Origin: Alphaproteobacteria bacterium
Lineage (GTDB): Bacteria > Pseudomonadota > Alphaproteobacteria > UBA2136 > UBA6156
Assembly: GCA_049297695.1 (NCBI GenBank)
Contig: JBAQUT010000021.1
Coordinates: 583 to 64,582, forward strand
Direction of reading: 5' to 3'
DNA: 64,000 bases
The translations under genes were made by a program, and so were the position numbers. This document shows, one piece after another, positions 1 to 64,000 of the stretch. Below the pieces are notes generated by a model that searched no databases, was not told where the DNA came from, and worked only from the letters and a program-made list of their open reading frames with translations. Position 1 is the stretch's first letter; every line of letters starts with the position of its first letter.

Positions 1-367
1 ACTAGCGCGGTTGCGGAAGCGGCATATAAACTACCCGTCATAATTGCGGTTGCCGCTTTGGCTGGTTTGGAGAGGCTGCGTTTGCGCGATGAGAAAAGGT
101 TTGGGTTAGTGACGTGGGCAGGTATCTCAATACTATGAGGAGGTGAATGTTTTATTGGATTGCGACGTTCTGGAGAGGGAGTATAAACCACGACAGTTGG
201 CGTGTTAAGAATTGGTGCTGAAGGCGGTGGTGGTGGCGCAACCTGAACCTTCTGCACAACAGGCTCAGGTATTGCATTTGAAACCCGCTCGGCAAGCGAC
301 GGCGGTGGCGGAGCCACAGGCTTTGCTTCGTTCAGGCGCGTAATCAAGCTTTTTGGTTTCTTGCTCA
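1..367 (-). CDS. Pro-rich hypothetical protein, N-terminal part; continues beyond the window start
   Basis: Reverse-complement ATG at 365-367 opens a frame (MSKKPKSLITRLNEAKPVAPPP...APPPPPSAP...) that runs uninterrupted to coordinate 1. Absent from the ORF track because it is truncated at the edge. Confidence 0.3.
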
Positions 368-399
368 TCCCCCAAGTATGGGGCACCCAAGGGGGTATT

Positions 400-2055
400 T
401 CAAGGTGCCATCACATCTCGCAGGTGCCACGCCGCGGGTACGCGCCACTCGGGCTGGTTGTAGCCAAAACCGGCGGCTTCGGTGGGAGAAATCCCTTGGA
501 TGCGGCGGTGCACGGCCGTTAAACTGTACGGCGCGTACAGCCACAGGTACGGCTGTTCCTCATGCAAAATGGCTTGGAACCTGTCCAACAAGGCTTTGCG
601 CGCGGGCTGGTGAAACTCCCGCCGTGCTTGGTCCATCAGCTTATCCGCTTCGGCGTTGGCAAACCCAACAATATTAAACTCTTCCGGCTTGGTTTTGCTG
701 GAATGCCAAATATCATACGGGTCGGGTTCGGCGGAAAGGCTCCACCCCAGCAGTACGGCGTCAAACTCGCGCTTGCGGATGGTGTTGCTCACAAAGCTGC
801 TCCACTCCTGCACCCGTATCTTCATATCCACGCCCACCTCGCGGAAAAACTGCTGCATAATCTCGGCCGTTTTTTGGCGGGCATCGTTCCCTTGGTTGGT
901 GGTCAGGGTGAAGGTGAGAGGCTTGCCGTCTTTCTCCACCACACCGTCTCCGTCGGTATCGGCCCATCCCGCCTCGGCCAGAAGGGCTCGGGCTTTGGCA
1001 GGGTTGTAGGGGTATGGTTGCAGGCTTGTGTTGTACGCCCAGGTGCCGGGCTTAAACACCCCCGCCAGCGGCAACCCCTGCCCAAACAACACGGCGTTGA
1101 TGATGCCTTGCCGGTCCACCGCGTAACTCAAGGCCTGCCGCACGCGGGCATCGGCAAACACGGGGTTTTTCAGGTTGAAGCCCATGTAGGTGTAGCCATT
1201 GGAAAGGCTGCGGAGCTTTGTATAACGGCTGCTAAACCACGGTGCCTCGGTTTGGCGGTTGTAGGCCAGGGGCTTCAGGCCCACCATATCCACATTACCC
1301 GCTTTCAGCTCCATAAACTGAGTGTCTTGGTCGGGCACAATACGGTAACTATATTGCCCAAGGAAAGGTTTTTGCCAGCTGTGCGGGTTGGCAGTCAGCA
1401 GCACATCTTGCCCCTTGCGCCAGCGCACCAGCATGTACGGGCCGGTGCCAACGGGGTGTTCTTTCAGACGGGTTTGGTTGAAGTCGGCATCCAGCGCCAT
1501 TACGTGCTTGGGCAAAACGGAAAGCCCCGCCCAACTGGCCAAGGCGGGCACAAACGGTTCGGCGTAGGTCACGCGGAAGGTGTGGGCGTCGGGCGCCTCG
1601 GCTTTTTGCACCATCAGGTAATCGCCCGCATAGGCGGTTTGAGTGGCGGGGTTGGTGATGGCTTGGAAGGTGGCCAGCACATCCGCACTGCTGAAAGGTC
1701 TCCCGTCGCTGAACCGTACCCCCTTCCGCAACACGAACGTGATGGTGCGGCCTCCGTTGGATACTTCCCATCGCTCGGCCAGCTCGCCTTTCAGGTTCAG
1801 GTGTTCGTCATAGGTAAGCAGGCTGTTGAAGATAAGCCCGCCCAACTCGCTGGCGGAAGATTCTCCTGCCAAAAAAGGTACCAAGCCCGTGGCGTCTCCA
1901 GTGAGCGCAAGGGCAAAGCGGTCGCCTGCATCTGCCGCGCTGAGGGGCGGTGGTGTGGTGTAATCCGCCACGGGGGCATCGGGCTTGCACGCGGCAAGGC
2001 CCAAGGCCAACACAAGCAAGGCGGTGTGGAAGAATATGACCATCATACGCCCCAA
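400..2055 (-). CDS. ABC transporter substrate-binding protein, peptide/nickel family 5 (OppA/DppA/YejA-like); lipoprotein
   Basis: 551 aa. N-terminal signal with lipobox (LGLAAC). Overall length and architecture fit SBP_bac_5. Confidence 0.85.
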   Translation of the reverse strand: MGRMMVIFFHTALLVLALGLAACKPDAPVADYTTPPPLSAADAGDRFALALTGDATGLVPFLAGESSASELGGLIFNSLLTYDEHLNLKGELAERWEVSNGGRTITFVLRKGVRFSDGRPFSSADVLATFQAITNPATQTAYAGDYLMVQKAEAPDAHTFRVTYAEPFVPALASWAGLSVLPKHVMALDADFNQTRLKEHPVGTGPYMLVRWRKGQDVLLTANPHSWQKPFLGQYSYRIVPDQDTQFMELKAGNVDMVGLKPLAYNRQTEAPWFSSRYTKLRSLSNGYTYMGFNLKNPVFADARVRQALSYAVDRQGIINAVLFGQGLPLAGVFKPGTWAYNTSLQPYPYNPAKARALLAEAGWADTDGDGVVEKDGKPLTFTLTTNQGNDARQKTAEIMQQFFREVGVDMKIRVQEWSSFVSNTIRKREFDAVLLGWSLSAEPDPYDIWHSSKTKPEEFNIVGFANAEADKLMDQARREFHQPARKALLDRFQAILHEEQPYLWLYAPYSLTAVHRRIQGISPTEAAGFGYNQPEWRVPAAWHLRDVMAP

Positions 2056-2099
2056 GTGTAAAAGTGCGGGCGGTGATGGTCAAACGATATGGCGCGGCA

Positions 2100-2849
2100 T
2101 CAGGCGGTTTGCGGAACAGATAACGGTTGTTGAGTAACCGTGCTCTGCTCGGTTTGGCTGGGCGAACCCAAGGTATCTCCCGCCATAAAGTGCCACAAGG
2201 CCTGCTCGGCTTCGGCCCAAGCGCCGCGGGAAAGGGCTTGCGAAACCACACCGTGCACCATGCACAGTTTGGCGGCTTGGGTGGCATCCGCCCAGCGGCG
2301 GCGGCGGGCAGGGGTGTCTAATATGGCAAGGCAATCGGTGATCATGGCATTCAGCGGGTTGCCCGTAAGTTCGGCCATGTGCACCAGCCAGCGTTGCTCC
2401 AACGTCAGATTATCTTCAGCCGTATGGCTGGGGGAAGGGGCGTGCCGCGCCAGGCTTACAAGGGTGTTGGGAGGCACATGGGCCAAATGCCGTACTACGT
2501 GGCGTTGCACCATCACGCGGAAAGGAAGAACGTGCGTATGGGCCACATTGTGACCACGGCATACGGCTACCATGTCCATCATCCATTGGCGGGGGTCGGG
2601 CGTGCGGATAAAACTGCCGCGCCCAGGCGTTACATCCAGCAATCCTTTGGTGCGGAGCATCTGGATGGCTTCCCGCAGCGTGGTACGGGATACTTTGTAG
2701 TGTTGGCACAGCACCGCCTCGGTGGGCAGTTTGTCGCCGGGTTTTAGGGTTTCATCAGTAATACGTTTTTGAATATCATCGGCAATGAGCGTGCTGCGGC
2801 GGTTGCGGGAAACAAGCGGAGTAGAAGCAAAAGCAAACATATGAAGCAA
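2100..2849 (-). CDS. GntR-family transcriptional regulator (FadR/FCD subfamily)
   Basis: N-terminal winged-HTH (LPTEAVLCQHYKVSRTTLREAIQML) followed by an FCD-like helical domain. 249 aa. Confidence 0.8.
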   Translation of the reverse strand: MLHMFAFASTPLVSRNRRSTLIADDIQKRITDETLKPGDKLPTEAVLCQHYKVSRTTLREAIQMLRTKGLLDVTPGRGSFIRTPDPRQWMMDMVAVCRGHNVAHTHVLPFRVMVQRHVVRHLAHVPPNTLVSLARHAPSPSHTAEDNLTLEQRWLVHMAELTGNPLNAMITDCLAILDTPARRRRWADATQAAKLCMVHGVVSQALSRGAWAEAEQALWHFMAGDTLGSPSQTEQSTVTQQPLSVPQTA

Positions 2850-2909
2850 TCTTTCTTATTGGTTGTAAGCTTATCATACAATACAACTTATGATTGTAAA
2901 GTAAAGATT

Positions 2910-2929
2910 AAAAACCCCCAGGAAGGGGG
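2910..2929 (-). terminator. Rho-independent terminator downstream of ugd
   Basis: Hairpin cccccaggaaggggg, preceded on the plus strand by an A5 run, which is a T5 run on the minus strand, just after the ugd stop. Confidence 0.5.
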
Positions 2930-3011
2930 TGTGGTAATTGGGATAAAATTAATTTATATCAAATAAATAGAATGTTTTTAGCGTCATGAGGCATCCGGGA
3001 GTGTCATGATG

Positions 3012-4349
3012 CTAGGCATGTTGGCGCGGACGACCCAAACCGACGTAAGATATGCCCGAAGCCGCCACCGTGGCAGGGTCGTACAGGTTGCGCAGGTCAA
3101 TCAGCAGGGGGGTTTTGAGGCGTGTCTTCAGGGAATCCAAATCCAACCCACGGAAGTCCACCCATTCGGTGAGAATCACGGCGGCATCGGCGTGGGCTAC
3201 AGCATTCTCCGTGTTGGCCACATAGGCAAGGTGAGGCGAAGTTGGCATCAAGCGTTGGGCATGGGGCATAGCCTGGGGGTCGAAGGCTTTGATGGTAGCA
3301 CCAGCTTTGATAAGGGCGGGGATGATCGTCAGGCTGCTGGCATCCCGCATGTCATCGGTGTTGGCTTTAAAGGCCAAACCCAGCACGGCAATGGTTTTGC
3401 CACGCACGTTGCCGCCCATGGTTTTGATAATCATGTCGGCCACGTCGGCTTTAATCTGCTCGTTGCGGGCAATGGTGGTTTCCACCAAGCCTAGCGTAAC
3501 GCCATGGTCGCGGGCAGTTTTGGCCAACGCGTGGGTATCTTTGGGGAAGCAACTGCCCCCGTACCCTGGCCCGGGTTGCAAAAAGCGCGGGGCGATGCGG
3601 CTATCCAGCCCCAACCCTTTCGAGATACTCAAAATATCGGCGCCCACGGTATCGCACAACGCAATCAGCTCGTTAATAAAGGTAATCTTGGTGGCTAAAA
3701 AAGCGTTGGCGGCATATTTAATCAGCTCGCTGCTGGCGCGGTTGGTAACATGCAAGGGGGCGCCTTGGTCGGTCAGGGGTTTGTACAACGCCCGCAACAT
3801 GGCCTCGGCGCGGGGGCTTTCCACACCTACCACCACGCGGTCGGGCTTTAAAAAATCCCCCACGGCCTCGCCTTCCCGCAAAAATTCGGGGTTGCTTGCC
3901 ACGTCAAAATCCGCCGTTGGGTTGGTGGTTTTGATAATCGCCTCCACCTTGGCGCCCGTACCCACGGGTACGGTGCTTTTGGTCACAATCAGCGTGTAAC
4001 CGTTCAAATGTTTGGCCACATCGCGGGTGGCGGCTTCCACGTACTGCAAGTCGGCGCTGCCGTCTTCGTCTTGCGGGGTACCCACGCCAATAAACACGGC
4101 GTCGGCATGTGGCACGGTGTCGGCTAAATTGGTGGAAAAATGCAACCGCCCCGCCGCCACGTTGCGCTTCACCATCTCTTCCAAACCGGGTTCGTAAATG
4201 GGGATGATACCTTTATCCCGCAGGTTGGCAATCTTGGCGGCATCCACATCCACACAGGTCACGTTAAAGCCAATTTCGGCAAAGCAGGTGCCACTGACAA
4301 GGCCTACATAGCCGGTACCAATCATGGTGAGGTTGCGGGGGGTGTTCAT
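3012..4349 (-). CDS. ugd: UDP-glucose 6-dehydrogenase
   Basis: 445 aa. N-terminal Rossmann motif MIGTGYVGLVSG. Catalytic Cys region GGSCFPKD. UDPG/GDP-mannose dehydrogenase family. Confidence 0.9.
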   Translation of the reverse strand: MNTPRNLTMIGTGYVGLVSGTCFAEIGFNVTCVDVDAAKIANLRDKGIIPIYEPGLEEMVKRNVAAGRLHFSTNLADTVPHADAVFIGVGTPQDEDGSADLQYVEAATRDVAKHLNGYTLIVTKSTVPVGTGAKVEAIIKTTNPTADFDVASNPEFLREGEAVGDFLKPDRVVVGVESPRAEAMLRALYKPLTDQGAPLHVTNRASSELIKYAANAFLATKITFINELIALCDTVGADILSISKGLGLDSRIAPRFLQPGPGYGGSCFPKDTHALAKTARDHGVTLGLVETTIARNEQIKADVADMIIKTMGGNVRGKTIAVLGLAFKANTDDMRDASSLTIIPALIKAGATIKAFDPQAMPHAQRLMPTSPHLAYVANTENAVAHADAAVILTEWVDFRGLDLDSLKTRLKTPLLIDLRNLYDPATVAASGISYVGLGRPRQHA

Positions 4350-4441
4350 TCAAAATCTCCTCGGCGGAAAGCCCTACTTCGCCAAGGCTTCGTAGGGCAC
4401 ATTAAAAGCCTAAATGCGCTATGCTTATTAAGTCTTTTAAG

Positions 4442-4458
4442 TGGCAGGGGAGACAGGA
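4442..4458. repeat. Island att direct repeat (distal copy) tggcaggggagacagga
   Basis: Perfect 17-bp match to the 3-prime end of tRNA-Trp at 15112-15128. The GC/AT composition also shifts at this point. Confidence 0.65.
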
Positions 4459-4657
4459 TGGCCGTATCCCCTACTGCATTTAGTTATTTCAATACCTTAT
4501 ACTTCAATCACTAAGCGACTGCGTAACAAAACTTATAAAGGTTGCGTCACAATCTGGCAAGATCATTTCTTGGTTGCAAATGTGAATCCTTATATAGGAC
4601 TCTAACTCAAGGGAAAAAACCTACCTGACGAAAAACATCCACCAACTTGACGAAAAA

Positions 4658-5029
4658 TCAACGGGTGAGAGGTAGGGCTGTAAACCATGCCCCGTCTTGG
4701 TGATAACGGGCGACATGCGCTTGCCATGCTTCGGGGGTTTTGAAGCGTTGATGAATCAATCGGTGGCAGCGTTGGCAAAGAATATACGGGGCCAGCACGC
4801 TGTAGTCTTCGGAGTGGTAACAGAGGTTTTGACGGGTACGGCATATCTCGCAAGTGCCTGTGCTGGGGGGAGGCATCAAGCCCATCTCTATGGCCAGCTT
4901 GACCGCTTGCCATACTTTAACCCGCTGGTCATGAGTAAAGCCATTGTAGGCTTTTAGTGGGGGCCATTTCCAAACGGGAATAGGCAGGCCCCGTGCTGTG
5001 GCTTGGTGAAAAATGTCGTCAATATCCAT
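4658..5029 (-). CDS. Small Cys-rich protein with CxxC...CxxCHxxxH signature (possible HNH-type zinc-finger nuclease)
   Basis: 123 aa. CEIC...CYHSED...LCQRCHRLIH resembles the C-terminal His-Me finger/HNH motif. Island-borne. Confidence 0.35.
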   Translation of the reverse strand: MDIDDIFHQATARGLPIPVWKWPPLKAYNGFTHDQRVKVWQAVKLAIEMGLMPPPSTGTCEICRTRQNLCYHSEDYSVLAPYILCQRCHRLIHQRFKTPEAWQAHVARYHQDGAWFTALPLTR

Positions 5030-5370
5030 TACTGTCTCACCACCCTCAGGAACTCAGGCGATTGGAAAAACGCCTTCACCTTGCTGCATGAGTCAGGGCT
5101 TTCGCCTGCCATCTGGGCCTTCATGTTCATGCTCACGCCTTGCATGAAAATGGGCAGGTAGGTTTTTTGGTCGCTGGATTTAGGCGGAAAATGCCTGTCC
5201 AGCCACGTACCGATTTTCTGGGCGGAGGTGTCGGTATCATGGGCGCAGCCGATGCTACGGCCCAGCATTACGGCAAAGGTGGTCATGGTATCAATCTCGT
5301 GCTCGATAGCCGCCCAGCTGAGGGGCATTGCGAGGGTGAGAATCAAAACGGCTGAGAGGGTGGTTTTCAT
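5029..5370 (-). CDS. Small secreted hypothetical protein
   Basis: 113 aa. Clear signal peptide (MKTTLSAVLILTLAMPLSWA). Island-borne. Confidence 0.4.
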   Translation of the reverse strand: MKTTLSAVLILTLAMPLSWAAIEHEIDTMTTFAVMLGRSIGCAHDTDTSAQKIGTWLDRHFPPKSSDQKTYLPIFMQGVSMNMKAQMAGESPDSCSKVKAFFQSPEFLRVVRQ

Positions 5371-5383
5371 GGCGGTGCCTTTC

Positions 5384-5509
5384 TTAAGCCCAAATCATCC
5401 AACCGATACCAACACCAAGGGCCATGCCATACAGCACCATGGCGGCGTAGACGATAACCATCTCGGAACGGTTGGCGGGTTCAACGTGGGGTGGGGGTTG
5501 GTTGGGCAT
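5384..5509 (-). CDS. 41-aa hydrophobic mini-protein (MPNQPPPHVEPANRSEMVIVYAAMVLYGMALGVGIGWMIWA)
   Basis: ATG..TAA frame found by eye; not in the ORF track (<60 aa). Single predicted TM helix. Speculative. Confidence 0.2.
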   Translation of the reverse strand: MPNQPPPHVEPANRSEMVIVYAAMVLYGMALGVGIGWMIWA

Positions 5510-5781
5510 GGGGGTTGTCCTTTGCGGGTTGAACAAAAAGCCACCCGATAAAAGGTGGCTGGGTGTTCTTAACCGTCAAAGACAACGGCGTGGTGCTTTT
5601 CAGCTTACGCCTTGGACAGCACACCACCACCCAGCCATAAGGGCTGCGTGGGCTTGCGCCCAAACAGAAAACGCACCTGTTGTGGAGGTGCCTGCCAGTC
5701 TATGAGGGGTTAAGAGCCCCAGAACGTCTTACCGTTCCAACCATAATCTAATATGTCCAACGGGATATGGGAAGGGCAAAG

Positions 5782-6156
5782 TTACTTGGTGGCCTGTTTG
5801 GCATTCTTGGCCTCAAGTCTTTCACGGCGCTTGGCTTCCCGTTCCGCTTTCCGCACCGCCCTGAACATGGCGTCAATCTCCTTGCGGGCATCCCAATATA
5901 GGAAGGCCGCTTCGGGGTCGGGTTGGTACTGACACACCTTCATTGCCATTTGGCGCTCGGCATATTGTTTGGCGGTTAGGCTTCGGGCGTGCAGGCGGGG
6001 TGGTTTGTTCTTCCGTACCTCGCGGGCAAGTTGAAGGTTTCTCCGCCGTGCCTCGTTCATGGCCTCGGTGTTGGTGAAGTTTTTACGGCCTGATTTTGAG
6101 CCGTTGGAAGTTTGTTTCTTACTCTGCTTTATCGGGGTGCCGTTTTGGTTATCCAT
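5782..6156 (-). CDS. Basic (Arg/Lys-rich) hypothetical protein
   Basis: 124 aa. Strongly basic N- and C-termini (KKQTSNGSKSGRK...REAKRRERLEAKNAKQATK). Island-borne. Possibly DNA-binding. Confidence 0.4.
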   Translation of the reverse strand: MDNQNGTPIKQSKKQTSNGSKSGRKNFTNTEAMNEARRRNLQLAREVRKNKPPRLHARSLTAKQYAERQMAMKVCQYQPDPEAAFLYWDARKEIDAMFRAVRKAEREAKRRERLEAKNAKQATK

Positions 6157-6200
6157 ATGAAAGTGCTTTCATTTTGTAGAAGTATAAAAATACATACATT

Positions 6201-7916
6201 TTAATCTTCAAACTTTTGAGAACGAATCTCTTTCATCTCTCGCTCAAACTTAGCAAGACGTTCCTTATCGGCACGAATCTCATCCTCCGACATACCCTCG
6301 TACCACCACTCCTCAGGCTCCGATGGGTTAGTTCGGTTAGGTTGGAGGGCGTTGCCCTGCGGCGTTACCGAATGCGCGTGTGTTTGCGTGGGGTTTCGGT
6401 AGGTGTGCCGAGTGGGAGTTCCCCCGACAGCTTCCCACATGGTGCAAACGGCTTCCAAATCGGCGGCGACCTCATTCGGGTTACCAAACCATTTACGCGC
6501 CCTATAAGCCTTAACAAACTTGTCAAAGTACTTCATCATTGCGTCAAAATCTTCGGTTTGGGCCTTAGCAGTGGCTATCTTTTTTTCATCCCTCTTAGCT
6601 GCCTCCCTCATTTTGCGGGAGAAGTTTTGCTCGCTGTACTTACGGTTGGCGATTTTCTCTGCCTCAGCCTCAGGTACGCCATGAGCGATAAGGTGGTACT
6701 TGTATCGCTCAAAATCATCACCCGAAGTTGCTGCAAGAAATTTGTTAATAAACATCTTCGGATTCATAAACTTGTCATACAAAGGTTCGGCTAAAGCACA
6801 AGCGAACCCTAAAGACGGGAGTGTCGGCATATTGTGCAAGCGTTTGAACGAAGCCTTTTGCAAACCAGCCCAGCTGTAGGCTATCCAAGTGGTAAACGCC
6901 AAAGCCTTATCACGGGGTAGTTCCATACGGCGTAAGGTTTTAACCCAGCCATGCAAGTGGCCAACCTTAGGAGCAAAATAGGTTTCGTAAGGGAATGCCC
7001 GCGCATAGCCCTCTTGCCATGCGGCAAGCACTGCATCGTTCAGCCTACCGTTGCTTAAAGTCTTTTCCCTGTGAGTAGCATCTACAGCCTTTTGAGTACT
7101 TTCGGGTAATGGTTTGGTTTTGATTTCTTCCTCAACAATCTCACCCTCTTCATTCACGGAGTATGTGATGATGCCGTTCTTGTGCTTGGATTCATAAATA
7201 GCCCTTTCGGTAAACCCTGAAAAATCCTGTGGTCTGTTCTGATGAGCCATATACCCCTCTCCCCCGTTCAAGGGGGAGGTAGGGGGATATAAATCAACTG
7301 GAAGATTAACAACTGGTAATAGGATGGCAGGTTTTGGTGTAGGACAGGTGGAAGGTTCTGTAACCTCTTTGGAAGAAATGGCTAACTTGCATCTTTTTCT
7401 CATTCTTGCCGTTAAACATTTGTTTTTATTAAAGGAGCTGAGATAGATAGCATCTGTAACCTTTTGTAGGGGAACAGACCTACTGGACGTAATCTCTGTC
7501 ACGTGAGGCTTATCGGAGTGTGCGTCTGGTTCAGGATAAACTGGAAAGCTGGCGATAAAAATGTTAGCTCCCTGAAAACCATTAGCCTTACGTGTAGGGC
7601 TCACCTGAATCCAACCAGCATTCTTGACTGCTTCGACTCTAGCAAATGCACTCCTGCGCGTAATACCAAGTTCTTTGGCGATTGTCTGCATCTTGATGCG
7701 GCCCGATGCTGGACCAAAGTCCATATATTTGTAGATAGCCAACAAGCACTCTTTTTGCTTTTGCGTACGGCGTGAGCGCATAAAAGCGTTACGCCAATCC
7801 ATAATCTTTGCGGGGTTTTTACGGGATATAATCTTACGCTTCTTACCAGTAAAGCTGGCGTTGATAGCGTGTCTGTAAATCTCAGATACAGAACTGTGTT
7901 TGATGGTCTCTAGCAT
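6201..7916 (-). CDS. HTH-containing protein, putative island replication initiator / regulatory protein
   Basis: 571 aa. N-terminal winged-HTH-like segment (MQTIAKELGITRRSAFARVEAVKNAGWIQV) like plasmid RepA/replication-protein HTH domains. Large C-terminal domain of unknown function. Confidence 0.4.
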   Translation of the reverse strand: MLETIKHSSVSEIYRHAINASFTGKKRKIISRKNPAKIMDWRNAFMRSRRTQKQKECLLAIYKYMDFGPASGRIKMQTIAKELGITRRSAFARVEAVKNAGWIQVSPTRKANGFQGANIFIASFPVYPEPDAHSDKPHVTEITSSRSVPLQKVTDAIYLSSFNKNKCLTARMRKRCKLAISSKEVTEPSTCPTPKPAILLPVVNLPVDLYPPTSPLNGGEGYMAHQNRPQDFSGFTERAIYESKHKNGIITYSVNEEGEIVEEEIKTKPLPESTQKAVDATHREKTLSNGRLNDAVLAAWQEGYARAFPYETYFAPKVGHLHGWVKTLRRMELPRDKALAFTTWIAYSWAGLQKASFKRLHNMPTLPSLGFACALAEPLYDKFMNPKMFINKFLAATSGDDFERYKYHLIAHGVPEAEAEKIANRKYSEQNFSRKMREAAKRDEKKIATAKAQTEDFDAMMKYFDKFVKAYRARKWFGNPNEVAADLEAVCTMWEAVGGTPTRHTYRNPTQTHAHSVTPQGNALQPNRTNPSEPEEWWYEGMSEDEIRADKERLAKFEREMKEIRSQKFED

Positions 7917-8223
7917 ACGATTTCCCCATTTGCTGTTAGTATGCCCTATGATGGCTTCTGGTACTTTGGGTGCTAAATGATTAGCTTAAATAATGGATTC
8001 ACTTGGGAATCTCGGAATAAGAAGAGCACGTCGCTCCACGTACTCATGTTGCTATATCAACACTAGAAAGTCAACATAAACCTCCGAAATATCTAAATAC
8101 TTTTCAATATGTTGTGCCCGACTTTAAGGAGTTCAATCAGACTCCCAGAACATCAGCGGCATGGTAGGTGTAGTGTGAGGGGGTGGGGTAATCCCAGTTT
8201 TTCTGAAAGGTGGGGGGGGTAGG

Positions 8224-8778
8224 TCAGGCCCGTAGGTAGTTGTACAGGGTCTCGCGGCTGATGTTGAAGGCGCGGGCGAGTGCTGCTTTGCTCTCCCCGC
8301 TGGCGATACGGGTGCGGAGGTCTTGGGCTTGGGCATCCGAGAGTTTGAAGGCCCGCCCTTTGTACACGCCTTTCTTTTTGGCGATGGCGATACCTTCCCG
8401 CTGGCGTTCAAGAATGAGTGACCGTTCAAACTGCGCAACTGAGCCTAACAGATTTAGCAGCAGGTTTGCCATGGGACTGTCTTCGCCCGTGAACGTCAAG
8501 CGTTCCTTAACGAACTCAACGGCCACGCCCCGCTTGGTGAGTGTGTCCACGATGGTGCGGAGGTTACCGAGATTGCGCGCCAAGCGGTCAAGGCTGTGCA
8601 CCACCAGCGTATCGCCCTGCCGCACATAGGCAAGTGCCTCGGTAAGGGCGGGGCGGTCGGTGGTGGCACCGCTGCATTTATCATTGAACGTACGCTCAAA
8701 GGTCATGCCTTCTAACTGGCGCTCGGTGTTTTGGTCGGTGGTGCTTACTCTGACGTATGCGATGCGTTGGCCTGTCAT
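8224..8778 (-). CDS. Serine recombinase (resolvase/invertase family, Hin/Gin/Pin-like)
   Basis: 184 aa. Catalytic N-terminus MTGQRIAYVRVSTTDQ with the conserved Ser. C-terminal HTH (ALARAFNISRETLYNYL). Confidence 0.9.
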   Translation of the reverse strand: MTGQRIAYVRVSTTDQNTERQLEGMTFERTFNDKCSGATTDRPALTEALAYVRQGDTLVVHSLDRLARNLGNLRTIVDTLTKRGVAVEFVKERLTFTGEDSPMANLLLNLLGSVAQFERSLILERQREGIAIAKKKGVYKGRAFKLSDAQAQDLRTRIASGESKAALARAFNISRETLYNYLRA

Positions 8779-8790
8779 GTCTATCTCCTT

Positions 8791-8812
8791 GTTAAGATGT
8801 GTCTATCTTAAC
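8791..8812. promoter_or_regulatory. Palindrome gttaagat-N6-atcttaac immediately upstream of the serine recombinase gene (candidate res/operator site)
   Basis: Perfect 8-bp inverted arms with a 6-bp spacer, 13 bp upstream of the recombinase start codon. Confidence 0.35.
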
Positions 8813-8951
8813 TCTTAGACTAGCGTAGCCATATGTCATGTAAAGTGCTTGGGTAACCCTATTTTGACGGTTTGGGCGTCTTTTTTGACTGTGGTGTTGG
8901 GGTATAGGTCAAGTGGGCGGTAGCAAAAAGAGGCTATGGCGAATCAGTCTA

Positions 8952-11114
8952 TTATCTCTCTAAGCTCTGCCGTGCTTGTATATCCCGTCCTTTATCAATC
9001 TCTTCCCGAATCATATCCTTAAGACCACCTAACCATACCCATTCCGTTAGATTGGGATAGTTACGTTCGGTTGCCGTGGCAAGGAATGGGCGTGCGGCCA
9101 TAAAGACAGCTTCGCGCTGGGAGCGTTCACGCCAGTTGAACCCATAAAGCCGCTCATCTCCCTGTAAAGCATCAGGGCGGAATCTGGTACGGTCAATGCG
9201 CCCCAGCTCTAATTCCTTGGCTTTTTCTTTCCAATCTTTTTTACCCGTTATCCATGGAATGTAGGACTGGATAGCCTCGCCTTCCAATGGATGAGGTGCC
9301 CGACGCCATAATCCCTGAGCTTGCCGAAACGTAAAGCCCATTAGAGAGCCGTTCAACATATTTTCACACCATTCAACCGTTACTACTTTGGCCCAATCAT
9401 CCTTGGCAAAGTTGGGGGCGTGAATCACGTTAACGAGCTGCTGACGAAGCTCATCAGGAGCTTTATCAACATCAGCAAGTGGCTGACTTAAGTATTTTTC
9501 AATGGTAGCTTCGTCCACAAGTGCGACAATATGGCTTCCGTTGTACAGGCATGCACTCCCATAACCATGAACGCAGTGCCCTTGAATATCGGCTTGTTTT
9601 CTTAGCTCCAGCTCATCAAGAAGCGGGAACATCCACACCGCTTGACCGTCTTTATGGAATCGTCTGGGTGGTGCTATGGGGAGCCACATAGTCGGCGGGA
9701 CATACGTTTCATTTTCTCCATTACCCGTCCGAATAGCCTCTAACCTGTTACGGAACATGCGAAGTTGTTCTGGAATATGATAACGATGGCTAGCCTCCAA
9801 AACATCCCACATGCCGTATTCAGTCAGCATTTTTCCAAGAAGCTTATTTGTCAGCGTCTCCCAACCTACTGCTGGAATCTCACGCGCATGCAGGGAAGAG
9901 AGTACATTCACCTTAGGGCCAACAAGCCGCCCTAAAATACTGCTTTTCCAATCTTCAATATCCCTGACGTTTTCAGCGGTACCGAGGGCTTGCATCTTCG
10001 TTAAAACCTGTTGCCAACGGGACTTAGGGTCTTTGACGGCGGTGGCGGTTTCTTTCCAGCACTCACTCCAATCTTTGCCCGTCACATCAACAAAGGACTT
10101 GATATAACGCATGACAGAGGTAAATGCTGACCATTCTGCTGCTGTGGTTGGATACCATGTGGGGTCTATACCATTCAGAACATGGGCATAAAGACGTAGG
10201 TCATCGTGAGATAATCCTGCTGGAACGGGGCCACGTAATCCTAAAAACTGAACCGCTGTTTTACTGGGTGGCTCTTTGACAGTTTGCGCAAGAAGTCGGG
10301 CTACACCATCAAGCACCGATTTACCTTCATCCACGTCTTGCGAGACTTGAGGGAGAATGTGGACAAGGTGTGGTAAGGCGGTGCCCGCTTCCAAACGGTG
10401 TCGCCCGTAGGCAAGCCAACCGTAAATATCCCTGTTATCCAAGCCCTCATCCGTTAAAAATCGGACAATCTCAGGGTTTAGGCATTCCACAAATGCTTGG
10501 AACAAGGCACTTTTACGAACGGTTTCAACCTGCTTAAAAACATTAACAAGGTCTTCTTTCCCAGCAGCAAAGAGCCTCCTATCGCCATGTATGGTGCCTG
10601 CGGCGGCATCATGGCTACGCATATGCTCCTCTAACCATGTGACACCATACTCAACTAACCGACCAATATGGTTGTGCGTTGGGGCGTAGTGAGCGGTGGT
10701 GGAATGTTCCTGAACGAACAAGCCAAGTGCTGTTTGATGTTGTCCTGTGGCGTAAGCTCGCCCCATCACATCAAATCGCCCTTCAGCGATTTCTTCAACC
10801 AAGCCACGAAGTTCTGACCGATTCACTTTTACGCGCCCTGCATGGATTTTGCCATTTTGAGCTTCAACCAAAACTTCTATACGGTTTGGCCGTTTGCCTT
10901 GTGAGTACGTAAGACTTTGCGCCAAGACTGTCCGATGAGGTTTACGGTCTCCGTATGACACCAGAATATGGGGGGCTTTATTATCCCATGCGGTATCAAG
11001 TTTCAGGGCACGAACTTTATCGTCAGGTAAAAAAATGCCTCGGGATGCCAACCATGCCGTAACCCCTTTTTCCAGAAGGTTTGTTACAGGAGGGCGTACG
11101 ATTTTGTTTGGCAT
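8952..11114 (-). CDS. Large hypothetical protein, possible PcfJ-like domain (conserved GHC motif)
   Basis: 720 aa. ...ADIQGHCVHGYGSACLYNGSHIVALVD... carries a GHC motif described for the PcfJ family. No other recognisable catalytic motif. Island cargo. Confidence 0.45.
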   Translation of the reverse strand: MPNKIVRPPVTNLLEKGVTAWLASRGIFLPDDKVRALKLDTAWDNKAPHILVSYGDRKPHRTVLAQSLTYSQGKRPNRIEVLVEAQNGKIHAGRVKVNRSELRGLVEEIAEGRFDVMGRAYATGQHQTALGLFVQEHSTTAHYAPTHNHIGRLVEYGVTWLEEHMRSHDAAAGTIHGDRRLFAAGKEDLVNVFKQVETVRKSALFQAFVECLNPEIVRFLTDEGLDNRDIYGWLAYGRHRLEAGTALPHLVHILPQVSQDVDEGKSVLDGVARLLAQTVKEPPSKTAVQFLGLRGPVPAGLSHDDLRLYAHVLNGIDPTWYPTTAAEWSAFTSVMRYIKSFVDVTGKDWSECWKETATAVKDPKSRWQQVLTKMQALGTAENVRDIEDWKSSILGRLVGPKVNVLSSLHAREIPAVGWETLTNKLLGKMLTEYGMWDVLEASHRYHIPEQLRMFRNRLEAIRTGNGENETYVPPTMWLPIAPPRRFHKDGQAVWMFPLLDELELRKQADIQGHCVHGYGSACLYNGSHIVALVDEATIEKYLSQPLADVDKAPDELRQQLVNVIHAPNFAKDDWAKVVTVEWCENMLNGSLMGFTFRQAQGLWRRAPHPLEGEAIQSYIPWITGKKDWKEKAKELELGRIDRTRFRPDALQGDERLYGFNWRERSQREAVFMAARPFLATATERNYPNLTEWVWLGGLKDMIREEIDKGRDIQARQSLER

Positions 11115-11123
11115 GGAAAAATC

Positions 11124-11726
11124 CTATAGGGTTGCGTTTCTGTCGGGCAACTCAACCCCAAAAGTTTGAGCAACAACCTGCCCTACCTCAGCAGGGTTCA
11201 AGGCCGTACTGGCTGAGCGGCAAGGTACTTGGAAGAACATGTCCTGCTCCCATTCCCCACAATACGCAGCACAAGCCTGATACATACGGCTGGCAGGGGT
11301 ATAATCAGAGTTATTTAGTTGTGGCACCAGATACACTTCTTCTCGTTCAGCCTCCATGCCTCGCCTGTGTGGCAAAGCCTTCATCATTCGCAACGCGTTG
11401 GAGCTATTCAAAAAAGTAGTGATGTCAACAGGGTCGCCTTCTGCACGAACAGCCTGATACTGACGCAAAAAGGCCGTTACCGCCTTGGCTCCACCTAAGG
11501 GGACAAACACACGGGCTAAAACTCCATTTACAGCATTTTCTGCCTCGGCAAACTCCAAAAACTCCATCAGGGAAAGAGGGTTGATATGCCCTACCTGTGC
11601 CGTGTCCATCATGGACGCCAAGCCATCGGGGTCGTTGTAACGGTTAGCCAAAGGTGCGAAACGGGCCAACACGAACCTGTGTGGCATACCTTGAAGTTCA
11701 ATCAGGCGAATCGGTAGCATGTACAC
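11124..11726 (-). CDS. Hypothetical protein (island cargo)
   Basis: 200 aa. 9-bp gap to the downstream 720-aa gene. No recognisable motifs. Confidence 0.5.
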   Translation of the reverse strand: MYMLPIRLIELQGMPHRFVLARFAPLANRYNDPDGLASMMDTAQVGHINPLSLMEFLEFAEAENAVNGVLARVFVPLGGAKAVTAFLRQYQAVRAEGDPVDITTFLNSSNALRMMKALPHRRGMEAEREEVYLVPQLNNSDYTPASRMYQACAAYCGEWEQDMFFQVPCRSASTALNPAEVGQVVAQTFGVELPDRNATL

Positions 11727-11796
11727 CTCTCCTATTTGAGCGTTGCATACAACAATATCGCTAATAAAACAAGAGGAAATCTATTTTAATACTACA

Positions 11797-12591
11797 CTAA
11801 ATCCCCAACCCCATCTGGCCCGTTTGGGGAAGCTGAACAATCCCGTTGATAAGCCACGTATCTGGCCAGCGAGAATGGGTACCCATGGCAAAAAGAAGGC
11901 CCTTGGCAGGTAGCTCGTGCCCCCAGCGTTCCTTCATCATTTCAAGGGTTTTTTCTTTACCGTACAATCTTTCCCATTGGAAATAGGTTGCCTCGGTTTC
12001 CCAATCTTGGCAGGTGCCTTCACGTTCACCGTCAGCAATGATATATTTGTATTTGAAGCGGTAAGGGCATGGTTTGTAGGGCAGTACAGGTTTCATGAAA
12101 AGGTCAGCTTGTCTGGAATAAAGGTCAAACTTTTCCCGTTCCTCCTCATACTCAGCGGGAGATTTCTCCTCCACGATAAACCCCTTAATGGTCGGGCGAA
12201 TGAAGGCAAAACTTCGGCCAGCCTCCCGTTCTGCTACAAGGCTTGTTTTAACCATCGGGTCTATCAAGCCAAATCGCTGCGCTTCGGGCAGAGTTCCAAC
12301 AACGGCGAGAGATTGGTGCTCTACACGGCGACTTTCAAGGCGGGCATCGTCTTTGGGGGTTCGCCATTGATATTTCACAACATCCCAACGGCGGAACTGC
12401 TGGGCGGCGTCAAGACTACGGAAAGTAATCGGGTAAAGCCGTACCCAATGGCCATCACGGGTGATAGCAGCTGTACAAACGGTTTCACCATGCTTATCAC
12501 CCAACTGTGGGGCGGCTTTGACCATGATAATGGCCTCGTCCGTTTGAGGGTCAAGCAGCGAGGTGGTTTGGGATGATAAATGGTTGGCCAT
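11797..12591 (-). CDS. Hypothetical protein (island cargo)
   Basis: ORF 11797-12648. Start chosen at MANHLSS (12591), which overlaps the stop of the upstream DUF488 gene by 41 nt. No recognisable motifs. Confidence 0.45.
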   Translation of the reverse strand: MANHLSSQTTSLLDPQTDEAIIMVKAAPQLGDKHGETVCTAAITRDGHWVRLYPITFRSLDAAQQFRRWDVVKYQWRTPKDDARLESRRVEHQSLAVVGTLPEAQRFGLIDPMVKTSLVAEREAGRSFAFIRPTIKGFIVEEKSPAEYEEEREKFDLYSRQADLFMKPVLPYKPCPYRFKYKYIIADGEREGTCQDWETEATYFQWERLYGKEKTLEMMKERWGHELPAKGLLFAMGTHSRWPDTWLINGIVQLPQTGQMGLGI

Positions 12592-13069
12592 GCAACGAGA
12601 TTCCTGTATCAACAGTAAGATTATGCACTTGCATGCCCGTAAGTTCAAGGAGGTGGTTAGCTACAATGCTACGGTGGCATTCGCAATGATTATGTTCAAA
12701 ACACATAAGGCAGACGGGAGCTTTGCGGGCCATTTCGGCAGCAACATGTAAATCTGTCTGGGCGTATGGAGTTGTCATGTGTTGGCCGAAAATACGCCGA
12801 AACAGGCGATAATCTCCTGCACGGGCAGCCTCACGGCCCGCCTTTGGGTCTCCTAACCCGCGCAAGTGAACATAACGAATACCATTAGCCTCCAATGTGG
12901 CCTTCAAGATAGATTTTGAAAAGCCTTTCTTGCGGGAGAGAGGCATCTCACGAACATCCAACAGGGTATGTATCCCCGCATCTTGTAGGGTCAGCACAAA
13001 ATCCTCCACACGGGAGCCTTCGTAACCAATGGTGTAAAGCGTTTTTTCTAATGCCATGGCCAACAGCAT
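12551..13069 (-). CDS. DUF488-like protein with C-terminal Cys/His cluster
   Basis: 172 aa. N-terminus LYTIGYEGSRVEDFVLTLQDAGIHTLLDVREMPLSRKKGFSK matches the DUF488 signature. C-terminus CLMCFEHNHCECH suggests metal binding. Confidence 0.55.
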   Translation of the reverse strand: MLLAMALEKTLYTIGYEGSRVEDFVLTLQDAGIHTLLDVREMPLSRKKGFSKSILKATLEANGIRYVHLRGLGDPKAGREAARAGDYRLFRRIFGQHMTTPYAQTDLHVAAEMARKAPVCLMCFEHNHCECHRSIVANHLLELTGMQVHNLTVDTGISLHGQPFIIPNHLAA

Positions 13070-13195
13070 ACCCTAAACCACCCGTCATGGCATCCGTTTT
13101 CCTGATTCTATGCCGTGGGGTGTAGCACAAACTTACAACGCCATTTTTTCTTGACCAAAAAATGATACTAAGTATTTGAAACGAAATGATTTCGT

Positions 13196-15007
13196 TTAGG
13201 ATTTCTTATAGGGTTTGAGGTGTTTTGTCACGGCTTCAGGGTATGTGAGTTTACAGATGGCCTCGTGCAGTTTTTCCAGTGATATGTCATCGGTGTATCC
13301 TTCCGTTACCGAACCTGCGGTACTGTGGCCTAGGAGAGCTTGCACGGTATCCATGGGGATGCCACATTCACGGCGGCATGTGCTGGTAAACGTATGGCGA
13401 AAACTATGGAACACCAGCTTTCTGCGTTTAAGTTCAATGCCCTCAAGGTACGTACGAAAAAGTCTTGTAAAGTTTTGGGAATACGTGCCATCCCATCCAC
13501 GCTCAATCTCTTCAAAAATACGCTTGCGGCCTTGTTTGGTCATATCGGAAACAAAACGGGTTATACCCAGTTCAATCAGTTTGGGGTGGATGGGTATTAC
13601 GCGTTTGCTTGATGCACTTTTTATGCTCTTACCCTCAATACCGCCCTCATCATCGTTGACATCAAAATACCATATATCGTTAGCTTGCTTGATGTCTCCG
13701 ACAGCCATCTGGCAAATCTCACCTGACCGCATCCCCGTGTATAGGCTAATCAAAGGCACCCAATACAGTGCGTCCATGGTGATGGTATCGCCCTTTTTAT
13801 AACGGTATTGGTAGATTCCGTCTGGTTGGTGGCCTGTGTATTGAGGGGTGTTGAAAAACTTAACTAAATCGTCGGCTTTATAGGATTCACGTTTTTCATT
13901 CGATTTGGCTTTATCCATAGCCTCAAAAGTTGGCAAAACTTGACTGGCGGTACGCTCGCTGGTCATAAGCCACTTTTTAAAACTACGTAGGTTAACGTTA
14001 TATTTATCTTGGTTAGCAGGTGAAAAAGTGGGGAGCTTTTTGCCTGCCTCTAAAATCTCCGCCATGGGTTTGCCAGCGAGTTGTTTAAGTTTGGTGTAGT
14101 TTTTGGGCACTTGGCCAAGGTTGCTGGAAAACTCCATCAAGTGTTTGTTGGTAAACTGGTTCACTTGTTTGATGTTCGGGAACATCTCACGGAACAGGGT
14201 AAAGCAGGATTCAATATCCAGTACCGTTTTTATGTTTTTTCCTTTGTTTCGCTTCTCGGTGGCGTAGGCCTTCATGGCCTCCTCCAAGGTTTCAGACGTA
14301 TCATGCGCCTTGGCAGGTGGCGCAATGGTAGGCTGGGTATCAGGTGGAAGGACGTAGCGGGGTAAATGAATCTCGCCGTTGCTCAGGGTTTCTGGCATGG
14401 GGTGGATAATGTCCGTATCAATCCCTTGGAATACGGCATCATTTATTTTGGCCTCGGCATAATCGCCTTTGGCCTTGGCAAGGTAGATGCGGGCAGCTTC
14501 AATCTCGGCTTGGGTGAACAGCCTGTCCAGATAGTTTTCAAGCTCGCGCTCGCTGTCTACAAGTTTGGTGAGAATGAGTCTTTTCAGGTAGGAGCGCTGC
14601 TGGGTGTCGGGGGGCGTTTTCTGACGCAGCTTTTCGCGTTTGGCGGTGAGAGATTCCACCGTCTCGGCAACGTCTTCGGCGAGTTGTTCAGTATCAAACA
14701 CTTCAAGCCACATGTTACGTTCAGCTAACGTATCGGCAAAATGCTCACGCGCAATACGCTTGAGGGCCTTAACCACGTCTGGGTTGGAGAGCTGAAGGTC
14801 TACGTGAAGAAGTTGGGCCATGGCGATTTGGATCTTTGCTACAATGACTTTAGCAGCCCGACCATCGGTTGTCTTGAGGGAAATACATAAACTGATGCGG
14901 CGGGGGCATCCCTGCCGTTTGGGCAGCATGGCACGAAAGTAAAACTTCTGCCCGCGCTGGAAAAGGTACGGGGTTTTGGTGGCCTGTAACTGATAAACGT
15001 CTCCCAT
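13196..15007 (-). CDS. int: Tyrosine-type site-specific integrase
   Basis: C-terminal catalytic region with R...HSFRHTF...Y motifs. Start set at MGDVYQ (15005-15007) because the longer ORF runs into the tRNA. Adjacent to tRNA-Trp. Confidence 0.85.
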   Translation of the reverse strand: MGDVYQLQATKTPYLFQRGQKFYFRAMLPKRQGCPRRISLCISLKTTDGRAAKVIVAKIQIAMAQLLHVDLQLSNPDVVKALKRIAREHFADTLAERNMWLEVFDTEQLAEDVAETVESLTAKREKLRQKTPPDTQQRSYLKRLILTKLVDSERELENYLDRLFTQAEIEAARIYLAKAKGDYAEAKINDAVFQGIDTDIIHPMPETLSNGEIHLPRYVLPPDTQPTIAPPAKAHDTSETLEEAMKAYATEKRNKGKNIKTVLDIESCFTLFREMFPNIKQVNQFTNKHLMEFSSNLGQVPKNYTKLKQLAGKPMAEILEAGKKLPTFSPANQDKYNVNLRSFKKWLMTSERTASQVLPTFEAMDKAKSNEKRESYKADDLVKFFNTPQYTGHQPDGIYQYRYKKGDTITMDALYWVPLISLYTGMRSGEICQMAVGDIKQANDIWYFDVNDDEGGIEGKSIKSASSKRVIPIHPKLIELGITRFVSDMTKQGRKRIFEEIERGWDGTYSQNFTRLFRTYLEGIELKRRKLVFHSFRHTFTSTCRRECGIPMDTVQALLGHSTAGSVTEGYTDDISLEKLHEAICKLTYPEAVTKHLKPYKKS

Positions 15008-15111
15008 CCCCCCTCCTGCGTCACAAATCTTGCGCCGCCTGCGCCACAAAATCGTGGTGTTTGGGTGATTGGAGTAAAGTATCTTAATAGTTTGAATAAT
15101 ATAACAAATAT

Positions 15112-15187
15112 CTGGCAGGGGAGACAGGACTCGAACCTGCAACCAAAGGTTTTGGAGACCTCTACTCTACCAATTGAGCCACTCCCC
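15112..15187 (-). tRNA. trnW: tRNA-Trp (anticodon CCA)
   Basis: 76 nt. Acceptor stem AGGGGAG/CTCCCCT. Anticodon loop CTCCAAA. T-loop TTCGAGT. Discriminator G plus an encoded CCA. Confidence 0.85.
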
Positions 15188-15366
15188 TGTGGATGTGGGT
15201 ATGCCACGGTTTGGGGGTGGGGGTCAAGATACCCTGTGGCCTGTATGGAGTGCCTGCAAAAGCATCTGATTTTATACAGTTTAACCCAGCAAAACCGCCA
15301 CACGGGGTGCCTGTATTCGGGGCAGCGGCCTCGCCCCTTGCGCAAGGCTGGCGTAAGGTGGGGCCC

Positions 15367-16617
15367 ATGAGATTGCGCCACCACTTTGCCGCATGGGCGT
15401 TTGCCGTGGTGCTGGCGCTGCCTGTGCACGCGGCGGATTGGGGCCAAATGGCCATCGTCTCCAGCACGCTGGGGGTGGATGCAGGGCGGCTGTGCGTGGG
15501 AGCCAGTCAAGCAGGTAGGCCCTCCGACATGGGCTGCCCCACCTACGCGCCGTTTGTGAGCAGCGGAGGCCTTTTAACGGGAAGTACAGCGAGTTTTGGC
15601 GGGCTTACGGTGACGGGTTCGGCCAGTATGACCACCGTATCGGCCACCAACATTTCCGCCACCTATGTGGATGCCACCCGTAACGGCACAGTCAGCGCCA
15701 CCTACGGGTATTTTAGCCAGATTAGCGGAAGTATCCCCGCCAGCATGGTGACGGGGATGGATGCCGCGGCGCGTGGCGACCGTATCAGCACCACGGGTGT
15801 GGCCGATGGCAGTGGGCTGGCCATGGTGGCCACCGATGGGAACGTGATTAGCTTCACCACCAGCGGCGTGAACACCGCGTACTTGGATAGCAGCGGGCGC
15901 TACATTGGTCCTGGTGTGAGCATCACCACGTACAATGGTGTGAGCAGCACGAACGGGTATTTTAGCGGGAATGTGGGCATTGGGACGACGGCGCCGACGA
16001 AAGAAGGTTTGACGATTTCTGGTACCAGCACGCCGGGGTTGCGTGTTCAGGCGAGTAACGCGTGGGATTTCTTTACGTCGGCAGTAGGTGGTCGGCTTGG
16101 AATTTATGATGCCACGAATTCAAGAGAACTGATGACATTCAGGACATCTGGCAAAGTTGGTGTGTCAAACACGTCGCCAGTTGCACAATTTGATGTAACC
16201 GGCACCATTAGCGCCAGCGATATTGTACAGGTGGGGAGCACCACCACGATTGCCTGTGGCAGCGGGTTGGAGGGCGGTATCCGCTACACCAACGTGAGCG
16301 ATACCTTGCAGATTTGTACCAGCGGCGGATGGAAGAGTTTGGTGAGCGGCACGGTAGCTAATACGACCACAGGTACGGGCACAACCAACTATGTGGCCCG
16401 TTGGACAGGTACGAGCACGTTGGGGACAGGTATTTTATATGATGATGCCACCAATGTAGGGGTTGGAACTTCAACACCTACGGCCCGTTTGGAAGTTTCC
16501 GGTACCTTCCGCGTGGCCCGCAACACCACCAGCACGGACACGTGCGACGATGGATCGCTGGTGGGCACCATGCGCGCCAACCCCACCACGGGGATGATGG
16601 AGCTGTGCGCCCCGTAA
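15367..16617 (+). CDS. Secreted Gly/Ser/Thr-rich repeat protein (tail-fibre-like / adhesin-like)
   Basis: Signal peptide MRLRHHFAAWAFAVVLALPVHAADW. Repeated G-x-S/T and VGIGTTAP-type motifs typical of fibrous beta-structured proteins. C-terminal Cys pairs. Confidence 0.55.
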   Translation: MRLRHHFAAWAFAVVLALPVHAADWGQMAIVSSTLGVDAGRLCVGASQAGRPSDMGCPTYAPFVSSGGLLTGSTASFGGLTVTGSASMTTVSATNISATYVDATRNGTVSATYGYFSQISGSIPASMVTGMDAAARGDRISTTGVADGSGLAMVATDGNVISFTTSGVNTAYLDSSGRYIGPGVSITTYNGVSSTNGYFSGNVGIGTTAPTKEGLTISGTSTPGLRVQASNAWDFFTSAVGGRLGIYDATNSRELMTFRTSGKVGVSNTSPVAQFDVTGTISASDIVQVGSTTTIACGSGLEGGIRYTNVSDTLQICTSGGWKSLVSGTVANTTTGTGTTNYVARWTGTSTLGTGILYDDATNVGVGTSTPTARLEVSGTFRVARNTTSTDTCDDGSLVGTMRANPTTGMMELCAP

Positions 16618-16636
16618 GCGATGTTGGAACGGGTTT

Positions 16637-17815
16637 TTAAAGAACCTGCAACGGCGGCAAAGGTTTGCCTTGCAAGGCGTGCATCAACGCCGCGGCACCG
16701 CTGGCCACATGGGGCAGGTGGCGGCGCAGGTCGCCTTCACGCAGCACTTTTTGGAGTCCATCGCCCCCCACCACGCTGAAGGCTTGGCTGTGCAACACAG
16801 CGTTGGCAAGGCCCAGCGTACCTTCCTGAAACGCCTTATGCTCCACCGCGCCCATGCTGCCCAGCCATATCAGGCTGCCAGCCTGCTGGATAACCTTGCT
16901 CCACGTAGCTAACGTTTGCGGCCCAATGTCCATGGCCATGTCGGTATCCCGCAGTACCGTGGCGGGGCGAGTTTCCGGCGTTGCAAACCCGTGGCGTTGG
17001 GTTACGGTGAAATCCAGTGGCAACAGCAAACGGCACCCTAGCACGCCCGCTTCGGTAAAAATCTCGCGAGCTTCGTTCACGCAGTCGGGGTCTACCATGC
17101 TGTGGCCAAGGCCCATATCCCGGCTGGCCAAAAACGTGTGGGCCACCACGCCACCCAAAATCAGCGTGTCCACCTTGGTCATCAGGTGGCGTATCACTTC
17201 CAGCTTGTGGGGCACCTGCGCCCCCCCCAACATGCACACCAAGGGGCGGGCAGGGGTTTGGGTTAGGCGGTTCAGCCATTCCAGTTCCATCAACATGCGG
17301 GGGCCTAGAACACTCTCCGCCATGGTGGCGGCAAGGCCCGAAACACTGGCGTGCGGGCGGTGTGCCACGGCAAAGGCGTCGTTCACAAACACCTCGCCCA
17401 GGCTGGCCAGTTGTTTTACAAAACGGGGGTCGTTTATCTGCTCGCCCAAATGGAAACGGGTATTTTCTAACAGCAAAACTTCTCCTGCGCCCAGCTTGGC
17501 AACGGCCTGCTCGGCCACGCGGCCCACACAATCGGGCACAAAGCCTACGGGAGTGCCTAAAAGTTTGGAAAGGTGTTCAGCCAACGGCAAGGTAGAAAGG
17601 TTGGGTACTACCTGCCCCTGCGGCCGCCCCCGGTGGGTGAGCAACACCAAGCGGGCTTTACGCTTCAACAACGTTTGAATGGCAGGCAGGTGCACGTGCA
17701 AGCGGTAGTCATCCACCAACCCGCCCGTGGCCGTGGGGGGGATGTTGAAGTCCACGCGCATCAGCACCGCGCGGTTTTCTACGTTCACATCGGCAAGGGT
17801 GGGGTAGGGTTGCAT
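16637..17815 (-). CDS. pgk: Phosphoglycerate kinase
   Basis: 392 aa. N-terminal LMRVDFNIPP motif and overall PGK architecture. Confidence 0.85.
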   Translation of the reverse strand: MQPYPTLADVNVENRAVLMRVDFNIPPTATGGLVDDYRLHVHLPAIQTLLKRKARLVLLTHRGRPQGQVVPNLSTLPLAEHLSKLLGTPVGFVPDCVGRVAEQAVAKLGAGEVLLLENTRFHLGEQINDPRFVKQLASLGEVFVNDAFAVAHRPHASVSGLAATMAESVLGPRMLMELEWLNRLTQTPARPLVCMLGGAQVPHKLEVIRHLMTKVDTLILGGVVAHTFLASRDMGLGHSMVDPDCVNEAREIFTEAGVLGCRLLLPLDFTVTQRHGFATPETRPATVLRDTDMAMDIGPQTLATWSKVIQQAGSLIWLGSMGAVEHKAFQEGTLGLANAVLHSQAFSVVGGDGLQKVLREGDLRRHLPHVASGAAALMHALQGKPLPPLQVL

Positions 17816-17855
17816 GGTATTTAAAAACTTTGCCCGCGAAAATGCAGATTAGCAA

Positions 17856-17884
17856 TTGACCATGCGCCAGCCCTCTCTTAATGT
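17856..17884 (+). promoter_or_regulatory. Putative sigma70-like promoter TTGACC-N17-TAATGT upstream of the zapA operon
   Basis: Near-consensus -35/-10 elements with 17-nt spacing about 25 nt upstream of the coiled-coil gene. Confidence 0.25.
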
Positions 17885-17910
17885 AGTACATGAAGTGGGA
17901 AAGGGGACAC

Positions 17911-18204
17911 ACCATGAGCACACCGATGCTGGAACTGCCCAAACTGGCCGATACGCGCAGCACCCAACGCCTTTTAAATATTTTATCCCAACTGGAAGAA
18001 TCTACTGCCAACCGCTCCAGCCTTGCCACCTCTGTTGAAAACGGCGTGGTGGACATGAAGGTGGAAGGCGAGATTGCCCGCCTGCGCCGCGAGAACAAAG
18101 CCCTGAAAGCCAACATGAAGCAAGCGTTGGAGCGGATTGACGCCCTGATGGAGGCCATGACCCGTGAATCCCACACCCAACCCGCTGAGAGCATGGCGGC
18201 ATGA
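17911..18204 (+). CDS. Coiled-coil protein (ZapB-like / DUF4164-type, frequently paired with zapA)
   Basis: About 97 aa. Heptad-rich segment (EIARLRRENKALKANMKQALERIDAL). Stop overlaps the zapA start. Confidence 0.5.
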   Translation, partial: TMSTPMLELPKLADTRSTQRLLNILSQLEESTANRSSLATSVENGVVDMKVEGEIARLRRENKALKANMKQALERIDALMEAMTRESHTQPAESMAA

Positions 18205-18488
18205 CGAACATGCTGAGCATCACCTTGGGCGGCAAAACCTACCGCTTGGCCGTGCCCACAACCGAAGAAGCCAAAGTGAACAATCTGGCCGCCCATGTGG
18301 ACAGCCTGATGCAGGATATCCGCAAGGCCGACCCCTCGATGGATAGGGACAACATGTGGGCGCTGGTGGCCCTGCAACTGGCCTCCCAAGCCACCGAAGC
18401 CATGGGCAAGCTGGACGAGCAGGGGCACAGCGTGATGCAGTTCCACCGAGCTGTGGCGCTGAAATTAGAAGCGCTGTTGCCTCAATAG
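18201..18488 (+). CDS. zapA: Cell division protein ZapA
   Basis: 95 aa. LSITLGGKTYRLAVPTTEE...ALVALQLA pattern typical of ZapA. Conserved zapA-ygfA neighbourhood. Confidence 0.75.
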   Translation: MTNMLSITLGGKTYRLAVPTTEEAKVNNLAAHVDSLMQDIRKADPSMDRDNMWALVALQLASQATEAMGKLDEQGHSVMQFHRAVALKLEALLPQ

Positions 18489-18497
18489 AAGTTGTTG

Positions 18498-18597
18498 GTT
18501 GTAAGTTGTAGGTTGTAACTGTAGCCCATTTCGAAATGCCTCGAGATTTTATGGAGTTCCCAATCAAACGCGACAGTTACAACCTACAACTTACAAC
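18498..18597 (+). ncRNA. Candidate structured RNA / repeat hairpin between zapA and ygfA (position where ssrS/6S RNA is normally found)
   Basis: Perfect 25-bp inverted repeat (gttgtaagttgtaggttgtaactgt / acagttacaacctacaacttacaac) flanking a 50-nt loop. No canonical 6S features could be verified by eye. Confidence 0.25.
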
Positions 18598-18637
18598 GCC
18601 TCTTGCAAAAAGAGGCTCTGGGCCCCATATCCCCTCC

Positions 18638-19252
18638 ATGCGTCTCGTCAAGCAACCCAAGGCTTTGCCGTTTACGGTGGACCCCGCCAATCGCGGCATC
18701 AAAGCCGTGAAGGCCGCGTTGCGGGAAGAATTCAAGGCCCGCCGCGCTCTGATTAGCCCCGATTTGCGGGATACCACCCGCTGGAAAGTGACCAACCATC
18801 TGCGCACGCTGTTGGCGGGGATGGATGGCGTGGTGGCCTTGTACTACCCCCTGGGCGCCGAGATTGACCTGCGCCCCTTGGGGGCGGAACTGTGGAGGGC
18901 GGGCATGAACGTGGCCTTGCCCCGTGTGGTGGAGCGTGGCCATGCGTTGCGGTTTAACATCTGGACACCCGACGGCGCTACGGAGCCCGATGCTGTGGGC
19001 CTACCCACCGCCACAGGGCCAGAAGTATGGCCCACCATCATGGTCATCCCTATGCTGGGGTACAGCAAAACGGGCCATCGGCTGGGGTACGGCGGCGGAT
19101 ATTACGACCGCACGCTGAAAACCGCGCCCATCCCAACGTTAAGCATCGGCGTGTGCTACACCGAGCTGGAAGTGGACGATTTCCCCGCCGAATACCACGA
19201 CCAGCGGCTGGAATATGTGGTGACGGGAAAAGAGGTTATCAGGTGTTGGTAG
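18638..19252 (+). CDS. ygfA: 5-formyltetrahydrofolate cyclo-ligase
   Basis: ORF 18536-19252. Start chosen at MRLVKQPKA. C-terminal MLGYSKTGHRLGYGGGYYDR motif is diagnostic of MTHFS. Confidence 0.8.
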   Translation: MRLVKQPKALPFTVDPANRGIKAVKAALREEFKARRALISPDLRDTTRWKVTNHLRTLLAGMDGVVALYYPLGAEIDLRPLGAELWRAGMNVALPRVVERGHALRFNIWTPDGATEPDAVGLPTATGPEVWPTIMVIPMLGYSKTGHRLGYGGGYYDRTLKTAPIPTLSIGVCYTELEVDDFPAEYHDQRLEYVVTGKEVIRCW

Positions 19253-19253
19253 A

Positions 19254-19278
19254 GTGTTGTAAGTTGTAGGTTGTAACT
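19254..19278 (+). repeat. GTTGTAR heptamer array copy (gttgtaagttgtaggttgtaactgt)
   Basis: Identical to 18498-18522. One of four copies in the window. Confidence 0.6.
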
Positions 19279-19345
19279 GTCGTTCACTGTTGTGGGGTTC
19301 CGCAACAAGGGGGTTGAGGGGGCGAAGCCCCCTCACGACCGTAGG

Positions 19346-19375
19346 TCGTCATGGCGAGCGTAGCGTGGCCATCTC
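19346..19375 (+). repeat. Dispersed 30-bp intergenic element tcgtcatggcgagcgtagcgtggccatctc (copy A)
   Basis: One of 5 near-identical copies. Upstream of and co-oriented with the YmdB-like gene. Confidence 0.6.
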
Positions 19376-19503
19376 CCAAGGTTTAAATTGGCATAAAGTA
19401 ACGATATTTAGCTTTCGTTTCTACCCTAACCGATGGAGAAGAAAAGTGGATATGCTTACAACTAACACCTGACAACCACCAACAGCTTTGCTATAAGCAA
19501 AGC

Positions 19504-20304
19504 ATGAACCTCCTCTTCCTCGGCGATATCGCCGCATCTTCCGGCCGCACCGCCCTTGCCAAACATTTGCCTTTGTTGCGGGAAAAGTACGCGCTGGACT
19601 GCGTGATTGCCAACGGCGAAAACAGCCACAGCACCAGCCGTGGCATTACCGAAGACACGGCGCAAGAGATCTTCCGTGCAGGGGTAGACGTGATTACGCT
19701 GGGCGACCACACGTTTGACCAAAAAGGGGTGGAAGTGCTGCTGGCCCAAAACCAGCGCATCATCCGCCCCGCCAACTACCCGCAGGGCACGGTGGGGCGC
19801 GGGCACACGGTGTTCACCACCGCCAGCGGCAAGCGGGTAGGGGTTATCAACTTGCAAGGTCGCGTGTTCATCAACCAGCAAACCGATTGCCCCTTCCAAA
19901 AAGCCAAGGCGCTGATGGACGAACTCCGCTTGGGCGATACCGTGGATGCGCTGGTGGTGGATATCCACGCCGAAGCGACATCCGAAAAATGCCTGATGGG
20001 CTATGTGTGGGATGGCAAGGCCAGCCTTGTCGTGGGTACGCACACGCACATCCCTACCAACGATGCCCGCATCCAACCCAAAGGCACGGCGTACCAATCC
20101 GATGCCGGCATGTGCGGCGATTACAATTCGTCGCTGGGCATGAGCTTTGAGAGCGTGCTACCCCACATGCTGCAACGCGGCCGCTTTAAGTTTGAACCCG
20201 CCAGCGGCGAAGGCACCCTGTGCGGCGTGCTTGTTACCGTGGGTGCAAACGGCTTGGCCACCCACGTGCAAAGCATCAAGGTGGGCGGGGTTTTGGGGGA
20301 GTAA
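19504..20304 (+). CDS. YmdB-family metallophosphoesterase (TIGR00282-like)
   Basis: 266 aa. N-terminal MNLLFLGDIAASSGR...VIANGENSH metallophosphatase motifs. Confidence 0.8.
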   Translation: MNLLFLGDIAASSGRTALAKHLPLLREKYALDCVIANGENSHSTSRGITEDTAQEIFRAGVDVITLGDHTFDQKGVEVLLAQNQRIIRPANYPQGTVGRGHTVFTTASGKRVGVINLQGRVFINQQTDCPFQKAKALMDELRLGDTVDALVVDIHAEATSEKCLMGYVWDGKASLVVGTHTHIPTNDARIQPKGTAYQSDAGMCGDYNSSLGMSFESVLPHMLQRGRFKFEPASGEGTLCGVLVTVGANGLATHVQSIKVGGVLGE

Positions 20305-20310
20305 AACGTG

Positions 20311-20340
20311 TCGTCATGGCGAGCGTAGCGTGGCCATCTC
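20311..20340 (+). repeat. Dispersed 30-bp intergenic element (copy B)
   Basis: tcgtcatggcgagcgtagcgtggccatctc, followed immediately by ATG. Confidence 0.6.
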
Positions 20341-20928
20341 ATGAACAAAGGAGAAATGACAATGAGTGATAACCGGCAGTGGTTGATCGAGAAACTTAAC
20401 GCTTATACAGGTTTCACGGATGAGTACGAACATATTTCAAAAATCATGACGTTGGAATATTTACGTCATCATTCAAGGGCGTTTTGGCGAGATGAATTTG
20501 TGCCTGGCCATCTGACATCATCTGCGTGGATTGTTAATCCAAGTCGCACTAAAGTTTTAATGATGTACCATAAATATATTCAAAAATGGCTTCAATTTGG
20601 TGGCCACGCCGATGGAAATCCAAATCTTGTCGAGGTTGCCCTTAAAGAAGCAAGCGAAGAAACGGGATTGGATATATCGTTGTTTGAAGTGTTAATGAAC
20701 GAAGCGATCTTCGATGTTGCGATTGTTCCCGTTCCTGCAAATCCCAAAAAGAATGAGCCAGACCATGTTCACTTTGATATTCGCTTCTTGTTAGAATTAG
20801 ACGATGCAATTCCTTTGCCTGAGAATCCTGAAGGGTTGGATGTCCGTTGGTTGGAGTTCAACGAGGCCCATCGACTCATTTCATCCGGAAATACCTGCTT
20901 GCGGATGTTGGAAAAAAGTATCTCTTAG
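20341..20928 (+). CDS. NUDIX hydrolase (AT-rich, probably horizontally acquired)
   Basis: Nudix box region GGHADGNPNLVEVALKEASEETGL. True start may be the ATG at 20359, which has an aaaggaga SD. GC is markedly lower than the neighbours. Confidence 0.7.
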   Translation: MNKGEMTMSDNRQWLIEKLNAYTGFTDEYEHISKIMTLEYLRHHSRAFWRDEFVPGHLTSSAWIVNPSRTKVLMMYHKYIQKWLQFGGHADGNPNLVEVALKEASEETGLDISLFEVLMNEAIFDVAIVPVPANPKKNEPDHVHFDIRFLLELDDAIPLPENPEGLDVRWLEFNEAHRLISSGNTCLRMLEKSIS

Positions 20929-20937
20929 GTAACTCCC

Positions 20938-21672
20938 ATGGCTGGCCACTCCCAATTCTCCAACATCATGCACCGCAAGGCGGCGCAGGATAAACGCAAA
21001 ACCAAATTGGCTACCAAAGCCATGCGCGACATTATGAGCGCGGTAAAAAGCGGCAGCGCCGAGCCAGCCAACAATGCCGTGTTGAAGGCGGCGATTGACA
21101 GGGCCAAAGCGGTGAACATGACGAAAGATGTCATCCAACGCGCCATCAACCGCGGTACGGGCGCCGAGAAGGGGGCTGATTTTGAGGAGCGATGGTACGA
21201 AGCCTACGGTGCAGGCGGTGTGGCGGTGATGGTGAAAACCCTGACCGACAACCCCACGCGCACCATTACCAACGTGCGCAACGCATTCACCAAAACGGGC
21301 GGCAACGTGGGGAGCGATGGCAGCGTGGCGTGGATGTTCAAACCCTGCGGCGTGATTGTTTACCCCGCTGCCACCGCCAGCAACGATGATATGATGGAGC
21401 ACGCTATTAACGCGGGCGCCGATGATGTGCGGCATGAAGAGGATGTGCATCGGATTATCACCCAGCCCGCCGATTTTGCCGAAGTGCGCCGCAAACTGGC
21501 GGAAACGCTAGGTGTTGCGAGCGAGAGCGACCTCACGTATCTGCCACAGCAATTCCACGCCGTGCACGATGCCGACACGTTGGCCGCGCTGGAGAAGATG
21601 ATGGAGATGTTGCACAATGATGACGATGTGCAAGATGTCATCACTAATTTATTCAGCGATGAAACGGCGTAG
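20938..21672 (+). CDS. yebC: YebC/PmpR-family transcriptional regulator
   Basis: 244 aa. N-terminus MAGHSQFSNIMHRKAAQDKRKTKL is the YebC hallmark. Confidence 0.9.
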   Translation: MAGHSQFSNIMHRKAAQDKRKTKLATKAMRDIMSAVKSGSAEPANNAVLKAAIDRAKAVNMTKDVIQRAINRGTGAEKGADFEERWYEAYGAGGVAVMVKTLTDNPTRTITNVRNAFTKTGGNVGSDGSVAWMFKPCGVIVYPAATASNDDMMEHAINAGADDVRHEEDVHRIITQPADFAEVRRKLAETLGVASESDLTYLPQQFHAVHDADTLAALEKMMEMLHNDDDVQDVITNLFSDETA

Positions 21673-21857
21673 TTTGGCGTGAAGTTGCCACTTTCGGTAC
21701 TTCAAGTGTGCAACAAAAAAAACACACCCCTTCAAAAACATACGATGGATTGTTGACACCCCGTACAGATGTGGAAACATGAGAACAAGGTTATGCGAGA
21801 GGCTGCAACTGGGCACCGCACGCAGGCCTCACAACAACTAACAAAAGGGTCACTCCT

Positions 21858-21971
21858 ATGGCCGTTGCCAAGAAAAAACCTGCTGCTAAAAAAGCAGCTG
21901 TGAAAAAAGCTCCTGCTAAAAAAGCAGTTGCTAAAAAAGCTCCTGCAAAGAAAGCAGCTAAGAAGAAGTAG
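21858..21971 (+). CDS. 37-aa Lys/Ala-rich histone H1-like mini-protein (MAVAKKKPAAKKAAVKKAPAKKAVAKKAPAKKAAKKK)
   Basis: Not in the ORF track (<60 aa). AKKA repeats. Weak SD (aagg) upstream. Strong intrinsic terminator immediately downstream. Confidence 0.5.
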   Translation: MAVAKKKPAAKKAAVKKAPAKKAVAKKAPAKKAAKKK

Positions 21972-21990
21972 TTCTTCTTAGGCTATAAAA

Positions 21991-22016
21991 CCGAGGCAAT
22001 GCCTCGGTTTTTTTTA
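21991..22016 (+). terminator. Rho-independent terminator
   Basis: ccgaggcaatgcctcgg hairpin followed by T9. Confidence 0.65.
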
Positions 22017-22025
22017 TCAAAAATA

Positions 22026-22055
22026 TCGTCATGGCAAGCGTAGCGCGGCCATCTC
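22026..22055 (+). repeat. Dispersed 30-bp intergenic element (copy C, 2 mismatches)
   Basis: tcgtcatggcaagcgtagcgcggccatctc. Upstream of the cytochrome b561 gene. Confidence 0.6.
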
Positions 22056-22093
22056 ATGCGTGATAGAATCAAACGGCAAACAAGGAGAAAACC

Positions 22094-22615
22094 ATGTACC
22101 ACCCCATCAGCAAACTGTTCCATTGGACCATTGGCCTGCTTATGATTGGCCTTCTGTTTGTCGGCCTTACGTGGGAAGACTTTTTCCCCGAGCCCTTCCG
22201 CTTCACGTTGTTGGGCTGGCACAAATCGTTGGGCGCCATCGTCCTTGGCCTTTCTGTACTTCGTGCCCTGTGGTGGCTTACCCAAACCAAACCTGCATTG
22301 GTGAAAACACTCCCCGCCCGCATGGCTCCGTTCATCAACCTTGGCCATAACATCCTTTATGCCTTCATGATGATTATGCCGCTTTCTGGCTGGATGATGA
22401 GCAACGCAGCAGGCTATCCTGTATCCGTGTTCGGCTGGTTCACCTTGCCCACACTTCTGGAAAAAAACGACGAACTCCGCCACACCTTTGGCGAAGTGCA
22501 CGAACTGGCAGGCTGGACGCTGATTGCCATCATCGCCTTCCACGTAGCCGCTGCCCTGTACCACCATGTGGTGCTGAAGGACGAAACCCTGAAACGCATG
22601 ATGTTCCGCGGTTAA
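22094..22615 (+). CDS. Cytochrome b561 family protein (CybB-like)
   Basis: 173 aa. Four TM helices with conserved His. N-terminus HPISKLFHWTIGLLMIGL...HKSLGAIVL. Confidence 0.8.
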   Translation: MYHPISKLFHWTIGLLMIGLLFVGLTWEDFFPEPFRFTLLGWHKSLGAIVLGLSVLRALWWLTQTKPALVKTLPARMAPFINLGHNILYAFMMIMPLSGWMMSNAAGYPVSVFGWFTLPTLLEKNDELRHTFGEVHELAGWTLIAIIAFHVAAALYHHVVLKDETLKRMMFRG

Positions 22616-22623
22616 GAGGGAAA

Positions 22624-22653
22624 TCGTCATGGCGAGCGCAGCGTGGCCATCTC
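22624..22653 (+). repeat. Dispersed 30-bp intergenic element (copy D)
   Basis: tcgtcatggcgagcgcagcgtggccatctc. The ruvC ATG follows immediately. Confidence 0.6.
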
Positions 22654-23148
22654 ATGACATCTAGAACCCAACGTATCTTGGGCCTCGACCCCGGCTTGGA
22701 GCACACGGGCTATGGTATAATCGATGTAACCGGCAACCACTCCCGCTACGTCGCCTGTGGCCGTATCACCACCAAAGCAGCAGAGCCCTTGCCTCAACGC
22801 CTTGCCACCATTGCGGCGGGTATTTCGGCCCTCATCACCGAACACAAACCCACCATGGCGGCGGTGGAAGAAGTGTTTGTGAACACCAACGCACGGAGTT
22901 CGCTCAAGCTGGGGCAGGCGCGGGGCATATGCCTGCTGGTGCCTACTCAACACGGGTTGCCCGTGCACGAGTACGCGGCGCGGCTGGTCAAAAAGTCCAT
23001 TGTGGGCACGGGCGGCGCGGAAAAACACCAAGTGGCCCACATGGTGAAAGTGCTGCTGCCCACATCGCCCACCCCCATCCCCCCCGATGCCGCCGACGCC
23101 TTGGCCGTGGCGTTAACGTGTGGCGTGTTGGGAACGAAAACGTACTAG
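22654..23148 (+). CDS. ruvC: Crossover junction endodeoxyribonuclease RuvC
   Basis: 164 aa. N-terminus RILGLDPGLEHTGYGI with the catalytic Asp. No ruvA/ruvB follows. Confidence 0.9.
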   Translation: MTSRTQRILGLDPGLEHTGYGIIDVTGNHSRYVACGRITTKAAEPLPQRLATIAAGISALITEHKPTMAAVEEVFVNTNARSSLKLGQARGICLLVPTQHGLPVHEYAARLVKKSIVGTGGAEKHQVAHMVKVLLPTSPTPIPPDAADALAVALTCGVLGTKTY

Positions 23149-24383
23149 CGGATTGGAGTGGTAACAAGCTGCTTCACAAATTTTTCTGAGGGTGCATTCA
23201 GAATTTTGATGTTCATGACATGCTTGGTTTCAACGACAGGGGGTATAGTTTCCAATGCCGATGTATCAATCCCCCCCTTGGCAAATCGCCCCGCAAGTTC
23301 TTGGGCGGCTTCCATGGCAGGGTTAATTGGTGCTTGTTGAGGTTGAGGAGCCCTCAAACTGCTGGAAGCCTTGGGAGCGTTGGAGGTCGTCGGCGCCGTC
23401 GCCGTCGGTTTGGCATGAACAAACTCAGCCTTGGGATTCACGCTGGCGGTGGCAATCTCGTGGCCTTTTCCAAGCACACGGTCAATGGAAAAAGGGGTAA
23501 TCCCATGCATTTTTTGGAAGACGAACAATTTACTTTTGGCAATCACAGCCATAAACTTATTCCAAGTACGTTTAGGGCCTGAATCGCAATGCGAGAATGC
23601 AGAACGCATTTTACCATCGGGCATTTTTTTAGGGGAATAGTACGCCGTACCTCCCGACATATCGCCCACTTCACCACTAATAGAAGCTCCATGGATCAAC
23701 AGTGCGTCGGCTTGAATATTTGTTTTACCGACGCTCACCCAGTCGATCGCAAGATTGCTCAGGTGCATGGATTTCGATTCACCACCTTTTTTAGAGTTCC
23801 ACGTAGGGTCGCGAAACATAGACGTAACCATAGCCTCGTTTTCGCCATGTTTGTCAGGTGTCAGGCTTTCCATCATCACAATGATTTGGCCAAGTTGAGA
23901 GTATTTGCTAGCATCAAAAGTTGTGTTTGGTACGGAAGTACCGCTCTTGCAAGAGCAAAAGGCTTGGAACTTTTTCCAATCAATCTTCCCACGTTCAAAG
24001 GTAAAAGGTTTGCCTTCATCACGCCCCGCCATGGTTAAGTGGATGCGTTGGAGTTTTCCATAATACTTGCTTTCCGCCCATGCCCGTCCCACAGCTTCAA
24101 AGTATTCTTGCGCTGGAGTTTCTGCGTTGCGAGGCGTGAATATGGAGGAAGATTTGTTCGTTTTTCTAGGGCTTGTATAAACAGGACCAGCTTCGTCTTC
24201 GCTTAAATCATCAAAGACAGGCCCATCAGACCCCCACTTGGCTCCAGCTTGGGCTTCATCCGCAAGCGAGACAATCCCCGTAGCCACGCCCGCAACAACA
24301 GTCGCCCCTTTGGCGAGTGTTCCAAGCGTATCCCGCTTGTTGGCATCAAACGGAATAGGCGCAAAAAGGTCTTTAATACCCAT
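23145..24383 (-). CDS. Hypothetical protein, lower GC, putative membrane-anchored (foreign insert between ruvC and gltA)
   Basis: ORF 23145-24545. Start chosen at MGIKDLF. N-terminal hydrophobic stretch ATVVAGVATGIVSLA. No recognisable catalytic motifs. Confidence 0.45.
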   Translation of the reverse strand: MGIKDLFAPIPFDANKRDTLGTLAKGATVVAGVATGIVSLADEAQAGAKWGSDGPVFDDLSEDEAGPVYTSPRKTNKSSSIFTPRNAETPAQEYFEAVGRAWAESKYYGKLQRIHLTMAGRDEGKPFTFERGKIDWKKFQAFCSCKSGTSVPNTTFDASKYSQLGQIIVMMESLTPDKHGENEAMVTSMFRDPTWNSKKGGESKSMHLSNLAIDWVSVGKTNIQADALLIHGASISGEVGDMSGGTAYYSPKKMPDGKMRSAFSHCDSGPKRTWNKFMAVIAKSKLFVFQKMHGITPFSIDRVLGKGHEIATASVNPKAEFVHAKPTATAPTTSNAPKASSSLRAPQPQQAPINPAMEAAQELAGRFAKGGIDTSALETIPPVVETKHVMNIKILNAPSEKFVKQLVTTPIR

Positions 24384-24445
24384 CCTAACTATATAGGGCG
24401 GCATCCAAGCCAATCCAAGGGGTTCCTGACAGGGCAGGGGGGGAC

Positions 24446-24466
24446 CAAAAAGGGGCCGAAGCCCCT
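24446..24466 (-). terminator. Rho-independent terminator downstream of gltA
   Basis: aggggccgaagcccct hairpin, preceded on the plus strand by an A5 run, which is T5 on the minus strand. Confidence 0.5.
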
Positions 24467-24629
24467 GATAAAGCCATTTGCAAATTCTACTAGCCAGAGC
24501 TGCACATGTGCCCTGTCTGCGCTTCCACTCCGCACTTACCAACAACGTACGCTTGCGGTGCGGTTTTCGTTAGGTCACATGTTCGCCTCTGGCTAGCGAA
24601 TTATGCCAACGATTTTAGGATTGAAAAAT

Positions 24630-25979
24630 CTACTTCCGCTTGCCCAATGGCACAAAGTCCCGACGGGTGGGGCCCACATAAAGTTGGCGCGGGCGGCCGA
24701 TTTTTTGGTCGGGTTCGCCGATCATTTCGTTCCAGTGGCTAATCCACCCCACGGTGCGGGCTAGTGCAAAAATGCAGGTGAACATGCTGGTGGGGATGCC
24801 CACGGCGCGGAGGATAATACCGCTGTAAAAATCCACGTTGGGGTACAGCTTGCGGGAGATGAAATATTCGTCGGAAAGGGCAATCCGCTCCAGCTCCATG
24901 GCCACTTCTAGGGCTGGGTCGTTCACACCCAGTTCGCGCAGCACGGCGTCGCAGTTTTCTTTCATAATCTTGGCGCGGGGGTCAAAGTTTTTATACACGC
25001 GGTGGCCAAAGCCCATCAGTTTGGTGGCACTTAGCTTATCTTTCACCTTTTCAATAAAGGCGGGTACGTTTTCTTTGCTGCCAATTTCTTGCAGCATTTC
25101 CAACACGGCTTCGTTGGCGCCGCCGTGAGCAGGGCCCCACAGGGTGGCAACACCGGCCGCAATGCAGGCAAAGGGGTTGGCGCCGCTGCTGCCCGCCAAG
25201 CGCACGGTGCTGGTGCTGGCATTTTGTTCGTGGTCGGCATGCAGGGTGAAAATCACGTCCATGGCGCGCTCCACAATCGGGTTCACCACATAGTCTTTCG
25301 TGGGCACGGCAAACATCATGCGGAGGAAGTTGCCCGCGTAGCTCAGGTTGTTATCCGGGTACATAAACGGCTGGCCGATGCTGTACTTGTACGCCATGGC
25401 CACCAGTGTGGGCATTTTGGAAATCAGGCGGTAGGCCACAATCTCGCGGTGGCGGGGGTTATGGATGTCCAAGCTGTCGTGGTAAAAACTGGCCAACGCG
25501 CCCGTTACGCCGCACAAAATGCTCATGGGGTGGGCATCGGGGCGGAAGCCATGGTAAAACGTGTGCACCTGCTCGTGGACCATGGTGTGTTCAAGCACGG
25601 TATTTTCAAATGTTTCCAATTGTTTGGGGGAGGGCAACTCGCCAAACATCAGCAAATAGCACACTTCCAAGTAACTGGCTTGGTTGGCCAGCTGTTCAAT
25701 GGGGTAGCCGCGGTACAACAGCTCGCCTTTGTCGCCATCAATGTACGTAATTTTACTTTGGCAGGCGGCGGTGCTCATAAATCCGGGGTCATACGTAAAC
25801 ACACCATGCTCGCCGTACAGTTTCCGCACATCCACTACATCTGGCCCCACGGTGCCTTTCATGGCGGGGAAGCTAAAGGTGCGCATATCGGATGGCCCTT
25901 TGGGGGGCGTAGGAGGGGCAGAAGCCCCGCCGGCGCTGGATTTTTCGGCGTTTTTGGGCATTTTTACCACGTTGGCCAT
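24630..25979 (-). CDS. gltA: Citrate synthase (type II)
   Basis: [18 protein letters not shown] and the overall citrate synthase architecture. Start chosen at MANVVKM. Confidence 0.9.
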
Positions 25980-26091
25980 GAGCGGAACCTTTTTTGTTTT
26001 TGTTAAGTTTACCTTACGGTGCGCCGCACCATGGGTCAACAGGGGAGAGGGTGGTCTTGAAATCCCCCTGTGGCATCCCATGTAAAGGTGT

Positions 26092-26634
26092 ATGACAAAC
26101 CTCTGCACCCCTCTTTTAGCAGTTGGCATTGGTATGGTAGCCAGCTTTACCCCAGCCCAAGCCCAAGTGTGTGAGCCATGGCCCGACTGCATGTACAATC
26201 GTAAACAAGTTAAACCCAAGCAACCTCAACCTACCCAACCACATGCCGCTGCAACACCTCAGGAAGCTACAAACCCTTGGAGCACCACAACCACGGTTGC
26301 CCCGCAATCCAACCCCCAAGTTTCACCACAGCCGCAAAGCTACCGTGGCCTTAAGTTGCCTGTATTTCGGTGTTTGTACGCGTTGGCAAGCAACCCTACC
26401 GCTGTTTCGGCCTCGTGCACGTCTCTTAATTCAACAGAGCAAGCCGCTGTGCAACGCCAAGCGGTTCAACTCAAAATGGCGATGGAGATAAAGGCGGTCA
26501 GCATCAACCATGCCGCTACGCTGTTTTACAAAGGTTCTATAACTCAAAAGGACTGGGATGCTGCGATTGATAAAGCCAACCTCACCTTTGCAACTGAGGA
26601 ATTACGGGTGTCTCGGGCTTTGGGAGGCCGCTAA
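26092..26634 (+). CDS. Secreted hypothetical protein (Pro/Gln-rich linker)
   Basis: 180 aa. Signal peptide ending AQAQV. Low-complexity PQPTQP region. Confidence 0.5.
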
Positions 26635-26635
26635 T

Positions 26636-27046
26636 ATGAAACTCGGATTCGCTGCCGCTACAATATTGACCGCTGCAACCCTAGCTGGCTGCGGGACAAA
26701 ACCCAAAAACCCAGATGTCGTGATGGGCGTGAAAGAATGTACCCTAGGGGATACCCGCCTTCCATGGTTTAACAGCACGTGTTGGGGAGAAAAGCCATCG
26801 TCTCGCGCCACCGCCAGCACCGCCATTTCGGCCGTGGAGATAACCTTGCAACGCCTTCAAATCCCTGTGGATGTGAAAGGTAAAAACACTTGCGATTTAG
26901 CCAGTGAAGCCGCAGAGTTCTTAGATAATTTCGCGTACCAACAATCTCAACAAGGCCCCATTTCAATATCGGTACGACAAGCCATTCAAACAGGATTGAA
27001 TGAGTTAGATAAAGCCGCTGCTGCCGACGGCTGCACTCGCAACTAA
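26636..27046 (+). CDS. Lipoprotein, hypothetical
   Basis: gggagg SD 6 nt before the ATG. Lipobox LAGC. About 136 aa. Confidence 0.55.
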   Translation: MKLGFAAATILTAATLAGCGTKPKNPDVVMGVKECTLGDTRLPWFNSTCWGEKPSSRATASTAISAVEITLQRLQIPVDVKGKNTCDLASEAAEFLDNFAYQQSQQGPISISVRQAIQTGLNELDKAAAADGCTRN

Positions 27047-27048
27047 CC

Positions 27049-30000
27049 TCATCCCACATCCACACCCATACTCCTCAAGTTCGCCAGAAGGTTGGGCGCG
27101 CACCGGATGCGCAGAGGCGTGGTGATGAGCGCCCGTGCCCCGCTTTGGGCGGGCATCCGCAACTTCACATGGGTGGGGCCTTTGTCGGCCCTTGCCAGCA
27201 GGGTTTGAATTTCGGAAAGCTGTTTTAAACTATCCACATCCAGCACCAGCTCCACCCGTTCGCCCAGCACATCGGCCAAGGGGCGGATGGTTTCGGCGTT
27301 GATGCGCAACCGCTCGGTATCCTGCTGCACCTTCAGCGTGAGGAGGAGAGGTTGTTTGGCTTCCAACAACGCTTGCTGGGCGGCGTACATCTCGCTGAAC
27401 ACCGCCACCTCGCTTTGGCCGGATTGATCAGACACCACTGCAATGGCCATCAGCTTCCCCGTTTTGGTGCGTACCTCCCGCACGCTTTGCACAATGCACG
27501 CCACGCGGCAGCTGCCGCCACCTGTTTCGCCAAACTCTTCCAGCGTGGCAATGGCCCGTAGGCCGCTCATTTTGGCCAGTTCGGCCTTAAACGCCCCCAA
27601 GGGGTGGTCGGAGTGGTAAAAGCCCAGAGTTTCTTGCTCAAAACCCAACAAATCCAGCGCGTCAATCTCTAAGGGTTTGTTCAGGCTTTGAATGTACGGC
27701 GTGGCATCCGCCGGCCCGCCCGCCTCGCCAAACAAACTGCCTTGGCCGCTGGCTTGCTGCTCGGCGTTGGCTTGGCAGTAGGCCAAATAGGCGTCCACGT
27801 TGGCCAGCAGCAGACGGCGGTTTTTTTCCACGCTGTCCATGGCTCCTGCCTTGATGAGCACTTCCAACTGCCGCTTGTTCATGGCGTGGGGGTGGTGGCG
27901 GGCCATAAAATCCCACAGGGAGGTAAACCGCCCGCCCTTGGTGCGTTCCGCCACCAACCCCCGCATCACTTCTTCTCCCGCGCCTTTGATGGCCGAGAGC
28001 GCGTGGCGTACCGCCCCTTTGCCATCGGGCGTGGCTTCCACGCTGAACATCAACTGGCTGGCGTTCACATCGGCGGGCAGCAGGCTGAAGCCCATTTTTT
28101 CCAGTTCCACCTTGTAACGGTGCAGTTTTTCCACGTTGCCGCGGTCGTAGGTCATCACGGCGGCCATAAACTCCAGCGGAAAGTGGCACTTCAAATACGC
28201 TGTTTGGTAGCTAATCAGCGCATAGGCCATGCTGTGGGCCTTGTTAAACCCGTAGCCCGCAAAGGCGGTCATGATATCAAAAATGCGGTTGGCCTCGTCG
28301 GCGTCGATGTTGTTCACCGTTTTGGCACCGTCCACAAACTTCACCCGCTCTTTGGCCATTTCTTCGGGTTTTTTCTTCCCCATGGCGCGGCGGAGCAAAT
28401 CGGCCCCCGCCAGCGTGTACCCCGCCAGCACGCGGGCCATTTGCATCACTTGTTCTTGATACACGGCAATGCCGAAGGTTACTTCCAGCGTGTCTTTCAA
28501 CAGCGGGTGGGGGTATTCCACCTTCTCAAGCCCCAAGCGGCGGGCCACGTAACTTGGTATCCATTCCATCGGCCCCGGGCGGTACAGGGCGATGAGGGCG
28601 GACAGGCTTTCCATATCCGCCGCCTTCATCTTTTTGGTGAGGTCGGTCATGCCGGCCGATTCAATCTGGAATACCCCACAGGTTTTGCCTTCCCGCAGCA
28701 TGGCAAAGGTGGCGTCGTCGGCAAGGCTCACCGTGGCAATGTCAAAGCCGGGCGTGTGTTTCCGCACCAAGTCTTCCGCCATGCGGATGATGCTCAGGGT
28801 TTTCAGGCCCAAAAAGTCAAACTTCACCAACCCCGCGTATTCGGCGTCCAGCATGGAGAATTGCGTGGCGGGCATAGGGGAACGGGGGTCCACATACAGC
28901 CCGCATACGTCGGCAATGGGCCTATCGGTAATAATCACCCCCGCCGCGTGGGTGCTGGCGTGGCGGTAGCAGCCTTCCAGCTGGCGGGCGGTATCCACCA
29001 GCCGTTGAACATCCTCTTCCGTGTCGTAGCGGGTTTTCAGGCGCTCGTCGCTTTCCAGCACCTCGTCAATGGGGGGCGGGTTGGCCCCTTCGGGGATAAG
29101 CCCCGCAATCTGCCCCACAAAGTTGTAGCCAAGGCCCAGTGCGCGGCCCACATCCCGCAGGCAGGCGCGGGCCTTCAGGCTACCAAAGGTGATGATTTGC
29201 GAAACCTTCTCCGCGCCAAACCGCTGCTGGACGTACTTGATAACCTCGTCGCGGCGGTCTTGGCAAAAGTCGATATCAAAGTCCGGCAAACTCACGCGGT
29301 CGGGGTTTAAAAAGCGCTCAAAGTATAGGCCCCAGCGCAGGGGGTCTAGCTCGGTAATCTGCAAGCTCCACGCCGCCACGCTGCCCGCACCACTGCCCCG
29401 CCCAGGGCCCACGGGGATGCCGTTGGCCTTGGCCCAGCGGATGAAATCGGAGGTAATCAGGAAGTACCCTTCGTACCCCATTTTCACAATCACATCCAAC
29501 TCAAAGGCCAGTTGTTTTTCATACGTTTCTTTCGCGGTGGCGCGGGCGGCGGCATCGGCACAGGTGGGGTACACGTATTGCTCCAACCGCTGCACCAAGC
29601 CTTTTTCGCATTCTTCGCGCATCACGTCGGGGGTGGGGGTGCTGCCGCTGAATTCCCACTTGGGCATAAACATCTGCTTCACGCTCACTTGGGGCAGCAA
29701 AAAGGCGCAACGCTTGGCAATTTCCACCGTGTTGGCACAGGCTTCGGGGATGTCCGCAAACGCCTCCAGCATATCCGACGCCGGCCGCAAATGGTGGTTG
29801 GTGGTGAAGGTGCGGTGGGCGGGGTCGTCCATGGTTTTGCTGTCGCCGATGCAGGCCAGCACCTCCATGGCGGTTTTGTCGGAACGTTTGATAAATCGCA
29901 CATCATTGGTAGCCACCAAGGGCCACGCATGCTGTGCGGCTAAGGCGCGCAAGGCGGCTTCCATCTCGGGCTCGGTGGGCAAGCCATGGCGTTCCAGTTG

Positions 30001-30510
30001 CACATAAAAACGGGTGCCAAAAGCACGGGATAACGGCTCCATAAAGGCCTCCAACCGCCCTTGGGCCTGCCCCAACGCCGCCCAGCCACGGTTATAGGCC
30101 CCACTCAAACATATCAAGCCTTCATGGCGGGCCAGCACGTCATCCAGCGCCACACCGGCCTCGCCGTGGTCGGTTTTGCGGAGGTTGGCCAAACTGACCA
30201 GCCGCGTTAGGTTGCGCCAGCCAGCTTCGTTCTGCACCAACAGGGTAACAAACCCCACTTGCGCCCGCTCGCCCAACATTCCCGTGGGCAGGCCCAGCAC
30301 GGGCACTTCGGCCCCTAAAATAGGCTGCACGCCCTTTTTGGCAAAATACTGGCTTACTTCCACCGCACTGAACACGTTCCCCAGCTCAGTGATTCCCACC
30401 GCGGCCAACCCCATGCCGCCCGCCGCCGCCGCCAAATCTTCCGGCTGCACCATGCCTTCCAGCAGGCTGTAACAGCTTTTGCAGGTTAAATGAATGAATC
30501 CCACGCCCAT
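27049..30510 (-). CDS. dnaE: DNA polymerase III alpha subunit
   Basis: 1153 aa. N-terminal PHP domain (FIHLTCKSCYSLLEG), polymerase core and OB-fold regions. Confidence 0.9.
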   Translation of the reverse strand: MGVGFIHLTCKSCYSLLEGMVQPEDLAAAAGGMGLAAVGITELGNVFSAVEVSQYFAKKGVQPILGAEVPVLGLPTGMLGERAQVGFVTLLVQNEAGWRNLTRLVSLANLRKTDHGEAGVALDDVLARHEGLICLSGAYNRGWAALGQAQGRLEAFMEPLSRAFGTRFYVQLERHGLPTEPEMEAALRALAAQHAWPLVATNDVRFIKRSDKTAMEVLACIGDSKTMDDPAHRTFTTNHHLRPASDMLEAFADIPEACANTVEIAKRCAFLLPQVSVKQMFMPKWEFSGSTPTPDVMREECEKGLVQRLEQYVYPTCADAAARATAKETYEKQLAFELDVIVKMGYEGYFLITSDFIRWAKANGIPVGPGRGSGAGSVAAWSLQITELDPLRWGLYFERFLNPDRVSLPDFDIDFCQDRRDEVIKYVQQRFGAEKVSQIITFGSLKARACLRDVGRALGLGYNFVGQIAGLIPEGANPPPIDEVLESDERLKTRYDTEEDVQRLVDTARQLEGCYRHASTHAAGVIITDRPIADVCGLYVDPRSPMPATQFSMLDAEYAGLVKFDFLGLKTLSIIRMAEDLVRKHTPGFDIATVSLADDATFAMLREGKTCGVFQIESAGMTDLTKKMKAADMESLSALIALYRPGPMEWIPSYVARRLGLEKVEYPHPLLKDTLEVTFGIAVYQEQVMQMARVLAGYTLAGADLLRRAMGKKKPEEMAKERVKFVDGAKTVNNIDADEANRIFDIMTAFAGYGFNKAHSMAYALISYQTAYLKCHFPLEFMAAVMTYDRGNVEKLHRYKVELEKMGFSLLPADVNASQLMFSVEATPDGKGAVRHALSAIKGAGEEVMRGLVAERTKGGRFTSLWDFMARHHPHAMNKRQLEVLIKAGAMDSVEKNRRLLLANVDAYLAYCQANAEQQASGQGSLFGEAGGPADATPYIQSLNKPLEIDALDLLGFEQETLGFYHSDHPLGAFKAELAKMSGLRAIATLEEFGETGGGSCRVACIVQSVREVRTKTGKLMAIAVVSDQSGQSEVAVFSEMYAAQQALLEAKQPLLLTLKVQQDTERLRINAETIRPLADVLGERVELVLDVDSLKQLSEIQTLLARADKGPTHVKLRMPAQSGARALITTPLRIRCAPNLLANLRSMGVDVG

Positions 30511-30594
30511 GGGGGCACCATAACGGGTTTGGTGGGGGGTTGCAAAAGGGAAATTAGGTACTTATATACAGATAAGAAACAAAAGGAGCTTAGT

Positions 30595-31032
30595 ATGTAC
30601 ACCGTAGAAGAAATTCAGAACTTTTTGGAAGATGTTCAGAGCTTGATTTCTAATCAAGGTACTGGAAAAATTAGAAATATAGACAATTATGATATTGTTA
30701 CTTTTCTAAAAGGTTTTTTGCCTTACATGCTAAAACGCAAAGATTATCCTGTAGCAGATGAGGTTGTTCGTGAAGATATTATTTTAACTTCTATGCGAAT
30801 TTTATCAAAACTCACAGGGAACGAACCTAATACCATAGTACATAATATTAAGAATGATTCAGATGAAAAAGAAATATGGATTCTTTGCGAAAAAGAATTT
30901 GAAGGAGCTTTGAGAGCATCTAACAAAGAAGTATTAAGAATAAACACTTGTGGAAGGATTATGGCGATAGGGCGCAGAGAGATGGTTCTCCGTGAATCTA
31001 GTCAAGAGTTATCCGATTTATTTAATAAATAA
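30595..31032 (+). CDS. AT-rich orphan hypothetical protein
   Basis: ORF 30490-31032. Start chosen at MYTVEE, preceded by an aaaggag SD. Very low GC compared with the flanking dnaE and lolD. Confidence 0.5.
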   Translation: MYTVEEIQNFLEDVQSLISNQGTGKIRNIDNYDIVTFLKGFLPYMLKRKDYPVADEVVREDIILTSMRILSKLTGNEPNTIVHNIKNDSDEKEIWILCEKEFEGALRASNKEVLRINTCGRIMAIGRREMVLRESSQELSDLFNK

Positions 31033-31044
31033 GTCAAAAACTCG

Positions 31045-31722
31045 TTAACCCATCCTCACCACGCGCGAACACCGTTTCGCCAACTCCATGTTGTGCGTTA
31101 CAATCAGGGCAGCCATGCCTTCGGTGTTAATCAGGTGGAACAGCAGGTCGGTCACACTTTCCGCCGTATGGGGATCCAGATTGCCCGTAGGTTCATCCGC
31201 CAACAGCAGGGCAGGGCGGTTCATCAAGGCGCGGGCAATGGCCACACGCTGCTGCTCACCTCCCGACAACTGGCTAGGGTAGTGCTCCAAACGATGCCCC
31301 AACCCGACAGCCCCCAAAAGCTCCTCGGGCCGTTCCTGTAATCCTGTCATCCTGTCATCCAGTAATCCTGTTCCTATTCTGGCCGGCATCCCCACATTCT
31401 CCACCGCGGTAAACTCGCGCAACAAATGGTGGTGCTGGTACACAAACCCCATGGTGGCGTTGCGAATACGTGCCTGCTGCCCATCCGGTAACGTGTCGGC
31501 CCGCACGCCGTTCACCCACACCTCGCCGGTGTTGGGTTTGTCCAAAAGCCCCGCCATGTGCAGCAGGGTGCTTTTGCCGCAGCCGCTGGGGCCTACAATG
31601 GCCACGCTTTCGCCCGCGTTCAGGGTAAAATCCATATCCTTCAAAACAGTCACACGGGCAGGGCCTTCGCCATACCAGCGGGAGACAGCGCGCATATCCA
31701 ACAGGGGTGGGGTGTGTGTCAT
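31045..31722 (-). CDS. lolD: Lipoprotein-releasing system ATP-binding protein
   Basis: 225 aa. Walker A GPSGCGKST. ABC signature LSGGEQQR. Adjacent to the LolC/E permease. Confidence 0.85.
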   Translation of the reverse strand: MTHTPPLLDMRAVSRWYGEGPARVTVLKDMDFTLNAGESVAIVGPSGCGKSTLLHMAGLLDKPNTGEVWVNGVRADTLPDGQQARIRNATMGFVYQHHHLLREFTAVENVGMPARIGTGLLDDRMTGLQERPEELLGAVGLGHRLEHYPSQLSGGEQQRVAIARALMNRPALLLADEPTGNLDPHTAESVTDLLFHLINTEGMAALIVTHNMELAKRCSRVVRMG

Positions 31723-32972
31723 CGGCGTAAAAGCTCCACAGGGTCAAACCGCGCCGCCTTCAGCGCAGGCCACAGGCTGGCCAGAACGGTCAGCACCAAG
31801 GCCATGCCCATCACGGCGCCCATATCCCACACGTTCAGGCGGCTGGGCAACTCGGTTAAAAAGTAAACATCGCCGGGGAACAGCTTCACGCCCGTGAGGT
31901 ACTGGATGCCATCCACCAGCCGGTCCATGTTCCAAACCCCCAGCGCCCCCACCACCAGCCCGCCCACGGTGCCCATAAGCCCCAACAGCAGGCCGTTGAA
32001 GAAAAAGATGGTGCGGATATCCCCCTGCGTGGCGCCCATGGTGCGCAAAATGGCGATGTCGGCCAGCTTGTCGTTCACCAGCATCATTTGGCCACTAATG
32101 ATGTTGAACGCCGCCACCACCACAATAAGGGAAAGGATGATGAACATCGTCACGCGTTCCACCTGCAACGCGTTGAAAAAATCGCGGTTGGTGTCGTGCC
32201 ACGTGGTGATGCGCACATCCAGCGGGTTGGCCACCATGCGGCCCAGCGTGTTGAACACGGCGGGCTTCATGGCTTCTACTTGCGTGGGGTCATCCAGTTT
32301 CAATTCCAGTGCCGTCACGCGGCCACGGGTGCCGGCAAACGCCATCACGTCGGGGATGCTGGCAATCACCAACCCGCTGTCAAACTGCACCATGCCGATG
32401 TCGAATATCCCTGCCACGGTAAACACTTGGGTGCGGGGGATGAAGCCTGCAATCGTGCGCGCCCCGTCGGGTGAGAGAACACGGATTTTTTGGCCCGTCA
32501 TGATGCCCAGGTTGCGGGCCATCACGGTGCCAATCAACGCCTCGCCGGGTTGCAGCACAAACGAGGCATCGGCCGTGCGCTTGTCCATGGTTATCAGTTT
32601 GCGGGTGAGCATCTCCGGCACGCGTTCCGCCACCACGCCCCGCAACAACGCCCCGCCGGAACGCCCGCCAAACGTCACCATGCCTTGGCCATTCACATAA
32701 GGCTCGGCGCTGGCCACGCCGGGCAGGGCCCGCAACCGCGCCGCCGCCATTTCGGCGGTGTCTTGCATCATGTCGGGCATTTCCACCGTCATGTGGCCGG
32801 TAACACCCAAAATGCGGCTCATCAACTCTTGCCGGAAACCGCCCATCACGGCCAACACCATCACCAACGCCGCCACGCCCAACACAATACCCAGCACGCT
32901 AAAGGCGGTTACCACCCGCGTAAACCCGCGCCGGCTGCCCAAATAACGATGGATGATGAGGGGGGTGAACAT
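31719..32972 (-). CDS. lolC: Lipoprotein-releasing system permease LolC/LolE (FtsX-like)
   Basis: 417 aa. 4-TM FtsX/MacB-type topology with a large periplasmic loop. Confidence 0.85.
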   Translation of the reverse strand: MFTPLIIHRYLGSRRGFTRVVTAFSVLGIVLGVAALVMVLAVMGGFRQELMSRILGVTGHMTVEMPDMMQDTAEMAAARLRALPGVASAEPYVNGQGMVTFGGRSGGALLRGVVAERVPEMLTRKLITMDKRTADASFVLQPGEALIGTVMARNLGIMTGQKIRVLSPDGARTIAGFIPRTQVFTVAGIFDIGMVQFDSGLVIASIPDVMAFAGTRGRVTALELKLDDPTQVEAMKPAVFNTLGRMVANPLDVRITTWHDTNRDFFNALQVERVTMFIILSLIVVVAAFNIISGQMMLVNDKLADIAILRTMGATQGDIRTIFFFNGLLLGLMGTVGGLVVGALGVWNMDRLVDGIQYLTGVKLFPGDVYFLTELPSRLNVWDMGAVMGMALVLTVLASLWPALKAARFDPVELLRR

Positions 32973-34477
32973 TAGTACGCCTTTGCAAACACCACCATTT
33001 GAGTGGTCGGTTTGCCTGTGAAAATGCAGGTGGTACCAACTTTGTGGGGCAGCTCACCATCCAAAGGCAGGCAGCGTGTTGTTACTTGGAGCTCGGCTTT
33101 GAGTTTCTTTTCCAACTCCGTATCGCCTGCCCATGCACATACGGCAAAGCCTTGGGTTTGTTCGCCTGCAAAAAAAGATCGGAATTCGGCTTCGCTTATA
33201 ACGACTTTGGTGTTGGCATCCCTATAAGTTAATGCGCGCTGATAGAGAGTATCCTGCATATGATCAAGGCGTTCGTGAATGGTAGAGAAAAAATCTTCAA
33301 TCTTTGTGAACGTTTTAAACGAAGTTTCTCCATCACGGTATGAAACAGGAAAAGATCTATTAGCAAGATCCTTTGGCCCTACTTCCACCCGAACAGGCAC
33401 ACCTTTCTTGACCCAATCCCACTTCCGTTCACCCACGTTCATGTCGCGAGTATCAATTTCAGCATCAATCACTCGGCCATGGTAGGCAATGCGTGAAAGT
33501 CCGTCTTGTATCTCCTTACAAAAGGCTAACACGGCTTTGTCATCATCGGTGCCTTTTAAAATGGGTATAATCGCAACGTGTGAGGGCGCCAAACGTGGTG
33601 GTAGAACCAACCCATCGTCGTCACTGTGGGTCATAATCAATCCACCAATCATGCGAGTCGAAACCCCCCAACTGGTCGTCCAGGGTGTTTTCCGTTGCCC
33701 ATCTTTGTCTAAAAATTCAATCGCTGCTGCCTTAGCAAAGTTCTGGCCTAAAAAGTGGCTGGTTCCTGCTTGGAGGGCTTTTTTATCCTGCATCATGGCT
33801 TCGCATGTCAGTGTATCTACTGCCCCAGGGAAGCGTTCTGCCTCGGTCTTCCTTCCTTTAATGACGGGCAATGCCATAATGTCGCGCATAAATGTGGCGT
33901 AAATGTCTAGCATTTGCATGGCCTCAGCCTCGGCTTCGGGCTTGGTGGCGTGCACGGTATGGCCTTCTTGCCATAAAAATTCTGCTGTGCGGAGGAAAAG
34001 ACGTGTCCGCATTTCCCAACGCACCACATTGCACCATTGGTTGATAAGCAGGGGTAAATCGCGGTAGCTTTGAACCCATCGGGCGAAAGCCTCGTTGATG
34101 ATCATTTCGCTGGTGGGGCGTACAACCAAGGGTTCGTCCAGTTCGCCAGCAGGTTCCAGTTTGCCTTCGGCATTCTTTTCCAAACGGTGATGGGTTACCA
34201 CGGCACATTCGGTCGCAAACCCTTCAACGTGCTCGGCTTCTTTGGAGAGGAGCGAAAGTGGAATGAAGAGGGGAAAATATGCGTTTTTATGGCCCGTATC
34301 CTTAAACATTTTGTCCATAATACGTTGGGTGTTTTCCCACAGGGCGTAACCCCATGGTTTGATAATCATGCAGCCACGAACGCTGGAATTTTCAGCCATA
34401 TCGGCAGCCTTGATAACCTGCTGATACCATTCAGGGAAATTTTCAGAACGGGTTGGGGTAATGGCGGTTTTAGACAT
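32972..34477 (-). CDS. proS: Proline--tRNA ligase, Thermus/archaeal-eukaryal type
   Basis: Start set at MSKTAITP, preceded by an aagggaga SD. ...PEWYQQVI...IKPWGYALWE...RPTSE...TSHFLGQNFA... is typical of the archaeal/eukaryal-type ProRS family represented in bacteria by Thermus. Confidence 0.9.
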   Translation of the reverse strand: MSKTAITPTRSENFPEWYQQVIKAADMAENSSVRGCMIIKPWGYALWENTQRIMDKMFKDTGHKNAYFPLFIPLSLLSKEAEHVEGFATECAVVTHHRLEKNAEGKLEPAGELDEPLVVRPTSEMIINEAFARWVQSYRDLPLLINQWCNVVRWEMRTRLFLRTAEFLWQEGHTVHATKPEAEAEAMQMLDIYATFMRDIMALPVIKGRKTEAERFPGAVDTLTCEAMMQDKKALQAGTSHFLGQNFAKAAAIEFLDKDGQRKTPWTTSWGVSTRMIGGLIMTHSDDDGLVLPPRLAPSHVAIIPILKGTDDDKAVLAFCKEIQDGLSRIAYHGRVIDAEIDTRDMNVGERKWDWVKKGVPVRVEVGPKDLANRSFPVSYRDGETSFKTFTKIEDFFSTIHERLDHMQDTLYQRALTYRDANTKVVISEAEFRSFFAGEQTQGFAVCAWAGDTELEKKLKAELQVTTRCLPLDGELPHKVGTTCIFTGKPTTQMVVFAKAY

Positions 34478-34523
34478 CACAAAATTCTCCCTTAAGGCCG
34501 CCATACTGCCGTTTTATAAGGTT

Positions 34524-35039
34524 TTACGCAAGCATCTTCCGCCGTGCCAAGGCGGTTAGCACAAAATACGCCCCCACGGCCACCATGATTTTGGTGAGGC
34601 TGTACAACACAAGGCCGCTCCAGGTGAAAATACCGGGGAATATGGAGTTGGCCCCCCACAAAAACAACGCCGTATCCAGCGGCCCCGCCAAAAGGCTGGA
34701 GTATAAAATCCGCTCGGCCAAAGGCTTTTGGGTAAAGCTGAAAATCGCCCAATCGGCCAGCTCGGCAATGGCAAAAGCACCCAATCCCGCCAAGGCCAGT
34801 TCAGGGGTGGTCAGATGGTAGGTTATGAACGAGGCTAAGGCTATAGCGGCAAGGGCCCCATGGGTTCCTACTTCCCGTTGGCAAAAATCCCGCAAAATAA
34901 ACAAAAGCCCAATCAACAATCCGGCCCATGAAAAGGCTGTGCCGTCCGGCAATATCCACGGCGGAACGCGGGTAAACACAAGGTTGGTGAGGGGGATGGA
35001 CGCAATGTATAAAAACGTGAAAAGGTAAGGGATTCTCAT
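34524..35039 (-). CDS. Small polytopic membrane protein, possibly VUT/DUF165 (YhhQ-like) family
   Basis: About 171 aa. 5-6 TM. ILRDFCQREVG motif. Tandem paralogue of the next gene. Confidence 0.4.
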   Translation of the reverse strand: MRIPYLFTFLYIASIPLTNLVFTRVPPWILPDGTAFSWAGLLIGLLFILRDFCQREVGTHGALAAIALASFITYHLTTPELALAGLGAFAIAELADWAIFSFTQKPLAERILYSSLLAGPLDTALFLWGANSIFPGIFTWSGLVLYSLTKIMVAVGAYFVLTALARRKMLA

Positions 35040-35059
35040 AGGGGGAGGGCTTTCAAAAT

Positions 35060-35575
35060 CTAACCAAGCTTTTTCCGAATGGCTGGAAGCGAGAGCACAA
35101 AATACGCCCCCACGGCCAGCATTACCTTGATGATGCTGTACAGCGCAAACGCGCTCCAGGTTTTCATGTCGGGGAACACCGACGACGCCCCCCACAAAAA
35201 CACGGCGGAATCAATCGGCCCCGCCAGCAAGCTGGAGTACAGCACGCGCTCGGCAAACGGGCGCCGGGTCAAGGTATAAACGGCCCAATCAGCCAGCTCG
35301 GCCACGGTAAACGCCACCACGCTGGCAATGGCCAGTTCGGGGGTGGATACCACGTAGGTGAGGGAAGCGGCGGTCATAATCGCCACCAACGCCCCCCGCG
35401 TGCCCACTTCCCGCTGGCAGAAATCCCGCAAAATAAACACGGTGCCCACCAAAAGGGTGATGGGCGAAAAATACGTGCCGTCGTGCAGCACAAACGGCGT
35501 CACCTTCACAAACAGGTAATTGATGAGCGGAATGCTGAGAATGTACAGCAGCGTGAAGAGAAACGGTATCCGCAT
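35060..35575 (-). CDS. Small polytopic membrane protein, paralogue of the preceding gene
   Basis: About 171 aa. Same ILRDFCQREVG motif and TM pattern. Confidence 0.4.
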   Translation of the reverse strand: MRIPFLFTLLYILSIPLINYLFVKVTPFVLHDGTYFSPITLLVGTVFILRDFCQREVGTRGALVAIMTAASLTYVVSTPELAIASVVAFTVAELADWAVYTLTRRPFAERVLYSSLLAGPIDSAVFLWGASSVFPDMKTWSAFALYSIIKVMLAVGAYFVLSLPAIRKKLG

Positions 35576-36111
35576 CAGCACACCCCGCCAACACCCGTCA
35601 TCACGCTGTGCTCAAAGGTGAAAATATCGCGCAGTTCGCGGTAGCGGCCGTCCATGTCCAGGCCGTAGCCCACCACAAACAGCTCTTTGGGCAGGCTGAA
35701 GGCCGCATGGGTGGCCTCGCTGGGGCTGCCCACGCGCTTGAACAACGTCACCACCGTTTGCGTGCCCGCGCCGCGCTCGGCCAAGGCTTGCTTCAACTGG
35801 CGCACGGCGTTGCCGCTGTCGAGAATATCTTCCACAATCAGCACGGGAGCACCATGAAAGGCCGTGGGCAAGGTTTCGGGGTTCATGGCCACGTCTTGCT
35901 TGATGTTCCCCTTAAAATAGCTCCCGCCCGTGAAATGCAGCACCAAAGGCATTTTAAGCTGGCGGCATAAATCCGCCGCAAACACAAACCCGCCGTTCAT
36001 GGTGACAACCACGTGCACCAGCTTGTGGTGGCCCAAATCGCGGTTCAGGGCGTCGGCCATGTCGGCCACGCGGGAGGCGATGCTGCCAGCATCATACAAA
36101 AGCTTCATCAT
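35575..36111 (-). CDS. hpt: Hypoxanthine-guanine phosphoribosyltransferase
   Basis: 178 aa. PRPP-binding motif VLIVEDILDSGNA. Confidence 0.85.
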   Translation of the reverse strand: MMKLLYDAGSIASRVADMADALNRDLGHHKLVHVVVTMNGGFVFAADLCRQLKMPLVLHFTGGSYFKGNIKQDVAMNPETLPTAFHGAPVLIVEDILDSGNAVRQLKQALAERGAGTQTVVTLFKRVGSPSEATHAAFSLPKELFVVGYGLDMDGRYRELRDIFTFEHSVMTGVGGVC

Positions 36112-36130
36112 GAGCGTAAGGTATCAGGCT

Positions 36131-36865
36131 TTAACGGGATGGGGAAGGGGGCACTTCTCCCAACATCCCCCGCACCGCCGCGTGGGTATCTTCAAACACA
36201 TAATCCACGCCGTGGGCATGGCGTTTGTCCAACGGTGCCGTGCCCACATATACGGTCACAATCCCGTTGGCTTTTGCTGTGGGCAGGTTGTGGGCGGTGT
36301 CTTCCACCATCACAAGCTGCGTGCCATGGGGCAGGTGGCTTAACTTGCGGCGTTTCAGCAAGGCGTAGGATTCGGGTTTGGTTTTAGGGATGCTATCCAC
36401 ACACGCCCGCCCCCAAATGTTGCGGGCTTGGAAAATGTCCCCCATATCGCACGCCGCTACCACGTGTTTCCCATGCTCCCGATAGTTTGCCGTAAACGCC
36501 GCCATCAAGGCTGTACGTGCCTTGAGCATCCGTAGCAAGTGGTTCAACTCGAGGTCGGGTTTCATGTAGGTCGTTATCTTGGCATGGAAGGCCCTCGTGG
36601 TTTCCGTCCACATGCGGGGCTCGTGCGCGTCGGTCAGCTTGAAATGGTGTTGGATGGGCCAAAATACATGCCCATGCTGATGAAAACAGGCAACAATACC
36701 TTCTTTGGCGGCCTCATAACTCACCCCTGCCTCACGGCTTATCCATGTGTAAACCTCATGGGAAAGGTGCGGCCCCGTGGGTGCCAACGTGTCGTCGACA
36801 TCAAACAACACAGCAGGCGGAGTGCGGGAGTTAAACAGGGAGGAAATGGGCGGGCGAGTAATCAT
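36131..36865 (-). CDS. HAD-superfamily hydrolase (pyrimidine 5-prime-nucleotidase-like)
   Basis: HAD motif I LFDVDDTL and downstream HAD motifs. Confidence 0.7.
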   Translation of the reverse strand: MITRPPISSLFNSRTPPAVLFDVDDTLAPTGPHLSHEVYTWISREAGVSYEAAKEGIVACFHQHGHVFWPIQHHFKLTDAHEPRMWTETTRAFHAKITTYMKPDLELNHLLRMLKARTALMAAFTANYREHGKHVVAACDMGDIFQARNIWGRACVDSIPKTKPESYALLKRRKLSHLPHGTQLVMVEDTAHNLPTAKANGIVTVYVGTAPLDKRHAHGVDYVFEDTHAAVRGMLGEVPPSPSR

Positions 36866-36908
36866 ATTTCGGTATACGTTTAATGGGATGCAGAGTCAAG
36901 GCCAGAAA

Positions 36909-36937
36909 TCATGAGAGAGTTACAACCTACAACCCAC
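36909..36937 (-). repeat. GTTGTAR heptamer array copy (4 units: gttgtaa gttgtgg gttgtag gttgtaa, minus orientation)
   Basis: Intergenic, between the HAD hydrolase and accC. Confidence 0.55.
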
Positions 36938-36948
36938 AACTTACAACC

Positions 36949-38304
36949 CTAAAACCGCCCCTCTTTCAAAAACCGCTCCAGCGCATGAATATGGTAATCG
37001 CCGCGGGCAAACGCGGCGGTGGCTAGTAGTTTACGGTGCAAAGGGATGTTGGTTTTGATGCCGCCCACCACAAATTCATCCAGCGCGCGGCGCATGCGGG
37101 CAATGGCTTCCGTGCGGGTGGGGGCCCACACAATCAGTTTGGCAATCATGGCGTCGTAATAGGGCGGCACAATGGCTCCCGGGAACAGGGCGCTATCCAC
37201 CCGCACCCCCGGCCCGCTGGGGGCGTAATACTCGGTGACCTTGCCGGGGCAGGGGGCAAAGGTTTCGGGGTCTTCGGCGTTGATACGGCATTGAATGCTA
37301 TGCCCCACAGGCTTGGCCGCAAGCAAGGCTGGAGAAAGTTTTTCGCCCGCCGCCACCCGCAACTGTTCGGCCACCAAATCCAGCCCCGTCACCATCTCGG
37401 TCACCGTATGTTCCACTTGAAGGCGCGTATTCATCTCCATGAAACTAAAATGATTGTCTTGGAATAAAAACTCCAGAGTGCCCGCCCCACGATACCCCAT
37501 GGGGCCAAGGGCGTTACGCACGGTCTCAAACAGGGCGGTGCGTTGGGTGTCGGAGAGAGCGCTGCTGGGGGTTTCTTCCACCACCTTTTGGTGGCGGCGT
37601 TGCAGGGTGCAGTCCCGCTCGCCCAGCACGGCCAGGTTGCCATGGGTATCGCCAAACACTTGCACTTCAATGTGGCGGGCTTTGTCCATGTACTTTTCCA
37701 AGTACACGCGGTCATCGCCAAAGCTGGCCTTGGCCTCGCTGGTGGCCATGTGCAGGGCGTTGCGCAAGGCTTGGGGGCTGTGGGCCACTTTCATACCCTT
37801 ACCGCCGCCACCGCTGGCGGCCTTGATAATCACGGGGTAGCCAATGCGCTGGGCCACGGCCACGGCATCGTCCTCGTTGTCCAGCGTGCCGTTGCTGCCC
37901 AAATTGCAGGGCAGGCCGGCATCGTGGGCAAAGTTCAGGGCGGAAACCTTATCGCCCATCAGGCGGATATGCTCCGGTGTCGGCCCAATAAAGGTGAATC
38001 CCAGCTTTTCCACAATCTCGGCAAAGCGGGCGTTTTCACTTAAAAACCCAAACCCGGGGTGGATGGCCTCGGCATCGGTCACCTCCGCCGCCGCCATAAT
38101 GGCGGGGATGTTCAAATAGCTTTGGGCGGCAGGGGCGGGGCCCACGCACACGCTTTCATCGGCCATACGCACGTGCAGGGCGTGCTCGTCGGCCTCGCTG
38201 TGGATGGCCACGGTGGCAATACCCATCTCGCGGCAGGTGCGGATGATGCGGACGGCAATCTCTCCGCGGTTGGCAATCAAAATTTTAGAGAACATACGAA
38301 ACAT
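36949..38304 (-). CDS. accC: Acetyl-CoA carboxylase biotin carboxylase subunit
   Basis: 451 aa. ATP-grasp fold with the canonical N-terminus MFSKILIANRGEIAVRIIR. Confidence 0.9.
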   Translation of the reverse strand: MFRMFSKILIANRGEIAVRIIRTCREMGIATVAIHSEADEHALHVRMADESVCVGPAPAAQSYLNIPAIMAAAEVTDAEAIHPGFGFLSENARFAEIVEKLGFTFIGPTPEHIRLMGDKVSALNFAHDAGLPCNLGSNGTLDNEDDAVAVAQRIGYPVIIKAASGGGGKGMKVAHSPQALRNALHMATSEAKASFGDDRVYLEKYMDKARHIEVQVFGDTHGNLAVLGERDCTLQRRHQKVVEETPSSALSDTQRTALFETVRNALGPMGYRGAGTLEFLFQDNHFSFMEMNTRLQVEHTVTEMVTGLDLVAEQLRVAAGEKLSPALLAAKPVGHSIQCRINAEDPETFAPCPGKVTEYYAPSGPGVRVDSALFPGAIVPPYYDAMIAKLIVWAPTRTEAIARMRRALDEFVVGGIKTNIPLHRKLLATAAFARGDYHIHALERFLKEGRF

Positions 38305-38325
38305 TCCTTAACTTGCTAAAGGCAT

Positions 38326-38355
38326 AAGATGGCCACGCTGCGCACGCCATGACGA
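38326..38355 (-). repeat. Dispersed 30-bp intergenic element (copy E, minus orientation)
   Basis: Reverse complement reads tcgtcatggcgtgcgcagcgtggccatctt. Lies between the accB stop and the accC start. Confidence 0.55.
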
Positions 38356-38359
38356 TATG

Positions 38360-38806
38360 CTATTCAATCACAAACAATGGTTGGCCAAATTCCACGGGCT
38401 GGGCGTTGGTGGCGATGATTTTCTTCACCACCCCCGCTTTATCCGCCGCAATCTGGTTCATGGTTTTCATGGCTTCAATAATACACAGGGTTTGGCCTAC
38501 CTTCACAGCATCGCCTTCGTTCACAAACGGGGCGGCATCCGGCCCGCTGGAACGGTAAAACGTGCCCACCATGGGGGATGTGAAGGCGTTGGCAGGCGGG
38601 CCGTTGTCCGCCACGGTAATAACAGGGGCTTTGGGGCTGGGGGCTTGGGCCATAACCATGCCGCTGCCGGGCTTTTTCAGGCGCAAACGTACGCCACCGG
38701 TTTCAATTTCGGCTTCTTCCATGGTGGATGCATCCAACCAGTCGGCCAGCTGTTGCAGGGCTTTCAAATCCAGCTTGGGGCTTGCGGGTTTGGTGTCTTT
38801 GGTCAT
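38360..38806 (-). CDS. accB: Biotin carboxyl carrier protein
   Basis: Biotinyl-lysine motif EAMKTMN. Start chosen at MTKDTKP. Confidence 0.85.
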
Positions 38807-39180
38807 AGGGGCAGGCTTTCTTGGTGGGGTTTGGTCAGGGTGTCGGCCAGCACTTCCAGCTTGCGGAGCTTCACCATCTCGGCGTGCATTTTGGTAAGTT
38901 GCACAATCCATTTGTCTATCAGAGCGCGGCGCTCGCCTGTGGCGTTTTTGGCGCGGTGGGTCAGCATGGAAATGGCCATAGCCAAATCGGGGTAGGGCGA
39001 CATGCTGCCCATGGGGCGGCTAGCTACCCGCACGGGGGATGACGCCGCCTTGCGCACGGCAGCGGTTTGGGCGGCGCTGGCTTGGGGCAGTGCGCCAAGA
39101 GCGCTTAAGGCACTGTCCAGCGCGCTGGTGCTGGGCACCTTGCGGCGGGGTTTGGGTTTGGAAGGTGGTTTGATGGCCAT
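38803..39180 (-). CDS. Hypothetical protein
   Basis: ORF 38803-39201. Ala/Ser-rich N-terminal half with a helical C-terminal half. Occupies the position usually held by aroQ upstream of accB. Confidence 0.35.
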
Positions 39181-39307
39181 GGCAGGGCTTATAGCACGCA
39201 AGAAACTGTTTGTCAGCTTGCAAATAGAACAACGCCTGCAAGGCGTAACGCGGCGGTCTCGAAAACCGTTTTCAACTCACCTTTTTTACGTTATACACCC
39301 TGCACGC

Positions 39308-39397
39308 GGAGGAGTGGCTGAGTGGTCGAAAGCGGCGGTCTCGAAAACCGTTAGGGGCGCAAGCTCCTCGCAGGTTCAAATCCTGTCTCCTCCGCCA
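39308..39397 (+). tRNA. tRNA-Ser (anticodon CGA)
   Basis: 90 nt. Acceptor stem GGAGGAG/CTCCTCC. Anticodon loop CTCGAAA. Long variable arm. Encoded CCA. Confidence 0.85.
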
Positions 39398-39487
39398 TAT
39401 TATTATTTAGGTGCCGCCCCGCCACACCCCCCACGCCATTCGGGCAAGGGGTGTGGGATAACCCGCCCATTCTGATACACTCACATC

Positions 39488-40519
39488 ATGAAACATGGAG
39501 TATGGCTTGGTGCAATGCTGTCGGCCTTGGTGGCGTGTTCCACCTCCTCGTTGTCGGGTATGTCCAATGCCGAGTTTGAACGGTTTTACGAGGCTTTTAA
39601 GCGGGATGCGGAAGTTCAGGGCTTGAATGGCGACCTACTGGACCAAGCCTTTGGTGGCACCGTAACCCCCTACGCCGTGGTGTTGAAGCACGATAAATCG
39701 CAACCTGAAACCACTCAAACCTTTGCCAGTTATCTGGCCAAAATGATGGTGGAATCGCGCCGTAAAAAAGGTGCTCAAATCTATCAGGATCATCTTACAA
39801 CGCTGATGGATGTTGAGGTCCGTACGGGTGTGCCTGGCAACGTGCTGGTAGCCCTGTGGGGCATTGAAAGCAATTTTGGCGCCAACATGGGCGGGCATCC
39901 GGTTATTCCGGCCTTGGTGACGCTTGCGTGGAGCAGTGAGAAAGATTCCCGCAAGGCGTTTTTCAGGAAAGAAGCCTTGGTGGCCCTGCAAATTGCCACC
40001 CAGCAGCGCATGGAACCCCGTGAGTTGATAGGCAGTTGGGCAGGTGCCATGGGCGGGTGCCAGTTTATGCCCAGCACGTATCTGAAGCATGCCACCGATG
40101 GCGACGGCGATGGCAAAACCGATATTTGGGCCAACCCCACCGATGTGTTTGCCAGCAGTGCCCAGTTTTTGAAAGATTTGGGCTGGCGGCAAGGCAAACC
40201 GTGGCGTTTGGGGGCCACGGTAACGGCGGAACTGCCTTCCGAGGCTGCGTTTAACGAGCGGGGGTTGAGCGAGCCCCATAGCATCGGCCAATGGCAGCGC
40301 TGGGGTGTGGTGCCTCGCGGGCAGGCGTTTACAGCGTTGGGGAGTGTGGATACCTTGGCCCGCGTGTACCGCCCCATGAACGAGAACGGCCCCGCTTTCA
40401 TGGTTGGCCCTAATTTTGACGTGATTTTAAAATGGAACAAATCCAGCTATTTTGCCGCCAGCGTGTTGTTGCTGGCCGAGAGTGTTGCTAAGAATGGAGA
40501 CCTCCCTCGTGTTGATTAG
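39488..40519 (+). CDS. mltB: Lytic murein transglycosylase (MltB-like)
   Basis: 343 aa. Signal peptide. GAMGGCQFMPSTY catalytic region. Confidence 0.8.
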   Translation: MKHGVWLGAMLSALVACSTSSLSGMSNAEFERFYEAFKRDAEVQGLNGDLLDQAFGGTVTPYAVVLKHDKSQPETTQTFASYLAKMMVESRRKKGAQIYQDHLTTLMDVEVRTGVPGNVLVALWGIESNFGANMGGHPVIPALVTLAWSSEKDSRKAFFRKEALVALQIATQQRMEPRELIGSWAGAMGGCQFMPSTYLKHATDGDGDGKTDIWANPTDVFASSAQFLKDLGWRQGKPWRLGATVTAELPSEAAFNERGLSEPHSIGQWQRWGVVPRGQAFTALGSVDTLARVYRPMNENGPAFMVGPNFDVILKWNKSSYFAASVLLLAESVAKNGDLPRVD

Positions 40520-41606
40520 TTTGAACCGCTTACCGTTTAGCCTGCCTTATTGGGGGTTTTACAAGTTGCCCTACAAAGCGTTGCTGACCGCGGCGTTGCT
40601 TTCGGGCTGTACCGAAATGTACGTGGGCAGCCACATGTTTAAAAAAGTGTACGGCGAGTACAGCTGCAAAGAAGATGGCGATTTAAAGGTGGGCGCCCCC
40701 TACAAGGTGGATGGCATTAACTACGCCCCCATGGTGAGCAGTTTGGGTTACAGCGAGCGTGGGGTGGCCAGCTGGTACGGAAAAGATTTTCATGGCAAGG
40801 CTAGCGCCAACGGCGAGTGCTACAACATGTATGCCTTTACCGCCGCCCACAAAACCTTGCCCCTGCCCACCGTGGTGCGCGTTACCAACCTTGAAAACAA
40901 CAAAAGCGTGGTGGTGAAAGTGAACGACCGCGGGCCGTTTGTATCCGGCCGCGTGATTGACATGAGTTACGCCGCCGCCCAAAGCCTTGGCATGGTGGGC
41001 AACGGAACTGCACCTGTGCTGGTGGAAGCCATTGGCGGCCCCCACCATTATATTGGTGGCTTGAAAGGTAACACCCAATTGGCCAGCCAACTGCCCAACC
41101 TGCAACGCAGTTTGGGGCCTGTGAATCCAATACAACCAACCCCCGCAACCTTGCCAAGCTATGTGCCGCCCGCGCCTGAAAGCGAAGATTTGGCCCCGAT
41201 TGTCACCACCCAGCCTACGGTGCTGGAACAACCGTTCACCGATGTGCAAACCCCCATGCCCGCCACCGAAACGGCTAAACTGGACGCAAGTTTGCCAGAC
41301 TTAGCCACCAACTTGCCACCGCCCCCCGCCCAAACCCCGCCCGCCAACACGGCCCATTTGCTGAACACCAACATGTACGTGCAGGTAGGCGCCTTTGGGA
41401 ATGTGCCCAACGCCGAGAAGGTGTTGGATAAACTCCGCGCTTTGGAACCCACGGCGGCATTGAGCAAGGTGGAAGGCGAGGGCATTGCCACGCTGACCCG
41501 CGTGCGCAGCGGCCCCTATGCCAGCATTGCCGAGGCTGAAACTGCCTTGGCCCGCCTGAAAGCTGCTGGCTTTGAGGGCGCACGGGTTGCGGTGGAAAGT
41601 AGGTAA
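40497..41606 (+). CDS. rlpA: Septal ring lytic transglycosylase RlpA family protein (DPBB + SPOR domains), lipoprotein
   Basis: DPBB core (VASWYGKDFHGKASANGE...). C-terminal SPOR domain (YVQVGAFGNVPNAEKV...). Lipobox LLSGC. The start is uncertain: either the ATG at 40497 or the TTG at 40566. Confidence 0.8.
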   Translation, partial: ETSLVLISLNRLPFSLPYWGFYKLPYKALLTAALLSGCTEMYVGSHMFKKVYGEYSCKEDGDLKVGAPYKVDGINYAPMVSSLGYSERGVASWYGKDFHGKASANGECYNMYAFTAAHKTLPLPTVVRVTNLENNKSVVVKVNDRGPFVSGRVIDMSYAAAQSLGMVGNGTAPVLVEAIGGPHHYIGGLKGNTQLASQLPNLQRSLGPVNPIQPTPATLPSYVPPAPESEDLAPIVTTQPTVLEQPFTDVQTPMPATETAKLDASLPDLATNLPPPPAQTPPANTAHLLNTNMYVQVGAFGNVPNAEKVLDKLRALEPTAALSKVEGEGIATLTRVRSGPYASIAEAETALARLKAAGFEGARVAVESR

Positions 41607-41620
41607 AGATAGATTGAGCG

Positions 41621-42361
41621 ATGATGAAAATTATGGTGACGGGACATTCAGGAATTGTGGGAAAAGGCTTTTTGGAGCGTTTTTCGGATAAGTACGAGAT
41701 TGTCGGCTATAGTTTAGACTTGGGAGATGATTTATCAGATTATGATAATCTTGTCGCCAAGATGCGGGGGTGTGAGATGGTGGTGCACTTAGCCGCTATA
41801 TCGAAACCTGTTGAATCCGCATCGTTTGATGATTATTTGCGTCACAACGTACAGGCTACGGCAAATGTATTGAAAGCTGCTTGCGAAGTAGGAATCAAGC
41901 GTGTTGTCTATGCAAGTTCAACCACTGTTTACGGTATTGAAAAAGGTATTCCGTTTGCCAGTCCCGTGAGAGAAGATATGCCTTTTGTATCGCAGTATTT
42001 GGGGGTAAATGACTTACGATGTCGCCCATGCGATCTTTCGTATCACACGAGTAAAGTTATGTCAGAACAGCAAGTTGCGTGGTATGGCCTTAATAAGAAA
42101 GTTGAAACATTGGCACTTCGTTTTGGCCCCGTTGGCAAAGTCTTTTTGGGTACATCGGTAAGCATGGATAACGCATGTCATGCTATAGATATTTCTCTGT
42201 CCAGTCCGAATGAATTTTGGTATGAGCCATTTAGTATTGTGGATGATATTCCCCATATAGATATAACAAAAGCACGTACTATGCTTGGGTACACCCCAAC
42301 CCAACCTAAATATCCTGCAGAAGTTATTCGTTCAACATTTGAAGAGAGAACAACAAGGTAA
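41621..42361 (+). CDS. NAD-dependent epimerase/dehydratase family protein (AT-rich, likely horizontally acquired)
   Basis: N-terminal Rossmann motif VTGHSGIVG. Catalytic YxxxK region (YHTSK). GC is markedly lower than the flanking rlpA and dacC. Confidence 0.7.
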   Translation: MMKIMVTGHSGIVGKGFLERFSDKYEIVGYSLDLGDDLSDYDNLVAKMRGCEMVVHLAAISKPVESASFDDYLRHNVQATANVLKAACEVGIKRVVYASSTTVYGIEKGIPFASPVREDMPFVSQYLGVNDLRCRPCDLSYHTSKVMSEQQVAWYGLNKKVETLALRFGPVGKVFLGTSVSMDNACHAIDISLSSPNEFWYEPFSIVDDIPHIDITKARTMLGYTPTQPKYPAEVIRSTFEERTTR

Positions 42362-42364
42362 ACG

Positions 42365-43474
42365 ATGATGCGCTATGTATTTGCAACCTTTTTTTTAATG
42401 ACGGCTTTAACATCCCATGCGTTGGAACTTGCGGCCAAGTCGGCGTATGTGGTGCATCCTTCCACAGGCACGGTGGTGGTGAACCAGAATGGCGATACCC
42501 AAATGGGCCCCGCCAGCCTGACCAAGCTGATGACGTTGTACCTGTTGTTTGATGCCATCAAGCAAGGCCAAGTGGCCATGACGGATGAATTGCCCGTCAG
42601 CGAAAAAGCCTGGCGCATGGGCGGCAGCAAAATGTTTGTGGATATCGGCAAAGGTGTGCCGGTGGAAAAACTCATTCAAGGTATTGCGGTGGTAAGCGGC
42701 AACGATGCCTGCGTGGTGGTGGCGGAAAAACTGGGCGGCACGGAAGAAGGTTTTGCGGGCTTGATGAACACCACCGCCCAACGCTTGGGTATGACGAATA
42801 CCAAGTTTGTGAACGCTAGCGGCTGGCCCGACCCCGCCCAGCTGACCACGGCGCATGATATGGCCAAATTGGTGGAAGCGTTGGTGCGTGATTTCCCCGA
42901 ATATCAAAAGTTTTTGGTTGAGGAAGAGTTTGAGTGGAACGGCATCAAACAACAAAACCGCAACGGCCTGCTGCATGCCGGGGCGGGGATTGATATCGGC
43001 AAAACCGGCCATACGGAAGAAAGCGGCTACCATTTGGCCAGCAGTGCCGTGCAAAATGGCGAGCGCCTGATTGCCGTGGTGATGGGCACCGATGGCTTTA
43101 GTGCGCGGGAAGGCGAAAGCCTGAAAGCCTACGCCACCGCCTTTGCCCAAAACAAAACCGTGCGCGTGGCCAACCCCAATGCCCCTGTGGTGGAGAATGT
43201 TCCCCTGTGGCACGCGGTGTTTGGCGCCACCAACCTGACGGTGGCGGAACCCATAGCCCTGTTTGTGAGCGATGCCGACAAGGCTAAAATAACGGTAAAA
43301 GCCACTTACAAACAACCGTTGGTAGCGCCCGTGTTGGCTGACCAACCGGTGGGCGAGCTGACCGTGACCATGCCCGACGGCACCACCCGAACCACGGCGT
43401 TGGTGACGGGGGTTAACATTGCCCAAGGCGGCTTCTTCAGCCGTTGGTTGCAAAGTTTGACAGGTATGTTTTAA
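42365..43474 (+). CDS. dacC: D-alanyl-D-alanine carboxypeptidase (PBP5/6 family)
   Basis: Signal peptide. SxxK (SLTKLMT), SGN and KTG motifs. Confidence 0.85.
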   Translation: MMRYVFATFFLMTALTSHALELAAKSAYVVHPSTGTVVVNQNGDTQMGPASLTKLMTLYLLFDAIKQGQVAMTDELPVSEKAWRMGGSKMFVDIGKGVPVEKLIQGIAVVSGNDACVVVAEKLGGTEEGFAGLMNTTAQRLGMTNTKFVNASGWPDPAQLTTAHDMAKLVEALVRDFPEYQKFLVEEEFEWNGIKQQNRNGLLHAGAGIDIGKTGHTEESGYHLASSAVQNGERLIAVVMGTDGFSAREGESLKAYATAFAQNKTVRVANPNAPVVENVPLWHAVFGATNLTVAEPIALFVSDADKAKITVKATYKQPLVAPVLADQPVGELTVTMPDGTTRTTALVTGVNIAQGGFFSRWLQSLTGMF

Positions 43475-43649
43475 TTTCTTCTGGGGTTTTATAAACCATA
43501 AACTCGATATGGAAGGCCCTTTGATAGTCTGGCATATCGATAGTGGTTACCTTAAGGGGTACACCTTGGATTTTGGCCCGTTTATAAAGCTCAATAAAAT
43601 GTTCAGATGTTGCAAACTCATTGTTTACAAGCGCGAATGGGTTAGGCAT
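43437..43649 (-). CDS. Small hypothetical protein (AT-rich accessory patch)
   Basis: 70 aa. Downstream partner of the 59-aa ORF below; this layout is compatible with a small two-gene module such as a toxin-antitoxin. Confidence 0.3.
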   Translation of the reverse strand: MPNPFALVNNEFATSEHFIELYKRAKIQGVPLKVTTIDMPDYQRAFHIEFMVYKTPEEIKTYLSNFATNG

Positions 43650-43703
43650 CTGCTTGCTTTCAGATAAATCAATGCGTCGTTGGGCGCACTCCTCCAGATA
43701 TTT

Positions 43704-43883
43704 TTAGTTCAATGTACGGGCTGCAACAGCGGCATCCATGGCGGCATAAACACCTTCCCATGTTTGATGAAGGGCGTGGGAATGAAGTTTTTGATAAACT
43801 TCGCGTTCGGGATCAGCCGCGCGGTGAGCTTCCTGAAATTTAAAAATACCCCGCATAGCGTCGGCGTCTTCACGGTTCATCAT
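43704..43883 (-). CDS. Small hypothetical protein, 59 aa (MMNREDADAMRGIFKFQEAHRAADPEREVYQKL...)
   Basis: Found by eye; not in the ORF track. Co-oriented with the 70-aa ORF, 54 nt upstream of it. Confidence 0.3.
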   Translation of the reverse strand: MMNREDADAMRGIFKFQEAHRAADPEREVYQKLHSHALHQTWEGVYAAMDAAVAARTLN

Positions 43884-43966
43884 GCTGCTTTACTCCTTTT
43901 GTAAATTGTATATAGTTTACAAGGGTTGATAAATCAAGATGTTTATAGAAACGGGGAGAATGACCG

Positions 43967-44476
43967 ATGGTTGTGACAGAGCCTTTGAAACACATGATGA
44001 ATTTATACCTTGAAGCCCAATACTTTGCCACCAACACCGGCGCCTATGCCCGTTTTTTAGAAGAATTCGGCCAATGGCACGATACCGTACCCATCTCGTT
44101 CCAATTTCAAGGTAAACCTCGTCAATGCTTTGATAACGCATGGGAGGGAATCGAGCACTACAACCTTGGCTATGCCCAAGGGTACATTGTGGTGGCGGGT
44201 ATCCCGTTAGACCATAGCTGGAACATCCAACCCAACGGCCAACCGTGCGATGCCACTCCCCTGGCCGAGCCGCCCCAAGCCTATTTTGGGGTCGAGTTCA
44301 GTTACGAGGGCATCCGGAACCTGTTTGCCTTGGCCGTGAAGGCTCAGGTTGTTACGTACGGCCGCGATAGGCTGGGTGATATCCTCCCCCTGCTGCTCAA
44401 AGCCGGCTACACCGCCGAAGTACAAGCCGCCTTGCTGAAAACCCCTGAAAATGATAAAGGTACGGGGAGAGAGTAA
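43967..44476 (+). CDS. Hypothetical protein
   Basis: 169 aa. No recognisable motifs. Lies in an accessory patch between dacC and tmk. Confidence 0.45.
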   Translation: MVVTEPLKHMMNLYLEAQYFATNTGAYARFLEEFGQWHDTVPISFQFQGKPRQCFDNAWEGIEHYNLGYAQGYIVVAGIPLDHSWNIQPNGQPCDATPLAEPPQAYFGVEFSYEGIRNLFALAVKAQVVTYGRDRLGDILPLLLKAGYTAEVQAALLKTPENDKGTGRE

Positions 44477-44491
44477 CGGGGAGAGTGGGGT

Positions 44492-45145
44492 ATGCAAGGG
44501 TATTACATCGCGCTGGAAGGCCCTGACGGGGCAGGTAAAACAACCCAAATGAAGATGTTGGTGGAGGCATTGAAGCTGGCACATGTGCCGTTTATCAACA
44601 TTCGTGAGCCGGGGGCGACGGATGTGGGGAAAAAAATTAGGGAAATTTTGTTAACAGGCGATGCCAACAAGTTGGATGCCACCACGGAAGCCTTGTTGTT
44701 CAGCGCCGACCGCCGACATACCATTCTTACCCTTGTGCGGCCAGCTTTGGCAGCGGGGAAATGGGTTCTTTCGGATAGAACTTTTCTCACCACCTTAGTA
44801 TTTCAAGGTTATGGCGGTGGTTTAAGTTTGGAAATGCTCAAGCAACTTACGGCCATTGCGGTTGAAGATACTCGCCCCCATTTGCAAATCGTTCTGGATT
44901 TGCCCGTGAACGAAAGTTTGAACCGTAAGGCGCCCCAATTCCAAGCGGGGTTGGATGAAAACCGTATGGAAAGCAAAGGGGATGCGTACCACCAACGCAA
45001 CCGTGATGGGTATCATGCCGAAGTGGCCAAACACCCTGACCATTATGCGTTGGTGGATGCCCGTGGCACCCACCATGAAGTTCACGCACGGATTGTGGAG
45101 GCCTTGAACACGAAGCTGGGCTTGACATTAAAACCTTCAATATAG
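44492..45145 (+). CDS. tmk: Thymidylate kinase
   Basis: P-loop YIALEGPDGAGKTTQ. DRH/lid motifs. Confidence 0.9.
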   Translation: MQGYYIALEGPDGAGKTTQMKMLVEALKLAHVPFINIREPGATDVGKKIREILLTGDANKLDATTEALLFSADRRHTILTLVRPALAAGKWVLSDRTFLTTLVFQGYGGGLSLEMLKQLTAIAVEDTRPHLQIVLDLPVNESLNRKAPQFQAGLDENRMESKGDAYHQRNRDGYHAEVAKHPDHYALVDARGTHHEVHARIVEALNTKLGLTLKPSI

Positions 45146-45156
45146 GAGATAGAACA

Positions 45157-45516
45157 ATGATACAGGTCTCTCATTTCGTAAAATCAATCACTCTTTTTAC
45201 GTTTCTAGCAACATCTCCCCTTGCCGAAGCCAAAATACCCTCCAAGCCCGACATGCCCGACGTACGCGTGTTGCCGAAGTCTCGTTTCTACGCCGTGAAA
45301 GACATGCCGTTCCGCACGGCCTGCAAAAGGCTCCCTTTGAAACTGATGTTAGATACGGGTTTTGCCCGCAGCCCTTACGCCTCACCGTTTCATGCATGGT
45401 GTAAAAACACGTTTGGCTACATGCTGCCCGATACGTATGATGACGAAGTCCAGCAGTTGATAAACCTTCCGCCTTTGGTGCCTACAGGCATTGAAGGTAA
45501 AACCCCAACCCTGTAA
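45157..45516 (+). CDS. Secreted hypothetical protein
   Basis: 119 aa. Signal peptide SITLFTFLATSPLAEA. Confidence 0.45.
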   Translation: MIQVSHFVKSITLFTFLATSPLAEAKIPSKPDMPDVRVLPKSRFYAVKDMPFRTACKRLPLKLMLDTGFARSPYASPFHAWCKNTFGYMLPDTYDDEVQQLINLPPLVPTGIEGKTPTL

Positions 45517-45525
45517 GCTGGTTCC

Positions 45526-46383
45526 ATGACATCCCTCATCGGCCACACTGCGTTGCAAGCCCAGCTGGCCGAGATGCTGGAGGCGGGCGTGTTGCCCCAT
45601 GCCCTGTTGCTGCACGGGCCGCAAGGGGTGGGAAAACGGTTGCTGGCCACCAAGCTGGCGTATCGGCTTATGACGGGTGGGACAGGGCTGGAACCCGACA
45701 CCACCGCCCCCGTGTACCACCAGATTGTGGCGGGGAGCTGTGGGGATTTCCATGTTTTGGAGCCTGAAAAAGGCAGCGACGGGAAGCTGAAAAAAAGCAT
45801 CGGCATCAAACAGGTGCGGGCCTTGTTGGCAGATTTGCAGCGCAGCACCGATAACCAGCGCGTGGTGATTGTGGACGCGCTGGAACAGATGACCGACGAA
45901 GCCGCCAACGCGCTGCTGAAAACCTTGGAAGAACCCCGCCCCAACCTGACGTTTGTGTTGGTGTGTCACCAGTTGGGGGATACGTTGCCGACCATCCGGT
46001 CACGGTGTCGGCTGGTGCCTGTGCACCCCCTGACAGAGGCGGAAACCTTGAAGGTTTTGGTGGCCCAAGGGGGAGACGAAGCGTGGGTGCCGTTGGCCCA
46101 CGGAAGTCCTGGAAGCGTGTTGGGGAATGACGCCAAACTGTTGCGCGAAACCATGGCCGTGTTGCGCCCCGTGGTGGAGGGGGGAACCCCTGCCAAAGCC
46201 CCCAGCGCGGCCCAAGCCCCGTGGGTGCCCGAAGCCTTGCTGATGTTGCTGGCCCAGCAACCGCCCACCGTGGCGTGGGCCAAGGCTTATGCCGATATTC
46301 AAACCCTGAAGCGGCGCACGGCGCTGAACATTCCGCACACCATGCTGGCGGATGCGGCGCTTGCTATTCTTCGGCAGGTATGA
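45526..46383 (+). CDS. holB: DNA polymerase III subunit delta-prime
   Basis: AAA+ P-loop-like LLLHGPQGVGKRLLA. tmk-holB-tatD synteny. Confidence 0.85.
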   Translation: MTSLIGHTALQAQLAEMLEAGVLPHALLLHGPQGVGKRLLATKLAYRLMTGGTGLEPDTTAPVYHQIVAGSCGDFHVLEPEKGSDGKLKKSIGIKQVRALLADLQRSTDNQRVVIVDALEQMTDEAANALLKTLEEPRPNLTFVLVCHQLGDTLPTIRSRCRLVPVHPLTEAETLKVLVAQGGDEAWVPLAHGSPGSVLGNDAKLLRETMAVLRPVVEGGTPAKAPSAAQAPWVPEALLMLLAQQPPTVAWAKAYADIQTLKRRTALNIPHTMLADAALAILRQV

Positions 46384-46395
46384 TATTGGGTATAC

Positions 46396-46623
46396 ATGCA
46401 AGGAAAGTATCAACCTATGATGAACGAACGTCAGGTGGAGTTGGACATAGCAGACGATGTGCGGGCTGAGCCTATGGCCAGCCTCTCTCTGGAGACACGA
46501 GGCCAACGGGTTATGGCGGCCGCTGTGTGCGGCACGTTTTTGGGAATTGCGTGGGTTATGGATAAAATGGAAGCTGCGAGGTCTAAATTGAAAAGTCCTC
46601 ACGATGTCCGGAAATATCGTTAG
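46396..46623 (+). CDS. Small hypothetical protein
   Basis: 75 aa. One predicted TM helix (AAAVCGTFLGIAWV). Occupies the slot between holB and tatD where metG usually sits. Confidence 0.3.
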   Translation: MQGKYQPMMNERQVELDIADDVRAEPMASLSLETRGQRVMAAAVCGTFLGIAWVMDKMEAARSKLKSPHDVRKYR

Positions 46624-46638
46624 TAGGAATGTTGTCAG

Positions 46639-47418
46639 GTGGTTTTGATTGATTCCCACACCCACCTGTTTCATGCCAAGTTTGGAGATGACCCTGCCCG
46701 TACCCCAGGCCAGTTGGTGGATGATGCCGTGGCCGCTGGTGTGGGAGAAGTTATCAACATTGCCTGCCGCCGCGAGGAATGGCCCAGCGCGTTGGCTTTG
46801 GCGGAAACAGACCCCCGTGTGTGGGTGGGGGCAGGGGTGCACCCTCATGATGCCGCCGAAAACCCCACCGAGGCCGAATTGCTGGCCTTAGCCGCCCACC
46901 CCCGCGTGGTGGCGTTGGGCGAAACGGGGTTGGATTACCATTACGATACCGCCCCGCGCGCCGTGCAGCGCACGGTGTTTGAGCGGCACATGGCGGCGGC
47001 CCAGCAAGCGGGTTTGCCCGTGATTATCCATACCCGCGAGGCCGAGGCGGATACGTTGGACGTGTTGAAACTCTTCCCCACCATACCCTTTGTGCTGCAT
47101 TGCTTTACCAGCAGTGCTGCCATGGCGGAAGCGGCGGTGGAGATGGGCGGGTACATCAGTTTTTCAGGCGTTCTCACCTTTAAAAAAAGCGAGGAACTCC
47201 GCCTGATTGCCAGCCGCCTGCCACGGGAGAGGGTGTTGGTGGAAACCGATGCCCCTTACTTGGCGCCAGAGCCTAACCGTGGCCGCAGGTGCAGCCCCGC
47301 CATGGTGGCCCACACGGCAGCCTGTTTGGCCAAGGTGTGGGGCATAAGCGACACCGAAACGGCTCAAATCACCGCCGCCAACACGCGCCGCTTGTTTGGG
47401 CGGATGAACACGGCATAA
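46639..47418 (+). CDS. tatD: TatD-family metal-dependent hydrolase
   Basis: N-terminal LIDSHTHL. TIM-barrel His/Asp/Glu ligands (GETGLDYHY...HCFTSS). Confidence 0.85.
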   Translation: MVLIDSHTHLFHAKFGDDPARTPGQLVDDAVAAGVGEVINIACRREEWPSALALAETDPRVWVGAGVHPHDAAENPTEAELLALAAHPRVVALGETGLDYHYDTAPRAVQRTVFERHMAAAQQAGLPVIIHTREAEADTLDVLKLFPTIPFVLHCFTSSAAMAEAAVEMGGYISFSGVLTFKKSEELRLIASRLPRERVLVETDAPYLAPEPNRGRRCSPAMVAHTAACLAKVWGISDTETAQITAANTRRLFGRMNTA

Positions 47419-47426
47419 TACGCACC

Positions 47427-48491
47427 ATGTCGGCAAAGCCCCCTCTCAACCCACTCTCTATGATTGGCCAGATAGCCAGCGCCGTGGGTGGCACGGTGGG
47501 CGATATTGTGCGCGAAGTGCGGCAGGATTTGCAGGAGATGACGCCGCCGGAATCTTCCAAAGCCCCCAAACCCAGCATTACCCCCCAGCATGTGGGCGGC
47601 AGCGGCGGTATGGCCCATGTGGAGGTAGAGGCTGTGGCCGTGCCCGCCCAACCTGCCGAAGCCGTGGCGGGCACCAAGCAAGTCAACCCGTGGGATGATG
47701 CCTCCAAACCCGGTTTGATGACCGTGGACGCCTGTTTTATGGCGGCAGGCGAGGGGGATGTAACCCGCTATGCCGCCGCGTTGGGGAAAGAGCTGGACAA
47801 GCCGTTCACCTTGCCGCTTGTGGCCGTGGATGCTGGGAAATCCGAAGCCGTGGAAGCCTTAAAAACCGCCATGGCGGCCGACCCCCGCCTGTTCGGTGCC
47901 GTAGGCTTTGGCCCCCGCCATGTGCAAGACGATTTGGACGCGCTGGACGATACCCTGACCACGCTGTTGAACGACAATCCCAAGTTGTTGGCCGTAGGGC
48001 CTGTGGGGCTGGATGAGCCCTACGCCCCGTACACCATCCCCCAGCAAGTGGAGCAATTGGTGCGGCAGTTGGAATTGGCCCATGATTTTGGTTTGCCTGT
48101 GATACTGGCCCATGCCCGTAGCCTTCCCCACATGAAAGCCGTGCTGGAAGGGTTGGAAAACCTGCCCAAATTGATTTGGGCTAACCCTTTGGAAACGGAA
48201 GAAGATATTGCGTTGGTGCGCAAACTGGATGCCTACGTGCTGGTACGCCCCGAGATAACGTATGAAGAACACCGTGTGGCGCGGGAGAATTTGCGGCGGA
48301 TTCTCCCCGAACGTTGGCTGCTGGGCAGCGGCAGCAGTTTGGTAGCCCCCCACGCCCGCAGCGGCCACCCGAATGGGCCCGAAGGCCTTGCCCACACCCT
48401 GAAAACCTTTGCCGCGTTGCTGGACAAACCCGTGGCCGAGGTGCGCACCATGCTGAACGCCAATGCGCGGGCGGTGTTTGTGGGTGTGTAA
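47427..48491 (+). CDS. TatD-related protein with about 110-aa low-complexity N-terminal extension
   Basis: The C-terminal half (LLAVGPVGLDEPYAPY...GLPVILAHARSLP...) resembles a TatD core with substitutions at metal-ligand positions. The N-terminal part is Ala/Pro-rich. Confidence 0.45.
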   Translation: MSAKPPLNPLSMIGQIASAVGGTVGDIVREVRQDLQEMTPPESSKAPKPSITPQHVGGSGGMAHVEVEAVAVPAQPAEAVAGTKQVNPWDDASKPGLMTVDACFMAAGEGDVTRYAAALGKELDKPFTLPLVAVDAGKSEAVEALKTAMAADPRLFGAVGFGPRHVQDDLDALDDTLTTLLNDNPKLLAVGPVGLDEPYAPYTIPQQVEQLVRQLELAHDFGLPVILAHARSLPHMKAVLEGLENLPKLIWANPLETEEDIALVRKLDAYVLVRPEITYEEHRVARENLRRILPERWLLGSGSSLVAPHARSGHPNGPEGLAHTLKTFAALLDKPVAEVRTMLNANARAVFVGV

Positions 48492-48555
48492 CAGCTTCTT
48501 TCAAAAAGTCAGGAAACCCCTTCCCATGTTACCCCTATCTGCCATAAACTAACGT

Positions 48556-49107
48556 ATGGCCCACACCTTACCACCGCTGGAGCAATTGCTGGAACTGGAA
48601 CCCGCCCAGTTTGCGGTGGCCGTGGCTGGGCAACCCGAGGAAGTTAAATCCACCCTGCGGAACGAGCTGGAAAAGCGCTTGGCCGCGGTAGATGCCGCCG
48701 CCTGGGGCACCAGCCGCAACATGCGCGGCCACAAAAACCGTTTTGATACCGCCAAGTTTGATTACACCCGCTTGGAACAAACCCAGCAATGGCTGGCCAG
48801 CCAGTTCCATGAGGCCTTTGCCACGATTTACGAAGATGCCGCCGCCGCCAGCGCCAAATGCTGGGCCTACGAGCAACAGCACGGCGCCGCCCAAACGGGC
48901 CGTATGCTAAAAGACAACCCCGCCCTGTTTGGGGCCTTGCGCGGTTGGAGTTTGGCCGCCTACCAATCCCCCGCCCGCGTGGCAGCCGTGCACCACGCCG
49001 CACGGTTTGATTTCGCCGCCTACCGTTTGGTGTTCAATTTGGCGTCCGAAACTGGTAAATCTCTCCTGAACGCCCTCAAGGAGACGGCCCGTGTCGCAAA
49101 TGCTTGA
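48556..49107 (+). CDS. Hypothetical protein, first gene of a traC-traD-traG-like cluster
   Basis: 183 aa. Helical. No catalytic motifs. Stop overlaps the start of the next gene. Confidence 0.4.
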   Translation: MAHTLPPLEQLLELEPAQFAVAVAGQPEEVKSTLRNELEKRLAAVDAAAWGTSRNMRGHKNRFDTAKFDYTRLEQTQQWLASQFHEAFATIYEDAAAASAKCWAYEQQHGAAQTGRMLKDNPALFGALRGWSLAAYQSPARVAAVHHAARFDFAAYRLVFNLASETGKSLLNALKETARVANA

Positions 49108-49396
49108 CCAACTGTTGAAAGACTCCGGCGTGGGGTCTCTCGACGAGTTGAAAGACAGGCTGAAAAGCGGAACCTCTCAAAGCACGGCCTTGCTGCAAGC
49201 GATTGAACAAATAGTAGATGCCGATGCCGATACGGGCGAACTGTTCAACACGTTACCCTTGATGGCGAGCGATATCAGTGAGGAGCGTAAGCAAAAAGAA
49301 ACCCAGAAAAAGCTCATTGAAATGAGCCGTGTTCCTGGCTTGTCGGCTGAAAAAGAAACCGAGAAAAATTGGCCTACACCAGATTTTAAACGGTAA
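49091..49396 (+). CDS. Hypothetical acidic protein, second gene of the cluster
   Basis: 101 aa. Acidic and helical. Confidence 0.4.
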   Translation: MSQMLDQLLKDSGVGSLDELKDRLKSGTSQSTALLQAIEQIVDADADTGELFNTLPLMASDISEERKQKETQKKLIEMSRVPGLSAEKETEKNWPTPDFKR

Positions 49397-49488
49397 TCAT
49401 TACGGTAGGCTGGCGCCTCCGCCACAATCCTAACCGTCACTTTCAAGGTACGTGTTCAAGTAAGCCTTGGGTGTGGTAGGATGCGGAC

Positions 49489-51081
49489 ATGAGTTTCTTC
49501 ACCAAACTGAAATGGGTAACCTACTTTCTGCTGGCGGCGCTGGTGCTGTGGGGGGTGTTGAGCGTGCCGTGGGATACCGTGTTCCCCGCCGTAGTGCGGC
49601 TGATTGCTATAGCTTTGGTAGGGTATGTTGTATATCGTTTGGGGTATTGGGTGTGGGAGCGTAACCTGAAAAGTTACCACCACCAAATGCGCAACCTGCA
49701 AAGCATGCAGGGGAAGGGGAGTCTTTCCCATGGTTCGGCCGGCTTTGCCAGCACCGCCGACTTGAAAAAGGCCGGGATGATGGGCGATAAAGGAGTGATT
49801 GTCGGGAAGTTTAACGACAAGTTTTTACGCTTTGATAAAATGGGCCACCTGATTACCTTTGCTCCAACCCGTTCGGGTAAAGGTGTGGGGCATGTGGTTC
49901 CCAATGCGCTCACGTGGCCGGGTAGTTTGTTTGTGAACGACATTAAAGGCGAAGCCTTTGCCATTACGGCCCGCCACCGCAAACAGTTTAGCAAGGTTTA
50001 TAAATTTGCACCATTTGATGATGACAGCCATTGCTTTAACCCGATTGATTTCATCCGCGTGAACACTGACAACGAGTTGGATGATGCCAAGCTAATTGCC
50101 AGCATGATGATTTTAGAAGACAACGCCAACGACCCCTTTTGGAGCCGTGAAGCCCAAAGCTGGATTGAAGGGTTGCTGTTGTACGTAGCCCATGAAAGTC
50201 CTCCGCCGTTACGGAACCTGAGTGAAGTACGGTATCTGATTATGCAAACCCGCCGCGATTGGGAACTGATGGTGGAAGATATGTTGCGGTGTAAAAACCC
50301 TTGGATTAAGCGCATTGCCGCCAGTATTACCGCCACCGAGCCGAAGGTGGCCGCGAGTATATTATCCACCGCCAAAAGCCAAACGGCCATTTGGGATTCC
50401 CCAAAATTGGCGAAGGTAACAAGCAAAAGCGATTTTAAGTTTGAGGACATGAAGACGGATAATGTGAGCATTTATGTTGTGATTCCGCCCGAATCGTTGA
50501 CCGTATATGCCCCCATGGTACGGTTGATGATCGGGATGGCGGTCAAGGCCATGACCCGTAGCCAAGGGGCACCGAAGGAACGTATTTTGTTTCTCATTGA
50601 CGAGTTCCCCGCCCTGAAATACATGGCCCCCATTGAAGAAGCCGTGGGCTTTTTGGCCGGCTACGGCATTCATATTTGGATGTTCATTCAAGACTTATCC
50701 CAAATCAAAGACCTGTATGATAGGTGGGAAACCTTCATTTCCAACTGTTCCGTACGCATGGCCTTTGGTACCAACGATGTGGAAACCGCCAAAACACTTT
50801 CCGACATGTTGGGCACCACCACCATCACGGTTACGGGTACGGGCACCACGGAAGGCAGCAAGATTGATAAGCTGAAAATTTGGAACAAGATGCTGGGCGG
50901 GGGAACCAACATCAACAAAAGCGAAACCAGCCGCGCCTTGATGACGCCCGATGAAGTGATGCGCCTACCGTTTGATAGCCAGCTTATCTTCGTGCAAGGC
51001 ACCAAGCCCGTGGTGGCCGAGAAAATCCGTTACTACGAAGACCCGTTCTTCAAAGGCAAGTTTGATGTGTGGGGCGGATAA
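49489..51081 (+). CDS. traG: Type IV secretion coupling protein (TraG/VirD4/TrwB family)
   Basis: Two N-terminal TM helices. Walker A ITFAPTRSGKGVG. Walker B-like LFLIDEFPAL. Only 530 aa, shorter than typical VirD4 proteins. Confidence 0.8.
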   Translation: MSFFTKLKWVTYFLLAALVLWGVLSVPWDTVFPAVVRLIAIALVGYVVYRLGYWVWERNLKSYHHQMRNLQSMQGKGSLSHGSAGFASTADLKKAGMMGDKGVIVGKFNDKFLRFDKMGHLITFAPTRSGKGVGHVVPNALTWPGSLFVNDIKGEAFAITARHRKQFSKVYKFAPFDDDSHCFNPIDFIRVNTDNELDDAKLIASMMILEDNANDPFWSREAQSWIEGLLLYVAHESPPPLRNLSEVRYLIMQTRRDWELMVEDMLRCKNPWIKRIAASITATEPKVAASILSTAKSQTAIWDSPKLAKVTSKSDFKFEDMKTDNVSIYVVIPPESLTVYAPMVRLMIGMAVKAMTRSQGAPKERILFLIDEFPALKYMAPIEEAVGFLAGYGIHIWMFIQDLSQIKDLYDRWETFISNCSVRMAFGTNDVETAKTLSDMLGTTTITVTGTGTTEGSKIDKLKIWNKMLGGGTNINKSETSRALMTPDEVMRLPFDSQLIFVQGTKPVVAEKIRYYEDPFFKGKFDVWGG

Positions 51082-51203
51082 TTTGAGTTTCGTAAGATAG
51101 GTATGAATGTTGAATTATTACAAATATTTACGACGGAGTATCTCTCGTGCCTTTGTCATCCCAGCGTAGGCTGGGATCTTCTCAAAGTTAATAAAGTAAA
51201 GCG

Positions 51204-53777
51204 CTAAACCCGCTTCCGCCGCCGTACCAACCACCACCCCAACCCCGCCAGAAAAGGCATGCACAGGGCAGTAAACACCAGTAAAACGCGCTCCACCATC
51301 AGCACATCGCGGCGCAGGGCCTTGCGCACATCCCGCAGTTGGTTGCGCAGGTGCAGGTTGCGGGCCTTGTAGGCGCGCAGTTCGGTTTGGGCCACGGTGC
51401 TCAAGGTTTGGGTGCCATCGCCCGCTTGTTTCGTTTTCAACTCGTCCAGCTTTTGGCCCACACGGTATAGGTCGGCCGCCATACGGTTTTCAATCCCCGC
51501 GTAACGGTTGGAAAGGCGGGCCAGCATGGCCTCCACCGCCGTAAAGGTGCGGGGTACGGCGGCTTTGCCCCGCAGGCTGAGCAATTGGCCTTCGCCCGCC
51601 AAGTATTGCAAAGCGTTGAAGAAGAACACCAGATTGTCGTTGGTGGGCTCCAGCTCGCCTTCCACCCGCCCGCTGGGGCGTACGGTAAAGGCGGGGTCGA
51701 GCAAATCGTTGTCGGCAATTACGAGGATTGCACCTTCGGAAGTACCACGGACCGAGTGGGGAGGAATGGCGGCAGGTTGGCCAACAGGGGCGTAATCGGC
51801 GTAGTAGTTGGCAACCGCAGGAGGCACGCTAGCAAACAGGCTGGGGAAATTCCCTGCCAGCAACACGCTAAGCGTGTAACGCTGGGGCGTGCCTTGGGCG
51901 GCGCTGCCGTACAGTTGGGGGTCGGTGCTATCCACTAAAGTTCGGCTTACCAGTTGGGCGTTGGCGCTGGTGGAAAGAACAGGCGTTGCCGTAAGCCCCG
52001 GTGCCAGCGTGCCAACCTCAACATGCCCTGCTTCGGCCAGTTGAAGGGTTTCCACATAGCTGGTGAACGGCAGGTTGCTGTTAATGTCTTGCGGCGTCAG
52101 GTTCAGCCACAACGGGTAGGTGCGGAAGCCAACTTTGGGTTCGTTCACGGTGGAAGCCCGGGCCGTATCCGCCACAATACTCATGCCATCGTAGGTTAAG
52201 CCCCAACCGTTCAACAGGTCGGCAGGGTGGTCTAGGGCGAAGGCGTCGGCGTTGCGGTCGGGGGTTTTCAGGTCGTCGGTGGGGGCGGTGCGGAAGTAAG
52301 GGTCCATCAGCAGCATCACGCGCCCGCCGTTCACCACGTATTGGTCTATGGCATAAAGGCTTTCTTGGGGCAGGTACGGGGCCATCATTACCACCAGAAC
52401 ATCGGTGTCGGGGGGTATCACAGGGTTGCCGGGCAACAAGGTGGTTACGTTGTAGTAACCTTCCAGCTCGTTCAGCCACGTGGGGCGCAGGTCTCGCATC
52501 CGCAGGTTGGGCACGGCCAGCACGGCAATGTTTTTTTGACCCAGTTTTTGCACCTCGGCCACCAAACTCATCAGGTCAAATTCCACGTAGGGCAGGCGGC
52601 TGGGCTCCAACACGGGTATCAGGGCTTTGCGGCCATTCATCTCGGCCACCAAACCCAAGTAAAACCCTTGGCCGTTGGGCAGTTCCTGTTCGGTAAGCCC
52701 GGCGTCTTGGGCTTCCACTTCATCGTCCACGCGCACATCGGGGTTAATGCGCAGCACGTTCACCATGGAAGGATTCAAAGCCTTCACCTCCCGCAACACA
52801 TCGTTCAACCGCCGTGCCGTAATGCGGCTGGCGGTGGGCATATCCGGGTTGGTGCGGCTATCATACACCGTGAAGGTAAGGGGCTTGGGCAAGGTTTGTA
52901 TCAGGCTGCGGCTGGCGGGCGAAAGGGTAAACTGGTTCTCGTACGTCCAATCCCACCGCAAGGGCACCACGCTGCCCGCACCCGCAACCACCAAGGCCGC
53001 AAGCAACCCACCCAACACCCATGGCAACGGCTTACCACGGCCCGTGCGGTGCATCAACACCGCTGTTTGCAAGGCCAAAGCCAGCAGCATAAGCCCCAGC
53101 AAGTAGGTTACGCTGCGCATATCCACCTGCCCTTGCACAAAGCGCCGTAAGTGTTCCAACACGCTGACTTCCCGCAACCCCGCCACCACAAAACCGGGCA
53201 ACCAACGCTCCAAACCATCCAACACCCACCCCCAGCCGGATAGCAACACAAACACCAACAGCACCCCACCCCCCGCAAATGCCACCACGGCGTGGTTGGC
53301 CAAGGCACTGGCCACAAGGGCAAAGCCTAGCAGAACACCCCCTAACAAAAACACACCCACATATCCCGCAGCCACCATGCCCCAATCCGGGTTGCCCAGC
53401 CATGCCACGGCAGCGAGCAAAGGCCATGTGCCCACCAAAAATACTCCCACTAACCCCCATGCCACCACAAAACGGGTTAGCACCAGCTGGGTAATGCTTA
53501 ACGGTAAGGTCAGCAACCGCTCGGCCGTGCCGCGCCGCCAGTCTTCTGCCCACAAGCCCATGCACAGGGCGGGCAACACCAAGGCATACACCCAGGGCAT
53601 GTAGCCTAAAAAAACCTCCATGCTGGCGCGGTTGGTCGAGAAAAACCCACCCACCTCAAACCCCAAAACAGCCACCAAAGCCCATGCAAAACCCACAAAT
53701 AAAACGGTGGCCGGGTTGGCCAGCCATACCCGCACTTCATGGCGCGCAAAGGGGAGGGAAAAATACCGTTGAAACAT
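51204..53777 (-). CDS. ABC-2 type permease fused to a GldG-like auxiliary domain (ABC-type uncharacterized transport system)
   Basis: 857 aa. N-terminal 6-TM permease. Large extracytoplasmic GldG-like domain. C-terminal TM anchor (LVFTALCMPFLAGLGWWLV). Confidence 0.65.
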   Translation of the reverse strand: MFQRYFSLPFARHEVRVWLANPATVLFVGFAWALVAVLGFEVGGFFSTNRASMEVFLGYMPWVYALVLPALCMGLWAEDWRRGTAERLLTLPLSITQLVLTRFVVAWGLVGVFLVGTWPLLAAVAWLGNPDWGMVAAGYVGVFLLGGVLLGFALVASALANHAVVAFAGGGVLLVFVLLSGWGWVLDGLERWLPGFVVAGLREVSVLEHLRRFVQGQVDMRSVTYLLGLMLLALALQTAVLMHRTGRGKPLPWVLGGLLAALVVAGAGSVVPLRWDWTYENQFTLSPASRSLIQTLPKPLTFTVYDSRTNPDMPTASRITARRLNDVLREVKALNPSMVNVLRINPDVRVDDEVEAQDAGLTEQELPNGQGFYLGLVAEMNGRKALIPVLEPSRLPYVEFDLMSLVAEVQKLGQKNIAVLAVPNLRMRDLRPTWLNELEGYYNVTTLLPGNPVIPPDTDVLVVMMAPYLPQESLYAIDQYVVNGGRVMLLMDPYFRTAPTDDLKTPDRNADAFALDHPADLLNGWGLTYDGMSIVADTARASTVNEPKVGFRTYPLWLNLTPQDINSNLPFTSYVETLQLAEAGHVEVGTLAPGLTATPVLSTSANAQLVSRTLVDSTDPQLYGSAAQGTPQRYTLSVLLAGNFPSLFASVPPAVANYYADYAPVGQPAAIPPHSVRGTSEGAILVIADNDLLDPAFTVRPSGRVEGELEPTNDNLVFFFNALQYLAGEGQLLSLRGKAAVPRTFTAVEAMLARLSNRYAGIENRMAADLYRVGQKLDELKTKQAGDGTQTLSTVAQTELRAYKARNLHLRNQLRDVRKALRRDVLMVERVLLVFTALCMPFLAGLGWWLVRRRKRV

Positions 53778-53808
53778 GGGTGTACTTTACCCCATAGTCA
53801 TGACGCCG

Positions 53809-54237
53809 TTAATGCATCATGCCAGACTTACCAGCAGGATTCTTCCAATCACCTAGTTTAAAAGGTTTTAAACGGAGTTCTGGGGTATTGGAAATTGTTT
53901 TGCTTGCCATGTTTATATCTTCAACCGTTGGCTTCACGCCAAGCTCGTAAGCAATAATAATTGATATCTCATGAGTAAGAACTTCAATATCTTTATGAAT
54001 TGTACCCTTGGGTAAAAGGTTAAAAACATTCCGGTTAATAATGAGATAAGCAAAAACAAGATGCTCAGCTTGGGTTTGTGAAATTGTTTTATGGGTTAGT
54101 TCGGATTGTAAACGTTGAAAGAGTTCTTTGAAACCTTGGTTGGCGTGAAGTAATTCTGTAAGCTCATACTTATCAATCACGTAAGCCGGTTCTTGCGGTT
54201 GCTTTAAAGCCGTTGCGCGGCGTGCTTTGCGGCTCAT
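53809..54237 (-). CDS. AT-rich hypothetical protein (downstream gene of the pair)
   Basis: 142 aa. Start overlaps the stop of the upstream gene (atga, 4 nt). Low GC. Confidence 0.45.
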   Translation of the reverse strand: MSRKARRATALKQPQEPAYVIDKYELTELLHANQGFKELFQRLQSELTHKTISQTQAEHLVFAYLIINRNVFNLLPKGTIHKDIEVLTHEISIIIAYELGVKPTVEDINMASKTISNTPELRLKPFKLGDWKNPAGKSGMMH

Positions 54238-54866
54238 GTGCGGTCTTCAAACGAGTAACGTTTTCCAGCCAAACGTTTCTGTTCGGCCCATGGGTCTTCG
54301 TGTTCAGGTTCGTTCCATGTTTCTCCACGAAAATCGTTATCCATAATGCATTTAGGGTCGTAATATTTAGTAACGCTGGGGATTGTAGGAACGAGAGGAG
54401 TAGCAAGTTCCAATACAGATAAATCTGCTACGAATTCGTTCTCACGACCCTCCATCCACGGTGGTATCGTATCGTCAGGAATTCGCTTGATACATCCATC
54501 AGCTAAGGGTTTTGCTGTGTGTGGACGGAGTTGGTCGTGCAAGTCAATCGTCATATCGTAAACATTTTGAATTCGGGATTGAATCTCGAGAAGAACAGAG
54601 CGCAAACCTTGAAAGTTATAAAGTTGGCGGACTTGTAAAATGTTCATTCCATATTTTTCGGCAAGCGGAACAAGACGGTAAACAGAACCGCGCGCATGGG
54701 GCGATAACGAATAAGCTGAACATGAAAGGGCTGTATAAGTTGAAAGTTCGGTTTTTAAAGATTCTAACTGCTGAAGATCCATTTCATGCTGGGTTGCCGC
54801 AGCACGCATGCGGTTTGTCCAATTTAGGTTTTCAGGAAGGCGTTCCAGTTTGCGACGATAGGACAT
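54234..54866 (-). CDS. AT-rich hypothetical protein (upstream gene of the pair)
   Basis: 210 aa. Low GC. No recognisable motifs. Confidence 0.45.
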   Translation of the reverse strand: MSYRRKLERLPENLNWTNRMRAAATQHEMDLQQLESLKTELSTYTALSCSAYSLSPHARGSVYRLVPLAEKYGMNILQVRQLYNFQGLRSVLLEIQSRIQNVYDMTIDLHDQLRPHTAKPLADGCIKRIPDDTIPPWMEGRENEFVADLSVLELATPLVPTIPSVTKYYDPKCIMDNDFRGETWNEPEHEDPWAEQKRLAGKRYSFEDRT

Positions 54867-54943
54867 AACATCACTCCTTGTATACGTTGTACTTATCCTA
54901 TCCCGCCCATCCCCGCAACAAAAAACCGCCCGAAGGCGGCATT

Positions 54944-55597
54944 TCAGTTCAAGGTACCCAAGGCGCCCAAACGGATGCTGGCGCGTTGACGCATATCCGC
55001 TGGGATGTTGGGCAGGGCGAGAATCTGTTCCGTGGTCGTGCGGGCGGTGGCGGTATCACCCTCGGTGGCGGCCAAGGTGGCCAAAAGCTCCAGCGCCAAG
55101 GGGTAAAACGGGTTGTTAGGCGTGGCCAGGGCCGTGGCATCGGCGCGGGCGGCGGCGGGGTCGGTGCCCATCAGGGCCACGGCACGGTTCAGGCGGGCCA
55201 AACTTGCTAGCCACGTGGGGGCGCTGCCATTGTCGGTAATCTGGGTGTAGGCGGTGCGGGCCTTCTCAAGGGCAGGGGGGGTAGCGGCCAAGGCATCACG
55301 GGCTTGCTCGCTGCGGGCAAGGGCTTGAAAGCCTGTGCTGCCTTGGGCGGCCACTGTTTCCAGCACCACGGCACGGGCAGCGGCATCTTTGTTGCCCAAA
55401 CTGTTCCATTGCTCGGCCACCTGCTGGGCCACGCGGTGTTGGTACGCCTGCCAGCCTTGGTTGGCGGCCACGGCTAACACCAAACCCGCCACACCACTCA
55501 ATATGTAAACCTTGTAGGTGCGCCACAGGTTGATAATCCGCTCTTCGTGCAGGGCGTCGTCCACTTCTTTCAAAAACGTTTGGGTAATATCGCTCAT
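54944..55597 (-). CDS. TPR-like membrane-anchored protein (YfgM/UPF0070-like)
   Basis: Start at MSDITQ. One N-terminal TM helix (VYILSGVAGLVLAVAA) followed by an Ala-rich helical-repeat domain. Confidence 0.5.
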   Translation of the reverse strand: MSDITQTFLKEVDDALHEERIINLWRTYKVYILSGVAGLVLAVAANQGWQAYQHRVAQQVAEQWNSLGNKDAAARAVVLETVAAQGSTGFQALARSEQARDALAATPPALEKARTAYTQITDNGSAPTWLASLARLNRAVALMGTDPAAARADATALATPNNPFYPLALELLATLAATEGDTATARTTTEQILALPNIPADMRQRASIRLGALGTLN

Positions 55598-55962
55598 GGC
55601 CACCTTTATACACATGGGGGGCAGGGGGTGGATAGCCCGCTGCTGAAACCACAGGCGGGAAAATCATACAGAGATGTTACGGCATAAAAAAACCCCGTAG
55701 GGGAGATGTGCTGGGGGGGCCAACACACCTCCCCCGTTTCGGGGGGCACTGCGGGGGCGTACCCCCCGATTCGTACCTCTCCCCCCACGCAAAACTGGAC
55801 GGGAGGAGAGGCGGAGCGCCGAAGCGCCCCTTCCAACGGAAACATACAGGTTTGCACCTGCACATTCCCTTTGGAAGGGGCGCACAGGCACCTTAGAGAA
55901 GAGTGTTATATGTCGTGTATACTTATATGTCAAGAGTTGTATATAAAATAATTAAAAACAGA

Positions 55963-57549
55963 TTAAACCACGGCCGCCAAAAGCTTTTGCGTATAAGCCT
56001 GCTTGGGCTTGGCAAACACGGTGGCCGTGGGGCCGCTTTCCACCACTTTGCCTTTGTGCATCACCAGCACGTCATCCGCCAAGTGGCTTACCACCCGTAA
56101 ATCGTGGGATATGAAGATAAAACTGGTACCGTGCTCGCGCTGGATGCCTTCTAACAGTTTCAAAATCTGGTCTTGCACACTCACGTCCAACGCGCTGACG
56201 GCTTCGTCGCAGATGACCAGCTTGGGTTGCAAAGCCAAAGCACGGGCAATACACACGCGTTGTTTTTGGCCACCGCTCATTTGGTGGGGGTAGCGGCTGG
56301 CGGCATCGGCGGGCAGGCCGCAATCGGCCAACAGTTTTTTCACATAGGCTGGCACCTTGGCGGCGGGCAGGGTGCCGTGGGCCCGCACACCCTCCGCCAC
56401 GCTGGCGCCCACGGTCATTTTGGGGTTCAGGGCGGCGGCAGGGTCTTGGAACACCATCTGCATGTCCTTCCGCGCCACGCGCAAGGCCTCTTTCTCATGC
56501 TCCAAAAAGTTTTGGCCCATAAACACCACAGTGCCGCCCGCCGTGCCTTCCACCAAACGGGTGAGCACCCGTGCCAGCGTGCTTTTGCCGCTGCCACTTT
56601 CGCCCACCACGCCCAAGGTTTGGCCTTCCCGCAACGTAAACGTGGCACCGTGCAGGGCTTTCACATCCGCTTGCTTGCTCCACCATCCTGCCTTGCCTGC
56701 GTAGGTATGGCTCAGGTTGGAAACCTCTAATAGCACAGGGTCTTTACCCTTGCTCTTATTGGCTTTGGTGTCCCGAAGCTTCATGGTGGGCCGCGCCGCC
56801 AAAAGCTGTTGGGTGTAGGCGTGCTTGGGTTTGCTGAAAATCTGCTTGGTTGTGCCCGTTTCCACAACAGTGCCGTGGCGCATCACCACCATGCGGTCGG
56901 CCAGCGTTTCCACCACACCGAAATCGTGGGTAATCCACAGCATTGCCATGCCCATCTCGCGCTGCAAATCTTTTACCAAGGCCAAAATTTCGGCCTGAAC
57001 GGTCACATCCAGCGCCGTGGTAGGCTCGTCGGCAATCAACAGTTGGGGCTTGTGGGCCAAGGCCATGGCAATCATCACGCGCTGGCGTTGCCCGCCGGAA
57101 ATCTCGTGCGGATACGCCGCAAACATGCGTTCCGGGTCGGGCAAACCTACTTTCTCAAACAGCTCCAGCACGCGACGCTTGCGCTCGCCTTTGTTGAGGG
57201 TGCTGTGAATAATAAACGCCTCTTCCACCTGATACCCGCACGTCAGCACGGGGTTCATGGCGGTAGCAGGTTCTTGGAACACCATGGCCATGGCCGTGCC
57301 CCGCAACGCACGGCGGGCACGGGGGCGTAGGGTTTGCAGCTCTTCGCCGTTAAATTCCATGCGGTGGGCGCGTACCTCAAGTTCAGGCGCCAACAGGCCC
57401 ATAAGGCTTAAGGCAGTCAGGGTTTTCCCGCTACCACTTTCGCCCACCAAGGCCAAGTTTTCGCCACGTTCTACGGTAAACGATACCCCTTTCACCAATG
57501 GCGTGGTGGCGGTGCGGATATGAAGGTCATCAACGGCAAGCAACGGCAT
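55963..57549 (-). CDS. yejF: Fused double-ATPase ABC transporter (YejF/DppD-DppF-like)
   Basis: 528 aa. Two Walker A sites ([16 protein letters not shown]) and two LSGGQ signatures. Confidence 0.85.
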
Positions 57550-57663
57550 GGAAAGGATGATAGGCGGAACGAGCGTGTTTGCAAAGCCATAAATATATGT
57601 TACAAAAATAGTGCCGCAAGGTGACGCTCTCTACGTCTACAATCAACAAAAAGGAGAGTCGTC

Positions 57664-57738
57664 ATGAACCTTCGTGGCGTACTGATTCTGACATTCAAGA
57701 TATGGCGGACGAAAGTCACCATCTTGATTGGCAGATAA
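57664..57738 (+). CDS. 24-aa hydrophobic/basic mini-ORF (MNLRGVLILTFKIWRTKVTILIGR) with its own SD and terminator
   Basis: aaggagag SD 5 nt upstream of the ATG. An intrinsic terminator follows immediately. Not in the ORF track. Confidence 0.25.
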   Translation: MNLRGVLILTFKIWRTKVTILIGR

Positions 57739-57740
57739 GA

Positions 57741-57778
57741 AAAGGGGCTTGTCGTATCCGCGACAGCCCCTTTTTGTC
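57741..57778 (+). terminator. Rho-independent terminator
   Basis: ggggcttgtcg/cgacagcccc stem followed by T5. Confidence 0.45.
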
Positions 57779-57824
57779 TACAATCAACATTGTTTTTATA
57801 AGCAATCTTCGGCGATATGTCAAC

Positions 57825-58481
57825 TCACTTCCGTCCTGTGGCAAGCAAGTACGTCTCGCGGCTGTCTTTGCGGCTGGCATCGGGCTTGATGAAACGAGCT
57901 TTCTCAAAATGAGGGCGGATGCGGTTCATCAGCTCGCGCTCTTCGCCGTTCATGAACAGTTTGGAAAGGAAAATCCCGCCCTTGGGCAAATGCTCCAACG
58001 CAAAGGCCTCGGCCAGTTCCACCAGCGCCATGGTGCGCAAGCCATCGGTTTCTTTGTGGCCCACGGTGTTGGCAGCCATGTCACTCAACACCACGTCAAT
58101 CGTGCGGCCTTTCAAAGCAGCCATCACGGCGCGCTCACCATCTTCGGTGGTAAAATCGTCTTGAATAAGAATCACATCCCCTATCGGGTCGGTTTCCAAC
58201 AGGTCTATCCCCACCACCACGCCACCATGGCCCACGCGGTTGGCTGCCACTTGGCACCAGCCACCAGGGGCGCAGCCTAAATCCACCACCACTTGGTTGG
58301 CTTTTAAAAAGTTCTCTTTCTCTAAAATCTCCAAAAGTTTAAATGCCGCACGGCTGCGGTAGCCCGCCGCGTGGGCGGCTTGTACGTAGGGGTCGGCACT
58401 TTGGCGCTTCAAGTAATCCTTCTGCGCCGGGCTTAACTTGGGGTTGGTAAATTTGGTGCGGTGGCCTTTGAGCGTATTCAT
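57825..58481 (-). CDS. rlmE: 23S rRNA (uridine2552-2-prime-O)-methyltransferase RlmE/FtsJ
   Basis: SAM motif VVDLGCAPGGWCQVA. RSRAAFKLLEI K-D-K-E region. Confidence 0.85.
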   Translation of the reverse strand: MNTLKGHRTKFTNPKLSPAQKDYLKRQSADPYVQAAHAAGYRSRAAFKLLEILEKENFLKANQVVVDLGCAPGGWCQVAANRVGHGGVVVGIDLLETDPIGDVILIQDDFTTEDGERAVMAALKGRTIDVVLSDMAANTVGHKETDGLRTMALVELAEAFALEHLPKGGIFLSKLFMNGEERELMNRIRPHFEKARFIKPDASRKDSRETYLLATGRK

Positions 58482-58527
58482 AGCAGAGTTGTAGCGGATT
58501 ATCAGCGCGTGTGGTAGCCCTTTGTGC

Positions 58528-58968
58528 ATGACACAACCTGTTCACATCCACGCCTTTACCGATGGAGCCTGCAGCGGCAACCCCGGCCCAGGCGGCTGGG
58601 CGTATTTGCTGAAATGGAAAGGCCACGCCAAAGAAGCCAGCGGCGGCGACCCCCACACCACCAACAACCGCATGGAAATGACGGCGGTGATTGAGGTGAT
58701 GCGGGGGTTAAAACAGCCGTGCCATATTACCCTTCATACCGACAGCCAGTATGTGCTGAAAGGCTTTACCGAATGGTTGCCCGGCTGGCAGCGCAAAGGC
58801 TGGAAAAACAGCCAGAACAAGCCTGTGGAAAACCGTGATTTGTGGGAAGCCATGCTGGCCGCTGCCAAACCCCACACGTTGGAATGGGTGTGGGTGCGCG
58901 GCCATGCGGGCCACCCTGAAAACGAACGGGTAGATGCTTTGGCCGTAGCAGCGGTGCCCCGTACCTAA
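58528..58968 (+). CDS. rnhA: Ribonuclease HI
   Basis: IHAFTDGACSGNPGPGGWA plus the canonical D-E-D-D residues. 146 aa. Confidence 0.85.
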   Translation: MTQPVHIHAFTDGACSGNPGPGGWAYLLKWKGHAKEASGGDPHTTNNRMEMTAVIEVMRGLKQPCHITLHTDSQYVLKGFTEWLPGWQRKGWKNSQNKPVENRDLWEAMLAAAKPHTLEWVWVRGHAGHPENERVDALAVAAVPRT

Positions 58969-59111
58969 AAGCCACATACCAAGTCTTGAAACGCTCAACC
59001 TTTCTTGCTCCATCCAACCCCGCCCGCTACAAAGCACACGCTCCTTTCAAGGGGCTTATTTAGTTCAAAATGCCCCTTGCATCCCCCTGCGGCACACCCT
59101 ACCATGGGACT

Positions 59112-59738
59112 ATGAATGTTGCCCGCGCGCCTTTAGCTAAAAGTGTCTGGAATCAGGGCATTCTCACCAGTTTGAAAGGCCAGTTGTTGGTGGCCACGGC
59201 GGAGCTGAATGGCAGCGTGTTTGAGCGATCTATTATTTACATGGTGAACCACGACAGCAACGGCGCCATGGGCGTGGTGGTGAACAAACCCTTCCCCAAA
59301 CTGACCTTTAGCGACGTGGTACGCGGCATGAACATTGAAGACATGATGCAGGCAGGGGTTGGCATTGGCCTTACCCGCCAACCAATTATCATGAAGGGCG
59401 GGCCCGTAGACCCCAACCGTGGTTTTGTGTTGCACAGCGGCGAATACAAGCTGCCTGCCACCATCGAGGTGAACGGTGAATTCGGCCTATCCGCCACCGC
59501 CGAGATCGTCAGCGATATTGCCAAAGGCCAAGGCCCCCGCAAATTGAACTTTTGTTTGGGCTATGCAGGCTGGGGCCCCGGCCAATTGGATAACGAAATG
59601 CACGGCCAGGGCTGGCTGATAGCCCCCGCCGACCGGAACTTGGTGTTTGATACCCCCGCCGATGAGCGTTACACGGCGGTTACCCGCCACATGGGCCTTA
59701 ACTCGCTCAACTTCAGCGAGGTTGTGGGTCAGGCTTAA
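59112..59738 (+). CDS. yqgE: YqgE/AlgH family protein (UPF0301)
   Basis: LKGQLLVATAELNGSVFERSIIYMVNHDSNGAMGVVVNKP is a family hallmark. Confidence 0.8.
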   Translation: MNVARAPLAKSVWNQGILTSLKGQLLVATAELNGSVFERSIIYMVNHDSNGAMGVVVNKPFPKLTFSDVVRGMNIEDMMQAGVGIGLTRQPIIMKGGPVDPNRGFVLHSGEYKLPATIEVNGEFGLSATAEIVSDIAKGQGPRKLNFCLGYAGWGPGQLDNEMHGQGWLIAPADRNLVFDTPADERYTAVTRHMGLNSLNFSEVVGQA

Positions 59739-60091
59739 CGGCTTGGTGAATTATCCTGGAAAGCGCTGGTGGTGCGCATCCGGCGGTCCAAGCTGGCAGC
59801 GGTAACTTTCATATGGATGGATTTCCCAGCTTCAAAGATACTTAGCTCAAGGCAGTAGGTTTTTACATCGTCAGCATGTATGGGGTCATTGATAATAGTT
59901 GTGTAACCTGCAAAAAAGTCTCGGGTATCATGATGCTCCACATATACAAGCCGTTCAGATTTAGCTGTAAAATCTTCATCGCAAGGTCGTGTGGCGTACC
60001 CTTGGTTATGTACCTGTTTAAGAACCTCTTTGATAAGGTCTTTAGCGAAATAGCGGCCATATTCAAAAGGTGTTTGAGGGTTTTGATTCAT
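59735..60091 (-). CDS. Hypothetical protein, lower GC
   Basis: ORF 59735-60109. Start chosen at MNQNPQ. No recognisable motifs. Confidence 0.4.
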   Translation of the reverse strand: MNQNPQTPFEYGRYFAKDLIKEVLKQVHNQGYATRPCDEDFTAKSERLVYVEHHDTRDFFAGYTTIINDPIHADDVKTYCLELSIFEAGKSIHMKVTAASLDRRMRTTSAFQDNSPSR

Positions 60092-60127
60092 ACAGGTTAC
60101 ATAGGGCACATTATCATAAAATCAAGC

Positions 60128-60562
60128 CTATTCCGCCGCCAGAAGGTGAGTGTCCGAGCTTTCCAACGCGGGGGAAGGTGGTTCAAGGCAATCCAAAAGC
60201 GGGGCTTGGGTTTGGGTGTTGGTTGGCACAGAAAGCCTTTCCAGTCGTTGGCGTTCCAACATCAACGCCTCGGCCAAGGAAAAGTTGGTAGAAGGCAGGG
60301 GACGCGCCACGCCAATCAGCATGGTGTGGGCTTGGCCAAAGGTGATAAGCAGTTCCAGACCGCTGTCGCTGCTAAGTCCAGCCCGCAAGCCGTTGGCATA
60401 TTCGGCGTTGTAGCAGGTGGTTAAAACCTCAAAGGCGTCCATGGTGCCTGCTGGTGTGGAGCGGATGAGGCGCCCCGCCATCACAAGGCCGTCATCAAAG
60501 GTTCGGGGGGAATCGCGCCAGCCCACGGGGGGCGTTAAAGGGTATGGAATCAACATGTTCAA
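60128..60562 (-). CDS. Hypothetical protein
   Basis: 144 aa. No recognisable motifs. Confidence 0.4.
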   Translation of the reverse strand: MNMLIPYPLTPPVGWRDSPRTFDDGLVMAGRLIRSTPAGTMDAFEVLTTCYNAEYANGLRAGLSSDSGLELLITFGQAHTMLIGVARPLPSTNFSLAEALMLERQRLERLSVPTNTQTQAPLLDCLEPPSPALESSDTHLLAAE

Positions 60563-60569
60563 CAGTACG

Positions 60570-62063
60570 TTAGGCTTGCGTAGTTGTCCAGCATAGCCAC
60601 GTGTTCAGATGCCTTAAAACCGTGCCGCCCCTCTCCACTTCCAAGGGTGTCCAAGGCTCACACTGACCAAAGCGCGCTTTGACCGCGGCGGGCAGGGTGG
60701 GGGCTTCGTTCACGTACACCACCAAACGGTTGTCCAGCGCGGGCCACGGCCACAGGTCGTACTGCACGGGGCGGCGGGTGCCGTCGTTCATATATAAGGT
60801 AAGGGGTTGGCCAGTGGTGTGGAAGGCCAGTTGTGCCGTGGTTTGGTAGCGGGAGGTGAGCAGCACGGGGTTATCCAGCCGCGCCAGTTGCAGGCCTACC
60901 AGTTGGCCCATGTCGTTCCAACCTTGCAGGTCTTTGGTGGGGTCGTTTTTGTGGGGCAGGGCGATGCCAACGGCCGCCAGCAGGCGGGTGTCGTGCAAGG
61001 CAAGGCTTAAGGCGGTGTTGGTGGCCAGCATCAGCCCCAGCGCCACCATGCCCCAACGGGGGAGGCGCCCCAGCGCAACAGCCAGCAACACCATGGCGGG
61101 CACGGTGCCCAGCAACGGCCAGTTGGGTTGCACTTTGGCTTGCAGGGTTTGGGCGGCAAAAGCGGCAAACAGGGGGAGTGTAGCTATAAGTATCAGTTTA
61201 AGATAAGGTGATATTGTTTTGTAGTTATAAGTTTTGTATCCCCATACTACTATAAGGGCCAACAACGTGAACGGCCCCAGCACCAAAGCTTGGCCACCCA
61301 TAAAGTCGGCCAGCGTGGCAAGGCCGCCATGACGGGTATCGCCGCCGCCATCGGTTTGCCACAACACGTGGGTTAGGCCGTCCATGCCGTGGGTCAGGTT
61401 CCAATACACTACAGGGGTTTGCAGGGCCAACGCCAGCAAGGCGGCAGCGTAAGGTTGGGGGTGCAGAAGCCAACGGGGGCGCTCCAGCAGCACAAACAGC
61501 CCCACCAGCGGCACACACAGCACGGCGGTGTATTTGGCCAAGCCAGCCAGCCCCACCAGCAGGCCCACCAGCAACCACGGCCCCCACACAGGGGTGTTGG
61601 ACGGTAAAGTTCGCATAATGATAAAAAGGGCGCCCATCCACAGGGGGAGGAGCAACGCATCCGGGCTCATCAACAACCCACCCCCGGCCACCAAAGGCAA
61701 GGTGGAAAACAAGGCAAACGCCGCCCATGCTACTGTGGTTCCACCAATTAGCCCTGCCATGCCAAACCCCAACAGGGCTACAGCGCTTTGACTTATCAGC
61801 GCAAACAGCTTCACCCCCAACAACGTATCTCCAAAAACAGCCGTGCTAAGCCATATGGCCGTGGTGGTGAGGGGAGGTTTAGAAAGGTAGCTCCAATCCA
61901 TGTGGCTGGTCCAATGCCAGTACTGGGCTTCATCGGGCCCCAAGCCGTAAGGCATCAGCCACACCACATAAGCTATGCGGGCCAACAGCAAGGCAATAGC
62001 CACGGCCCACGCCATGCCCCACGGCTGGGCGGGCTTTACAGGGTGTAGCTTTGCGGGCACCAT
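60570..62063 (-). CDS. Glycosyltransferase family 39 (ArnT/PMT-like) membrane protein
   Basis: Polytopic. N-terminal GPDEAQYWHW...KPPL motif typical of ArnT-like lipid/protein glycosyltransferases. Start chosen at MVPAKL to avoid a 5-prime overlap with the divergent PAP2 gene. Confidence 0.75.
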   Translation of the reverse strand: MVPAKLHPVKPAQPWGMAWAVAIALLLARIAYVVWLMPYGLGPDEAQYWHWTSHMDWSYLSKPPLTTTAIWLSTAVFGDTLLGVKLFALISQSAVALLGFGMAGLIGGTTVAWAAFALFSTLPLVAGGGLLMSPDALLLPLWMGALFIIMRTLPSNTPVWGPWLLVGLLVGLAGLAKYTAVLCVPLVGLFVLLERPRWLLHPQPYAAALLALALQTPVVYWNLTHGMDGLTHVLWQTDGGGDTRHGGLATLADFMGGQALVLGPFTLLALIVVWGYKTYNYKTISPYLKLILIATLPLFAAFAAQTLQAKVQPNWPLLGTVPAMVLLAVALGRLPRWGMVALGLMLATNTALSLALHDTRLLAAVGIALPHKNDPTKDLQGWNDMGQLVGLQLARLDNPVLLTSRYQTTAQLAFHTTGQPLTLYMNDGTRRPVQYDLWPWPALDNRLVVYVNEAPTLPAAVKARFGQCEPWTPLEVERGGTVLRHLNTWLCWTTTQA

Positions 62064-62102
62064 GGCGCCATGCTGAACATCCGCCCGCTCACGGTCAACC
62101 CC

Positions 62103-63032
62103 ATGCTTCATGAAACGCTGATTATAAGTGCAGCCGTGGGCGCATGCGCCCTGCTGGCCTACGCCACGGGGTTGGATGCCGCCTTAGCCCGCCTGTTGTA
62201 CACCCCAACCTCGCCATGGGCGGCGTTTTTGCGGGAATACGGCGCCTTGAGCACGGGCATTGGGGCATGGCTGTGCCTGTTGGGGCTACTGCTGCCCCGT
62301 GCCGCCACCCGCTGGCCCAGCGTTTACAAAGCCATGGCCGTGGTGGTACTAACGGCCGTGCTAGGGGCGGGGCTTCTCAACCAGATTGTGGTGAAAGACC
62401 TTGCCCAGCGCCCCCGCCCACGGGATGGCGTGCTGGCCGAACAGGTGGCACCGCAAACCGAGCTCCACGGAAAATCCATGCCCAGTGGCCACGCGGGGAT
62501 GGCGTATGTTCTGGCCGCTCCGTACTTTGCCTTGCGCACCCGTAAACCCAAAGCTGCCAAGGGGTTTTTGTTGGTCGGGTTGGTGTGGGGCAGCGTGGTG
62601 GGTGTGGCACGGATGGTGGCAGGCGCCCACTTCCTGTCCGACGTGTTGGTGGCAGCCTTGATAACCTTGGCCACGGCGCGGGTGGCGGCGGGAGTTATGG
62701 ACAACGCGCCCCCTATCCCCCGCAAAGCTTTGCTGGCAGGTATGGTGCTTATCGGGGCGTTGTTTGTGCTGGGGAACAAATTTACGGTGGATGTAACTTA
62801 TATGGCAACCACCCCGTGGCATAGCCTGAACCTTCCCTGCACCTTGCAAGGCCGCCCCGAAGCGGGAATCACCACCCCAACCTTGCAGGTACGAGTTACG
62901 GGGTATGGGGCGCCTACCTCCCAGCTCCGCCTGCGGGATGATAACGGGGTGTTGCAGTTGGAAACCCGTTACGGGCTGTACCATTCGCTAGCCTGCACGG
63001 GAGAGGTAGTGTTACCCATGGCGGTGGAATAA
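62103..63032 (+). CDS. PAP2-family phosphatase (membrane)
   Basis: KDLAQRPRP, PSGH and SRTAGAHFLSD motifs. Divergent from the ArnT-like gene, a pairing common in lipid A/LPS modification. Confidence 0.75.
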   Translation: MLHETLIISAAVGACALLAYATGLDAALARLLYTPTSPWAAFLREYGALSTGIGAWLCLLGLLLPRAATRWPSVYKAMAVVVLTAVLGAGLLNQIVVKDLAQRPRPRDGVLAEQVAPQTELHGKSMPSGHAGMAYVLAAPYFALRTRKPKAAKGFLLVGLVWGSVVGVARMVAGAHFLSDVLVAALITLATARVAAGVMDNAPPIPRKALLAGMVLIGALFVLGNKFTVDVTYMATTPWHSLNLPCTLQGRPEAGITTPTLQVRVTGYGAPTSQLRLRDDNGVLQLETRYGLYHSLACTGEVVLPMAVE

Positions 63033-63120
63033 GTTAGGCCATAAGCTGTTTTAACCCTTGACGCCTACACCAAACTGCTCTAAATGGCCAAGATAACACC
63101 TGAGATTAAGGAGATTTACC

Positions 63121-63486
63121 ATGCCACGTACCTGCGACATCACCGGCAAACGCACCAGCGCCGGGAGCAACGTTTCCCACTCCAACGCCCACACCAAGCG
63201 TGTGTTTAAGCCCAACCTGCATGTAAAAGGCTTTTTGTCCGACATTTTGGGCCGCGTGGTACGTTTGCGCGTATCCAGCCGTGCGCTGCGCACCATTGAT
63301 AAATACAACGGTTTGGATGGCTTTATGCTGCAAGTAAAAAACCGCCGCGTGGTCGAAGATTTCACCGATTTCGCCCGCACCATCCGGAAGGAAATCATCG
63401 CCAAGGCCCCCAAAACCGAAGTCGCCCCCAAAGCTGCTAAGGCCAAAAAGGCCCCCGCCAAAGCTAAAAAAGCCAAGGCCGAGTAA
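63121..63486 (+). CDS. rpmB: 50S ribosomal protein L28 with Lys/Ala-rich C-terminal extension
   Basis: MPRTCDITGKRTSAGSNVSHSNAHTKR core. AKKAPAKAKKAKAE tail. Confidence 0.85.
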   Translation: MPRTCDITGKRTSAGSNVSHSNAHTKRVFKPNLHVKGFLSDILGRVVRLRVSSRALRTIDKYNGLDGFMLQVKNRRVVEDFTDFARTIRKEIIAKAPKTEVAPKAAKAKKAPAKAKKAKAE

Positions 63487-63509
63487 GGTTGAAAGTCTAA
63501 GTTACATAA

Positions 63510-63530
63510 ACCCCGCGCTGCGGGGTTTAT
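63510..63530. terminator. Bidirectional intrinsic terminator between rpmB and the convergent oxidoreductase gene
   Basis: ccccgcgctgcgggg hairpin with T-rich flanks on both strands. Confidence 0.5.
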
Positions 63531-64000
63531 TCATGCTCAAACGTAAGAATGGTTTTTCCAACCGAATCTCCCGAGGCCACATAGTGGTAAGCCTCGGCCA
63601 CGGCATCCACAGGGAACACGGTGAGCGGAGGCGGCTGGAGATGACCTTGCTGTGCCAACGTAGCAACGTGCTGCAACAGGGCTATACCGACATCGGTGTG
63701 CTGTTCCAAAAAAGCAAGGTTGAAGCCGTGTACGCTGCGGTTGGTGGCGGTCATATCCCATGGCGAAAACGACGGGATGCGCAAATAGTTGTACGCTAAA
63801 AACGGTAAGAGGGCAGGGAGTTTGCGGGGGAAAACCTCGGCAAACCCATACACCACAAGGTTCCCCATGGGTTTTAAACGCTCAAACGAGGGGCGCAAGG
63901 TGCTTACACCGCAGGCATCCAAAACGGCATCAAATCCATTGGGGTAAGCAGCATCTACGTGGCGCCATAACTGGGGCGAACGGACAAACACGGTATGGGC
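63527..64000 (-). CDS. Zinc-binding dehydrogenase / quinone oxidoreductase family protein (MDR superfamily), C-terminal part; the gene continues beyond the window
   Basis: C-terminus ...VFPVDAVAEAYHYVASGDSVGKTILTFEHE is typical of NADPH:quinone reductase-like proteins. The frame is open to the window end. Confidence 0.55.
   Translation of the reverse strand, partial: AHTVFVRSPQLWRHVDAAYPNGFDAVLDACGVSTLRPSFERLKPMGNLVVYGFAEVFPRKLPALLPFLAYNYLRIPSFSPWDMTATNRSVHGFNLAFLEQHTDVGIALLQHVATLAQQGHLQPPPLTVFPVDAVAEAYHYVASGDSVGKTILTFEHE

Follow-up and report, generated by a model that had tools for sequence, protein, structure and literature searches.

tRNA-integrated genomic islands with lambda/P4-type integrases carry the integrase beside an intact tRNA gene, repeat the 3' end of that tRNA at their far boundary, are foreign in composition and hold accessory cargo, with arm-type sites flanking the core. 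Shewanella CGI48 is such an island and is documented in tRNA-Trp (PMC8978831). Two other kinds of small element are also relevant. PICIs are satellites of ~10–15 kb with a terminal int, a single gene orientation and no capsid or tail genes. Integrative mobilisable elements (IMEs), such as the MGIs mobilised by SXT/R391 ICEs, are small and integrase-bounded and have no T4SS of their own. Here we describe a 10.7-kb stretch within a 64-kb window (the whole stretch of DNA analysed, 64,000 nucleotides) from an uncultured alphaproteobacterium, which is almost certainly foreign DNA placed at the end of a tRNA-Trp gene by its own integrase. The region from 4442 to 15129 is a tRNA-integrated genomic island of the ordinary mobile-island kind, and very probably a single, non-conjugative, non-viral integrative element of ~10.67 kb.

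The boundaries were first examined through the direct repeat. The 17-mer TGGCAGGGGAGACAGGA occurred exactly twice in the window, at 4442–4458 and 15113–15129, with 0 matches expected by chance from shuffled sequence. The two copies bracket 10,654 bp, and identity between them ends at exactly 17 bp on either side. The sole other near-match, with 2 mismatches, lay at the 3' end of a tRNA-Ser (39381–39397). An intact tRNA-Trp(CCA) was placed on the minus strand at 15113–15188 by ARAGORN and Rfam (67.4 bits), which makes the repeat equal to the final 17 nt of this tRNA, including the CCA, and the copy at 15113–15129 the proximal att core. The left copy, the distal att core, reproduces these 17 nt without the tRNA body. 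Neither a tRNA nor a tRNA fragment was detected there by ARAGORN or Rfam, even in a permissive Rfam scan, and the match therefore does not belong to a second tRNA gene. The exact repeat at tRNA-Trp had been reported in the first-pass annotation, whose second coordinate was off by one. No degenerate att copy was found inside the island, indicating one element rather than a tandem array.

The repeats coincide with composition boundaries. GC inside them was 49.3% (0.493), compared with 55.8% (0.558) in the rest of the window, confirming the drop noted earlier; the lowest value for any window of equal size elsewhere in the 64 kb was 0.540. The tetranucleotide L1 distance of the island was 0.286; nowhere else did it exceed 0.112, a 2.5-fold difference. 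Both flanks are housekeeping chromosome (Ugd, PGK, DnaE, YebC, PBP5). Could the region instead be ancestral low-GC chromosome without any insertion, the 17-mer being a chance match or a tRNA-derived relic? The closest relatives available for a view of the empty site have Ugd identities of only 73% in genomes and 58% in metagenomes, which leaves some room for this idea. However, the chance expectation of zero, the way the repeat falls exactly on the tRNA 3' end and on the composition boundaries, the left copy lacking a tRNA and the integrase at the tRNA-proximal end all speak against it, and it is extremely improbable and already disfavoured.

The island holds 11 genes, all on the minus strand as first described, comprising ten ORFs of 113–720 aa and one of 41 aa. 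An independent Logan assembly (run SRR28011690) likewise has a gene call for the 41-aa ORF; this assembly is also the source of the gene calls from L171, L172 and L173 cited below, and its contigs are too fragmentary to reveal a circular junction or the empty site. ORFs on the plus strand are antisense shadows of homology-supported genes. This single orientation, like the foreign composition, agrees with the original proposal of an insertion at the tRNA-Trp 3' end bounded by an integrase. Very few relatives are known for most of the island genes, and the cargo is nearly all orphan.

The gene next to the tRNA encodes the tyrosine integrase (13196–15007, minus strand; 603 aa; PF00589 5.8e-14, phrog_1 integrase 9e-30). 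Its ATG, at 15007 and preceded by AGGAGG, lies 105 bp from the tRNA end, in keeping with the earlier report that the integrase adjoins the tRNA. The ORF is full length, and the catalytic residues R427, K468, H534-x-x-R537, H561 and Y571 can be read from its motifs. The N-terminal domain is DUF6538-like, although the match to PF20172 (DUF6538; 6e-5) falls under the Pfam cut-off, which weighs against the integrative-island reading. Homologues among 5.8 billion proteins were at most ~31–37% identical and nearly all had the DUF6538 + Phage_integrase architecture; in this architecture and in its distance from any other protein, the integrase differs from those of CGI48-type islands. Also unlike these islands, whose cargo is not so nearly all orphan, no excisionase was recognisable: searches of the island with Pfam, NCBIfam and PHROGs found no excisionase, Xis or AlpA, a second point weighing against the integrative-island reading.

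Candidate arm-type sites were seen at both island ends, on the plus strand. On the left (4520–4552), TGCGTAACAA (4520–4529) and TGCGTCACAA (4543–4552) are spaced by 23 bp, at 61 and 84 bp inward of the left core. On the right (15017–15049), TGCGTCACAA (15017–15026) and TGCGCCACAA (15040–15049), with the same 23-bp spacing, are found 86 and 63 bp inward of the right core, in the stretch that separates the integrase start from tRNA-Trp. The pattern TGCGYMACAA, derived post hoc after inspecting the island ends, was found at 5 places in the 64 kb, where 1.13 would be expected; four of the five are at the island ends in a symmetric arrangement. Judged from this arrangement, the paired motifs are probably arm-type sites that the integrase would bind on either side of the core in attP.

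We propose that the island arrived as a circular form whose attP recombined with attB, the 3' end of tRNA-Trp in the chromosome. The island's own DUF6538-type integrase, presumed specific for these att sites, would have catalysed this recombination, with strand exchange inside the 17-nt identity block that runs from the T-arm to the CCA. Such an event would leave the tRNA intact beside int, and at the opposite end an orphan copy of 17 bp. The cargo brought in would be an accessory operon of the type found on mobile elements (a DUF488 + PDC-M19B pair, a 198-aa orphan and a PcfJ-like protein), together with a separately acquired TnpR-type resolvase, an sRNA-Xcc1-like RNA, a winged-helix protein that may have been borrowed from a phage replication module, and a few small proteins.

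No capsid, tail, portal or terminase family was matched in the island (Pfam, NCBIfam, PHROGs), consistent with the earlier view that it is not a prophage. The same annotation likened it to a satellite (PICI-like) or an integrative-mobilisable element, a label for which we found no defining feature beyond integrase and size. If it were a phage satellite, PICI-like or of a new family, a helper phage would induce its excision and helper capsids would package its DNA. The ~10.7-kb size, the int at one end, the single gene orientation and the lack of structural genes are all as in PICIs. There is also a link to phage replication, through a 571-aa protein (6201–7916, minus strand) that has a weak HTH_24 match at residues 72–104 and, in an AF2 model, a winged helix at residues 52–123, the remainder being of low confidence. 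Its only homologue, P0003 (46–48% identity), is encoded on a phage-like contig as part of a module that also includes a primase; a DnaB-like helicase and PolA follow two genes downstream. In a satellite, the 571-aa protein would bind an origin on the island and bring in the DnaB/PolA replisome of the helper.

This 571-aa protein had first been called Rep-like. It matched no family, and no Rep, primase or helicase domain was found in the profile libraries; what stands of that label is the gene context of the single homologue, in addition to the winged helix. It is a candidate origin-binding or replication-associated protein, and the island may replicate after excision. PcfJ-like proteins, one of which is encoded by the island, are frequent in phages, and an HNH-like protein at the distal end could act at a cos-type site. 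The CxxC...CxxCHxxxH motifs first noticed in this 123-aa protein (4658–5029, minus strand) are present as CEIC at 61–64 and CQRCHRLIH at 85–93. Its similarity to endonucleases is weak (phrog_2340, 1e-4), as is a match to the Cas4 C-terminal Cys cluster (1.7e-3), and there was no Pfam or PDB match. Against a satellite, profile searches (Pfam, NCBIfam, PHROGs) found no AlpA/Stl-type regulator, primase-helicase (pri-rep), small terminase (terS), cpm, ppi, capsid-redirecting or capsid gene, no origin-like iterons or tandem repeats were seen, phage and viral collections gave no match at the DNA or protein level, and the 64-kb window holds no helper prophage. We therefore regard a satellite as very unlikely.

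The remaining distal genes, all on the minus strand, are small. A 113-aa protein with a signal-peptide-like N-terminal segment (5029–5370) and the 41-aa hydrophobic ORF, whose translation has a single transmembrane-like segment (5384–5509), were both called in L173, and a strongly basic 124-aa protein (5782–6156), called in L172, had no family match in the profile libraries. Between them, at 5539–5636 on the minus strand, lie an sRNA-Xcc1-like RNA (5549–5636) and, after it, an intrinsic-terminator-like hairpin (5539–5560). The RNA matched the full Rfam model RF02221 (1–87/87) with 37.8 bits, less than the gathering score of 53 (E 2.8e-5 to 1.2e-4).

Next to the integrase is a cassette of four minus-strand genes. 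The DUF488 protein (12551–13069, 172 aa; PF04343 3e-29) matched the PADLOC profile PDC-M19A (PDLC04505, 1e-34), and its 264-aa partner (11797–12591) matched PDC-M19B (PDLC04508, 2.5e-35) and phrog_25907 (5.6e-31). The two genes are adjacent, as in PDC-M19, but alignment of the DUF488 protein to the best A profile is confined to the profile's C-terminal half (positions 148–289 of 294). A 198-aa orphan (11124–11720), called in L171 and without a match in any profile library searched, follows, 9 bp upstream of the gene for the divergent 720-aa PcfJ-like protein (8952–11114). The PDC systems, including PDC-M19, are candidate phage defences (Payne et al., bioRxiv 10.1101/2024.01.29.577857), and on plasmids the DUF488-M19B pair occurs in leading-region-like settings, so a defence role for the pair is not established.

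These plasmid settings bear on whether the island is an IME that hijacks a conjugative element, an unrecognised oriT being used by the helper's relaxase. The cassette beside int would then serve as a module for establishment or anti-defence, resembling a leading region and being the first part to enter the recipient. The pair is found on Azospirillum, Sulfitobacter and Rhizobium plasmids: in Sulfitobacter its neighbours are typical leading-region genes (DUF932, two RadC, SSB, ParB-N, toxin-antitoxin), and on Rhizobium pRL8 it adjoins DUF3991-toprim and DUF1419 genes. Plasmids with an M19B homologue were typed as conjugative or mobilisable in 18 of 26 cases. PcfJ itself is named after a gene of the conjugative plasmid pCF10, and the TnpR-type resolvase could resolve multimers. 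However, no relaxase, coupling protein or T4SS family was matched, any oriT is beyond recognition by the tools used, none of 72,556 plasmids (PLSDB) matched the island DNA, and the PcfJ-like and 571-aa proteins have essentially no plasmid homologues. An IME is thus quite unlikely.

The resolvase (8224–8778, minus strand; 184 aa) bears out its first label of serine recombinase. It has Resolvase (4.8e-36) and HTH_7 domains and the catalytic-serine motif YVRVSTTDQ, and is ~65% identical over its full length to Tn3/Tn21-type TnpR genes on >5000 plasmids. Unlike in Tn3/Tn21, there is no adjacent tnpA and there are no terminal inverted repeats. Immediately upstream of the gene is a palindrome with 8-bp arms, GTTAAGAT-n6-ATCTTAAC; no res site was identified. 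The GC3 of tnpR is host-like (0.70), as is that of the 124-aa and 113-aa genes, making the island a GC3 mosaic, which could reflect long residence or a composite history. The resolvase was probably acquired separately.

An orphan tnpR and a GC3 mosaic suggestive of amelioration or secondary insertions would also fit a formerly mobile island, now fixed and decaying, which would be what is left of a larger phage, plasmid or ICE after loss of its transfer and regulatory genes and would no longer excise. The lack of a detected excisionase, regulator or transfer gene points the same way, and in one relative (L002) a remnant decayed in just this manner occupies the same tRNA. In the island, however, the two 17-bp cores remain identical, none of the four arm-type motifs is missing, the integrase retains its full length and every catalytic residue, and the large ORFs are all intact, closely packed and co-directional. 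A decaying remnant is accordingly possible, though unlikely, and an integrative island that may still be competent for excision is preferred.

The tRNA-Trp locus also varies among relatives. In L001, the nearest genome (Ugd 73%), just 1.2 kb separates tRNA-Trp from ugd, which runs in the same direction, and the small cargo is a different one (SocA/Panacea). In L002, whose tRNA-Trp differs from the one at the island by one compensatory pair alone, 3 kb of low-GC DNA carrying a truncated DUF6538-like ORF adjoin the tRNA 3' end; with respect to ugd this tRNA is inverted, and synteny at the locus is therefore not stable. From the contents of these two loci, insertion at tRNA-Trp appears to have recurred in this lineage.

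The segment at tRNA-Trp is very probably a conventional integrative genomic island, put into the 3′ end of this tRNA gene by its own tyrosine integrase. The 17-mer TGGCAGGGGAGACAGGA has two exact copies in the 64-kb window, at 4442–4458 and 15113–15129, while its expectation in dinucleotide-preserving shuffles was 0, even with 3 mismatches tolerated. ARAGORN and Rfam agreed on a complete tRNA-Trp(CCA) at 15113–15188 on the minus strand, which makes the right-hand copy the final 17 nt of the tRNA, including CCA. The first-pass annotation had paired a 17-bp direct repeat with the tRNA-Trp 3′ end; this pairing was confirmed, with the right copy having been placed one base too low. Identity is lost at once beyond the 17-mer on both flanks. 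The island thus has a direct repeat at each end, the right-hand copy being the 3′ part of a tRNA gene that is intact. No tRNA-like sequence was detected near the left copy, a permissive Rfam scan included, indicating that the match does not belong to a second tRNA gene, as had been considered. There is no degenerate att copy inside the island, which argues for a single element and not a tandem array.

One further near-match to the 17-mer, with 2 mismatches, was found in the window, at 39381–39397. It is the 3′ end of a tRNA-Ser(CGA) gene (39308–39397, plus strand) and shares 15 of 17 positions with the att core. Next to this tRNA gene are lytic transglycosylases (SLT_2, DPBB_1/SPOR) and not an integrase, indicating that there is no second island there.

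The composition of the island is unlike that of the host chromosome. Over the 10,654 bp between the repeats GC content was 0.493, compared with 0.558 for the remaining window, in line with the drop first described; the minimum for windows of equal size elsewhere was 0.540. The tetranucleotide distance of the island from the rest was 0.286, against a maximum of 0.112 for the other windows. The flanks are ordinary chromosome, with genes for UDP-glucose dehydrogenase (Ugd), a GntR regulator, PGK, DnaE, YebC, PBP5 and lytic transglycosylases. On the 5′ side of tRNA-Trp, positions 15193–16617 (plus strand) code for a Gly/Ser/Thr-rich protein of 416–474 aa, whose start resembles a signal peptide (MRLRHHFAAWAFAVVLALPVHA). 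This protein had no Pfam match and is absent beside tRNA-Trp in the two relatives described below.

The integrase gene (13196–15007, minus strand; 603 aa) adjoins the tRNA, as had been proposed: its start, preceded by an AGGAGG ribosome-binding site, lies 105 bp away. The protein matched Phage_integrase (PF00589, 5.8e-14) and phrog_1 (9e-30), and its N-terminus gave a weak match to DUF6538 (6e-5, below cut-off). The catalytic R-K-H-R-H/W-Y set of tyrosine recombinases is present, located in the motifs GMRSGE, SKRVIPIH, HSFRHT, LLGHS and TEGY (catalytic Arg, Lys, His-x-x-Arg, His and Tyr respectively). Among 5.8 billion proteins, the closest relatives were only ~30–37% identical, and nearly all of them combine DUF6538 with Phage_integrase. 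The literature searched returned no papers on DUF6538. Tracing related islands via the integrase was unproductive, the nearest relatives (~30% identical) lying in unrelated contexts with no tRNA close by.

In lambda-like attP, arm-type integrase sites flank the core. The motif TGCGYMACAA occurs 5 times in the window compared with 1.13 expected, a figure to be read with the post hoc spotting of the motif in mind. Four of the 5 copies lie just within the island ends and on the same strand, forming a left and a right pair. In the left pair the distances to the adjacent core are 61 and 84 bp, in the right pair 63 and 86 bp, and both pairs have a spacing of 23 bp. Once the element is circular, these pairs would flank the core symmetrically, like lambda-like arm-type sites, and are candidates for binding by the integrase.

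Relatives of the host were sought through Ugd, for which the best matches were 73% identical among the 185,579 species genomes of GTDB and 58% identical in the JGI metagenomes. Two loci with 73% Ugd identity were compared. In the first (L001, MAG DIUO01000008.1), tRNA-Trp and ugd point the same way, with 1.2 kb between them and without the island, which is exactly what an island-free version of the present locus should look like. The AT-rich 1.2-kb spacer (L001 2681–3908) holds a SocA/Panacea antitoxin gene (4.9e-20) and, after it, an ORF of 139 aa, and is probably a small toxin–antitoxin islet at the same site. In the second (L002, MAG CAZROO010000010.1), the locus is rearranged, with tRNA-Trp inverted relative to ugd. 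Here a 3-kb segment of low GC (6700–9900; 0.43–0.47 vs ~0.60) meets the tRNA-Trp 3′ end, opens with a truncated DUF6538-like ORF (8.6e-6) and also codes for a secreted protein of 758 aa, whose marginal match to TPR stays below the cut-off. The segment seems to be a decayed island at the same tRNA, with the same type of integrase. Together, the two arrangements suggest that tRNA-Trp is a recurrent insertion site in this lineage, though they fall short of empty-site proof. The use of tRNA-Trp as an island site is documented in other bacteria (PMC8978831).

The Logan assembly of run SRR28011690 contained three island-internal fragments only, covering 8741–13676 (L171), 5589–8623 (L172) and 4713–5618 (L173). 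These were 99.96–100% identical to the island and covered no junction. A search of metagenomes for the exact junction pattern gave no match, as did megablast of the whole island against plasmids and phages. No record was returned by exact-protein look-ups of Ugd (with either of two alternative starts), of the 416-aa protein on the right flank and of the island's 123-aa HNH-like protein.

Every island gene lies on the minus strand, bearing out the one-way gene order first described. No capsid, portal, terminase, tail or lysis family was found with Pfam, NCBIfam or PHROGs, and INPHARED and IMG/VR gave no match at the DNA or the protein level. A prophage was therefore rejected, upholding the earlier conclusion from the lack of capsid and tail genes. 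A match of the resolvase HTH to a terS profile (1.6e-3) was spurious, and there was no other head-and-packaging match in the island. The accompanying label of a satellite/PICI-like or integrative-mobilisable element did not stand, since, integrase and size apart, no defining feature was found. Searches revealed no regulator of AlpA or Stl type and no excision activator by int (Pfam, NCBIfam and PHROGs, with small proteins scanned to E 5), no packaging-hijack gene (terS, cpm/ppi/rpp, capsid), no relaxase or T4CP family, and no tandem repeats or iterons in the island that would mark an origin.

The 571-aa protein (6201–7916, minus strand) had been called Rep-like, a description that its matches do not sustain. 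It has no family match, carries no primase or helicase domain and gave a marginal wHTH signal at residues 72–104. Its structural model, too poor for structure searching (pLDDT 45), places a winged helix at residues 52–123 with moderate confidence. No match was obtained by tblastn against phages and plasmids, or in scans of viral contigs with the integrase, with the 571-aa protein alone and with a two-sequence alignment of the latter. The sole homologue, at 46–48% identity, is encoded on a 49-kb phage-like contig (JBQVBP010107691.1; Logan SRR34691375), two genes upstream of a DnaB-like helicase (phrog_19, 5e-52), a PolA-type polymerase (phrog_17, 3e-125) and a primase (phrog_47, 3e-30). This position supports the description of a replication-module DNA-binding protein of phage origin in place of Rep. 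Also in the replication module of the contig are a DEAD helicase and an ATPase, large in size, of phrog_8638; its PolA has 1135 aa and gave UDG-like signals and faint ones for Hint (intein). The 21.8 kb of this contig examined contained no tRNA.

The island also encodes a 720-aa protein (8952–11114, minus strand), which has no word-level homologue and no match of its own to Pfam PcfJ (PF14284) at E<=0.01. HMMER found only 25 relatives among 1.84 billion representatives, and 18 of these match Pfam PcfJ. The alignment shows a conserved core, H513-C514-V-x-G-Y...C522. The AlphaFold model is usable (pLDDT 77.7, pTM 0.64), and its best Foldseek matches among viral structures (BFVD) were PcfJ-like phage proteins. 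The gene lies 9 bp downstream of that for a 198-aa protein (11124–11720, minus strand), which has no family match in any library scanned and no similarity to the gene beside a PcfJ-like homologue (L165).

A phage satellite keeps a small probability, given that the sole relative of the wHTH protein lies within a phage replisome module and that PcfJ-like proteins are plentiful in phages. However, the link of the 571-aa protein to phage replication is one of context, and with regulator, primase–helicase, packaging genes and iterons all missing from the matches we consider a satellite, a label with no positive evidence, very unlikely.

The first cargo after int is a pair of overlapping minus-strand genes, encoding a DUF488 protein (12551–13069; PADLOC PDC-M19A, 1e-34) and its 264-aa partner M19B (11797–12591; PDC-M19B, 2.5e-35). 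These adjoining genes fit the two PDC-M19 profiles, the PDC-M19A match being partial and confined to the C-terminal half (positions 148–289 of 294). The PDC systems are 145 candidates proposed from genes within BREX, DISARM and type I RM loci (bioRxiv 10.1101/2024.01.29.577857); the literature searched returned no PDC-M19 papers. A scan of viral contigs with M19B gave no match. Plasmids of Azospirillum, Sulfitobacter and Rhizobium carry the same two-gene pair. On NZ_CP136688.1 of Sulfitobacter (L168, 5498–6738) it is found among DUF932, RadC, SSB, ParB-N and toxin–antitoxin genes, and on Rhizobium pRL8 (L169, 4971–6277) it adjoins DUF3991-toprim and DUF1419 genes. These two neighbourhoods resemble the leading regions of conjugative plasmids, so the pair may possibly be an establishment or anti-defence module instead of a defence system. 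Such plasmid surroundings would also suit a mobilisable element, but no relaxase or T4CP family was matched, and this label seems quite unlikely to apply.

The serine recombinase reported earlier was verified as a Tn3/Tn21-type TnpR (8224–8778, minus strand; 184 aa, Resolvase and HTH_7), ~65% identical to TnpR proteins of this family on >5000 plasmids. Its GC3 is host-like at 0.70, compared with 0.44–0.54 for its neighbours, and no tnpA accompanies it in the island. It was probably acquired secondarily or serves as a multimer resolvase in the style of plasmids. A role in an invertible segment was dropped, given the TnpR-type resolvase and the lack of convincing flanking inverted repeats. Directly upstream of the tnpR ribosome-binding site (region 8779–8951) is a palindrome with 8-bp arms, GTTAAGAT-n6-ATCTTAAC, a possible res subsite or operator. 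Between L171 and L172 there is a 117-bp gap (8624–8740), which falls within the conserved N-terminal coding part of tnpR.

The remaining genes are small. A basic 124-aa protein is encoded at 5782–6156 and a 123-aa CxxC...CxxCHxxxH protein with weak endonuclease similarity at 4658–5029; the distal part of the island also holds a 41-aa hydrophobic ORF and a 113-aa protein whose N-terminus resembles a signal peptide, all on the minus strand. An 88-nt element at 5549–5636 (minus strand), followed by a terminator-like hairpin (5539–5560), gave a full-length match to Rfam sRNA-Xcc1 (RF02221) with 37.8 bits (E 2.8e-5 to 1.2e-4), short of the 53 set as gathering score, and its 9-bp closing stem is intact. 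Homologues of sRNA-Xcc1 are reported from integrons, genomic islands and APSE phages (PMC2996969, PMC12189769). Both L172 and L173 terminate within this element, with a 30-bp overlap (5589–5618), a hint that the metagenome contains more than one copy of it.

That the island is a fixed, decaying remnant is unlikely: the cores are perfect and the integrase and the tightly packed ORFs are intact, favouring a recent or still-active element. The rival labels all bear on the island's route from cell to cell, a point that its reading as a conventional integrative island does not fix. A more specific and highly improbable proposal is that it is the first representative seen of a family of minimal phage satellites. 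Its own replication gear would then be limited to the winged-helix protein, an origin-binding initiator copied from the replication module of its helper; the DnaB/PolA/primase replisome and the capsids would be borrowed from a PolA-type phage, and DUF488–M19B and the PcfJ-like protein would be cargo for anti-defence or inter-MGE competition.

Recombination by a tyrosine integrase into the 3′ end of a tRNA gene is textbook, as is this kind of element, and nothing here would surprise a mobile-element specialist; the value is mainly one of annotation. What is new is the membership, namely an integrase of DUF6538 type that is divergent and comes with clean att sites, together with near-orphan cargo proteins. 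The island supplies clean att cores and candidate arm sites for an integrase of this type. Near-orphans gain a mobile context: the PcfJ-like protein with its 25 relatives, the wHTH protein with one, and the 198-aa protein with no family match. DUF488–M19B, a PADLOC candidate from RM/BREX loci yet leading-region-like on plasmids and first in the cargo here, is a reasonable small target for deciding between defence and anti-defence or establishment. Finally, the island marks tRNA-Trp as a landing site used repeatedly in an alphaproteobacterial lineage that is poorly sampled.

Follow-up and report, generated by a model that had tools for sequence, protein, structure and literature searches.

The 4.1-kb stretch at 8952–13069 of the window (the whole 64,000-nucleotide piece of alphaproteobacterial DNA analyzed here) probably consists of two unrelated cargo modules on a 10.7-kb tRNA-Trp island, the first of which, module A, is a copy of the anti-phage/anti-MGE candidate PDC-M19. 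Module A (11797–13069) would be a two-gene unit comprising a DUF488 enzyme (P1) and an OB-fold partner (P2), and module B (8952–11720) would comprise an ORFan (P3) followed, 9 nt on, by a divergent PcfJ-like protein (P4). Module B is tied to module A only by adjacency on one island.

The island and its four cargo genes

The four genes are genuine cargo of a small tRNA-Trp integrative island of ~10.7 kb, bounded by a pair of 17-nt repeats of the tRNA-Trp 3′ end. The preliminary description had placed four co-directional genes on a tRNA island between an integrase and a serine recombinase, and both this arrangement, with all genes on the minus strand, and the island context were borne out:

15113–15188, minus strand: tRNA-Trp (CCA), the integration target (ARAGORN; Rfam tRNA, 67.4 bits)
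15113–15129: tRNA-proximal copy of the direct repeat, equal to the 3′ 17 nt of tRNA-Trp, TGGCAGGGGAGACAGGA
13196–15007, minus strand: tyrosine integrase (Phage_integrase, PF00589, 6.8e-14; DUF6538, PF20172, 6.7e-05)
12551–13069, minus strand: P1, 172 aa
11797–12591, minus strand: P2, 264 aa from ATG
11124–11720, minus strand: P3, 198 aa from the ATG at 11720, with the Shine-Dalgarno AGGAGAGG ahead of this ATG
8952–11114, minus strand: P4, 720 aa
8224–8778, minus strand: serine recombinase (resolvase plus HTH_7; PF00239, 4.8e-36) flanking the cassette
4442–4458, no strand assigned: distal copy of the direct repeat, TGGCAGGGGAGACAGGA, at the far island end (exact 17/17 match to 15113–15129)

The integrase ORF in the ORF list runs from a TTG at 15142 (13196–15142); as this start would overlap the tRNA, the Met at 15007 is the likely one. 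For P3, a GTG offers an alternative start (11124–11726, 200 aa), and the NCBI annotation also gives 198 aa. A recheck of the coordinates reproduced the spacing first reported, in which the P1 and P2 genes, encoded on one strand, share 41 nt, with gaps of 70 nt between P2 and P3 (76 nt if P3 starts at its ATG) and 9 nt between P3 and P4. The GC profile of the four genes is of the coding type (GC1 ~0.60, GC2 ~0.42, GC3 0.44–0.53, the last compared with 0.70–0.73 for host genes in the flanks); from this, P3 is likely to be a genuine gene, and the composition of the cassette is foreign. The resolvase, with a GC3 of 0.70, is unlike the cassette in this respect. The idea that such genes are cargo of the defence-island type was right.

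The P1–P2 pair and its relation to PDC-M19

Both proteins of module A are matched by PADLOC models for PDC-M19. P2 matches PDC-M19B (PDLC04508, 2e-35) over profile positions 7–266 of 269, and P1 matches PDC-M19A (PDLC04505, 1e-34; PDLC04504, 1.5e-23) over only the C-terminal part of each profile (positions 148–289 of 294 on the best one). Because it is the C-terminal half of the profile that is matched, P1 is without the extra N-terminal part present in some PDC-M19A proteins. The shared strand and 41-nt overlap give the A/B adjacency of PDC-M19, and the assignment is one of HMM matches plus adjacency. HMM searches had been proposed for all four proteins: those with P1 and P2 led to PDC-M19, whereas P3 and P4 match no PADLOC model. 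The gene combination had been described as unlike any known system, a statement that no longer holds for P1 and P2, which correspond to PDC-M19A/B and thus to an already catalogued candidate. PDC-M19 is one of 145 'phage defence candidates' (cassette CAS_00089, FAM_02799>>FAM_02993) of Payne et al. (bioRxiv 10.1101/2024.01.29.577857), whose set was compiled from genes lying inside BREX, DISARM and type I restriction-modification systems. Membership is thus a candidate status and not established defence, since PDC-M19 is itself only a candidate.

With respect to P1, the original DUF488 call proved correct: the protein matches Pfam DUF488 (PF04343) at 3e-29 and 102.6 bits (cut-off 22.2) over profile positions 2–120 of 121, as well as PF22751 (DUF488-N3a, the 'active' subclade) at 2e-08 and 35 bits (cut-off 27) over a partial range, positions 54–116 of 118. 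The reported Cys/His tail is present as a Cys/His block but is not a tail, since it sits within the DUF488 domain. Residues C123, E125, C131, H132 and R133 of this block show at least 98% conservation apiece across 84 homologues, among which C120, H126, H128 and C129 are not invariant. P1 thereby retains, as C123-x-E125 ... C131-H132-R133, what we take to be the DUF488 hallmark motif, C-x-E ... C-H-R. Burroughs and Aravind are reported to have placed the DUF488 family, in 2023, in the rhodanese-phosphatase superfamily and to have predicted a role for it in DNA-end processing. To our knowledge, no member of the family, E. coli YeaO included, has a demonstrated activity.

The 264-aa P2 was at first listed as a plain unknown, a status superseded by a structure model (pLDDT 85.6) with an OB fold in its N-terminal half. 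In Foldseek, the whole model aligns over 190–320 columns to RPA, Teb1, TEBP-alpha, CST, HIN-200 and LEF-3 with a probability of ~1, at identities of 6–13% and TM scores of 0.25–0.44. As modelled, the overall architecture of P2 resembles that of tandem-OB nucleic-acid binders (RPA, HIN-200), the C-terminal half being read in this way on low TM scores. The invariant residues of P2 include K25, E36, C39, R51, R58, D82, R84, C194-Q-D-W-E198 and H239, and because many of its polar residues are invariant, P2 could itself be an enzyme and not a passive binder.

In terms of conservation, it is P1 and P2, and not the four-gene cassette first proposed, that form the unit. Among 80 genome loci with a gene for a P2 relative, 78 have a DUF488 gene directly upstream in the same orientation, whereas P3 or P4 relatives occur at 0/80; co-location of all four homologues was thus never found, an outcome that the preliminary description had itself named as telling against its cassette. 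Nucleotide homology to five other loci is confined to 13043–11797 (P1 and P2) and ends at the P2 stop codon. The overlap recurs in the three loci examined for it (41 nt in two, 44 nt in one), and the downstream genes vary by locus (an MmeI-type restriction-modification gene, housekeeping genes or CoiA_N), with no downstream family shared by more than 2 of 73 loci.

The pair is found in many Alphaproteobacteria, and P2 relatives are carried on 27 plasmids, 13 of which are conjugative and which include Sulfolobus/Saccharolobus plasmids, and in seven records of Gordonia phages, which are temperate. In Gordonia phage Nymphadora, the P2-like gp43 comes after gp44, the immunity repressor, and gp42 is homologous to DUF488 proteins and 40% identical to P1. 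That conjugative plasmids and phages carry the pair is just as compatible with a function benefiting the mobile element itself, a point against a defence role. Wadjet JetABCD lies directly upstream of the pair in three loci (L002–L004), and the MmeI restriction-modification gene lies downstream of it in L001. PADLOC matches account for ~17 of 146 immediate neighbours (eight ParB-methyltransferases, plus AbiEii, GajB, ShosA, PsyrA and others); because most neighbours are ordinary housekeeping genes, the defence-island enrichment of the pair is modest. P1 and P2 are shown by these loci to be a tightly conserved, horizontally mobile unit whose flanks vary and sometimes carry defence genes.

With respect to mechanism, P2 would bind ssDNA or DNA ends belonging to an element that is entering or replicating, by analogy with the tandem OB folds of RPA and HIN type, and would hand this substrate to P1. 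The Cys/Glu...Cys-His-Arg site of P1 would then perform phosphate transfer or end-processing on a nucleic-acid terminus or a nucleotide, and replication or packaging of the invader would be blocked, which would make the pair an anti-phage or anti-MGE module. It is somewhat unlikely, in our judgment, that P1 and P2 instead serve the mobile element in establishment, anti-restriction or DNA repair, coating and processing its own ssDNA or broken DNA in transfer, integration or induction. Such a role would suit the share of conjugative elements among the plasmid records (13/27), the presence of the pair on archaeal plasmids and in temperate phages, and the RPA/SSB-type proteins that are the closest structural matches of P2. 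Neighbours such as UmuDC, DNA ligase and a DprA-like protein point the same way, as does the position of the pRL8 pair near a giant DEAD/DEAH helicase and a toprim/DUF3991 gene. Nonetheless, many chromosomal copies have no mobile-element genes nearby, and the phage copy lies in the lysogeny/immunity region, a region expressed in the prophage state. A position of this kind is typical of prophage-encoded defence and not of early establishment genes. In addition, the pair has Wadjet or MmeI as a neighbour at some loci, and Payne et al. (bioRxiv 10.1101/2024.01.29.577857) describe it as nested within BREX, DISARM or type I restriction-modification systems.

P3 and P4 as a probable second module

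P3 is an ORFan: a 5.8-billion-sequence database holds only P3 itself, and Pfam, NCBIfam, PHROG, PADLOC and the PDB gave no match. P4 likewise retrieves only itself from the 5.8-billion-sequence database, and its remote relatives number 24 proteins (phmmer) among 1.84 billion representatives. The resemblance of P4 to PcfJ, initially drawn from its GHC block, fails on direct comparison, with no match to Pfam PcfJ (PF14284; cut-off 25 bits) even at E ≤ 10, but holds through its relatives, as 20 of the 25 aligned family members match PcfJ at E ≤ 0.1 (best 1.2e-12). Six of ten members scanned singly score 36–48 bits, above the cut-off, and the two closest relatives of P4 fall below it (P0123, no match; P0124, 12.3 bits). 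The PcfJ matches of these relatives cover the segment aligned to the H513-C514 (GHC) block of P4; within the family H513-C514 is invariant, and V515, Y518 and C522 are near-invariant. As judged from these alignments, P4 is a very divergent PcfJ-like protein whose link to PcfJ holds only transitively. P4 combines an extended helical region with an alpha/beta part, which bears H513-C514 and may be where the likeness to GNAT folds lies; a His-Cys dyad in this setting suggests that P4 is an enzyme, perhaps one of acyl-transferase-like or thiol type.

Relatives of P4 are solitary genes at syntenic housekeeping sites (between sodB and secDF, and between prs and rplY) or adjoin MGMT-like, NUDIX and UmuDC genes, and no DUF488, P2 or P3 relatives were found at the P4-relative loci examined. 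That long PcfJ-like proteins occupy syntenic sites among housekeeping genes is a small puzzle of its own. It is improbable that the four genes make up one island-specific operon, a four-gene variant in which the PDC-M19 core (P1 and P2) recruited P3 and P4 as sensor or effector subunits. Co-transcription and an island-specific functional link may exist, because the genes share a strand, short gaps (−41, 70 and 9 nt) and a low GC3 (0.44–0.53 as against 0.70–0.73 in host genes), and the P2–P3 gap has no promoter-like or convincing terminator-like site on the minus strand. However, neighbouring island cargo genes are often co-transcribed without a functional link, and the other evidence runs against recruitment: P3/P4 relatives at none of the 80 PDC-M19 loci, cross-locus homology that stops at the P2 stop codon, P4 relatives that stand alone and syntenic among housekeeping genes, and a P3 for which the 5.8-billion-sequence database yields no relative.

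Significance and comparison with known systems

A toxin–antitoxin or addiction pair stabilizing the island is very improbable: P1 and P2 do form an overlapping, two-gene mobile module, and the phage DUF488 gene is annotated 'HipA toxin, toxin-antitoxin system?', but this label has no homology support (the gene is a DUF488 homologue), both proteins exceed the typical type II partner size and carry many invariant, catalytic-looking residues, the convergent arrangements in pRL8 and Nymphadora are atypical of toxin–antitoxin operons, and Pfam gives neither protein a DNA-binding antitoxin-type domain.

On the two-module reading, the part of the stretch that resembles a system adds one more copy to a two-gene candidate that PADLOC already lists, and what is left is orphan cargo with no link to it. 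The picture of PDC-M19 is thereby sharpened to a unit of strictly two parts, DUF488 and a ~260-aa partner, the latter predicted to be an OB-fold, tandem-OB-like and DNA-binding protein, with an invariant DUF488 CxE...CHR site and a range that takes in bacteria, plasmids of archaea and the immunity regions of temperate phages. It also yields a biochemical hypothesis for DUF488 proteins, including E. coli YeaO, namely a DNA-end/ssDNA sensor coupled to a phosphate-transfer enzyme. A bolder possibility, offered tentatively, is that PDC-M19, including the island copy, is an immune system in which an RPA/HIN-like tandem-OB sensor of invader ssDNA or DNA ends acts with a DUF488 rhodanese-phosphatase-type enzyme that alters termini, a mechanism undescribed in bacteria, with P3 and P4 perhaps as an accessory pair.

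Among known systems, the PcfJ-like proteins (PF14284, after PcfJ of pCF10) can be compared with P4: their domain model spans 147 positions as against the 720 aa of P4, and the relatives of P4 are long, solitary genes of alphaproteobacterial chromosomes and not parts of conjugation operons. The tandem-OB binders (RPA DBD-A/B, Teb1, Oxytricha TEBP-alpha, CST, the HIN-200 domains of AIM2/IFI16 and baculovirus LEF-3) are like P2 in the model, but lack its helical insert and invariant CQDWE/H239 cluster. P1 matches the DUF488 family (PF04343; E. coli YeaO) above threshold over its full length with the hallmark CxE...CHR kept, and the DUF488-N3a subclade (PF22751) above threshold over part of the profile. 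As for PDC-M19 itself, apart from the N-terminal extension that some PDC-M19A proteins have and P1 lacks, both component HMMs are strongly matched, and the two genes lie next to each other in one direction with an overlap, an arrangement shared by the homologous loci that were examined.

Layout and composition of the cassette and its island

The four minus-strand genes P1–P4 had been described as co-directional and lying between an integrase and a serine recombinase, an arrangement that the ORF list and domain calls bear out, as they do the claimed spacing (a 41-nt overlap between P1 and P2, then gaps of 70 and 9 nt). The features of the region are as follows.

12551-13069, minus strand: P1, DUF488 protein, 172 aa (ORF list)
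11797-12591, minus strand: P2, the partner of P1, 264 aa from ATG (ORF list)
11124-11726, minus strand: P3, an ORFan; the ATG at 11720, behind a AGGAGAGG ribosome-binding site, is the likelier start and gives 198 aa
8952-11114, minus strand: P4, PcfJ-like protein, 720 aa (ORF list)
13196 to about 15007: Phage_integrase/DUF6538 protein, one flank of the cassette
8224-8778, minus strand: resolvase, the other flank
15113-15188, minus strand: tRNA-Trp
6201-7916, minus strand: island cargo, 571 aa, without family match; singleton in a 15-billion-protein collection
5782-6156, minus strand: island cargo, 124 aa, without family match
5029-5370, minus strand: island cargo, 113 aa, without family match; N-terminus signal-peptide-like in appearance
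4658-5029, minus strand: island cargo, 123 aa, Cys/His-rich; sole match a weak one to PHROG 'endonuclease' (1e-4)

Because the 17 nt at the 3' terminus of the tRNA-Trp gene recur exactly at 4442-4458, P1–P4 are seen to be carried as cargo on an integrative island of 10.7 kb. Each of the four shows a GC profile of the coding type (GC1>GC2), and their GC3 is low, 0.44-0.53, compared with 0.70-0.73 in the flanking host genes. The GC3 of the resolvase is itself host-like (0.70) and differs from that of the integrase (0.54), the 571-aa gene (0.49) and the cassette. The island may be a mosaic. Each of P1–P4 is a singleton at 90% identity in the 15-billion-protein collection, and the source contig belongs to a MAG that is alphaproteobacterial by annotation. 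Promoter and terminator scans of the cassette gave counts not above shuffled expectation, which does not settle its operon structure. With respect to the start of P2, the NCBI gene call begins at M23 and gives 242 aa. Homologues of P2 are 262-265 aa long, align from residues 1-6 and overlap the DUF488 gene by ~41 nt, and the 264-aa start is therefore the likelier.

Two further observations concern the surroundings. An intergenic stretch of the island (5549-5636, minus strand) has a sub-threshold match to the Rfam family sRNA-Xcc1 (RF02221), scoring 37.8 bits where the gathering score is 53 (E 9e-4), and a 474-aa Gly/Ser/Thr-rich ORF lies just outside the island beside the tRNA-Trp gene (15193-16617, plus strand).

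P1 and P2 as the catalogued candidate pair PDC-M19

P1 carries a full-length DUF488 domain (PF04343, 3e-29), in line with its initial reading as DUF488-like, and also exceeds the threshold of the 'active DUF488-N3a' model. In PADLOC-DB it matches PDC-M19A (1e-34) and P2 matches PDC-M19B over nearly the whole profile (2e-35); P3 and P4 gave no match there. The gene combination had been regarded as unrecognised, but P1 and P2 are a further instance of PDC-M19, a two-gene candidate that had been catalogued before. This candidate is cassette CAS_00089 (FAM_02799>>FAM_02993, listed count 174), one of 145 'phage defence candidates' that its authors explicitly present as candidates only and that were assembled by guilt-by-embedding, starting from genes located inside BREX, DISARM and type I restriction-modification systems (bioRxiv 10.1101/2024.01.29.577857). 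In our literature search the name 'PDC-M19' was absent from main texts.

At least 850 relatives of P2 were found, none with a Pfam domain. Taking one genome per species gave 80 loci, most of them alphaproteobacterial, which were extended by flanks of up to 8 kb on either side. In 78 of these a DUF488 homologue lies directly upstream of the P2 relative on the same strand. Of the two exceptions, one (L044) has its P2 gene starting 178 nt from a contig end, and the other (L037) has room for a P1 relative yet no match to one. A relative of P3 or P4 was present in none of the 80 loci (tblastn E<=1e-3, same flanks), and at the nucleotide level the window shares homology with five of them over 13043-11797 only, that is, P1 through the stop codon of P2. 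The proposal that the four genes form a unit is thus not upheld. Three close loci have the DUF488 gene ahead of the P2 homologue with an overlap of 41 or 44 nt, but each has something else downstream: a restriction-modification enzyme of the MmeI type, housekeeping genes, or a protein with CoiA_N.

The genes next to the pair vary greatly. A recurrent third gene downstream of the pair could be ruled out, as the largest downstream cluster covers 2 of 73 loci. Only one neighbour recurs: in 8 of 73 loci (L029, L033, L050, L056, L060, L068, L072 and L079) the gene immediately upstream of that for the DUF488 protein, on the same strand, encodes an N6/N4 DNA methyltransferase, with a ParB_N domain in four of them; methyltransferase, DUF488 protein and P2 relative may constitute a three-gene, restriction-modification-like variant of the module. 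A complete Wadjet JetABCD lies directly upstream of the pair in L002-L004. About 17 of 146 immediate neighbours match PADLOC models, namely the 8 methyltransferases, AbiEii, GajB, mad3, PD-Lambda-5, ShosA, PsyrA, a C5 methyltransferase and two single-gene PDC candidates; the majority are ordinary metabolic or housekeeping genes. A tRNA gene lies within 8 kb in 10 of 60 loci and abuts the pair in three.

Relatives of P2 (22-52% identity) also occur on 27 plasmids, 13 of them conjugative, from Rhizobium, Bradyrhizobium, Burkholderia, Pseudomonas, Streptomyces, Arthrobacter and cyanobacteria, as well as on archaeal Sulfolobus/Saccharolobus plasmids; the annotation under the match or next to it is often that of a DUF488 or ParB-family gene. 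Seven Gordonia phage records carry P2 relatives too. In phage Nymphadora (L095, NC_031061) the P2 homologue gp43 (4965-5819 of the locus, plus strand) directly follows the immunity repressor gp44 and is convergent with gene 42 (5810-6262, minus strand), and the group sits between repressor and integrase. Gene 42 was deposited as 'HipA toxin, toxin-antitoxin system?', an annotation that appears to be wrong, as the product is homologous to DUF488 proteins and shares 40% identity with P1. On pRL8, too, the two genes converge. Given these convergent pairs and the spread over plasmids and phages, the association outlasts changes in gene order and extends across bacteria, archaeal plasmids and a group of temperate phages, which is strong evidence that DUF488 and P2 proteins form a functional pair.

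Among 84 homologues of P1, the invariant residues are G15, Y16, D38, R40, S45, R46, G49, F50, K52, Y66, H68, G73, D74, P75, G78, R79, H97, C123, E125, C131, H132 and R133. Within the Cys/His block singled out earlier, CLMCFEHNHCECH, conservation is thus limited to C123, E125, C131 and H132; R133 falls just after it. A structure model of P2 built from a 42-sequence alignment (pLDDT 85.6, pTM 0.81) aligned in Foldseek over 190-320 columns to tandem-OB proteins with probability ~1, but with a TM of only 0.25-0.44. These included RPA filaments, Teb1 AB, Oxytricha TEBP-alpha, CST, the HIN-200 domains of AIM2/IFI16/p202 and baculovirus LEF-3. We read P2 as a putative tandem-OB nucleic-acid-binding protein, the first OB fold being firm and the second probable. 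The same alignment contains many invariant polar residues (K25, E36, C39, R51, R58, D82, R84, C194-Q-D-W-E198 and H239), and P2 may therefore have a role beyond binding. Sequence and profile searches of the PDB with P1, P2, P3, P4, A1 and A2 returned nothing significant.

P3 and P4

Neither P3 nor P4 matched Pfam, NCBIfam, PHROGs or PADLOC, and a word-indexed search of 5.8 billion sequences recovered each of them alone. For P4, an exhaustive HMMER scan of 1.84 billion representatives gave 24 remote relatives (22-30% identity) with a common core at approximately residues 190-555, in which P322, W367, W477, L504, H513 and C514 are invariant and V515, Y518 and C522 nearly so. Pfam PcfJ is matched by 20 of the 25 aligned family members at E<=0.1 (best 1.2e-12), and in ten members scanned individually the match falls on the segment containing H513-C514. 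The GHC block likened to PcfJ in the preliminary description is therefore conserved and coincides with PcfJ matches in relatives, but P4 itself and its two closest relatives are below threshold, and P4 is thus divergent PcfJ-like by transitive homology only. Literature searches gave no function for PcfJ. The P4 model (pLDDT 77.7, pTM 0.64) is mostly helical, and its beta structure is concentrated around residues 49-96 and 484-599.

Genomic contexts, taken from exact-protein look-ups, show the P4 relatives to be solitary. Two of them (L013 and L097) share a chromosomal slot in different genomes, between sodB and DUF498-secF-secD-yajC, and two others (L012 and L098) share one between prs and rplY-pth. 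In those lineages the genes thus appear to be inherited vertically and to have a non-mobile role, and they look unlike defence cargo. One further relative follows MGMT-like and NUDIX genes beside umuDC. Two weak tblastn matches on Rhizobium and Bosea megaplasmids present the same picture, and tblastn against phage records found no match to P4. No P3-like, P2-like or DUF488 gene was found beside the relatives, nor was a P3-like partner detected by tblastn, blastp or phmmer at relaxed thresholds.

Possible roles and relation to known systems

Taken together, these observations are best accounted for by two independent modules, A (P1 and P2) and B (P3 and P4), the latter linked to the former only by adjacency on one island. 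In Module A, P2 would recognize ssDNA or DNA ends and P1, through the invariant site Cys/Glu...Cys-His-Arg, would carry out phosphate transfer or end processing. Burroughs and Aravind reportedly placed DUF488 in the rhodanese-phosphatase superfamily in 2023, and are said to have predicted roles in DNA-end processing during virus-host conflict. For Module B, an enzyme is suggested by the His-Cys dyad of P4, which lies in a domain that may be GNAT-like.

Four observations favour an anti-invader role for Module A: Wadjet, MmeI and methyltransferases lie next to it, the PDC set has the origin described above, one of its positions is in a prophage immunity region, and its flanks vary. A serious rival is that Module A works for the mobile element that carries it, as an establishment, anti-restriction or repair function; this draws on the carriage of the pair on conjugative plasmids, its UmuDC/ligase/DprA neighbours and the SSB/RPA-like fold predicted for P2.

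The initial observation of the cassette is therefore confirmed and its interpretation partly supported. Rather than a novel four-gene system, the stretch holds a further member of the two-gene candidate PDC-M19 and, downstream of it, an ORFan and a PcfJ-like gene of divergent sequence. The interest that is left lies in PDC-M19 itself, as a candidate of unexplored mechanism, and secondarily in the family of long PcfJ-like proteins.

Follow-up and report, generated by a model that had tools for sequence, protein, structure and literature searches.

The spacer between zapA and the 5-formyltetrahydrofolate cyclo-ligase (5-FCL) gene ygfA contains a 100-bp palindrome with perfect arms, and both arms consist of a few tandem copies of the heptamer GTTGTAR. 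This palindrome is probably an inverted doublet that represents one copy of a lineage-specific dispersed intergenic repeat, organized as an array, an unrelated 50-nt core, and an inverted array; the repeated module is about 27 nt long and comprises 3 to 4 heptamers and a short tail. Heptanucleotide arrays are a class already known in Xanthomonas, cyanobacteria, Beggiatoaceae, and Bacteroidetes, and the best reading is that the GTTGTAR element joins this class. Positions given below are those of the window, that is, the whole 64-kb stretch of DNA that was analyzed.

Heptamer arrays and their gene context

The 25-mer GTTGTAAGTTGTAGGTTGTAACTGT is found in the 64-kb window without mismatch at 18498-18522 (plus strand), 18573-18597 (minus strand), and 19256-19280 (plus strand), and with 3 mismatches at 36916-36940 (minus strand), whereas 100 dinucleotide shuffles give an expectation of 0 copies. 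The perfect 25-bp inverted repeat with a 50-nt loop that the earlier note had described at 18498/18573 was confirmed by the exact match of both arms, which never appeared in the shuffles. Its stem pairs 25 bp with no mismatch and lengthens to 28 nt at 96%, the loop then being 44 nt. Folded as RNA, the palindrome reaches -64.7 kcal/mol (z = -8.3); in the minimum-energy fold the 50-nt loop has only short local helices, and the stem is 36% GC.

By TRF and pattern searches, five period-7 arrays, each with 3 to 4 units, were found in the window, all of them intergenic and distributed over 3 loci. Array 1 (18491-18522, plus strand) forms the left side of the palindrome and starts 2 nt 3' of the zapA stop; its units are GTTGTTG, GTTGTAA, GTTGTAG, and GTTGTAA followed by CTGT, giving four GTTGT cores. 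The core or loop (18523-18572) is a unique stretch of 50 nt that has no second copy in the window and is unlike the cores of the other elements, and array 2, the right arm (18573-18597, minus strand), is the exact reverse complement of 18498-18522. Array 3 (19256-19282, plus strand; GTTGTAA, GTTGTAG, GTTGTAA, and CTGTCG) starts 3 nt 3' of the ygfA stop, and the segment 18571-18597 is identical to it across 27 nt, the nonperiodic tail CTGTCG included. Its inverted partner, array 4 (19455-19483, minus strand), is degenerate (GTTGGTG, GTTGTCA, GGTGTTA, and GTTGTAA), and the two make up the second pair in the window beside arrays 1 and 2. Array 5 (36915-36950, minus strand; GTTGTAA, GTTGTGG, GTTGTAG, and GTTGTAA, then CTC) is a singlet that starts 1 nt 3' of the accC stop (TAG at 36951-36949); it is sense oriented with respect to accC and has no inverted partner, and its region (36900-36960) is no more stably folded than shuffles (z = -0.09). 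The leading arrays behind zapA, ygfA, and accC (arrays 1, 3, and 5) all start 1 to 3 nt past the stop codon on the sense strand, and the number of units differs between copies (3 versus 4).

Several positions in the earlier note needed correction. The third copy, which it gave as 19254-19278, exists but is shifted by 2 nt to 19256-19280, and the 4-unit version placed at 36909-36937 is real but lies at 36915-36950 on the minus strand, while the array at 19455-19483 (minus strand) had been overlooked. The "partial copies" seen near 2864 and 13118 did not survive, as they are single GTTGTAAG 8-mers (2862-2869 and 13132-13139) at chance level; this 8-mer occurs 8 times in the window, with 5 occurrences within arrays, where 1.8 are expected.

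The local gene order is pgk (minus strand), a small coiled-coil ORF, zapA, ygfA, a YmdB-type phosphoesterase gene, NUDIX, and YebC. zapA (18201-18488, plus strand) ends with TAG at 18486-18488; ygfA (18638-19252, plus strand) encodes 204 aa, as does NCBI entry MFZ2586837.1, and its homologues have about 200 aa. The names given earlier to both genes hold, with matches to ZapA (PF05164) and 5-FTHF cyclo-ligase (PF01812) obtained on an identical 3.1-kb Logan contig from a public sequencing run. The YmdB-type phosphoesterase gene (ymdB) lies at 19504-20304.

A putative promoter of ygfA lies at 18602-18630 (plus strand) and reads CTTGCA, 17 nt, CCATAT, 7 nt, and ATG. When the ygfA upstream regions of six related loci were lined up by start codon, without alignment software, they had CTTGNN, 17 nt, CCAYMT, 7 to 9 nt, and ATG in common. 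A motif of the form CTTGNN, 17 nt, CCAYMT or TATAAS, 5 to 9 nt, and ATG stands before ygfA, ymdB, and the HAD gene 3' of accC (18602-18630, 19469-19497, and ~36866-36896 on the minus strand, respectively, in the window), and such sites are also present in L128, a sister strain, and in the related loci L122, L123, L125, and L141. The ygfA and ymdB motifs are kept in the relatives, and that of the HAD gene was seen in the window only. A simple sigma-70 scan did not call the promoter-like sites of the three genes, and a Shine-Dalgarno sequence is not evident at any of them. This arrangement suggests that ygfA, ymdB, and the HAD gene may each have their own promoter and a leaderless mRNA. The palindrome ends 4 nt before the -35-like box of ygfA and, judged from the predicted motif, fills the only free gap between the zapA stop and the promoter-like sequence. 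Array 4 overlaps the putative -35 box of ymdB (CTGACA, 19469-19474), which may be a reason why this array is kept in both L128 and L123. GC skew is too noisy to give the direction of replication.

The arrays also carry stop codons. In GTTGTAAGTTGTAGGTTGTAA, TAA, TAG, and TAA are found in frames 2, 3, and 1, and the reverse complement has none; correspondingly, the TAA, TAG, and TAA of array 1 cover all three reading frames, and array 2 read on the plus strand is free of stop codons. The module is thus oriented such that the strand met by an incoming ribosome has stops in 3 frames and the outgoing strand has none. Since both arms are stop bearing inward, the doublet shows three-frame stops to translation from either side. 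In L128 (positions 882-909 of that contig), a 4-nt difference joins the end of ygfA to array 3, which supplies the stop codon, and the protein ends in RCC* rather than the conserved RCW*; it is a natural case of an array ending a shifted reading frame. On the identical Logan contig, an automated gene call places the ygfA start at 18551, within the palindrome, which gives a product of 233 aa (29 codons too long); the antisense arm has no stops and therefore leaves the frame open for this extended call.

Other repeats and an island were noted in the same window. A second dispersed repeat of ~32 nt, TCGTCATGGCGAGCGTAGCGTGGCCATCTCATG, has five copies, all intergenic, at 19345-19377, 20310-20342, 22025-22057, and 22623-22655 on the plus strand and at 38323-38356 on the minus strand, and two of them end within the ATG of the next gene (20341 and 22654). 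It opens with CGTC, like one REP superfamily, and its fold is no better than that of shuffles (z = 0.37). There are also a 15-nt coding repeat rich in AAA (Lys) and GCN (Ala) codons at 21873-21970, an 8-nt tandem repeat (TCCTGTAA-like, 4.8 copies) at 31334-31371, and a tandem pair of paralogous genes of the Vut_1 family, 73% identical, at 34558-35371. The region ~3000-15200, where GC falls to ~50%, is a probable genomic island adjoining a tRNA (15116-15188); on the minus strand it encodes a tyrosine integrase (13196-15142), a DUF488 protein (12551-13069), and a serine resolvase (8224-8778), and it has large ORFs without a Pfam match at 6201-7916, 8952-11114, 11124-11726, and 11797-12648.

Sister strain, relatives, and the 6S RNA question

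L128 is a contig obtained from a different sample, with 98% identity in the 5-FCL protein and ~97% in the DNA. Except for two spacers, zapA-ygfA and ygfA-ymdB, it can be aligned with the window over its full length. The zapA-ygfA spacer of this sister strain is 39 nt long, and in the pairwise alignment the window has 110 additional nt (18488-18597) opposite a clean gap, consisting of 10 nt (GAAGTTGTTG) and the complete 100-nt palindrome, arms and loop alike. L128 ends zapA with TAA where the window has TAG, whose G comes from the extra block, and at the empty site only ~4 nt separate the zapA stop from the -35-like box. The 110 nt at 18488-18597 are therefore an indel between near-identical strains; a gain in the window and a loss in L128 are both compatible with the alignment. 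Divergence from L128 is far higher in the 40 nt 3' of the element than in the flanking genes, and for this reason the event may have been a replacement and not a clean insertion.

In the ygfA-ymdB spacer, L128 keeps arrays 3 and 4, and ~146 nt between them are missing: positions 19278-19423 of the window stand in place of 21 nt of L128. This block contains a mini GTTGT/ACAAC hairpin (19289-19308), a copy of the 32-nt repeat, and a GC-rich hairpin, GAGGGGGCGAAGCCCCCTC, at 19316-19334, where Logan contig L121 ends; the spacer as a whole is a nest of small elements. For a second filled/empty comparison, at the accC array, the sole close homologue of the downstream HAD gene came from the same organism.

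In the more distant locus L123, whose protein identity is 72%, the two orthologous spacers both contain inverted arrays, built from a different unit, GGTTGAT/GTTGATR. Both left arrays start no more than 3 nt past the stop codon, and the folding energies of the hairpins are -45.5 kcal/mol (z = -5.9) and -41.9 kcal/mol (z = -4.0). The cores of the elements in the window, L128, and L123 do not align to one another, and in the orthologous ygfA-ymdB hairpin one compensatory double change (GTTGTAAG/CTTACAAC versus GTTGTTAG/CTAACAAC) keeps the pairing. With GTTGATR in L123 and GTTGTAR in the window at the same spacers, each genome has its own unit variant common to its loci, as in REP families. Heptamer arrays are absent from L122, L125, L141, and L143.

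Many proteobacteria, E. coli among them, have ssrS, the gene for 6S RNA, between zapA and the 5-FCL gene. The earlier note had proposed on this basis that the spacer element is part of 6S RNA or its replacement, and had suggested an Rfam scan. The synteny and the folding of the region as a long hairpin speak for such an origin. However, at gathering scores the scan of the whole 64 kb returned two tRNAs and no other family, and a permissive scan of 18100-19700 did not bring up the 6S family (RF00013) even at an E value of 10, giving only spurious weak matches to plant microRNA hairpins that are caused by the long stem. The 6S fold has a closing stem, a large central bubble, and a terminal stem over ~180 nt, whereas the element has 100 nt, a perfect 25-bp stem with a 50-nt loop, and no bubble; moreover, the 25-mer recurs at other sites of the window, and the sister strain does not have the element. 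None of the six related loci (L122, L123, L125, L128, L141, and L143) has 6S RNA next to ygfA. The zapA-ygfA spacers among the relatives are 39, 47, 108, and 154 nt long, and those of 39, 47, and 108 nt are too short for a 6S gene, so that they give no sign of a past 6S RNA here; in these sequences we see no sign that 6S would ever have held this position in the clade. What the palindrome has in common with 6S RNA is the genomic position and a long helix only, and it differs in lacking a covariance-model match and a central bubble, in being repeated within the window, and in varying between strains. The identification of the palindrome as a 6S RNA gene is effectively refuted, and the chance that it is 6S RNA in any form, be it the whole, a part, or a remnant after replacement, is close to nil.

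Arrays in other genomes and known repeat systems

A loose genome scan with three consecutive GTTGTRR units gave at least 120 loci from unrelated phyla, with the source genome not among the matches listed. The metagenome scan with GTTGTRRGTTGTAGGTTGTAAC gave 10 loci, none from the source species, and the viral collection contained no exact match to the 22-mer. Genome and metagenome scans together yielded a comparative sample of ~130 loci (L001-L120 and L129-L138, 0.91 Mb). Proximity to stop codons was evaluated with ORFs of at least 120 codons for the 158 GTTGT-core arrays among the matches listed. An ORF stop lies within 10 nt upstream of the array in 24 sense versus 4 antisense cases (binomial p = 2e-4) and within 25 nt in 39 sense versus 13 antisense cases, and in 13 further cases among these matches the ORF ends inside the array. 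Paired arrays among the matches listed are mostly convergent, 5'-(GTTGTNN)n ... (NNACAAC)n-3' (13 loci, versus 2 divergent ones; p = 0.007), and there the convergent architecture spans phyla and GC contents of 32 to 69%. Over all heptamer families, the stop-bearing arm is the 5' arm in 8 versus 3 cases, and the strand bias among stop-free GTTGTGG arrays is 4 versus 2; both comparisons rest on few cases.

In the sampled loci, period 7 is far above periods 8 to 11; among the matches listed for L001-L120 and L129-L138, there are 374 arrays of period 7, 34 of period 8, and 7 of period 9. The genomes with GTTGT arrays are also rich in unrelated heptamer units, for instance, AAGATGA/TCATCTT pairs in L039 and several units in L005, and the feature they have in common is thus the period and not the sequence.

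A full-text literature search by heptamer strings retrieved no relevant paper on this particular heptamer. Xanthomonas has ~186 arrays of GGGAATC per genome, mostly with 4 units and ~90% intergenic, which lie very near or overlap the stop of the upstream ORF and include 70 to 75 convergent pairs; the counterpart unit in Nostoc is GGGGAYT (Rehm et al. 2015, PMC4692102). The arrays described here are likewise head-to-tail repeats of period 7 (3 to 4 units, the class having 2 to 6), intergenic beside a stop, and joined in convergent pairs (arrays 1/2 and 3/4). Together with the Xanthomonas and Nostoc arrays, the cyanobacterial STRR, and the long simple sequence repeats (LSSR) of Mrazek 2007, they are characterized by short arrays of commonly ~4 units, ~90% intergenic location at or overlapping a stop, frequent convergent pairs able to form stem-loops, and lengths that differ between close relatives, in a class without a known function or spreading mechanism. 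Unlike the Xanthomonas and Nostoc units, GTTGTAR is not G rich and cannot form a G-quadruplex. It has a stop codon in every unit, whereas GGGAATC has none in either orientation, so that stops in all three frames are no general feature of the heptamer class. The present arrays also differ in coming from an uncultured alphaproteobacterium, and the empty site in the sister strain shows that the doublet was gained or lost as one block.

The TAACTGA repeats, which in the forward orientation stop translation in every frame (MacGregor 2015, PMC4679880), are known from Beggiatoaceae, cyanobacteria, and Bacteroidetes and resemble the present arrays in having 2 to 6 direct heptamer units, an intergenic location, stops in all forward frames with an open reverse strand, and a patchy distribution across phyla. 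However, they are mostly found just 5' of start codons, with one inverted set reported, whereas the arrays here come after stop codons and frequently form pairs. REPINs consist of two inverted REPs whose spacer varies, and singlets are their decayed form (Bertels & Rainey 2011, PMC3116915); the palindrome similarly is a hairpin-forming, inverted module doublet around a variable spacer. With REPINs and BIMEs it has in common two modules of ~25 nt around a less conserved spacer, a size of ~100 bp, an extragenic location, singlets beside doublets, and compensatory changes that preserve the hairpin. Each REP, however, is imperfectly palindromic and bears a tag, GTAG or CGTC, recognized by a RAYT transposase, whereas the arm here is a direct heptamer array in which GTAG occurs inside the unit only and never as a terminal tag. 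A classic REP was accordingly rejected, the arms being direct repeats and not palindromic.

With bacterial MITEs (e.g., Correia, Nezha, and RUP), the element has in common a small size (<500 bp), terminal inverted repeats, a noncoding and intergenic nature, and filled and empty sites between strains. The MITE-like insertion considered in the earlier note is supported insofar as the block of 110 nt is missing as a whole in L128, but no target-site duplication or flanking direct repeat is readable at the junctions of 18488-18597, the interior is not conserved between copies, no parent IS was identified, and no transposase was found in the ORFs scanned. The terminal repeats are themselves composed of tandem subrepeats, which differs from MITEs and is reminiscent of eukaryotic foldback elements.

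Two further candidates were rejected. No intrinsic terminator was called on the plus strand of 17800-19600, and the 36% GC stem, the 50-nt loop, and the missing T-run do not fit one. An integron attC site (5'-RYYYAAC ... GTTRRRY-3') has the opposite polarity to 5'-GTTGTAA ... TTACAAC-3', GTTGTAA misfits GTTRRRY, and the flanking genes are core genes with conserved synteny.

Origin and possible role of the element

In the preferred reading, that of a dispersed intergenic repeat, the element would be spread or homogenized by copy-paste, through either transposition in trans or template switching/gene conversion, and copies would persist only where genes and promoters are unharmed. Such survival at harmless sites would account for the placement right after stop codons. 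On the zapA-operon transcript, the element is predicted to fold into the perfect 25-bp hairpin, starting 10 nt past the stop. Like REP elements, this hairpin would be expected to shield the upstream mRNA from 3' exonucleases; it is also a possible substrate of RNase III and would part zapA read-through from the ygfA promoter. Neither a transposase nor a RAYT was found by Pfam in ten ORFs (nine at 3.0 to 16.6 kb and the small ORF 5' of zapA), and the only proteins of the recombination type among these ten are the integrase and resolvase of the island.

The hairpin could alternatively be a selected cis-acting RNA element of the 3'-UTR and not selfish DNA, with proposed roles in stabilizing or processing the zapB-zapA transcript, stalling terminating ribosomes, or shielding the leaderless ygfA promoter. 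In E. coli, REPs within 15 nt of a stop codon stall terminating ribosomes. The sense-strand bias and the nearness to stops point to a link with gene expression, convergent polarity is favored, independent elements retain hairpin potential with one compensatory change, and the element lies exactly between a stop codon and a promoter-like motif. Nevertheless, we regard a selected RNA function as unlikely: the sister strain lacks the element and has the same genes and promoter intact, L122, L125, and L141 lack arrays, the accC singlet cannot make a hairpin, the missing U-tract speaks against a canonical terminator, and selection against harmful insertions explains the placement equally well. A local origin without mobility appears more doubtful still. 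Here slippage would have made the arrays, and template switching or gene conversion between spacers 760 bp apart would have made the inverted copy and homogenized the arms. The location of all three identical copies within 800 bp is consistent with such a history, as are the variation between 3 and 4 units, the L123 arrays in the same two spacers, and the failure to see a target-site duplication or a transposase; heptamers are also the commonest long simple-sequence unit in bacteria, which is ascribed to slippage (Mrazek 2007, as summarized in PMC4679880). Yet the identity extends into the nonperiodic tail CTGTCG, L128 misses both arms together with the unique 50-nt core, accC, 17 kb away, is followed by a related copy, and the genome-specific unit variant is common to several loci.

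It is very improbable that the arrays are iteron-like sites where GTTGT is recognized every 7 nt by a DNA- or RNA-binding protein, such as a regulator, a nucleoid protein, or a partition protein. The regular spacing, the conserved 5-nt core with 2 variable bases, and the occurrence of GTTGT-core arrays in many phyla would suit such sites, but a 7-bp spacing sets successive sites on different faces of B-DNA, the same genomes bear many unrelated heptamer units with only the period in common, no protein emerged as a candidate, and the neighboring genes have no function in common. A broader and distinctly speculative proposal is that (GTTGTNN)n-short core-(NNACAAC)n doublets form one cross-phylum class of polar elements that act as portable translation and transcription insulators and spread by an undescribed mechanism with a 7-nt ruler and no known transposase; members of such a class may settle at or in stop codons, show three-frame stops to both sides, and fold into long hairpins.

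As a dispersed intergenic repeat, a single copy of the element is an ordinary small repeat without a demonstrated function. For annotation that relies on synteny, the analysis removes a tempting but wrong 6S RNA call. Heptamer arrays beside stop codons were already known, with no mechanism attached to them; what is added here is a pair of strains with and without the element and a unit that does not form a G-quadruplex. That GTTGTAR, without G-quadruplex capacity, has the same placement and pairing argues against the G-quadruplex as a general explanation of such arrays, and the strand bias and convergent polarity point instead to gene-end context, period, and polarity. The filled/empty pair of ~97%-identical strains could be used to measure the effect of the hairpin on the expression of the neighboring genes.

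Follow-up and report, generated by a model that had tools for sequence, protein, structure and literature searches.

Repeats named NTS and SRM have been described as single-stranded DNA (ssDNA) sites of the Ssn GIY-YIG nucleases (Chenal et al. 2025, Nat Commun 16:2388, PMC11893778), a family defined by CDD cd10448. The published NTS reads CGTCAT-TCCCGCG-MAV-GCGGGAA-TCYRG; cleavage depends on the three bases ahead of the palindrome, and the C behind it is the most important base in binding (PMC11893778). Only ssDNA is bound and cut, on the strand with the motif alone and a few nt upstream of it (PMC11893778). The string published for SRM, HGTCWYN(0-2)YYVSBRHN(0-5)WNVSBRGN(0-2)RNCYNB, was built by hand from 29 genomes, and 81% of SRM-rich genomes encode a cognate Ssn (PMC11893778). 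About half of the dRS3 copies of Neisseria have been reinterpreted as NTS, Wolbachia carries NTS-like repeats in the same GTCAT...ATCCAG frame, and Rickettsia is among the SRM-rich genera (PMC11893778).

The window, which is the whole stretch of DNA analysed here (64 kb, from an uncultured alphaproteobacterium), contains five copies of a 30 bp element located between genes. These are very probably solo units of an oriented, hairpin-forming repeat that is of the same kind as NTS/SRM, and hence putative ssDNA recognition sites of Ssn-family GIY-YIG nucleases. Judged from its sequence, the repeat is a new variety of a known kind of element, with a hairpin that differs from the published NTS/SRM.

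Repeat copies in the window

The initial annotation described five copies of TCGTCATGGCGAGCGTAGCGTGGCCATCTC with 0 to 3 mismatches, a number said to be above chance. Both statements were borne out. A search of the window allowing ≤3 mismatches returned exactly five matches (Table 1), with 0, 0, 2, 1 and 3 mismatches in copies 1 to 5, respectively, and 100 dinucleotide-preserving shuffles gave no match. With a covariance model trained on copies from other genomes, these five were recovered at E 6e-7 to 3e-5, with no further convincing copy in the window.

Table 1. Hairpin repeats in the window.
Feature	Position	Strand	Description
Copy 1	19346-19375	+	solo hairpin arm, putatively SRM-type, TCGTCAT GGCGAGCGTAGCGTGGCC ATCTC; 42.8 bits
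Copy 2	20311-20343	+	30-mer 20311-20340 plus 3′ extension CATG
Copy 3	22026-22058	+	30-mer 22026-22055 plus CATG
Copy 4	22624-22656	+	30-mer 22624-22653 plus CATG
Copy 5	38323-38355	-	TCGTCATGGCGTGCGCAGCGTGGCCATCTTATG; 30-mer 38326-38355
Sixth hairpin repeat, different type	51153-51183	+	TTGTCAT-CCCAGC-GTAG-GCTGGG-ATCTTCTC

The repeat unit is approximately 33 nt long and has the form TCGTCAT-GGCGAGCGTAGCGTGGCC-ATCTCATG. The shared unit extends in the 3′ direction to ...CCATCTCATG in copies 2 to 4, to TTATG in copy 5 and to CCCATG in an orthologous copy at locus L120 (see below), while copy 1 is without the trailing CATG. As the unit continues past the 30-mer, the trailing ATG is mostly part of the repeat itself. 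All five copies are solo arms in sense orientation, though with five copies this uniformity falls short of significance (two-sided p = 0.06). The sequence upstream of copy 1 was considered as a degenerate inverted partner arm and rejected, since its hairpin, GAGGGGGCGAAGCCCCCTC, occurs once in the window and lies outside the GTCAT frame.

None of the five copies matches the published SRM string. The only window site that fits it (match 51154-51181) is the sixth hairpin repeat, which is of a different type, folds at -8.5 kcal/mol (z -5.75) and is located where the 3′ ends of two convergent genes meet, one of them encoding a T4SS coupling protein.

Hairpin structure and covariation

The layout of the repeat is a conserved 5′ CGTCAT, followed by an imperfect hairpin, a C and then TC(A)TG. 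The outer stem of the hairpin is ATGGC/GCCAT and the inner stem GCG/CGY, separated by a GA/G internal loop and capped by an NAG triloop. TCGTCAT, an intact 5 bp stem and the C after the stem are present in all five window copies. The predicted minimum-energy ssDNA fold has the 5 bp outer and 3 bp inner stem in every copy, and is the same structure as that indicated by covariation. Among 51 arms, picked without a pairing requirement, pair 5-24 is UA in 30, CG in 20 and AU in the remaining one, so that it is never unpaired, and pair 6-23 is UA in 39, GC in 5 and CG in 2. The observed covariation was reached by 0 of 500 shuffles. However, the window hairpins are thermodynamically weak as ssDNA, at -3.8 to -6.3 kcal/mol with z-scores that are mostly not significant, compared with -9 kcal/mol for the NTS hairpin.

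Gene context and start codons

The neighbouring genes, predicting YmdB, a NUDIX protein, cytochrome b561, RuvC and AccC, had been named correctly, and all five copies are indeed co-oriented with them, each lying between co-directional genes. The earlier description of the copies as just upstream of a gene start covers half of the picture; they are 0-128 nt upstream of a gene, but it is equally true that they closely follow the end of another. Copies 2, 4 and 5 start 6, 8 and 4 nt, respectively, past the stop codons of ymdB (a TAA ending at 20304), cytb561 and accB. Copy 1 lies 93 nt past a 5-FTHF cyclo-ligase gene and 128 nt ahead of ymdB, and copy 3 is directly behind the intrinsic terminator (21987-22011 plus a T run) of an ORF for 37 aa that is rich in Lys and Ala. 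Copy 5 ends about 20 nt ahead of the accC start at 38304.

An ATG abutting three copies had been noted, and at ruvC it had been taken as the apparent start codon. It is the start for ruvC only, where the last three bases of copy 4 are the only usable start codon (22654). The likely NUDIX start is an ATG at 20359 with AAGGAGA ahead of it, and the cytochrome b561 ATG (22094) is 38 nt beyond copy 3, in a different frame from the ATG of the repeat. A GAGGGA Shine-Dalgarno sequence is found 7 nt before an ATG inside copy 4, which opens an ORF of 11 codons whose end is 8 nt beyond the ruvC ATG. An exact-protein look-up of the window's YmdB returned no record, and GC skew was uninformative as a guide to replication direction, merely tracking gene orientation.

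Orthologous sites

Two orthologous copies are retained in a relative, at L120, where the counterpart of copy 4 is identical at 29 of 30 positions and that of copy 3 at 29 of 33, while identity to the window at third codon positions in the flanking genes is 49-52%. The cytb561-ruvC site is empty in two other relatives, at L122 and L324, and L122 is also without the copy ahead of cytb561. Presence or absence at orthologous sites, together with conservation above the neutral rate, marks the copies as insertions that were kept by selection or homogenisation. The ATG abutting ruvC appears to be a side effect of insertion at a cytb561-ruvC junction where the two genes once overlapped.

Occurrence in other genomes and association with GIY-YIG genes

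The exact 26-mer pattern of the window repeat was found in more than 119 stretches. The hosts include cultured isolates of Alphaproteobacteria, Betaproteobacteria and Bacteroidota, as well as MAGs assigned to Fibrobacterota, Myxococcota, Chloroflexota and other phyla, and one Rickettsia MAG locus (L038) also contains the 26-mer. Elsewhere it often forms inverted pairs or tandem arrays, the latter of up to five or more units, and most copies are in inverted pairs, whereas the window has solo arms only. In the MAG SRP141376_co1_272, no recurrent gene was detected beside the conserved flanks, and the repeated unit is an ORF-less composite of ∼165-180 nt. A full-text literature search with the sequence strings of the repeat found no paper.

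An association with genes resembling ssnA was found in other genomes. In Inquilinus limosus (L007), a 94 aa GIY-YIG gene has palindromic pairs containing GTCATGGCGAGCGAAGCGTGGCCATC on both sides, and at L110 a GIY-YIG ORF of 96 aa lies exactly between a left and a right arm. Both proteins match Pfam GIY-YIG (E 6e-13 and 4e-15, respectively), while no NCBIfam family is specific to the flanked proteins. Y6, Y17 and E64, the residues mutated in SsnA of N. meningitidis (PMC11893778), are invariant at those positions in an alignment of 18 homologues. Arms of this motif class were present within 250 nt on both sides at 58 of 70 metagenomic ssnA-homologue loci, which had been picked by protein similarity alone, compared with 3 of 51 control stretches taken 600 nt further away. 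The published SRM string has no match within 250 nt of any of the 70 loci of this clade. Searches with tblastn and an HMM found no ssnA homologue within the 64 kb window. The motif class is also present in more than 120 IMG/VR contigs; an ssnA-like ORF occurs in 2 of 120 and is adjacent to the motif in neither. Phages may nonetheless be vectors of the repeat.

Alternative explanations

The initial annotation offered a promoter or operator, a translation-initiation module and a small mobile repeat as possible roles. A regulatory site at the DNA level, either part of a promoter or an operator for a global transcription factor acting at five genes, would fit with the position of all five co-oriented copies 0-128 nt ahead of a gene start and with the conservation of two of them above the neutral rate in L120. 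However, no copy is overlapped by a sigma-70-like -35/-10 pair, and the three promoter-like sites found between 19000 and 23000 (-35/-10 with 16-18 nt spacing) are away from the copies and compare with 3.4 expected by chance. Copies 2, 4 and 5 are inside the apparent operons ymdB-NUDIX, cytb561-ruvC and accB-accC, 4-8 nt past stop codons, and the five downstream genes are functionally unrelated. The 26-mer occurs in distant phyla, both as inverted pairs and as arrays, which is a misfit with a lineage-specific operator. Nor does co-orientation extend to the family, as solo copies elsewhere are 16 sense and 14 antisense in a crude count that includes two window copies among the 16 and relies on a home-made gene caller, which called many arms intragenic and was right about the position of only 2 of the 5 window copies. 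A regulatory role of this type is considered extremely unlikely. An element acting in polycistronic mRNAs, as a processing, stability or translational-coupling signal that includes the ruvC start, would account for the sense orientation of 5/5 copies between co-transcribed genes, for their conservation in L120, and for copy 4, which supplies the only possible ruvC start codon and carries the GAGGGA sequence and 11-codon ORF. It is nevertheless quite improbable. The hairpin is weak and has no T run; a search for terminator-like sites (GC-rich stem plus T run) gave none overlapping a copy, the real one being that upstream of copy 3. Only two tRNAs in the window reach the Rfam gathering score, and no copy's hairpin is covered by matches up to E 10, of which three at chance level touch copy edges. 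Translation initiation fails as an explanation at every gene but ruvC, the other four each having a start and/or Shine-Dalgarno sequence of its own beyond the copy. In addition to the lack of significance of the all-sense arrangement, the family elsewhere consists mostly of inverted pairs, on both strands, with no sense bias among solo copies, and the published SsnA does not bind its own motif in RNA form (PMC11893778). A secondary RNA effect at ruvC, exploited by the host, could accompany the insertion.

The small mobile repeat came closest among these options, in agreement with the presence or absence of copies at orthologous sites and the IS-like flanking of the nuclease gene, but the repeat is not specific to 5′ UTRs. 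One form of this idea is a REP/BIME-type element, in which the hairpins are REPs mobilised by RAYT, a Y1 HUH transposase related to the TnpA of IS200/IS605. Short imperfect palindromes in intergenic DNA, REPIN-like inverted pairs elsewhere, tandem arrays in which two arm types alternate as they do in BIMEs, and action through an ssDNA hairpin would all be expected of such an element. However, the gene between or beside the arms predicts a GIY-YIG nuclease and not a Y1 transposase, and crude clustering of ORFs from 119 motif loci revealed no recurrent transposase-like family, the clusters being transporters and translated repeat arrays. REPs have a GTAG-type 5′ tetranucleotide, whereas the conserved 5′ flank here is CGTCAT. 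Mobilisation by RAYT is thus highly unlikely.

Proposed model

For the preferred reading, in which the copies are recognition sites of an Ssn-family nuclease, the steps are borrowed from the published Neisseria and Wolbachia enzymes. The hairpin would fold when the motif-bearing strand is single-stranded, as may occur during replication, repair, or DNA uptake by transformation or conjugation. A cognate Ssn nuclease of about 94 aa would then bind the hairpin and nick a few nt 5′ of the motif. We infer that this organism has a cognate Ssn, which may cut at these sites. The copies would have originated from repeats that spread through intergenic DNA alongside an IS-like unit of the form repeat-ssnA-repeat or as derivatives of one, five solo arms having settled in short gaps between co-directional genes of this genome. 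One of these arms would have split the overlapping cytb561-ruvC junction and now provides the ruvC start codon. The Ssn model does not explain why the arms in the window are solo and sense while most of those elsewhere are in inverted pairs.

A further extension is that hairpins with the GAGCG loop form a distinct class of Ssn targets with its own nuclease specificity, and that solo arms, always in sense, are kept by selection at operon junctions of this alphaproteobacterial lineage for a role at the host level. This is unlikely, but if true the repeats would not be only selfish relics; they might, for example, mark the single-stranded non-template strand for nicking, or couple translation as at ruvC.

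A previously unexplained repeat of an uncultured alphaproteobacterium can now be placed, with the confidence given above, in a system described only in 2025. The published string misses a large motif class, GTCAT-NGC-GAGCGNAGCG-NN-GCN-ATC, that adjoins GIY-YIG homologue families with thousands of members in soil and freshwater bacteria, and counts of Ssn-related motifs made with that string are therefore probably underestimates. Proteins of the Inquilinus/Methylobacterium type together with the motif GTCATGGCGAGCGWAGCGYGGCCATC are a candidate for a new ssDNA nuclease paired with its site. In genome annotation, an ATG that abuts such a repeat is usually not a start codon, and insertions can rebuild gene starts, as appears to be the case for ruvC.

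Comparison with known systems

The REP, BIME and REPIN sequences of E. coli and Pseudomonas share with the window repeat family short extragenic hairpins, inverted pairs, mosaic arrays and a location often behind stop codons. As in the REP/RAYT system, a small nuclease-type protein would recognise the ssDNA form and its gene is flanked by the repeats, but the associated protein is GIY-YIG and not a Y1 HUH transposase, and the GTAG-type tetranucleotide is missing. The core sequences of dRS3 and of the palindromic repeats of Rickettsia and Wolbachia differ from that of the window repeat. Rickettsia palindromic elements (RPE) may be linked to the window repeat, judging by their translated forms.

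The window repeat differs from NTS/SRM in the hairpin and the 3′ tail. The window core ATGGC-GAGCGNAGCGYG-GCCAT is unrelated in sequence to TTCCCGCG-MAV-GCGGGAA of the NTS, is interrupted and is much less stable. The 3′ tail is ATCTCATG in place of ATCYRG; a C follows GCCAT in 5/5 window copies, which continue as TCTCA or TCTTA so that the fit is limited to the C and the T/C after it, whereas copies of the same motif class in other genomes read ATCCAG. The semi-palindromic hairpin core of 20-50 nt that characterises NTS/SRM is present in the window copies, though its stability is low. Common to both are the 5′ CGTCAT, an imperfect hairpin core, the C that follows it, an oriented unit and many intergenic copies. 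The arrangement found in other genomes, with a single-domain GIY-YIG gene of about 94 aa between two repeats and a distribution across phyla, is also that of the Ssn system.

The copies and their placement

A pattern search of the window returned exactly the five copies proposed in the initial annotation (see table), and their number is above chance, with no occurrence in 100 shuffles. The feature is real. According to flank reading and a repeat finder, the unit common to the copies is slightly longer than 30 nt. The extended unit of copies 2-4 is (A/G)TCGTCATGGCGAGCGTAGCGTGGCCATCTCATG, copy 5 has the 3′ end ...CTTATG, and CATG is absent from copy 1.

Features of the window discussed in the text
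Feature	Position	Strand	Mismatches	Remark
Copy 1	19346 (start)	+	0	pattern search
Copy 2	20311 (start)	+	0	pattern search
Copy 3	22026 (start)	+	2	pattern search
Copy 4	22624 (start)	+	1	pattern search
Copy 5	38326-38355	-	3	pattern search
26-mer GACAGTTACAACCTACAACTTACAAC	18498-18523	-
26-mer GACAGTTACAACCTACAACTTACAAC	18572-18597	+
26-mer GACAGTTACAACCTACAACTTACAAC	19256-19281	-
26-mer GACAGTTACAACCTACAACTTACAAC	36915-36940	+
Lys/Ala-rich ORF	21858-21971			37 aa
Intrinsic terminator	21987-22011			strong; follows the 37-aa ORF
Direct repeat, 278 nt	34558-34835, 35094-35371			73% identity, 536-nt spacing
Covariance-model match GTCATGGCCTTGACCGCCATC	50535-50555	-		17 bits, E 0.2; doubtful
Sixth hairpin repeat, different type, TTGTCATCCCAGCGTAGGCTGGGATCTTCTC	51153-51183	+		contains the only window match to the SRM string

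The names first given to the neighbouring genes (YmdB, NUDIX, cytochrome b561, RuvC and AccC) were confirmed by Pfam, as were 5-FTHF cyclo-ligase, YebC and AccB. Co-orientation with the genes was also borne out, all five copies lying on the sense strand between co-directional genes. Copies 2, 4 and 5 start 6, 8 and 4 nt past the stop codons of ymdB, cytb561 and accB, respectively, and copy 3 is placed after the terminator of a 37-aa Lys/Ala-rich ORF. This ORF, which is histone H1-like and made of 15-nt tandem repeats, is conserved in two loci from other genomes (L120 and L122). The distribution of four copies on the plus strand and one on the minus strand follows local gene direction, not a single replication direction; GC skew in the window did not settle how replication direction relates to copy strand. 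Directly 5′ of copy 1 (window 19315-19360) are two further hairpins, GAGGGGGCGAAGCCCCCTC, which occurs once in the window, and ACGACCGTAGGTCGT, the 3′ half of which overlaps the beginning of copy 1.

Gene starts

The ATG that had been noted right after the element is part of the repeat, because the shared unit exceeds 30 nt. It serves as a start for ruvC (22654), but probably not for the NUDIX gene, where AAGGAGA precedes a later ATG at 20359, and not for cytb561, the ATG of which (22094) is in a different frame from the repeat-terminal ATG. Only ruvC is obliged to use the abutting ATG, since R7, which is invariant in RuvC, and the nearly invariant I8 have no alternative in-frame start ahead of them. 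The gene thus starts with the ATG ending copy 4 and has an N-terminal extension of six residues. Within copy 4 (window 22614-22664), a further ATG at 22629, with GAGGGA 7 nt before it, opens an 11-codon ORF, MASAAWPSHDI, with a stop (22662-22664) 8 nt beyond the ruvC ATG, which could provide translational coupling to ruvC.

Hairpin structure and the motif in other genomes

A scan with GTCATGGCNNGCGNAGCGNGGCCATC of one genome per species matched more than 119 stretches, a lower bound. The matches listed include isolates of Inquilinus, Limnohabitans and Hymenobacter, and metagenome-assembled genomes (MAGs) of Comamonadaceae, Fibrobacter, Myxococcota, Bacteroidales, Hydrogenedentota, Thermodesulfobacteriota, Chloroflexota, Caldithrix and a Rickettsia. 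In these, the 26-mer usually serves as left arm in a palindrome some 80 nt long, the right arm being an inverted and often slightly different copy, as in CGTCATGGCGAGCGTAGCGTGGCCATCCAG...CTGGATGGCCACGCTACGCTCGCCATGACG of locus L011. Stems vary between arms (ATGGC/GCCAT, ACTGC/GCAGT, ATTGC/GCAAT, ATCAC/GTGAT and ATCGC/GCGAT), and as two arms can carry different stems, each retains its own hairpin.

Pairing was assessed in 51 distinct arms gathered by their unpaired conserved parts only, leaving out those that had brought loci in. Pair 5-24 is UA in 30, CG in 20 and AU in one, with none unpaired; pair 6-23 is UA in 39, GC in 5, CG in 2 and other in 5. Neither the 500 shuffles nor the slid controls reached this level of covariation. 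As ssDNA, every window copy is predicted to fold into this same hairpin, although the folds are predicted to be weak (-3.8 to -6.3 kcal/mol) compared with the Neisseria repeat, NTS (-9). A covariance model built from arms of other genomes recovered the five window copies and one match inside the gene for a T4SS coupling protein, GTCATGGCCTTGACCGCCATC, which is probably a chance match or decayed copy.

In Comamonadaceae the units are strung into tandem arrays that repeat every 83-84, 111 or 141 bp. Those of one MAG, Jr-16oct17-137 (loci L005, L021, L065, L072 and L114), consist of complete left-arm/right-arm units, up to five or more, often at contig ends, in a BIME-like layout. MAG SRP141376_co1_272 (L064, L070 and 11 other loci) carries the motif within an ORF-less composite repeat about 165-180 nt long, with a conserved 63-nt upstream part and more arm-like hairpins downstream. 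The motif class, mostly with the ATTGC stem, is also present in more than 120 viral or proviral IMG/VR contigs (L204-L323); an ssnA-like ORF was found in only 2 of the 120 fetched, and neither adjoins a motif.

Association with a GIY-YIG gene

A motif search of translated ORFs identified a 96-aa GIY-YIG ORF exactly between the left and right arms of locus L110, its stop codon overlapping the right arm. In Inquilinus limosus (L007), tblastn found a 94-aa homologue with palindromic pairs containing the window motif on both sides. Both proteins match Pfam GIY-YIG. SsnA, a GIY-YIG ssDNA nuclease, requires Y6, Y17 and E64 for catalysis (PMC11893778), and these residues are invariant at those positions among 18 aligned homologues of the Inquilinus protein.

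The association was tested in 80 metagenomic loci collected by protein similarity alone, 70 of which extended far enough on either side of the gene. Arms of the class GTC-(A)TNGC-GAG...GCN′AT-C were present within 250 nt upstream in 60/70 loci, downstream in 61/70 and on both sides in 58/70, against 3/51 control stretches 600 nt further off. ATTGC/GCAAT is the commonest stem at these 70 loci, with the window's ATGGC/GCCAT and ATCGC/GCGAT as minority variants. Neither tblastn nor HMM searches detected an ssnA homologue within the 64-kb window. In another locus, L325 (RuvC 76% identical), a divergent 96-aa GIY-YIG gene lies between ruvA and ruvB (11636-11926, minus strand), with no recognisable arms.

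Origin of the copies

L120, in which RuvC is 79-81% identical to that of the window, carries a copy at each of the two orthologous sites, one before cytb561 (29/33 identical) and one between cytb561 and ruvC (29/30). At third codon positions the two flanking genes share only 49-52% identity, and the remaining spacer has diverged. Both copies are absent from L122 (RuvC 80% identical), where 5 nt separate the cytb561 stop from the ruvC GTG, and in L324 (RuvC 72% identical) the two genes overlap as TGATG. Both sites being occupied in the window and L120 and empty in L122, and the cytb561-ruvC site being empty in L324, the copies are insertions in the lineage of the window and L120. Insertion broke up a coupled cytb561-ruvC junction, after which the copies were either maintained by selection or homogenised.

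The proposal that the element is a promoter was not upheld, as no promoter-like site overlaps a copy; nor does any terminator-like site, and Rfam has no family for the repeat. A crude count of solo arms between co-directional ORFs in other genomes gave 16 sense and 14 antisense, two of the 16 being window copies, so the all-sense placement in the window (5/5, two-sided p = 0.06) is not a family trait. No Y1 transposase was found associated with the motif, the flanked gene being GIY-YIG. The copies are best read as solo arms of a GIY-YIG/Ssn-associated hairpin repeat.

Other repeats in the window

A second dispersed repeat, the 26-mer GACAGTTACAACCTACAACTTACAAC, has copies with 0-3 mismatches, with none expected by chance, and is composed of TACAAC-like heptads. 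Upstream of the cyclo-ligase gene, two of them make up an inverted pair that spans about 100 nt; of the other two, one is 65 nt before copy 1 and one directly follows accC. The 278-nt direct repeat, beside which is a second repeated piece (34855/35391), probably represents a tandem pair of paralogous genes on the minus strand.

Comparison with the Ssn system

The Neisseria repeat, NTS, is defined as CGTCATTCCCGCGMAVGCGGGAATCYRG (Chenal et al. 2025, PMC11893778) and was generalised to Ssn-related motifs (SRM), which flank ssnA, a 94-aa single-domain GIY-YIG gene (CDD cd10448). SsnA binds the hairpin as ssDNA only, and the motif strand only, and cuts a few nucleotides upstream of the motif; cutting depends on three bases before the palindrome and binding on the C after it. 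The authors also point out the IS-like arrangement NTS-ssnA-NTS and a parallel with REP/RAYT (PMC11893778).

Neither the five window copies nor any sequence near the 70 genes fits the published degenerate SRM string, which puts this motif class outside that hand-built pattern. The string's sole match in the window, TGTCATCCCAGCGTAGGCTGGGATCTTC (51154-51181), belongs to the sixth hairpin repeat, which is stable (8-bp stem, -8.5 kcal/mol) and lies 72 nt after the T4SS coupling-protein (VirD4/TraG-like) gene, before a convergent gene. A canonical-looking SRM, CCGTCATTCCGCCCCCTTGGGGGTGGCGGAATCCACGT, follows recA in L325 (1199-1236, plus strand). The window motif shares with NTS and SRM the frame CGTCAT, hairpin, C, TC..., but differs in its core. 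This kind of repeat was described in 2025; the new details are the particular core, its escape from the SRM string and the placement of solo, conserved copies at operon junctions.
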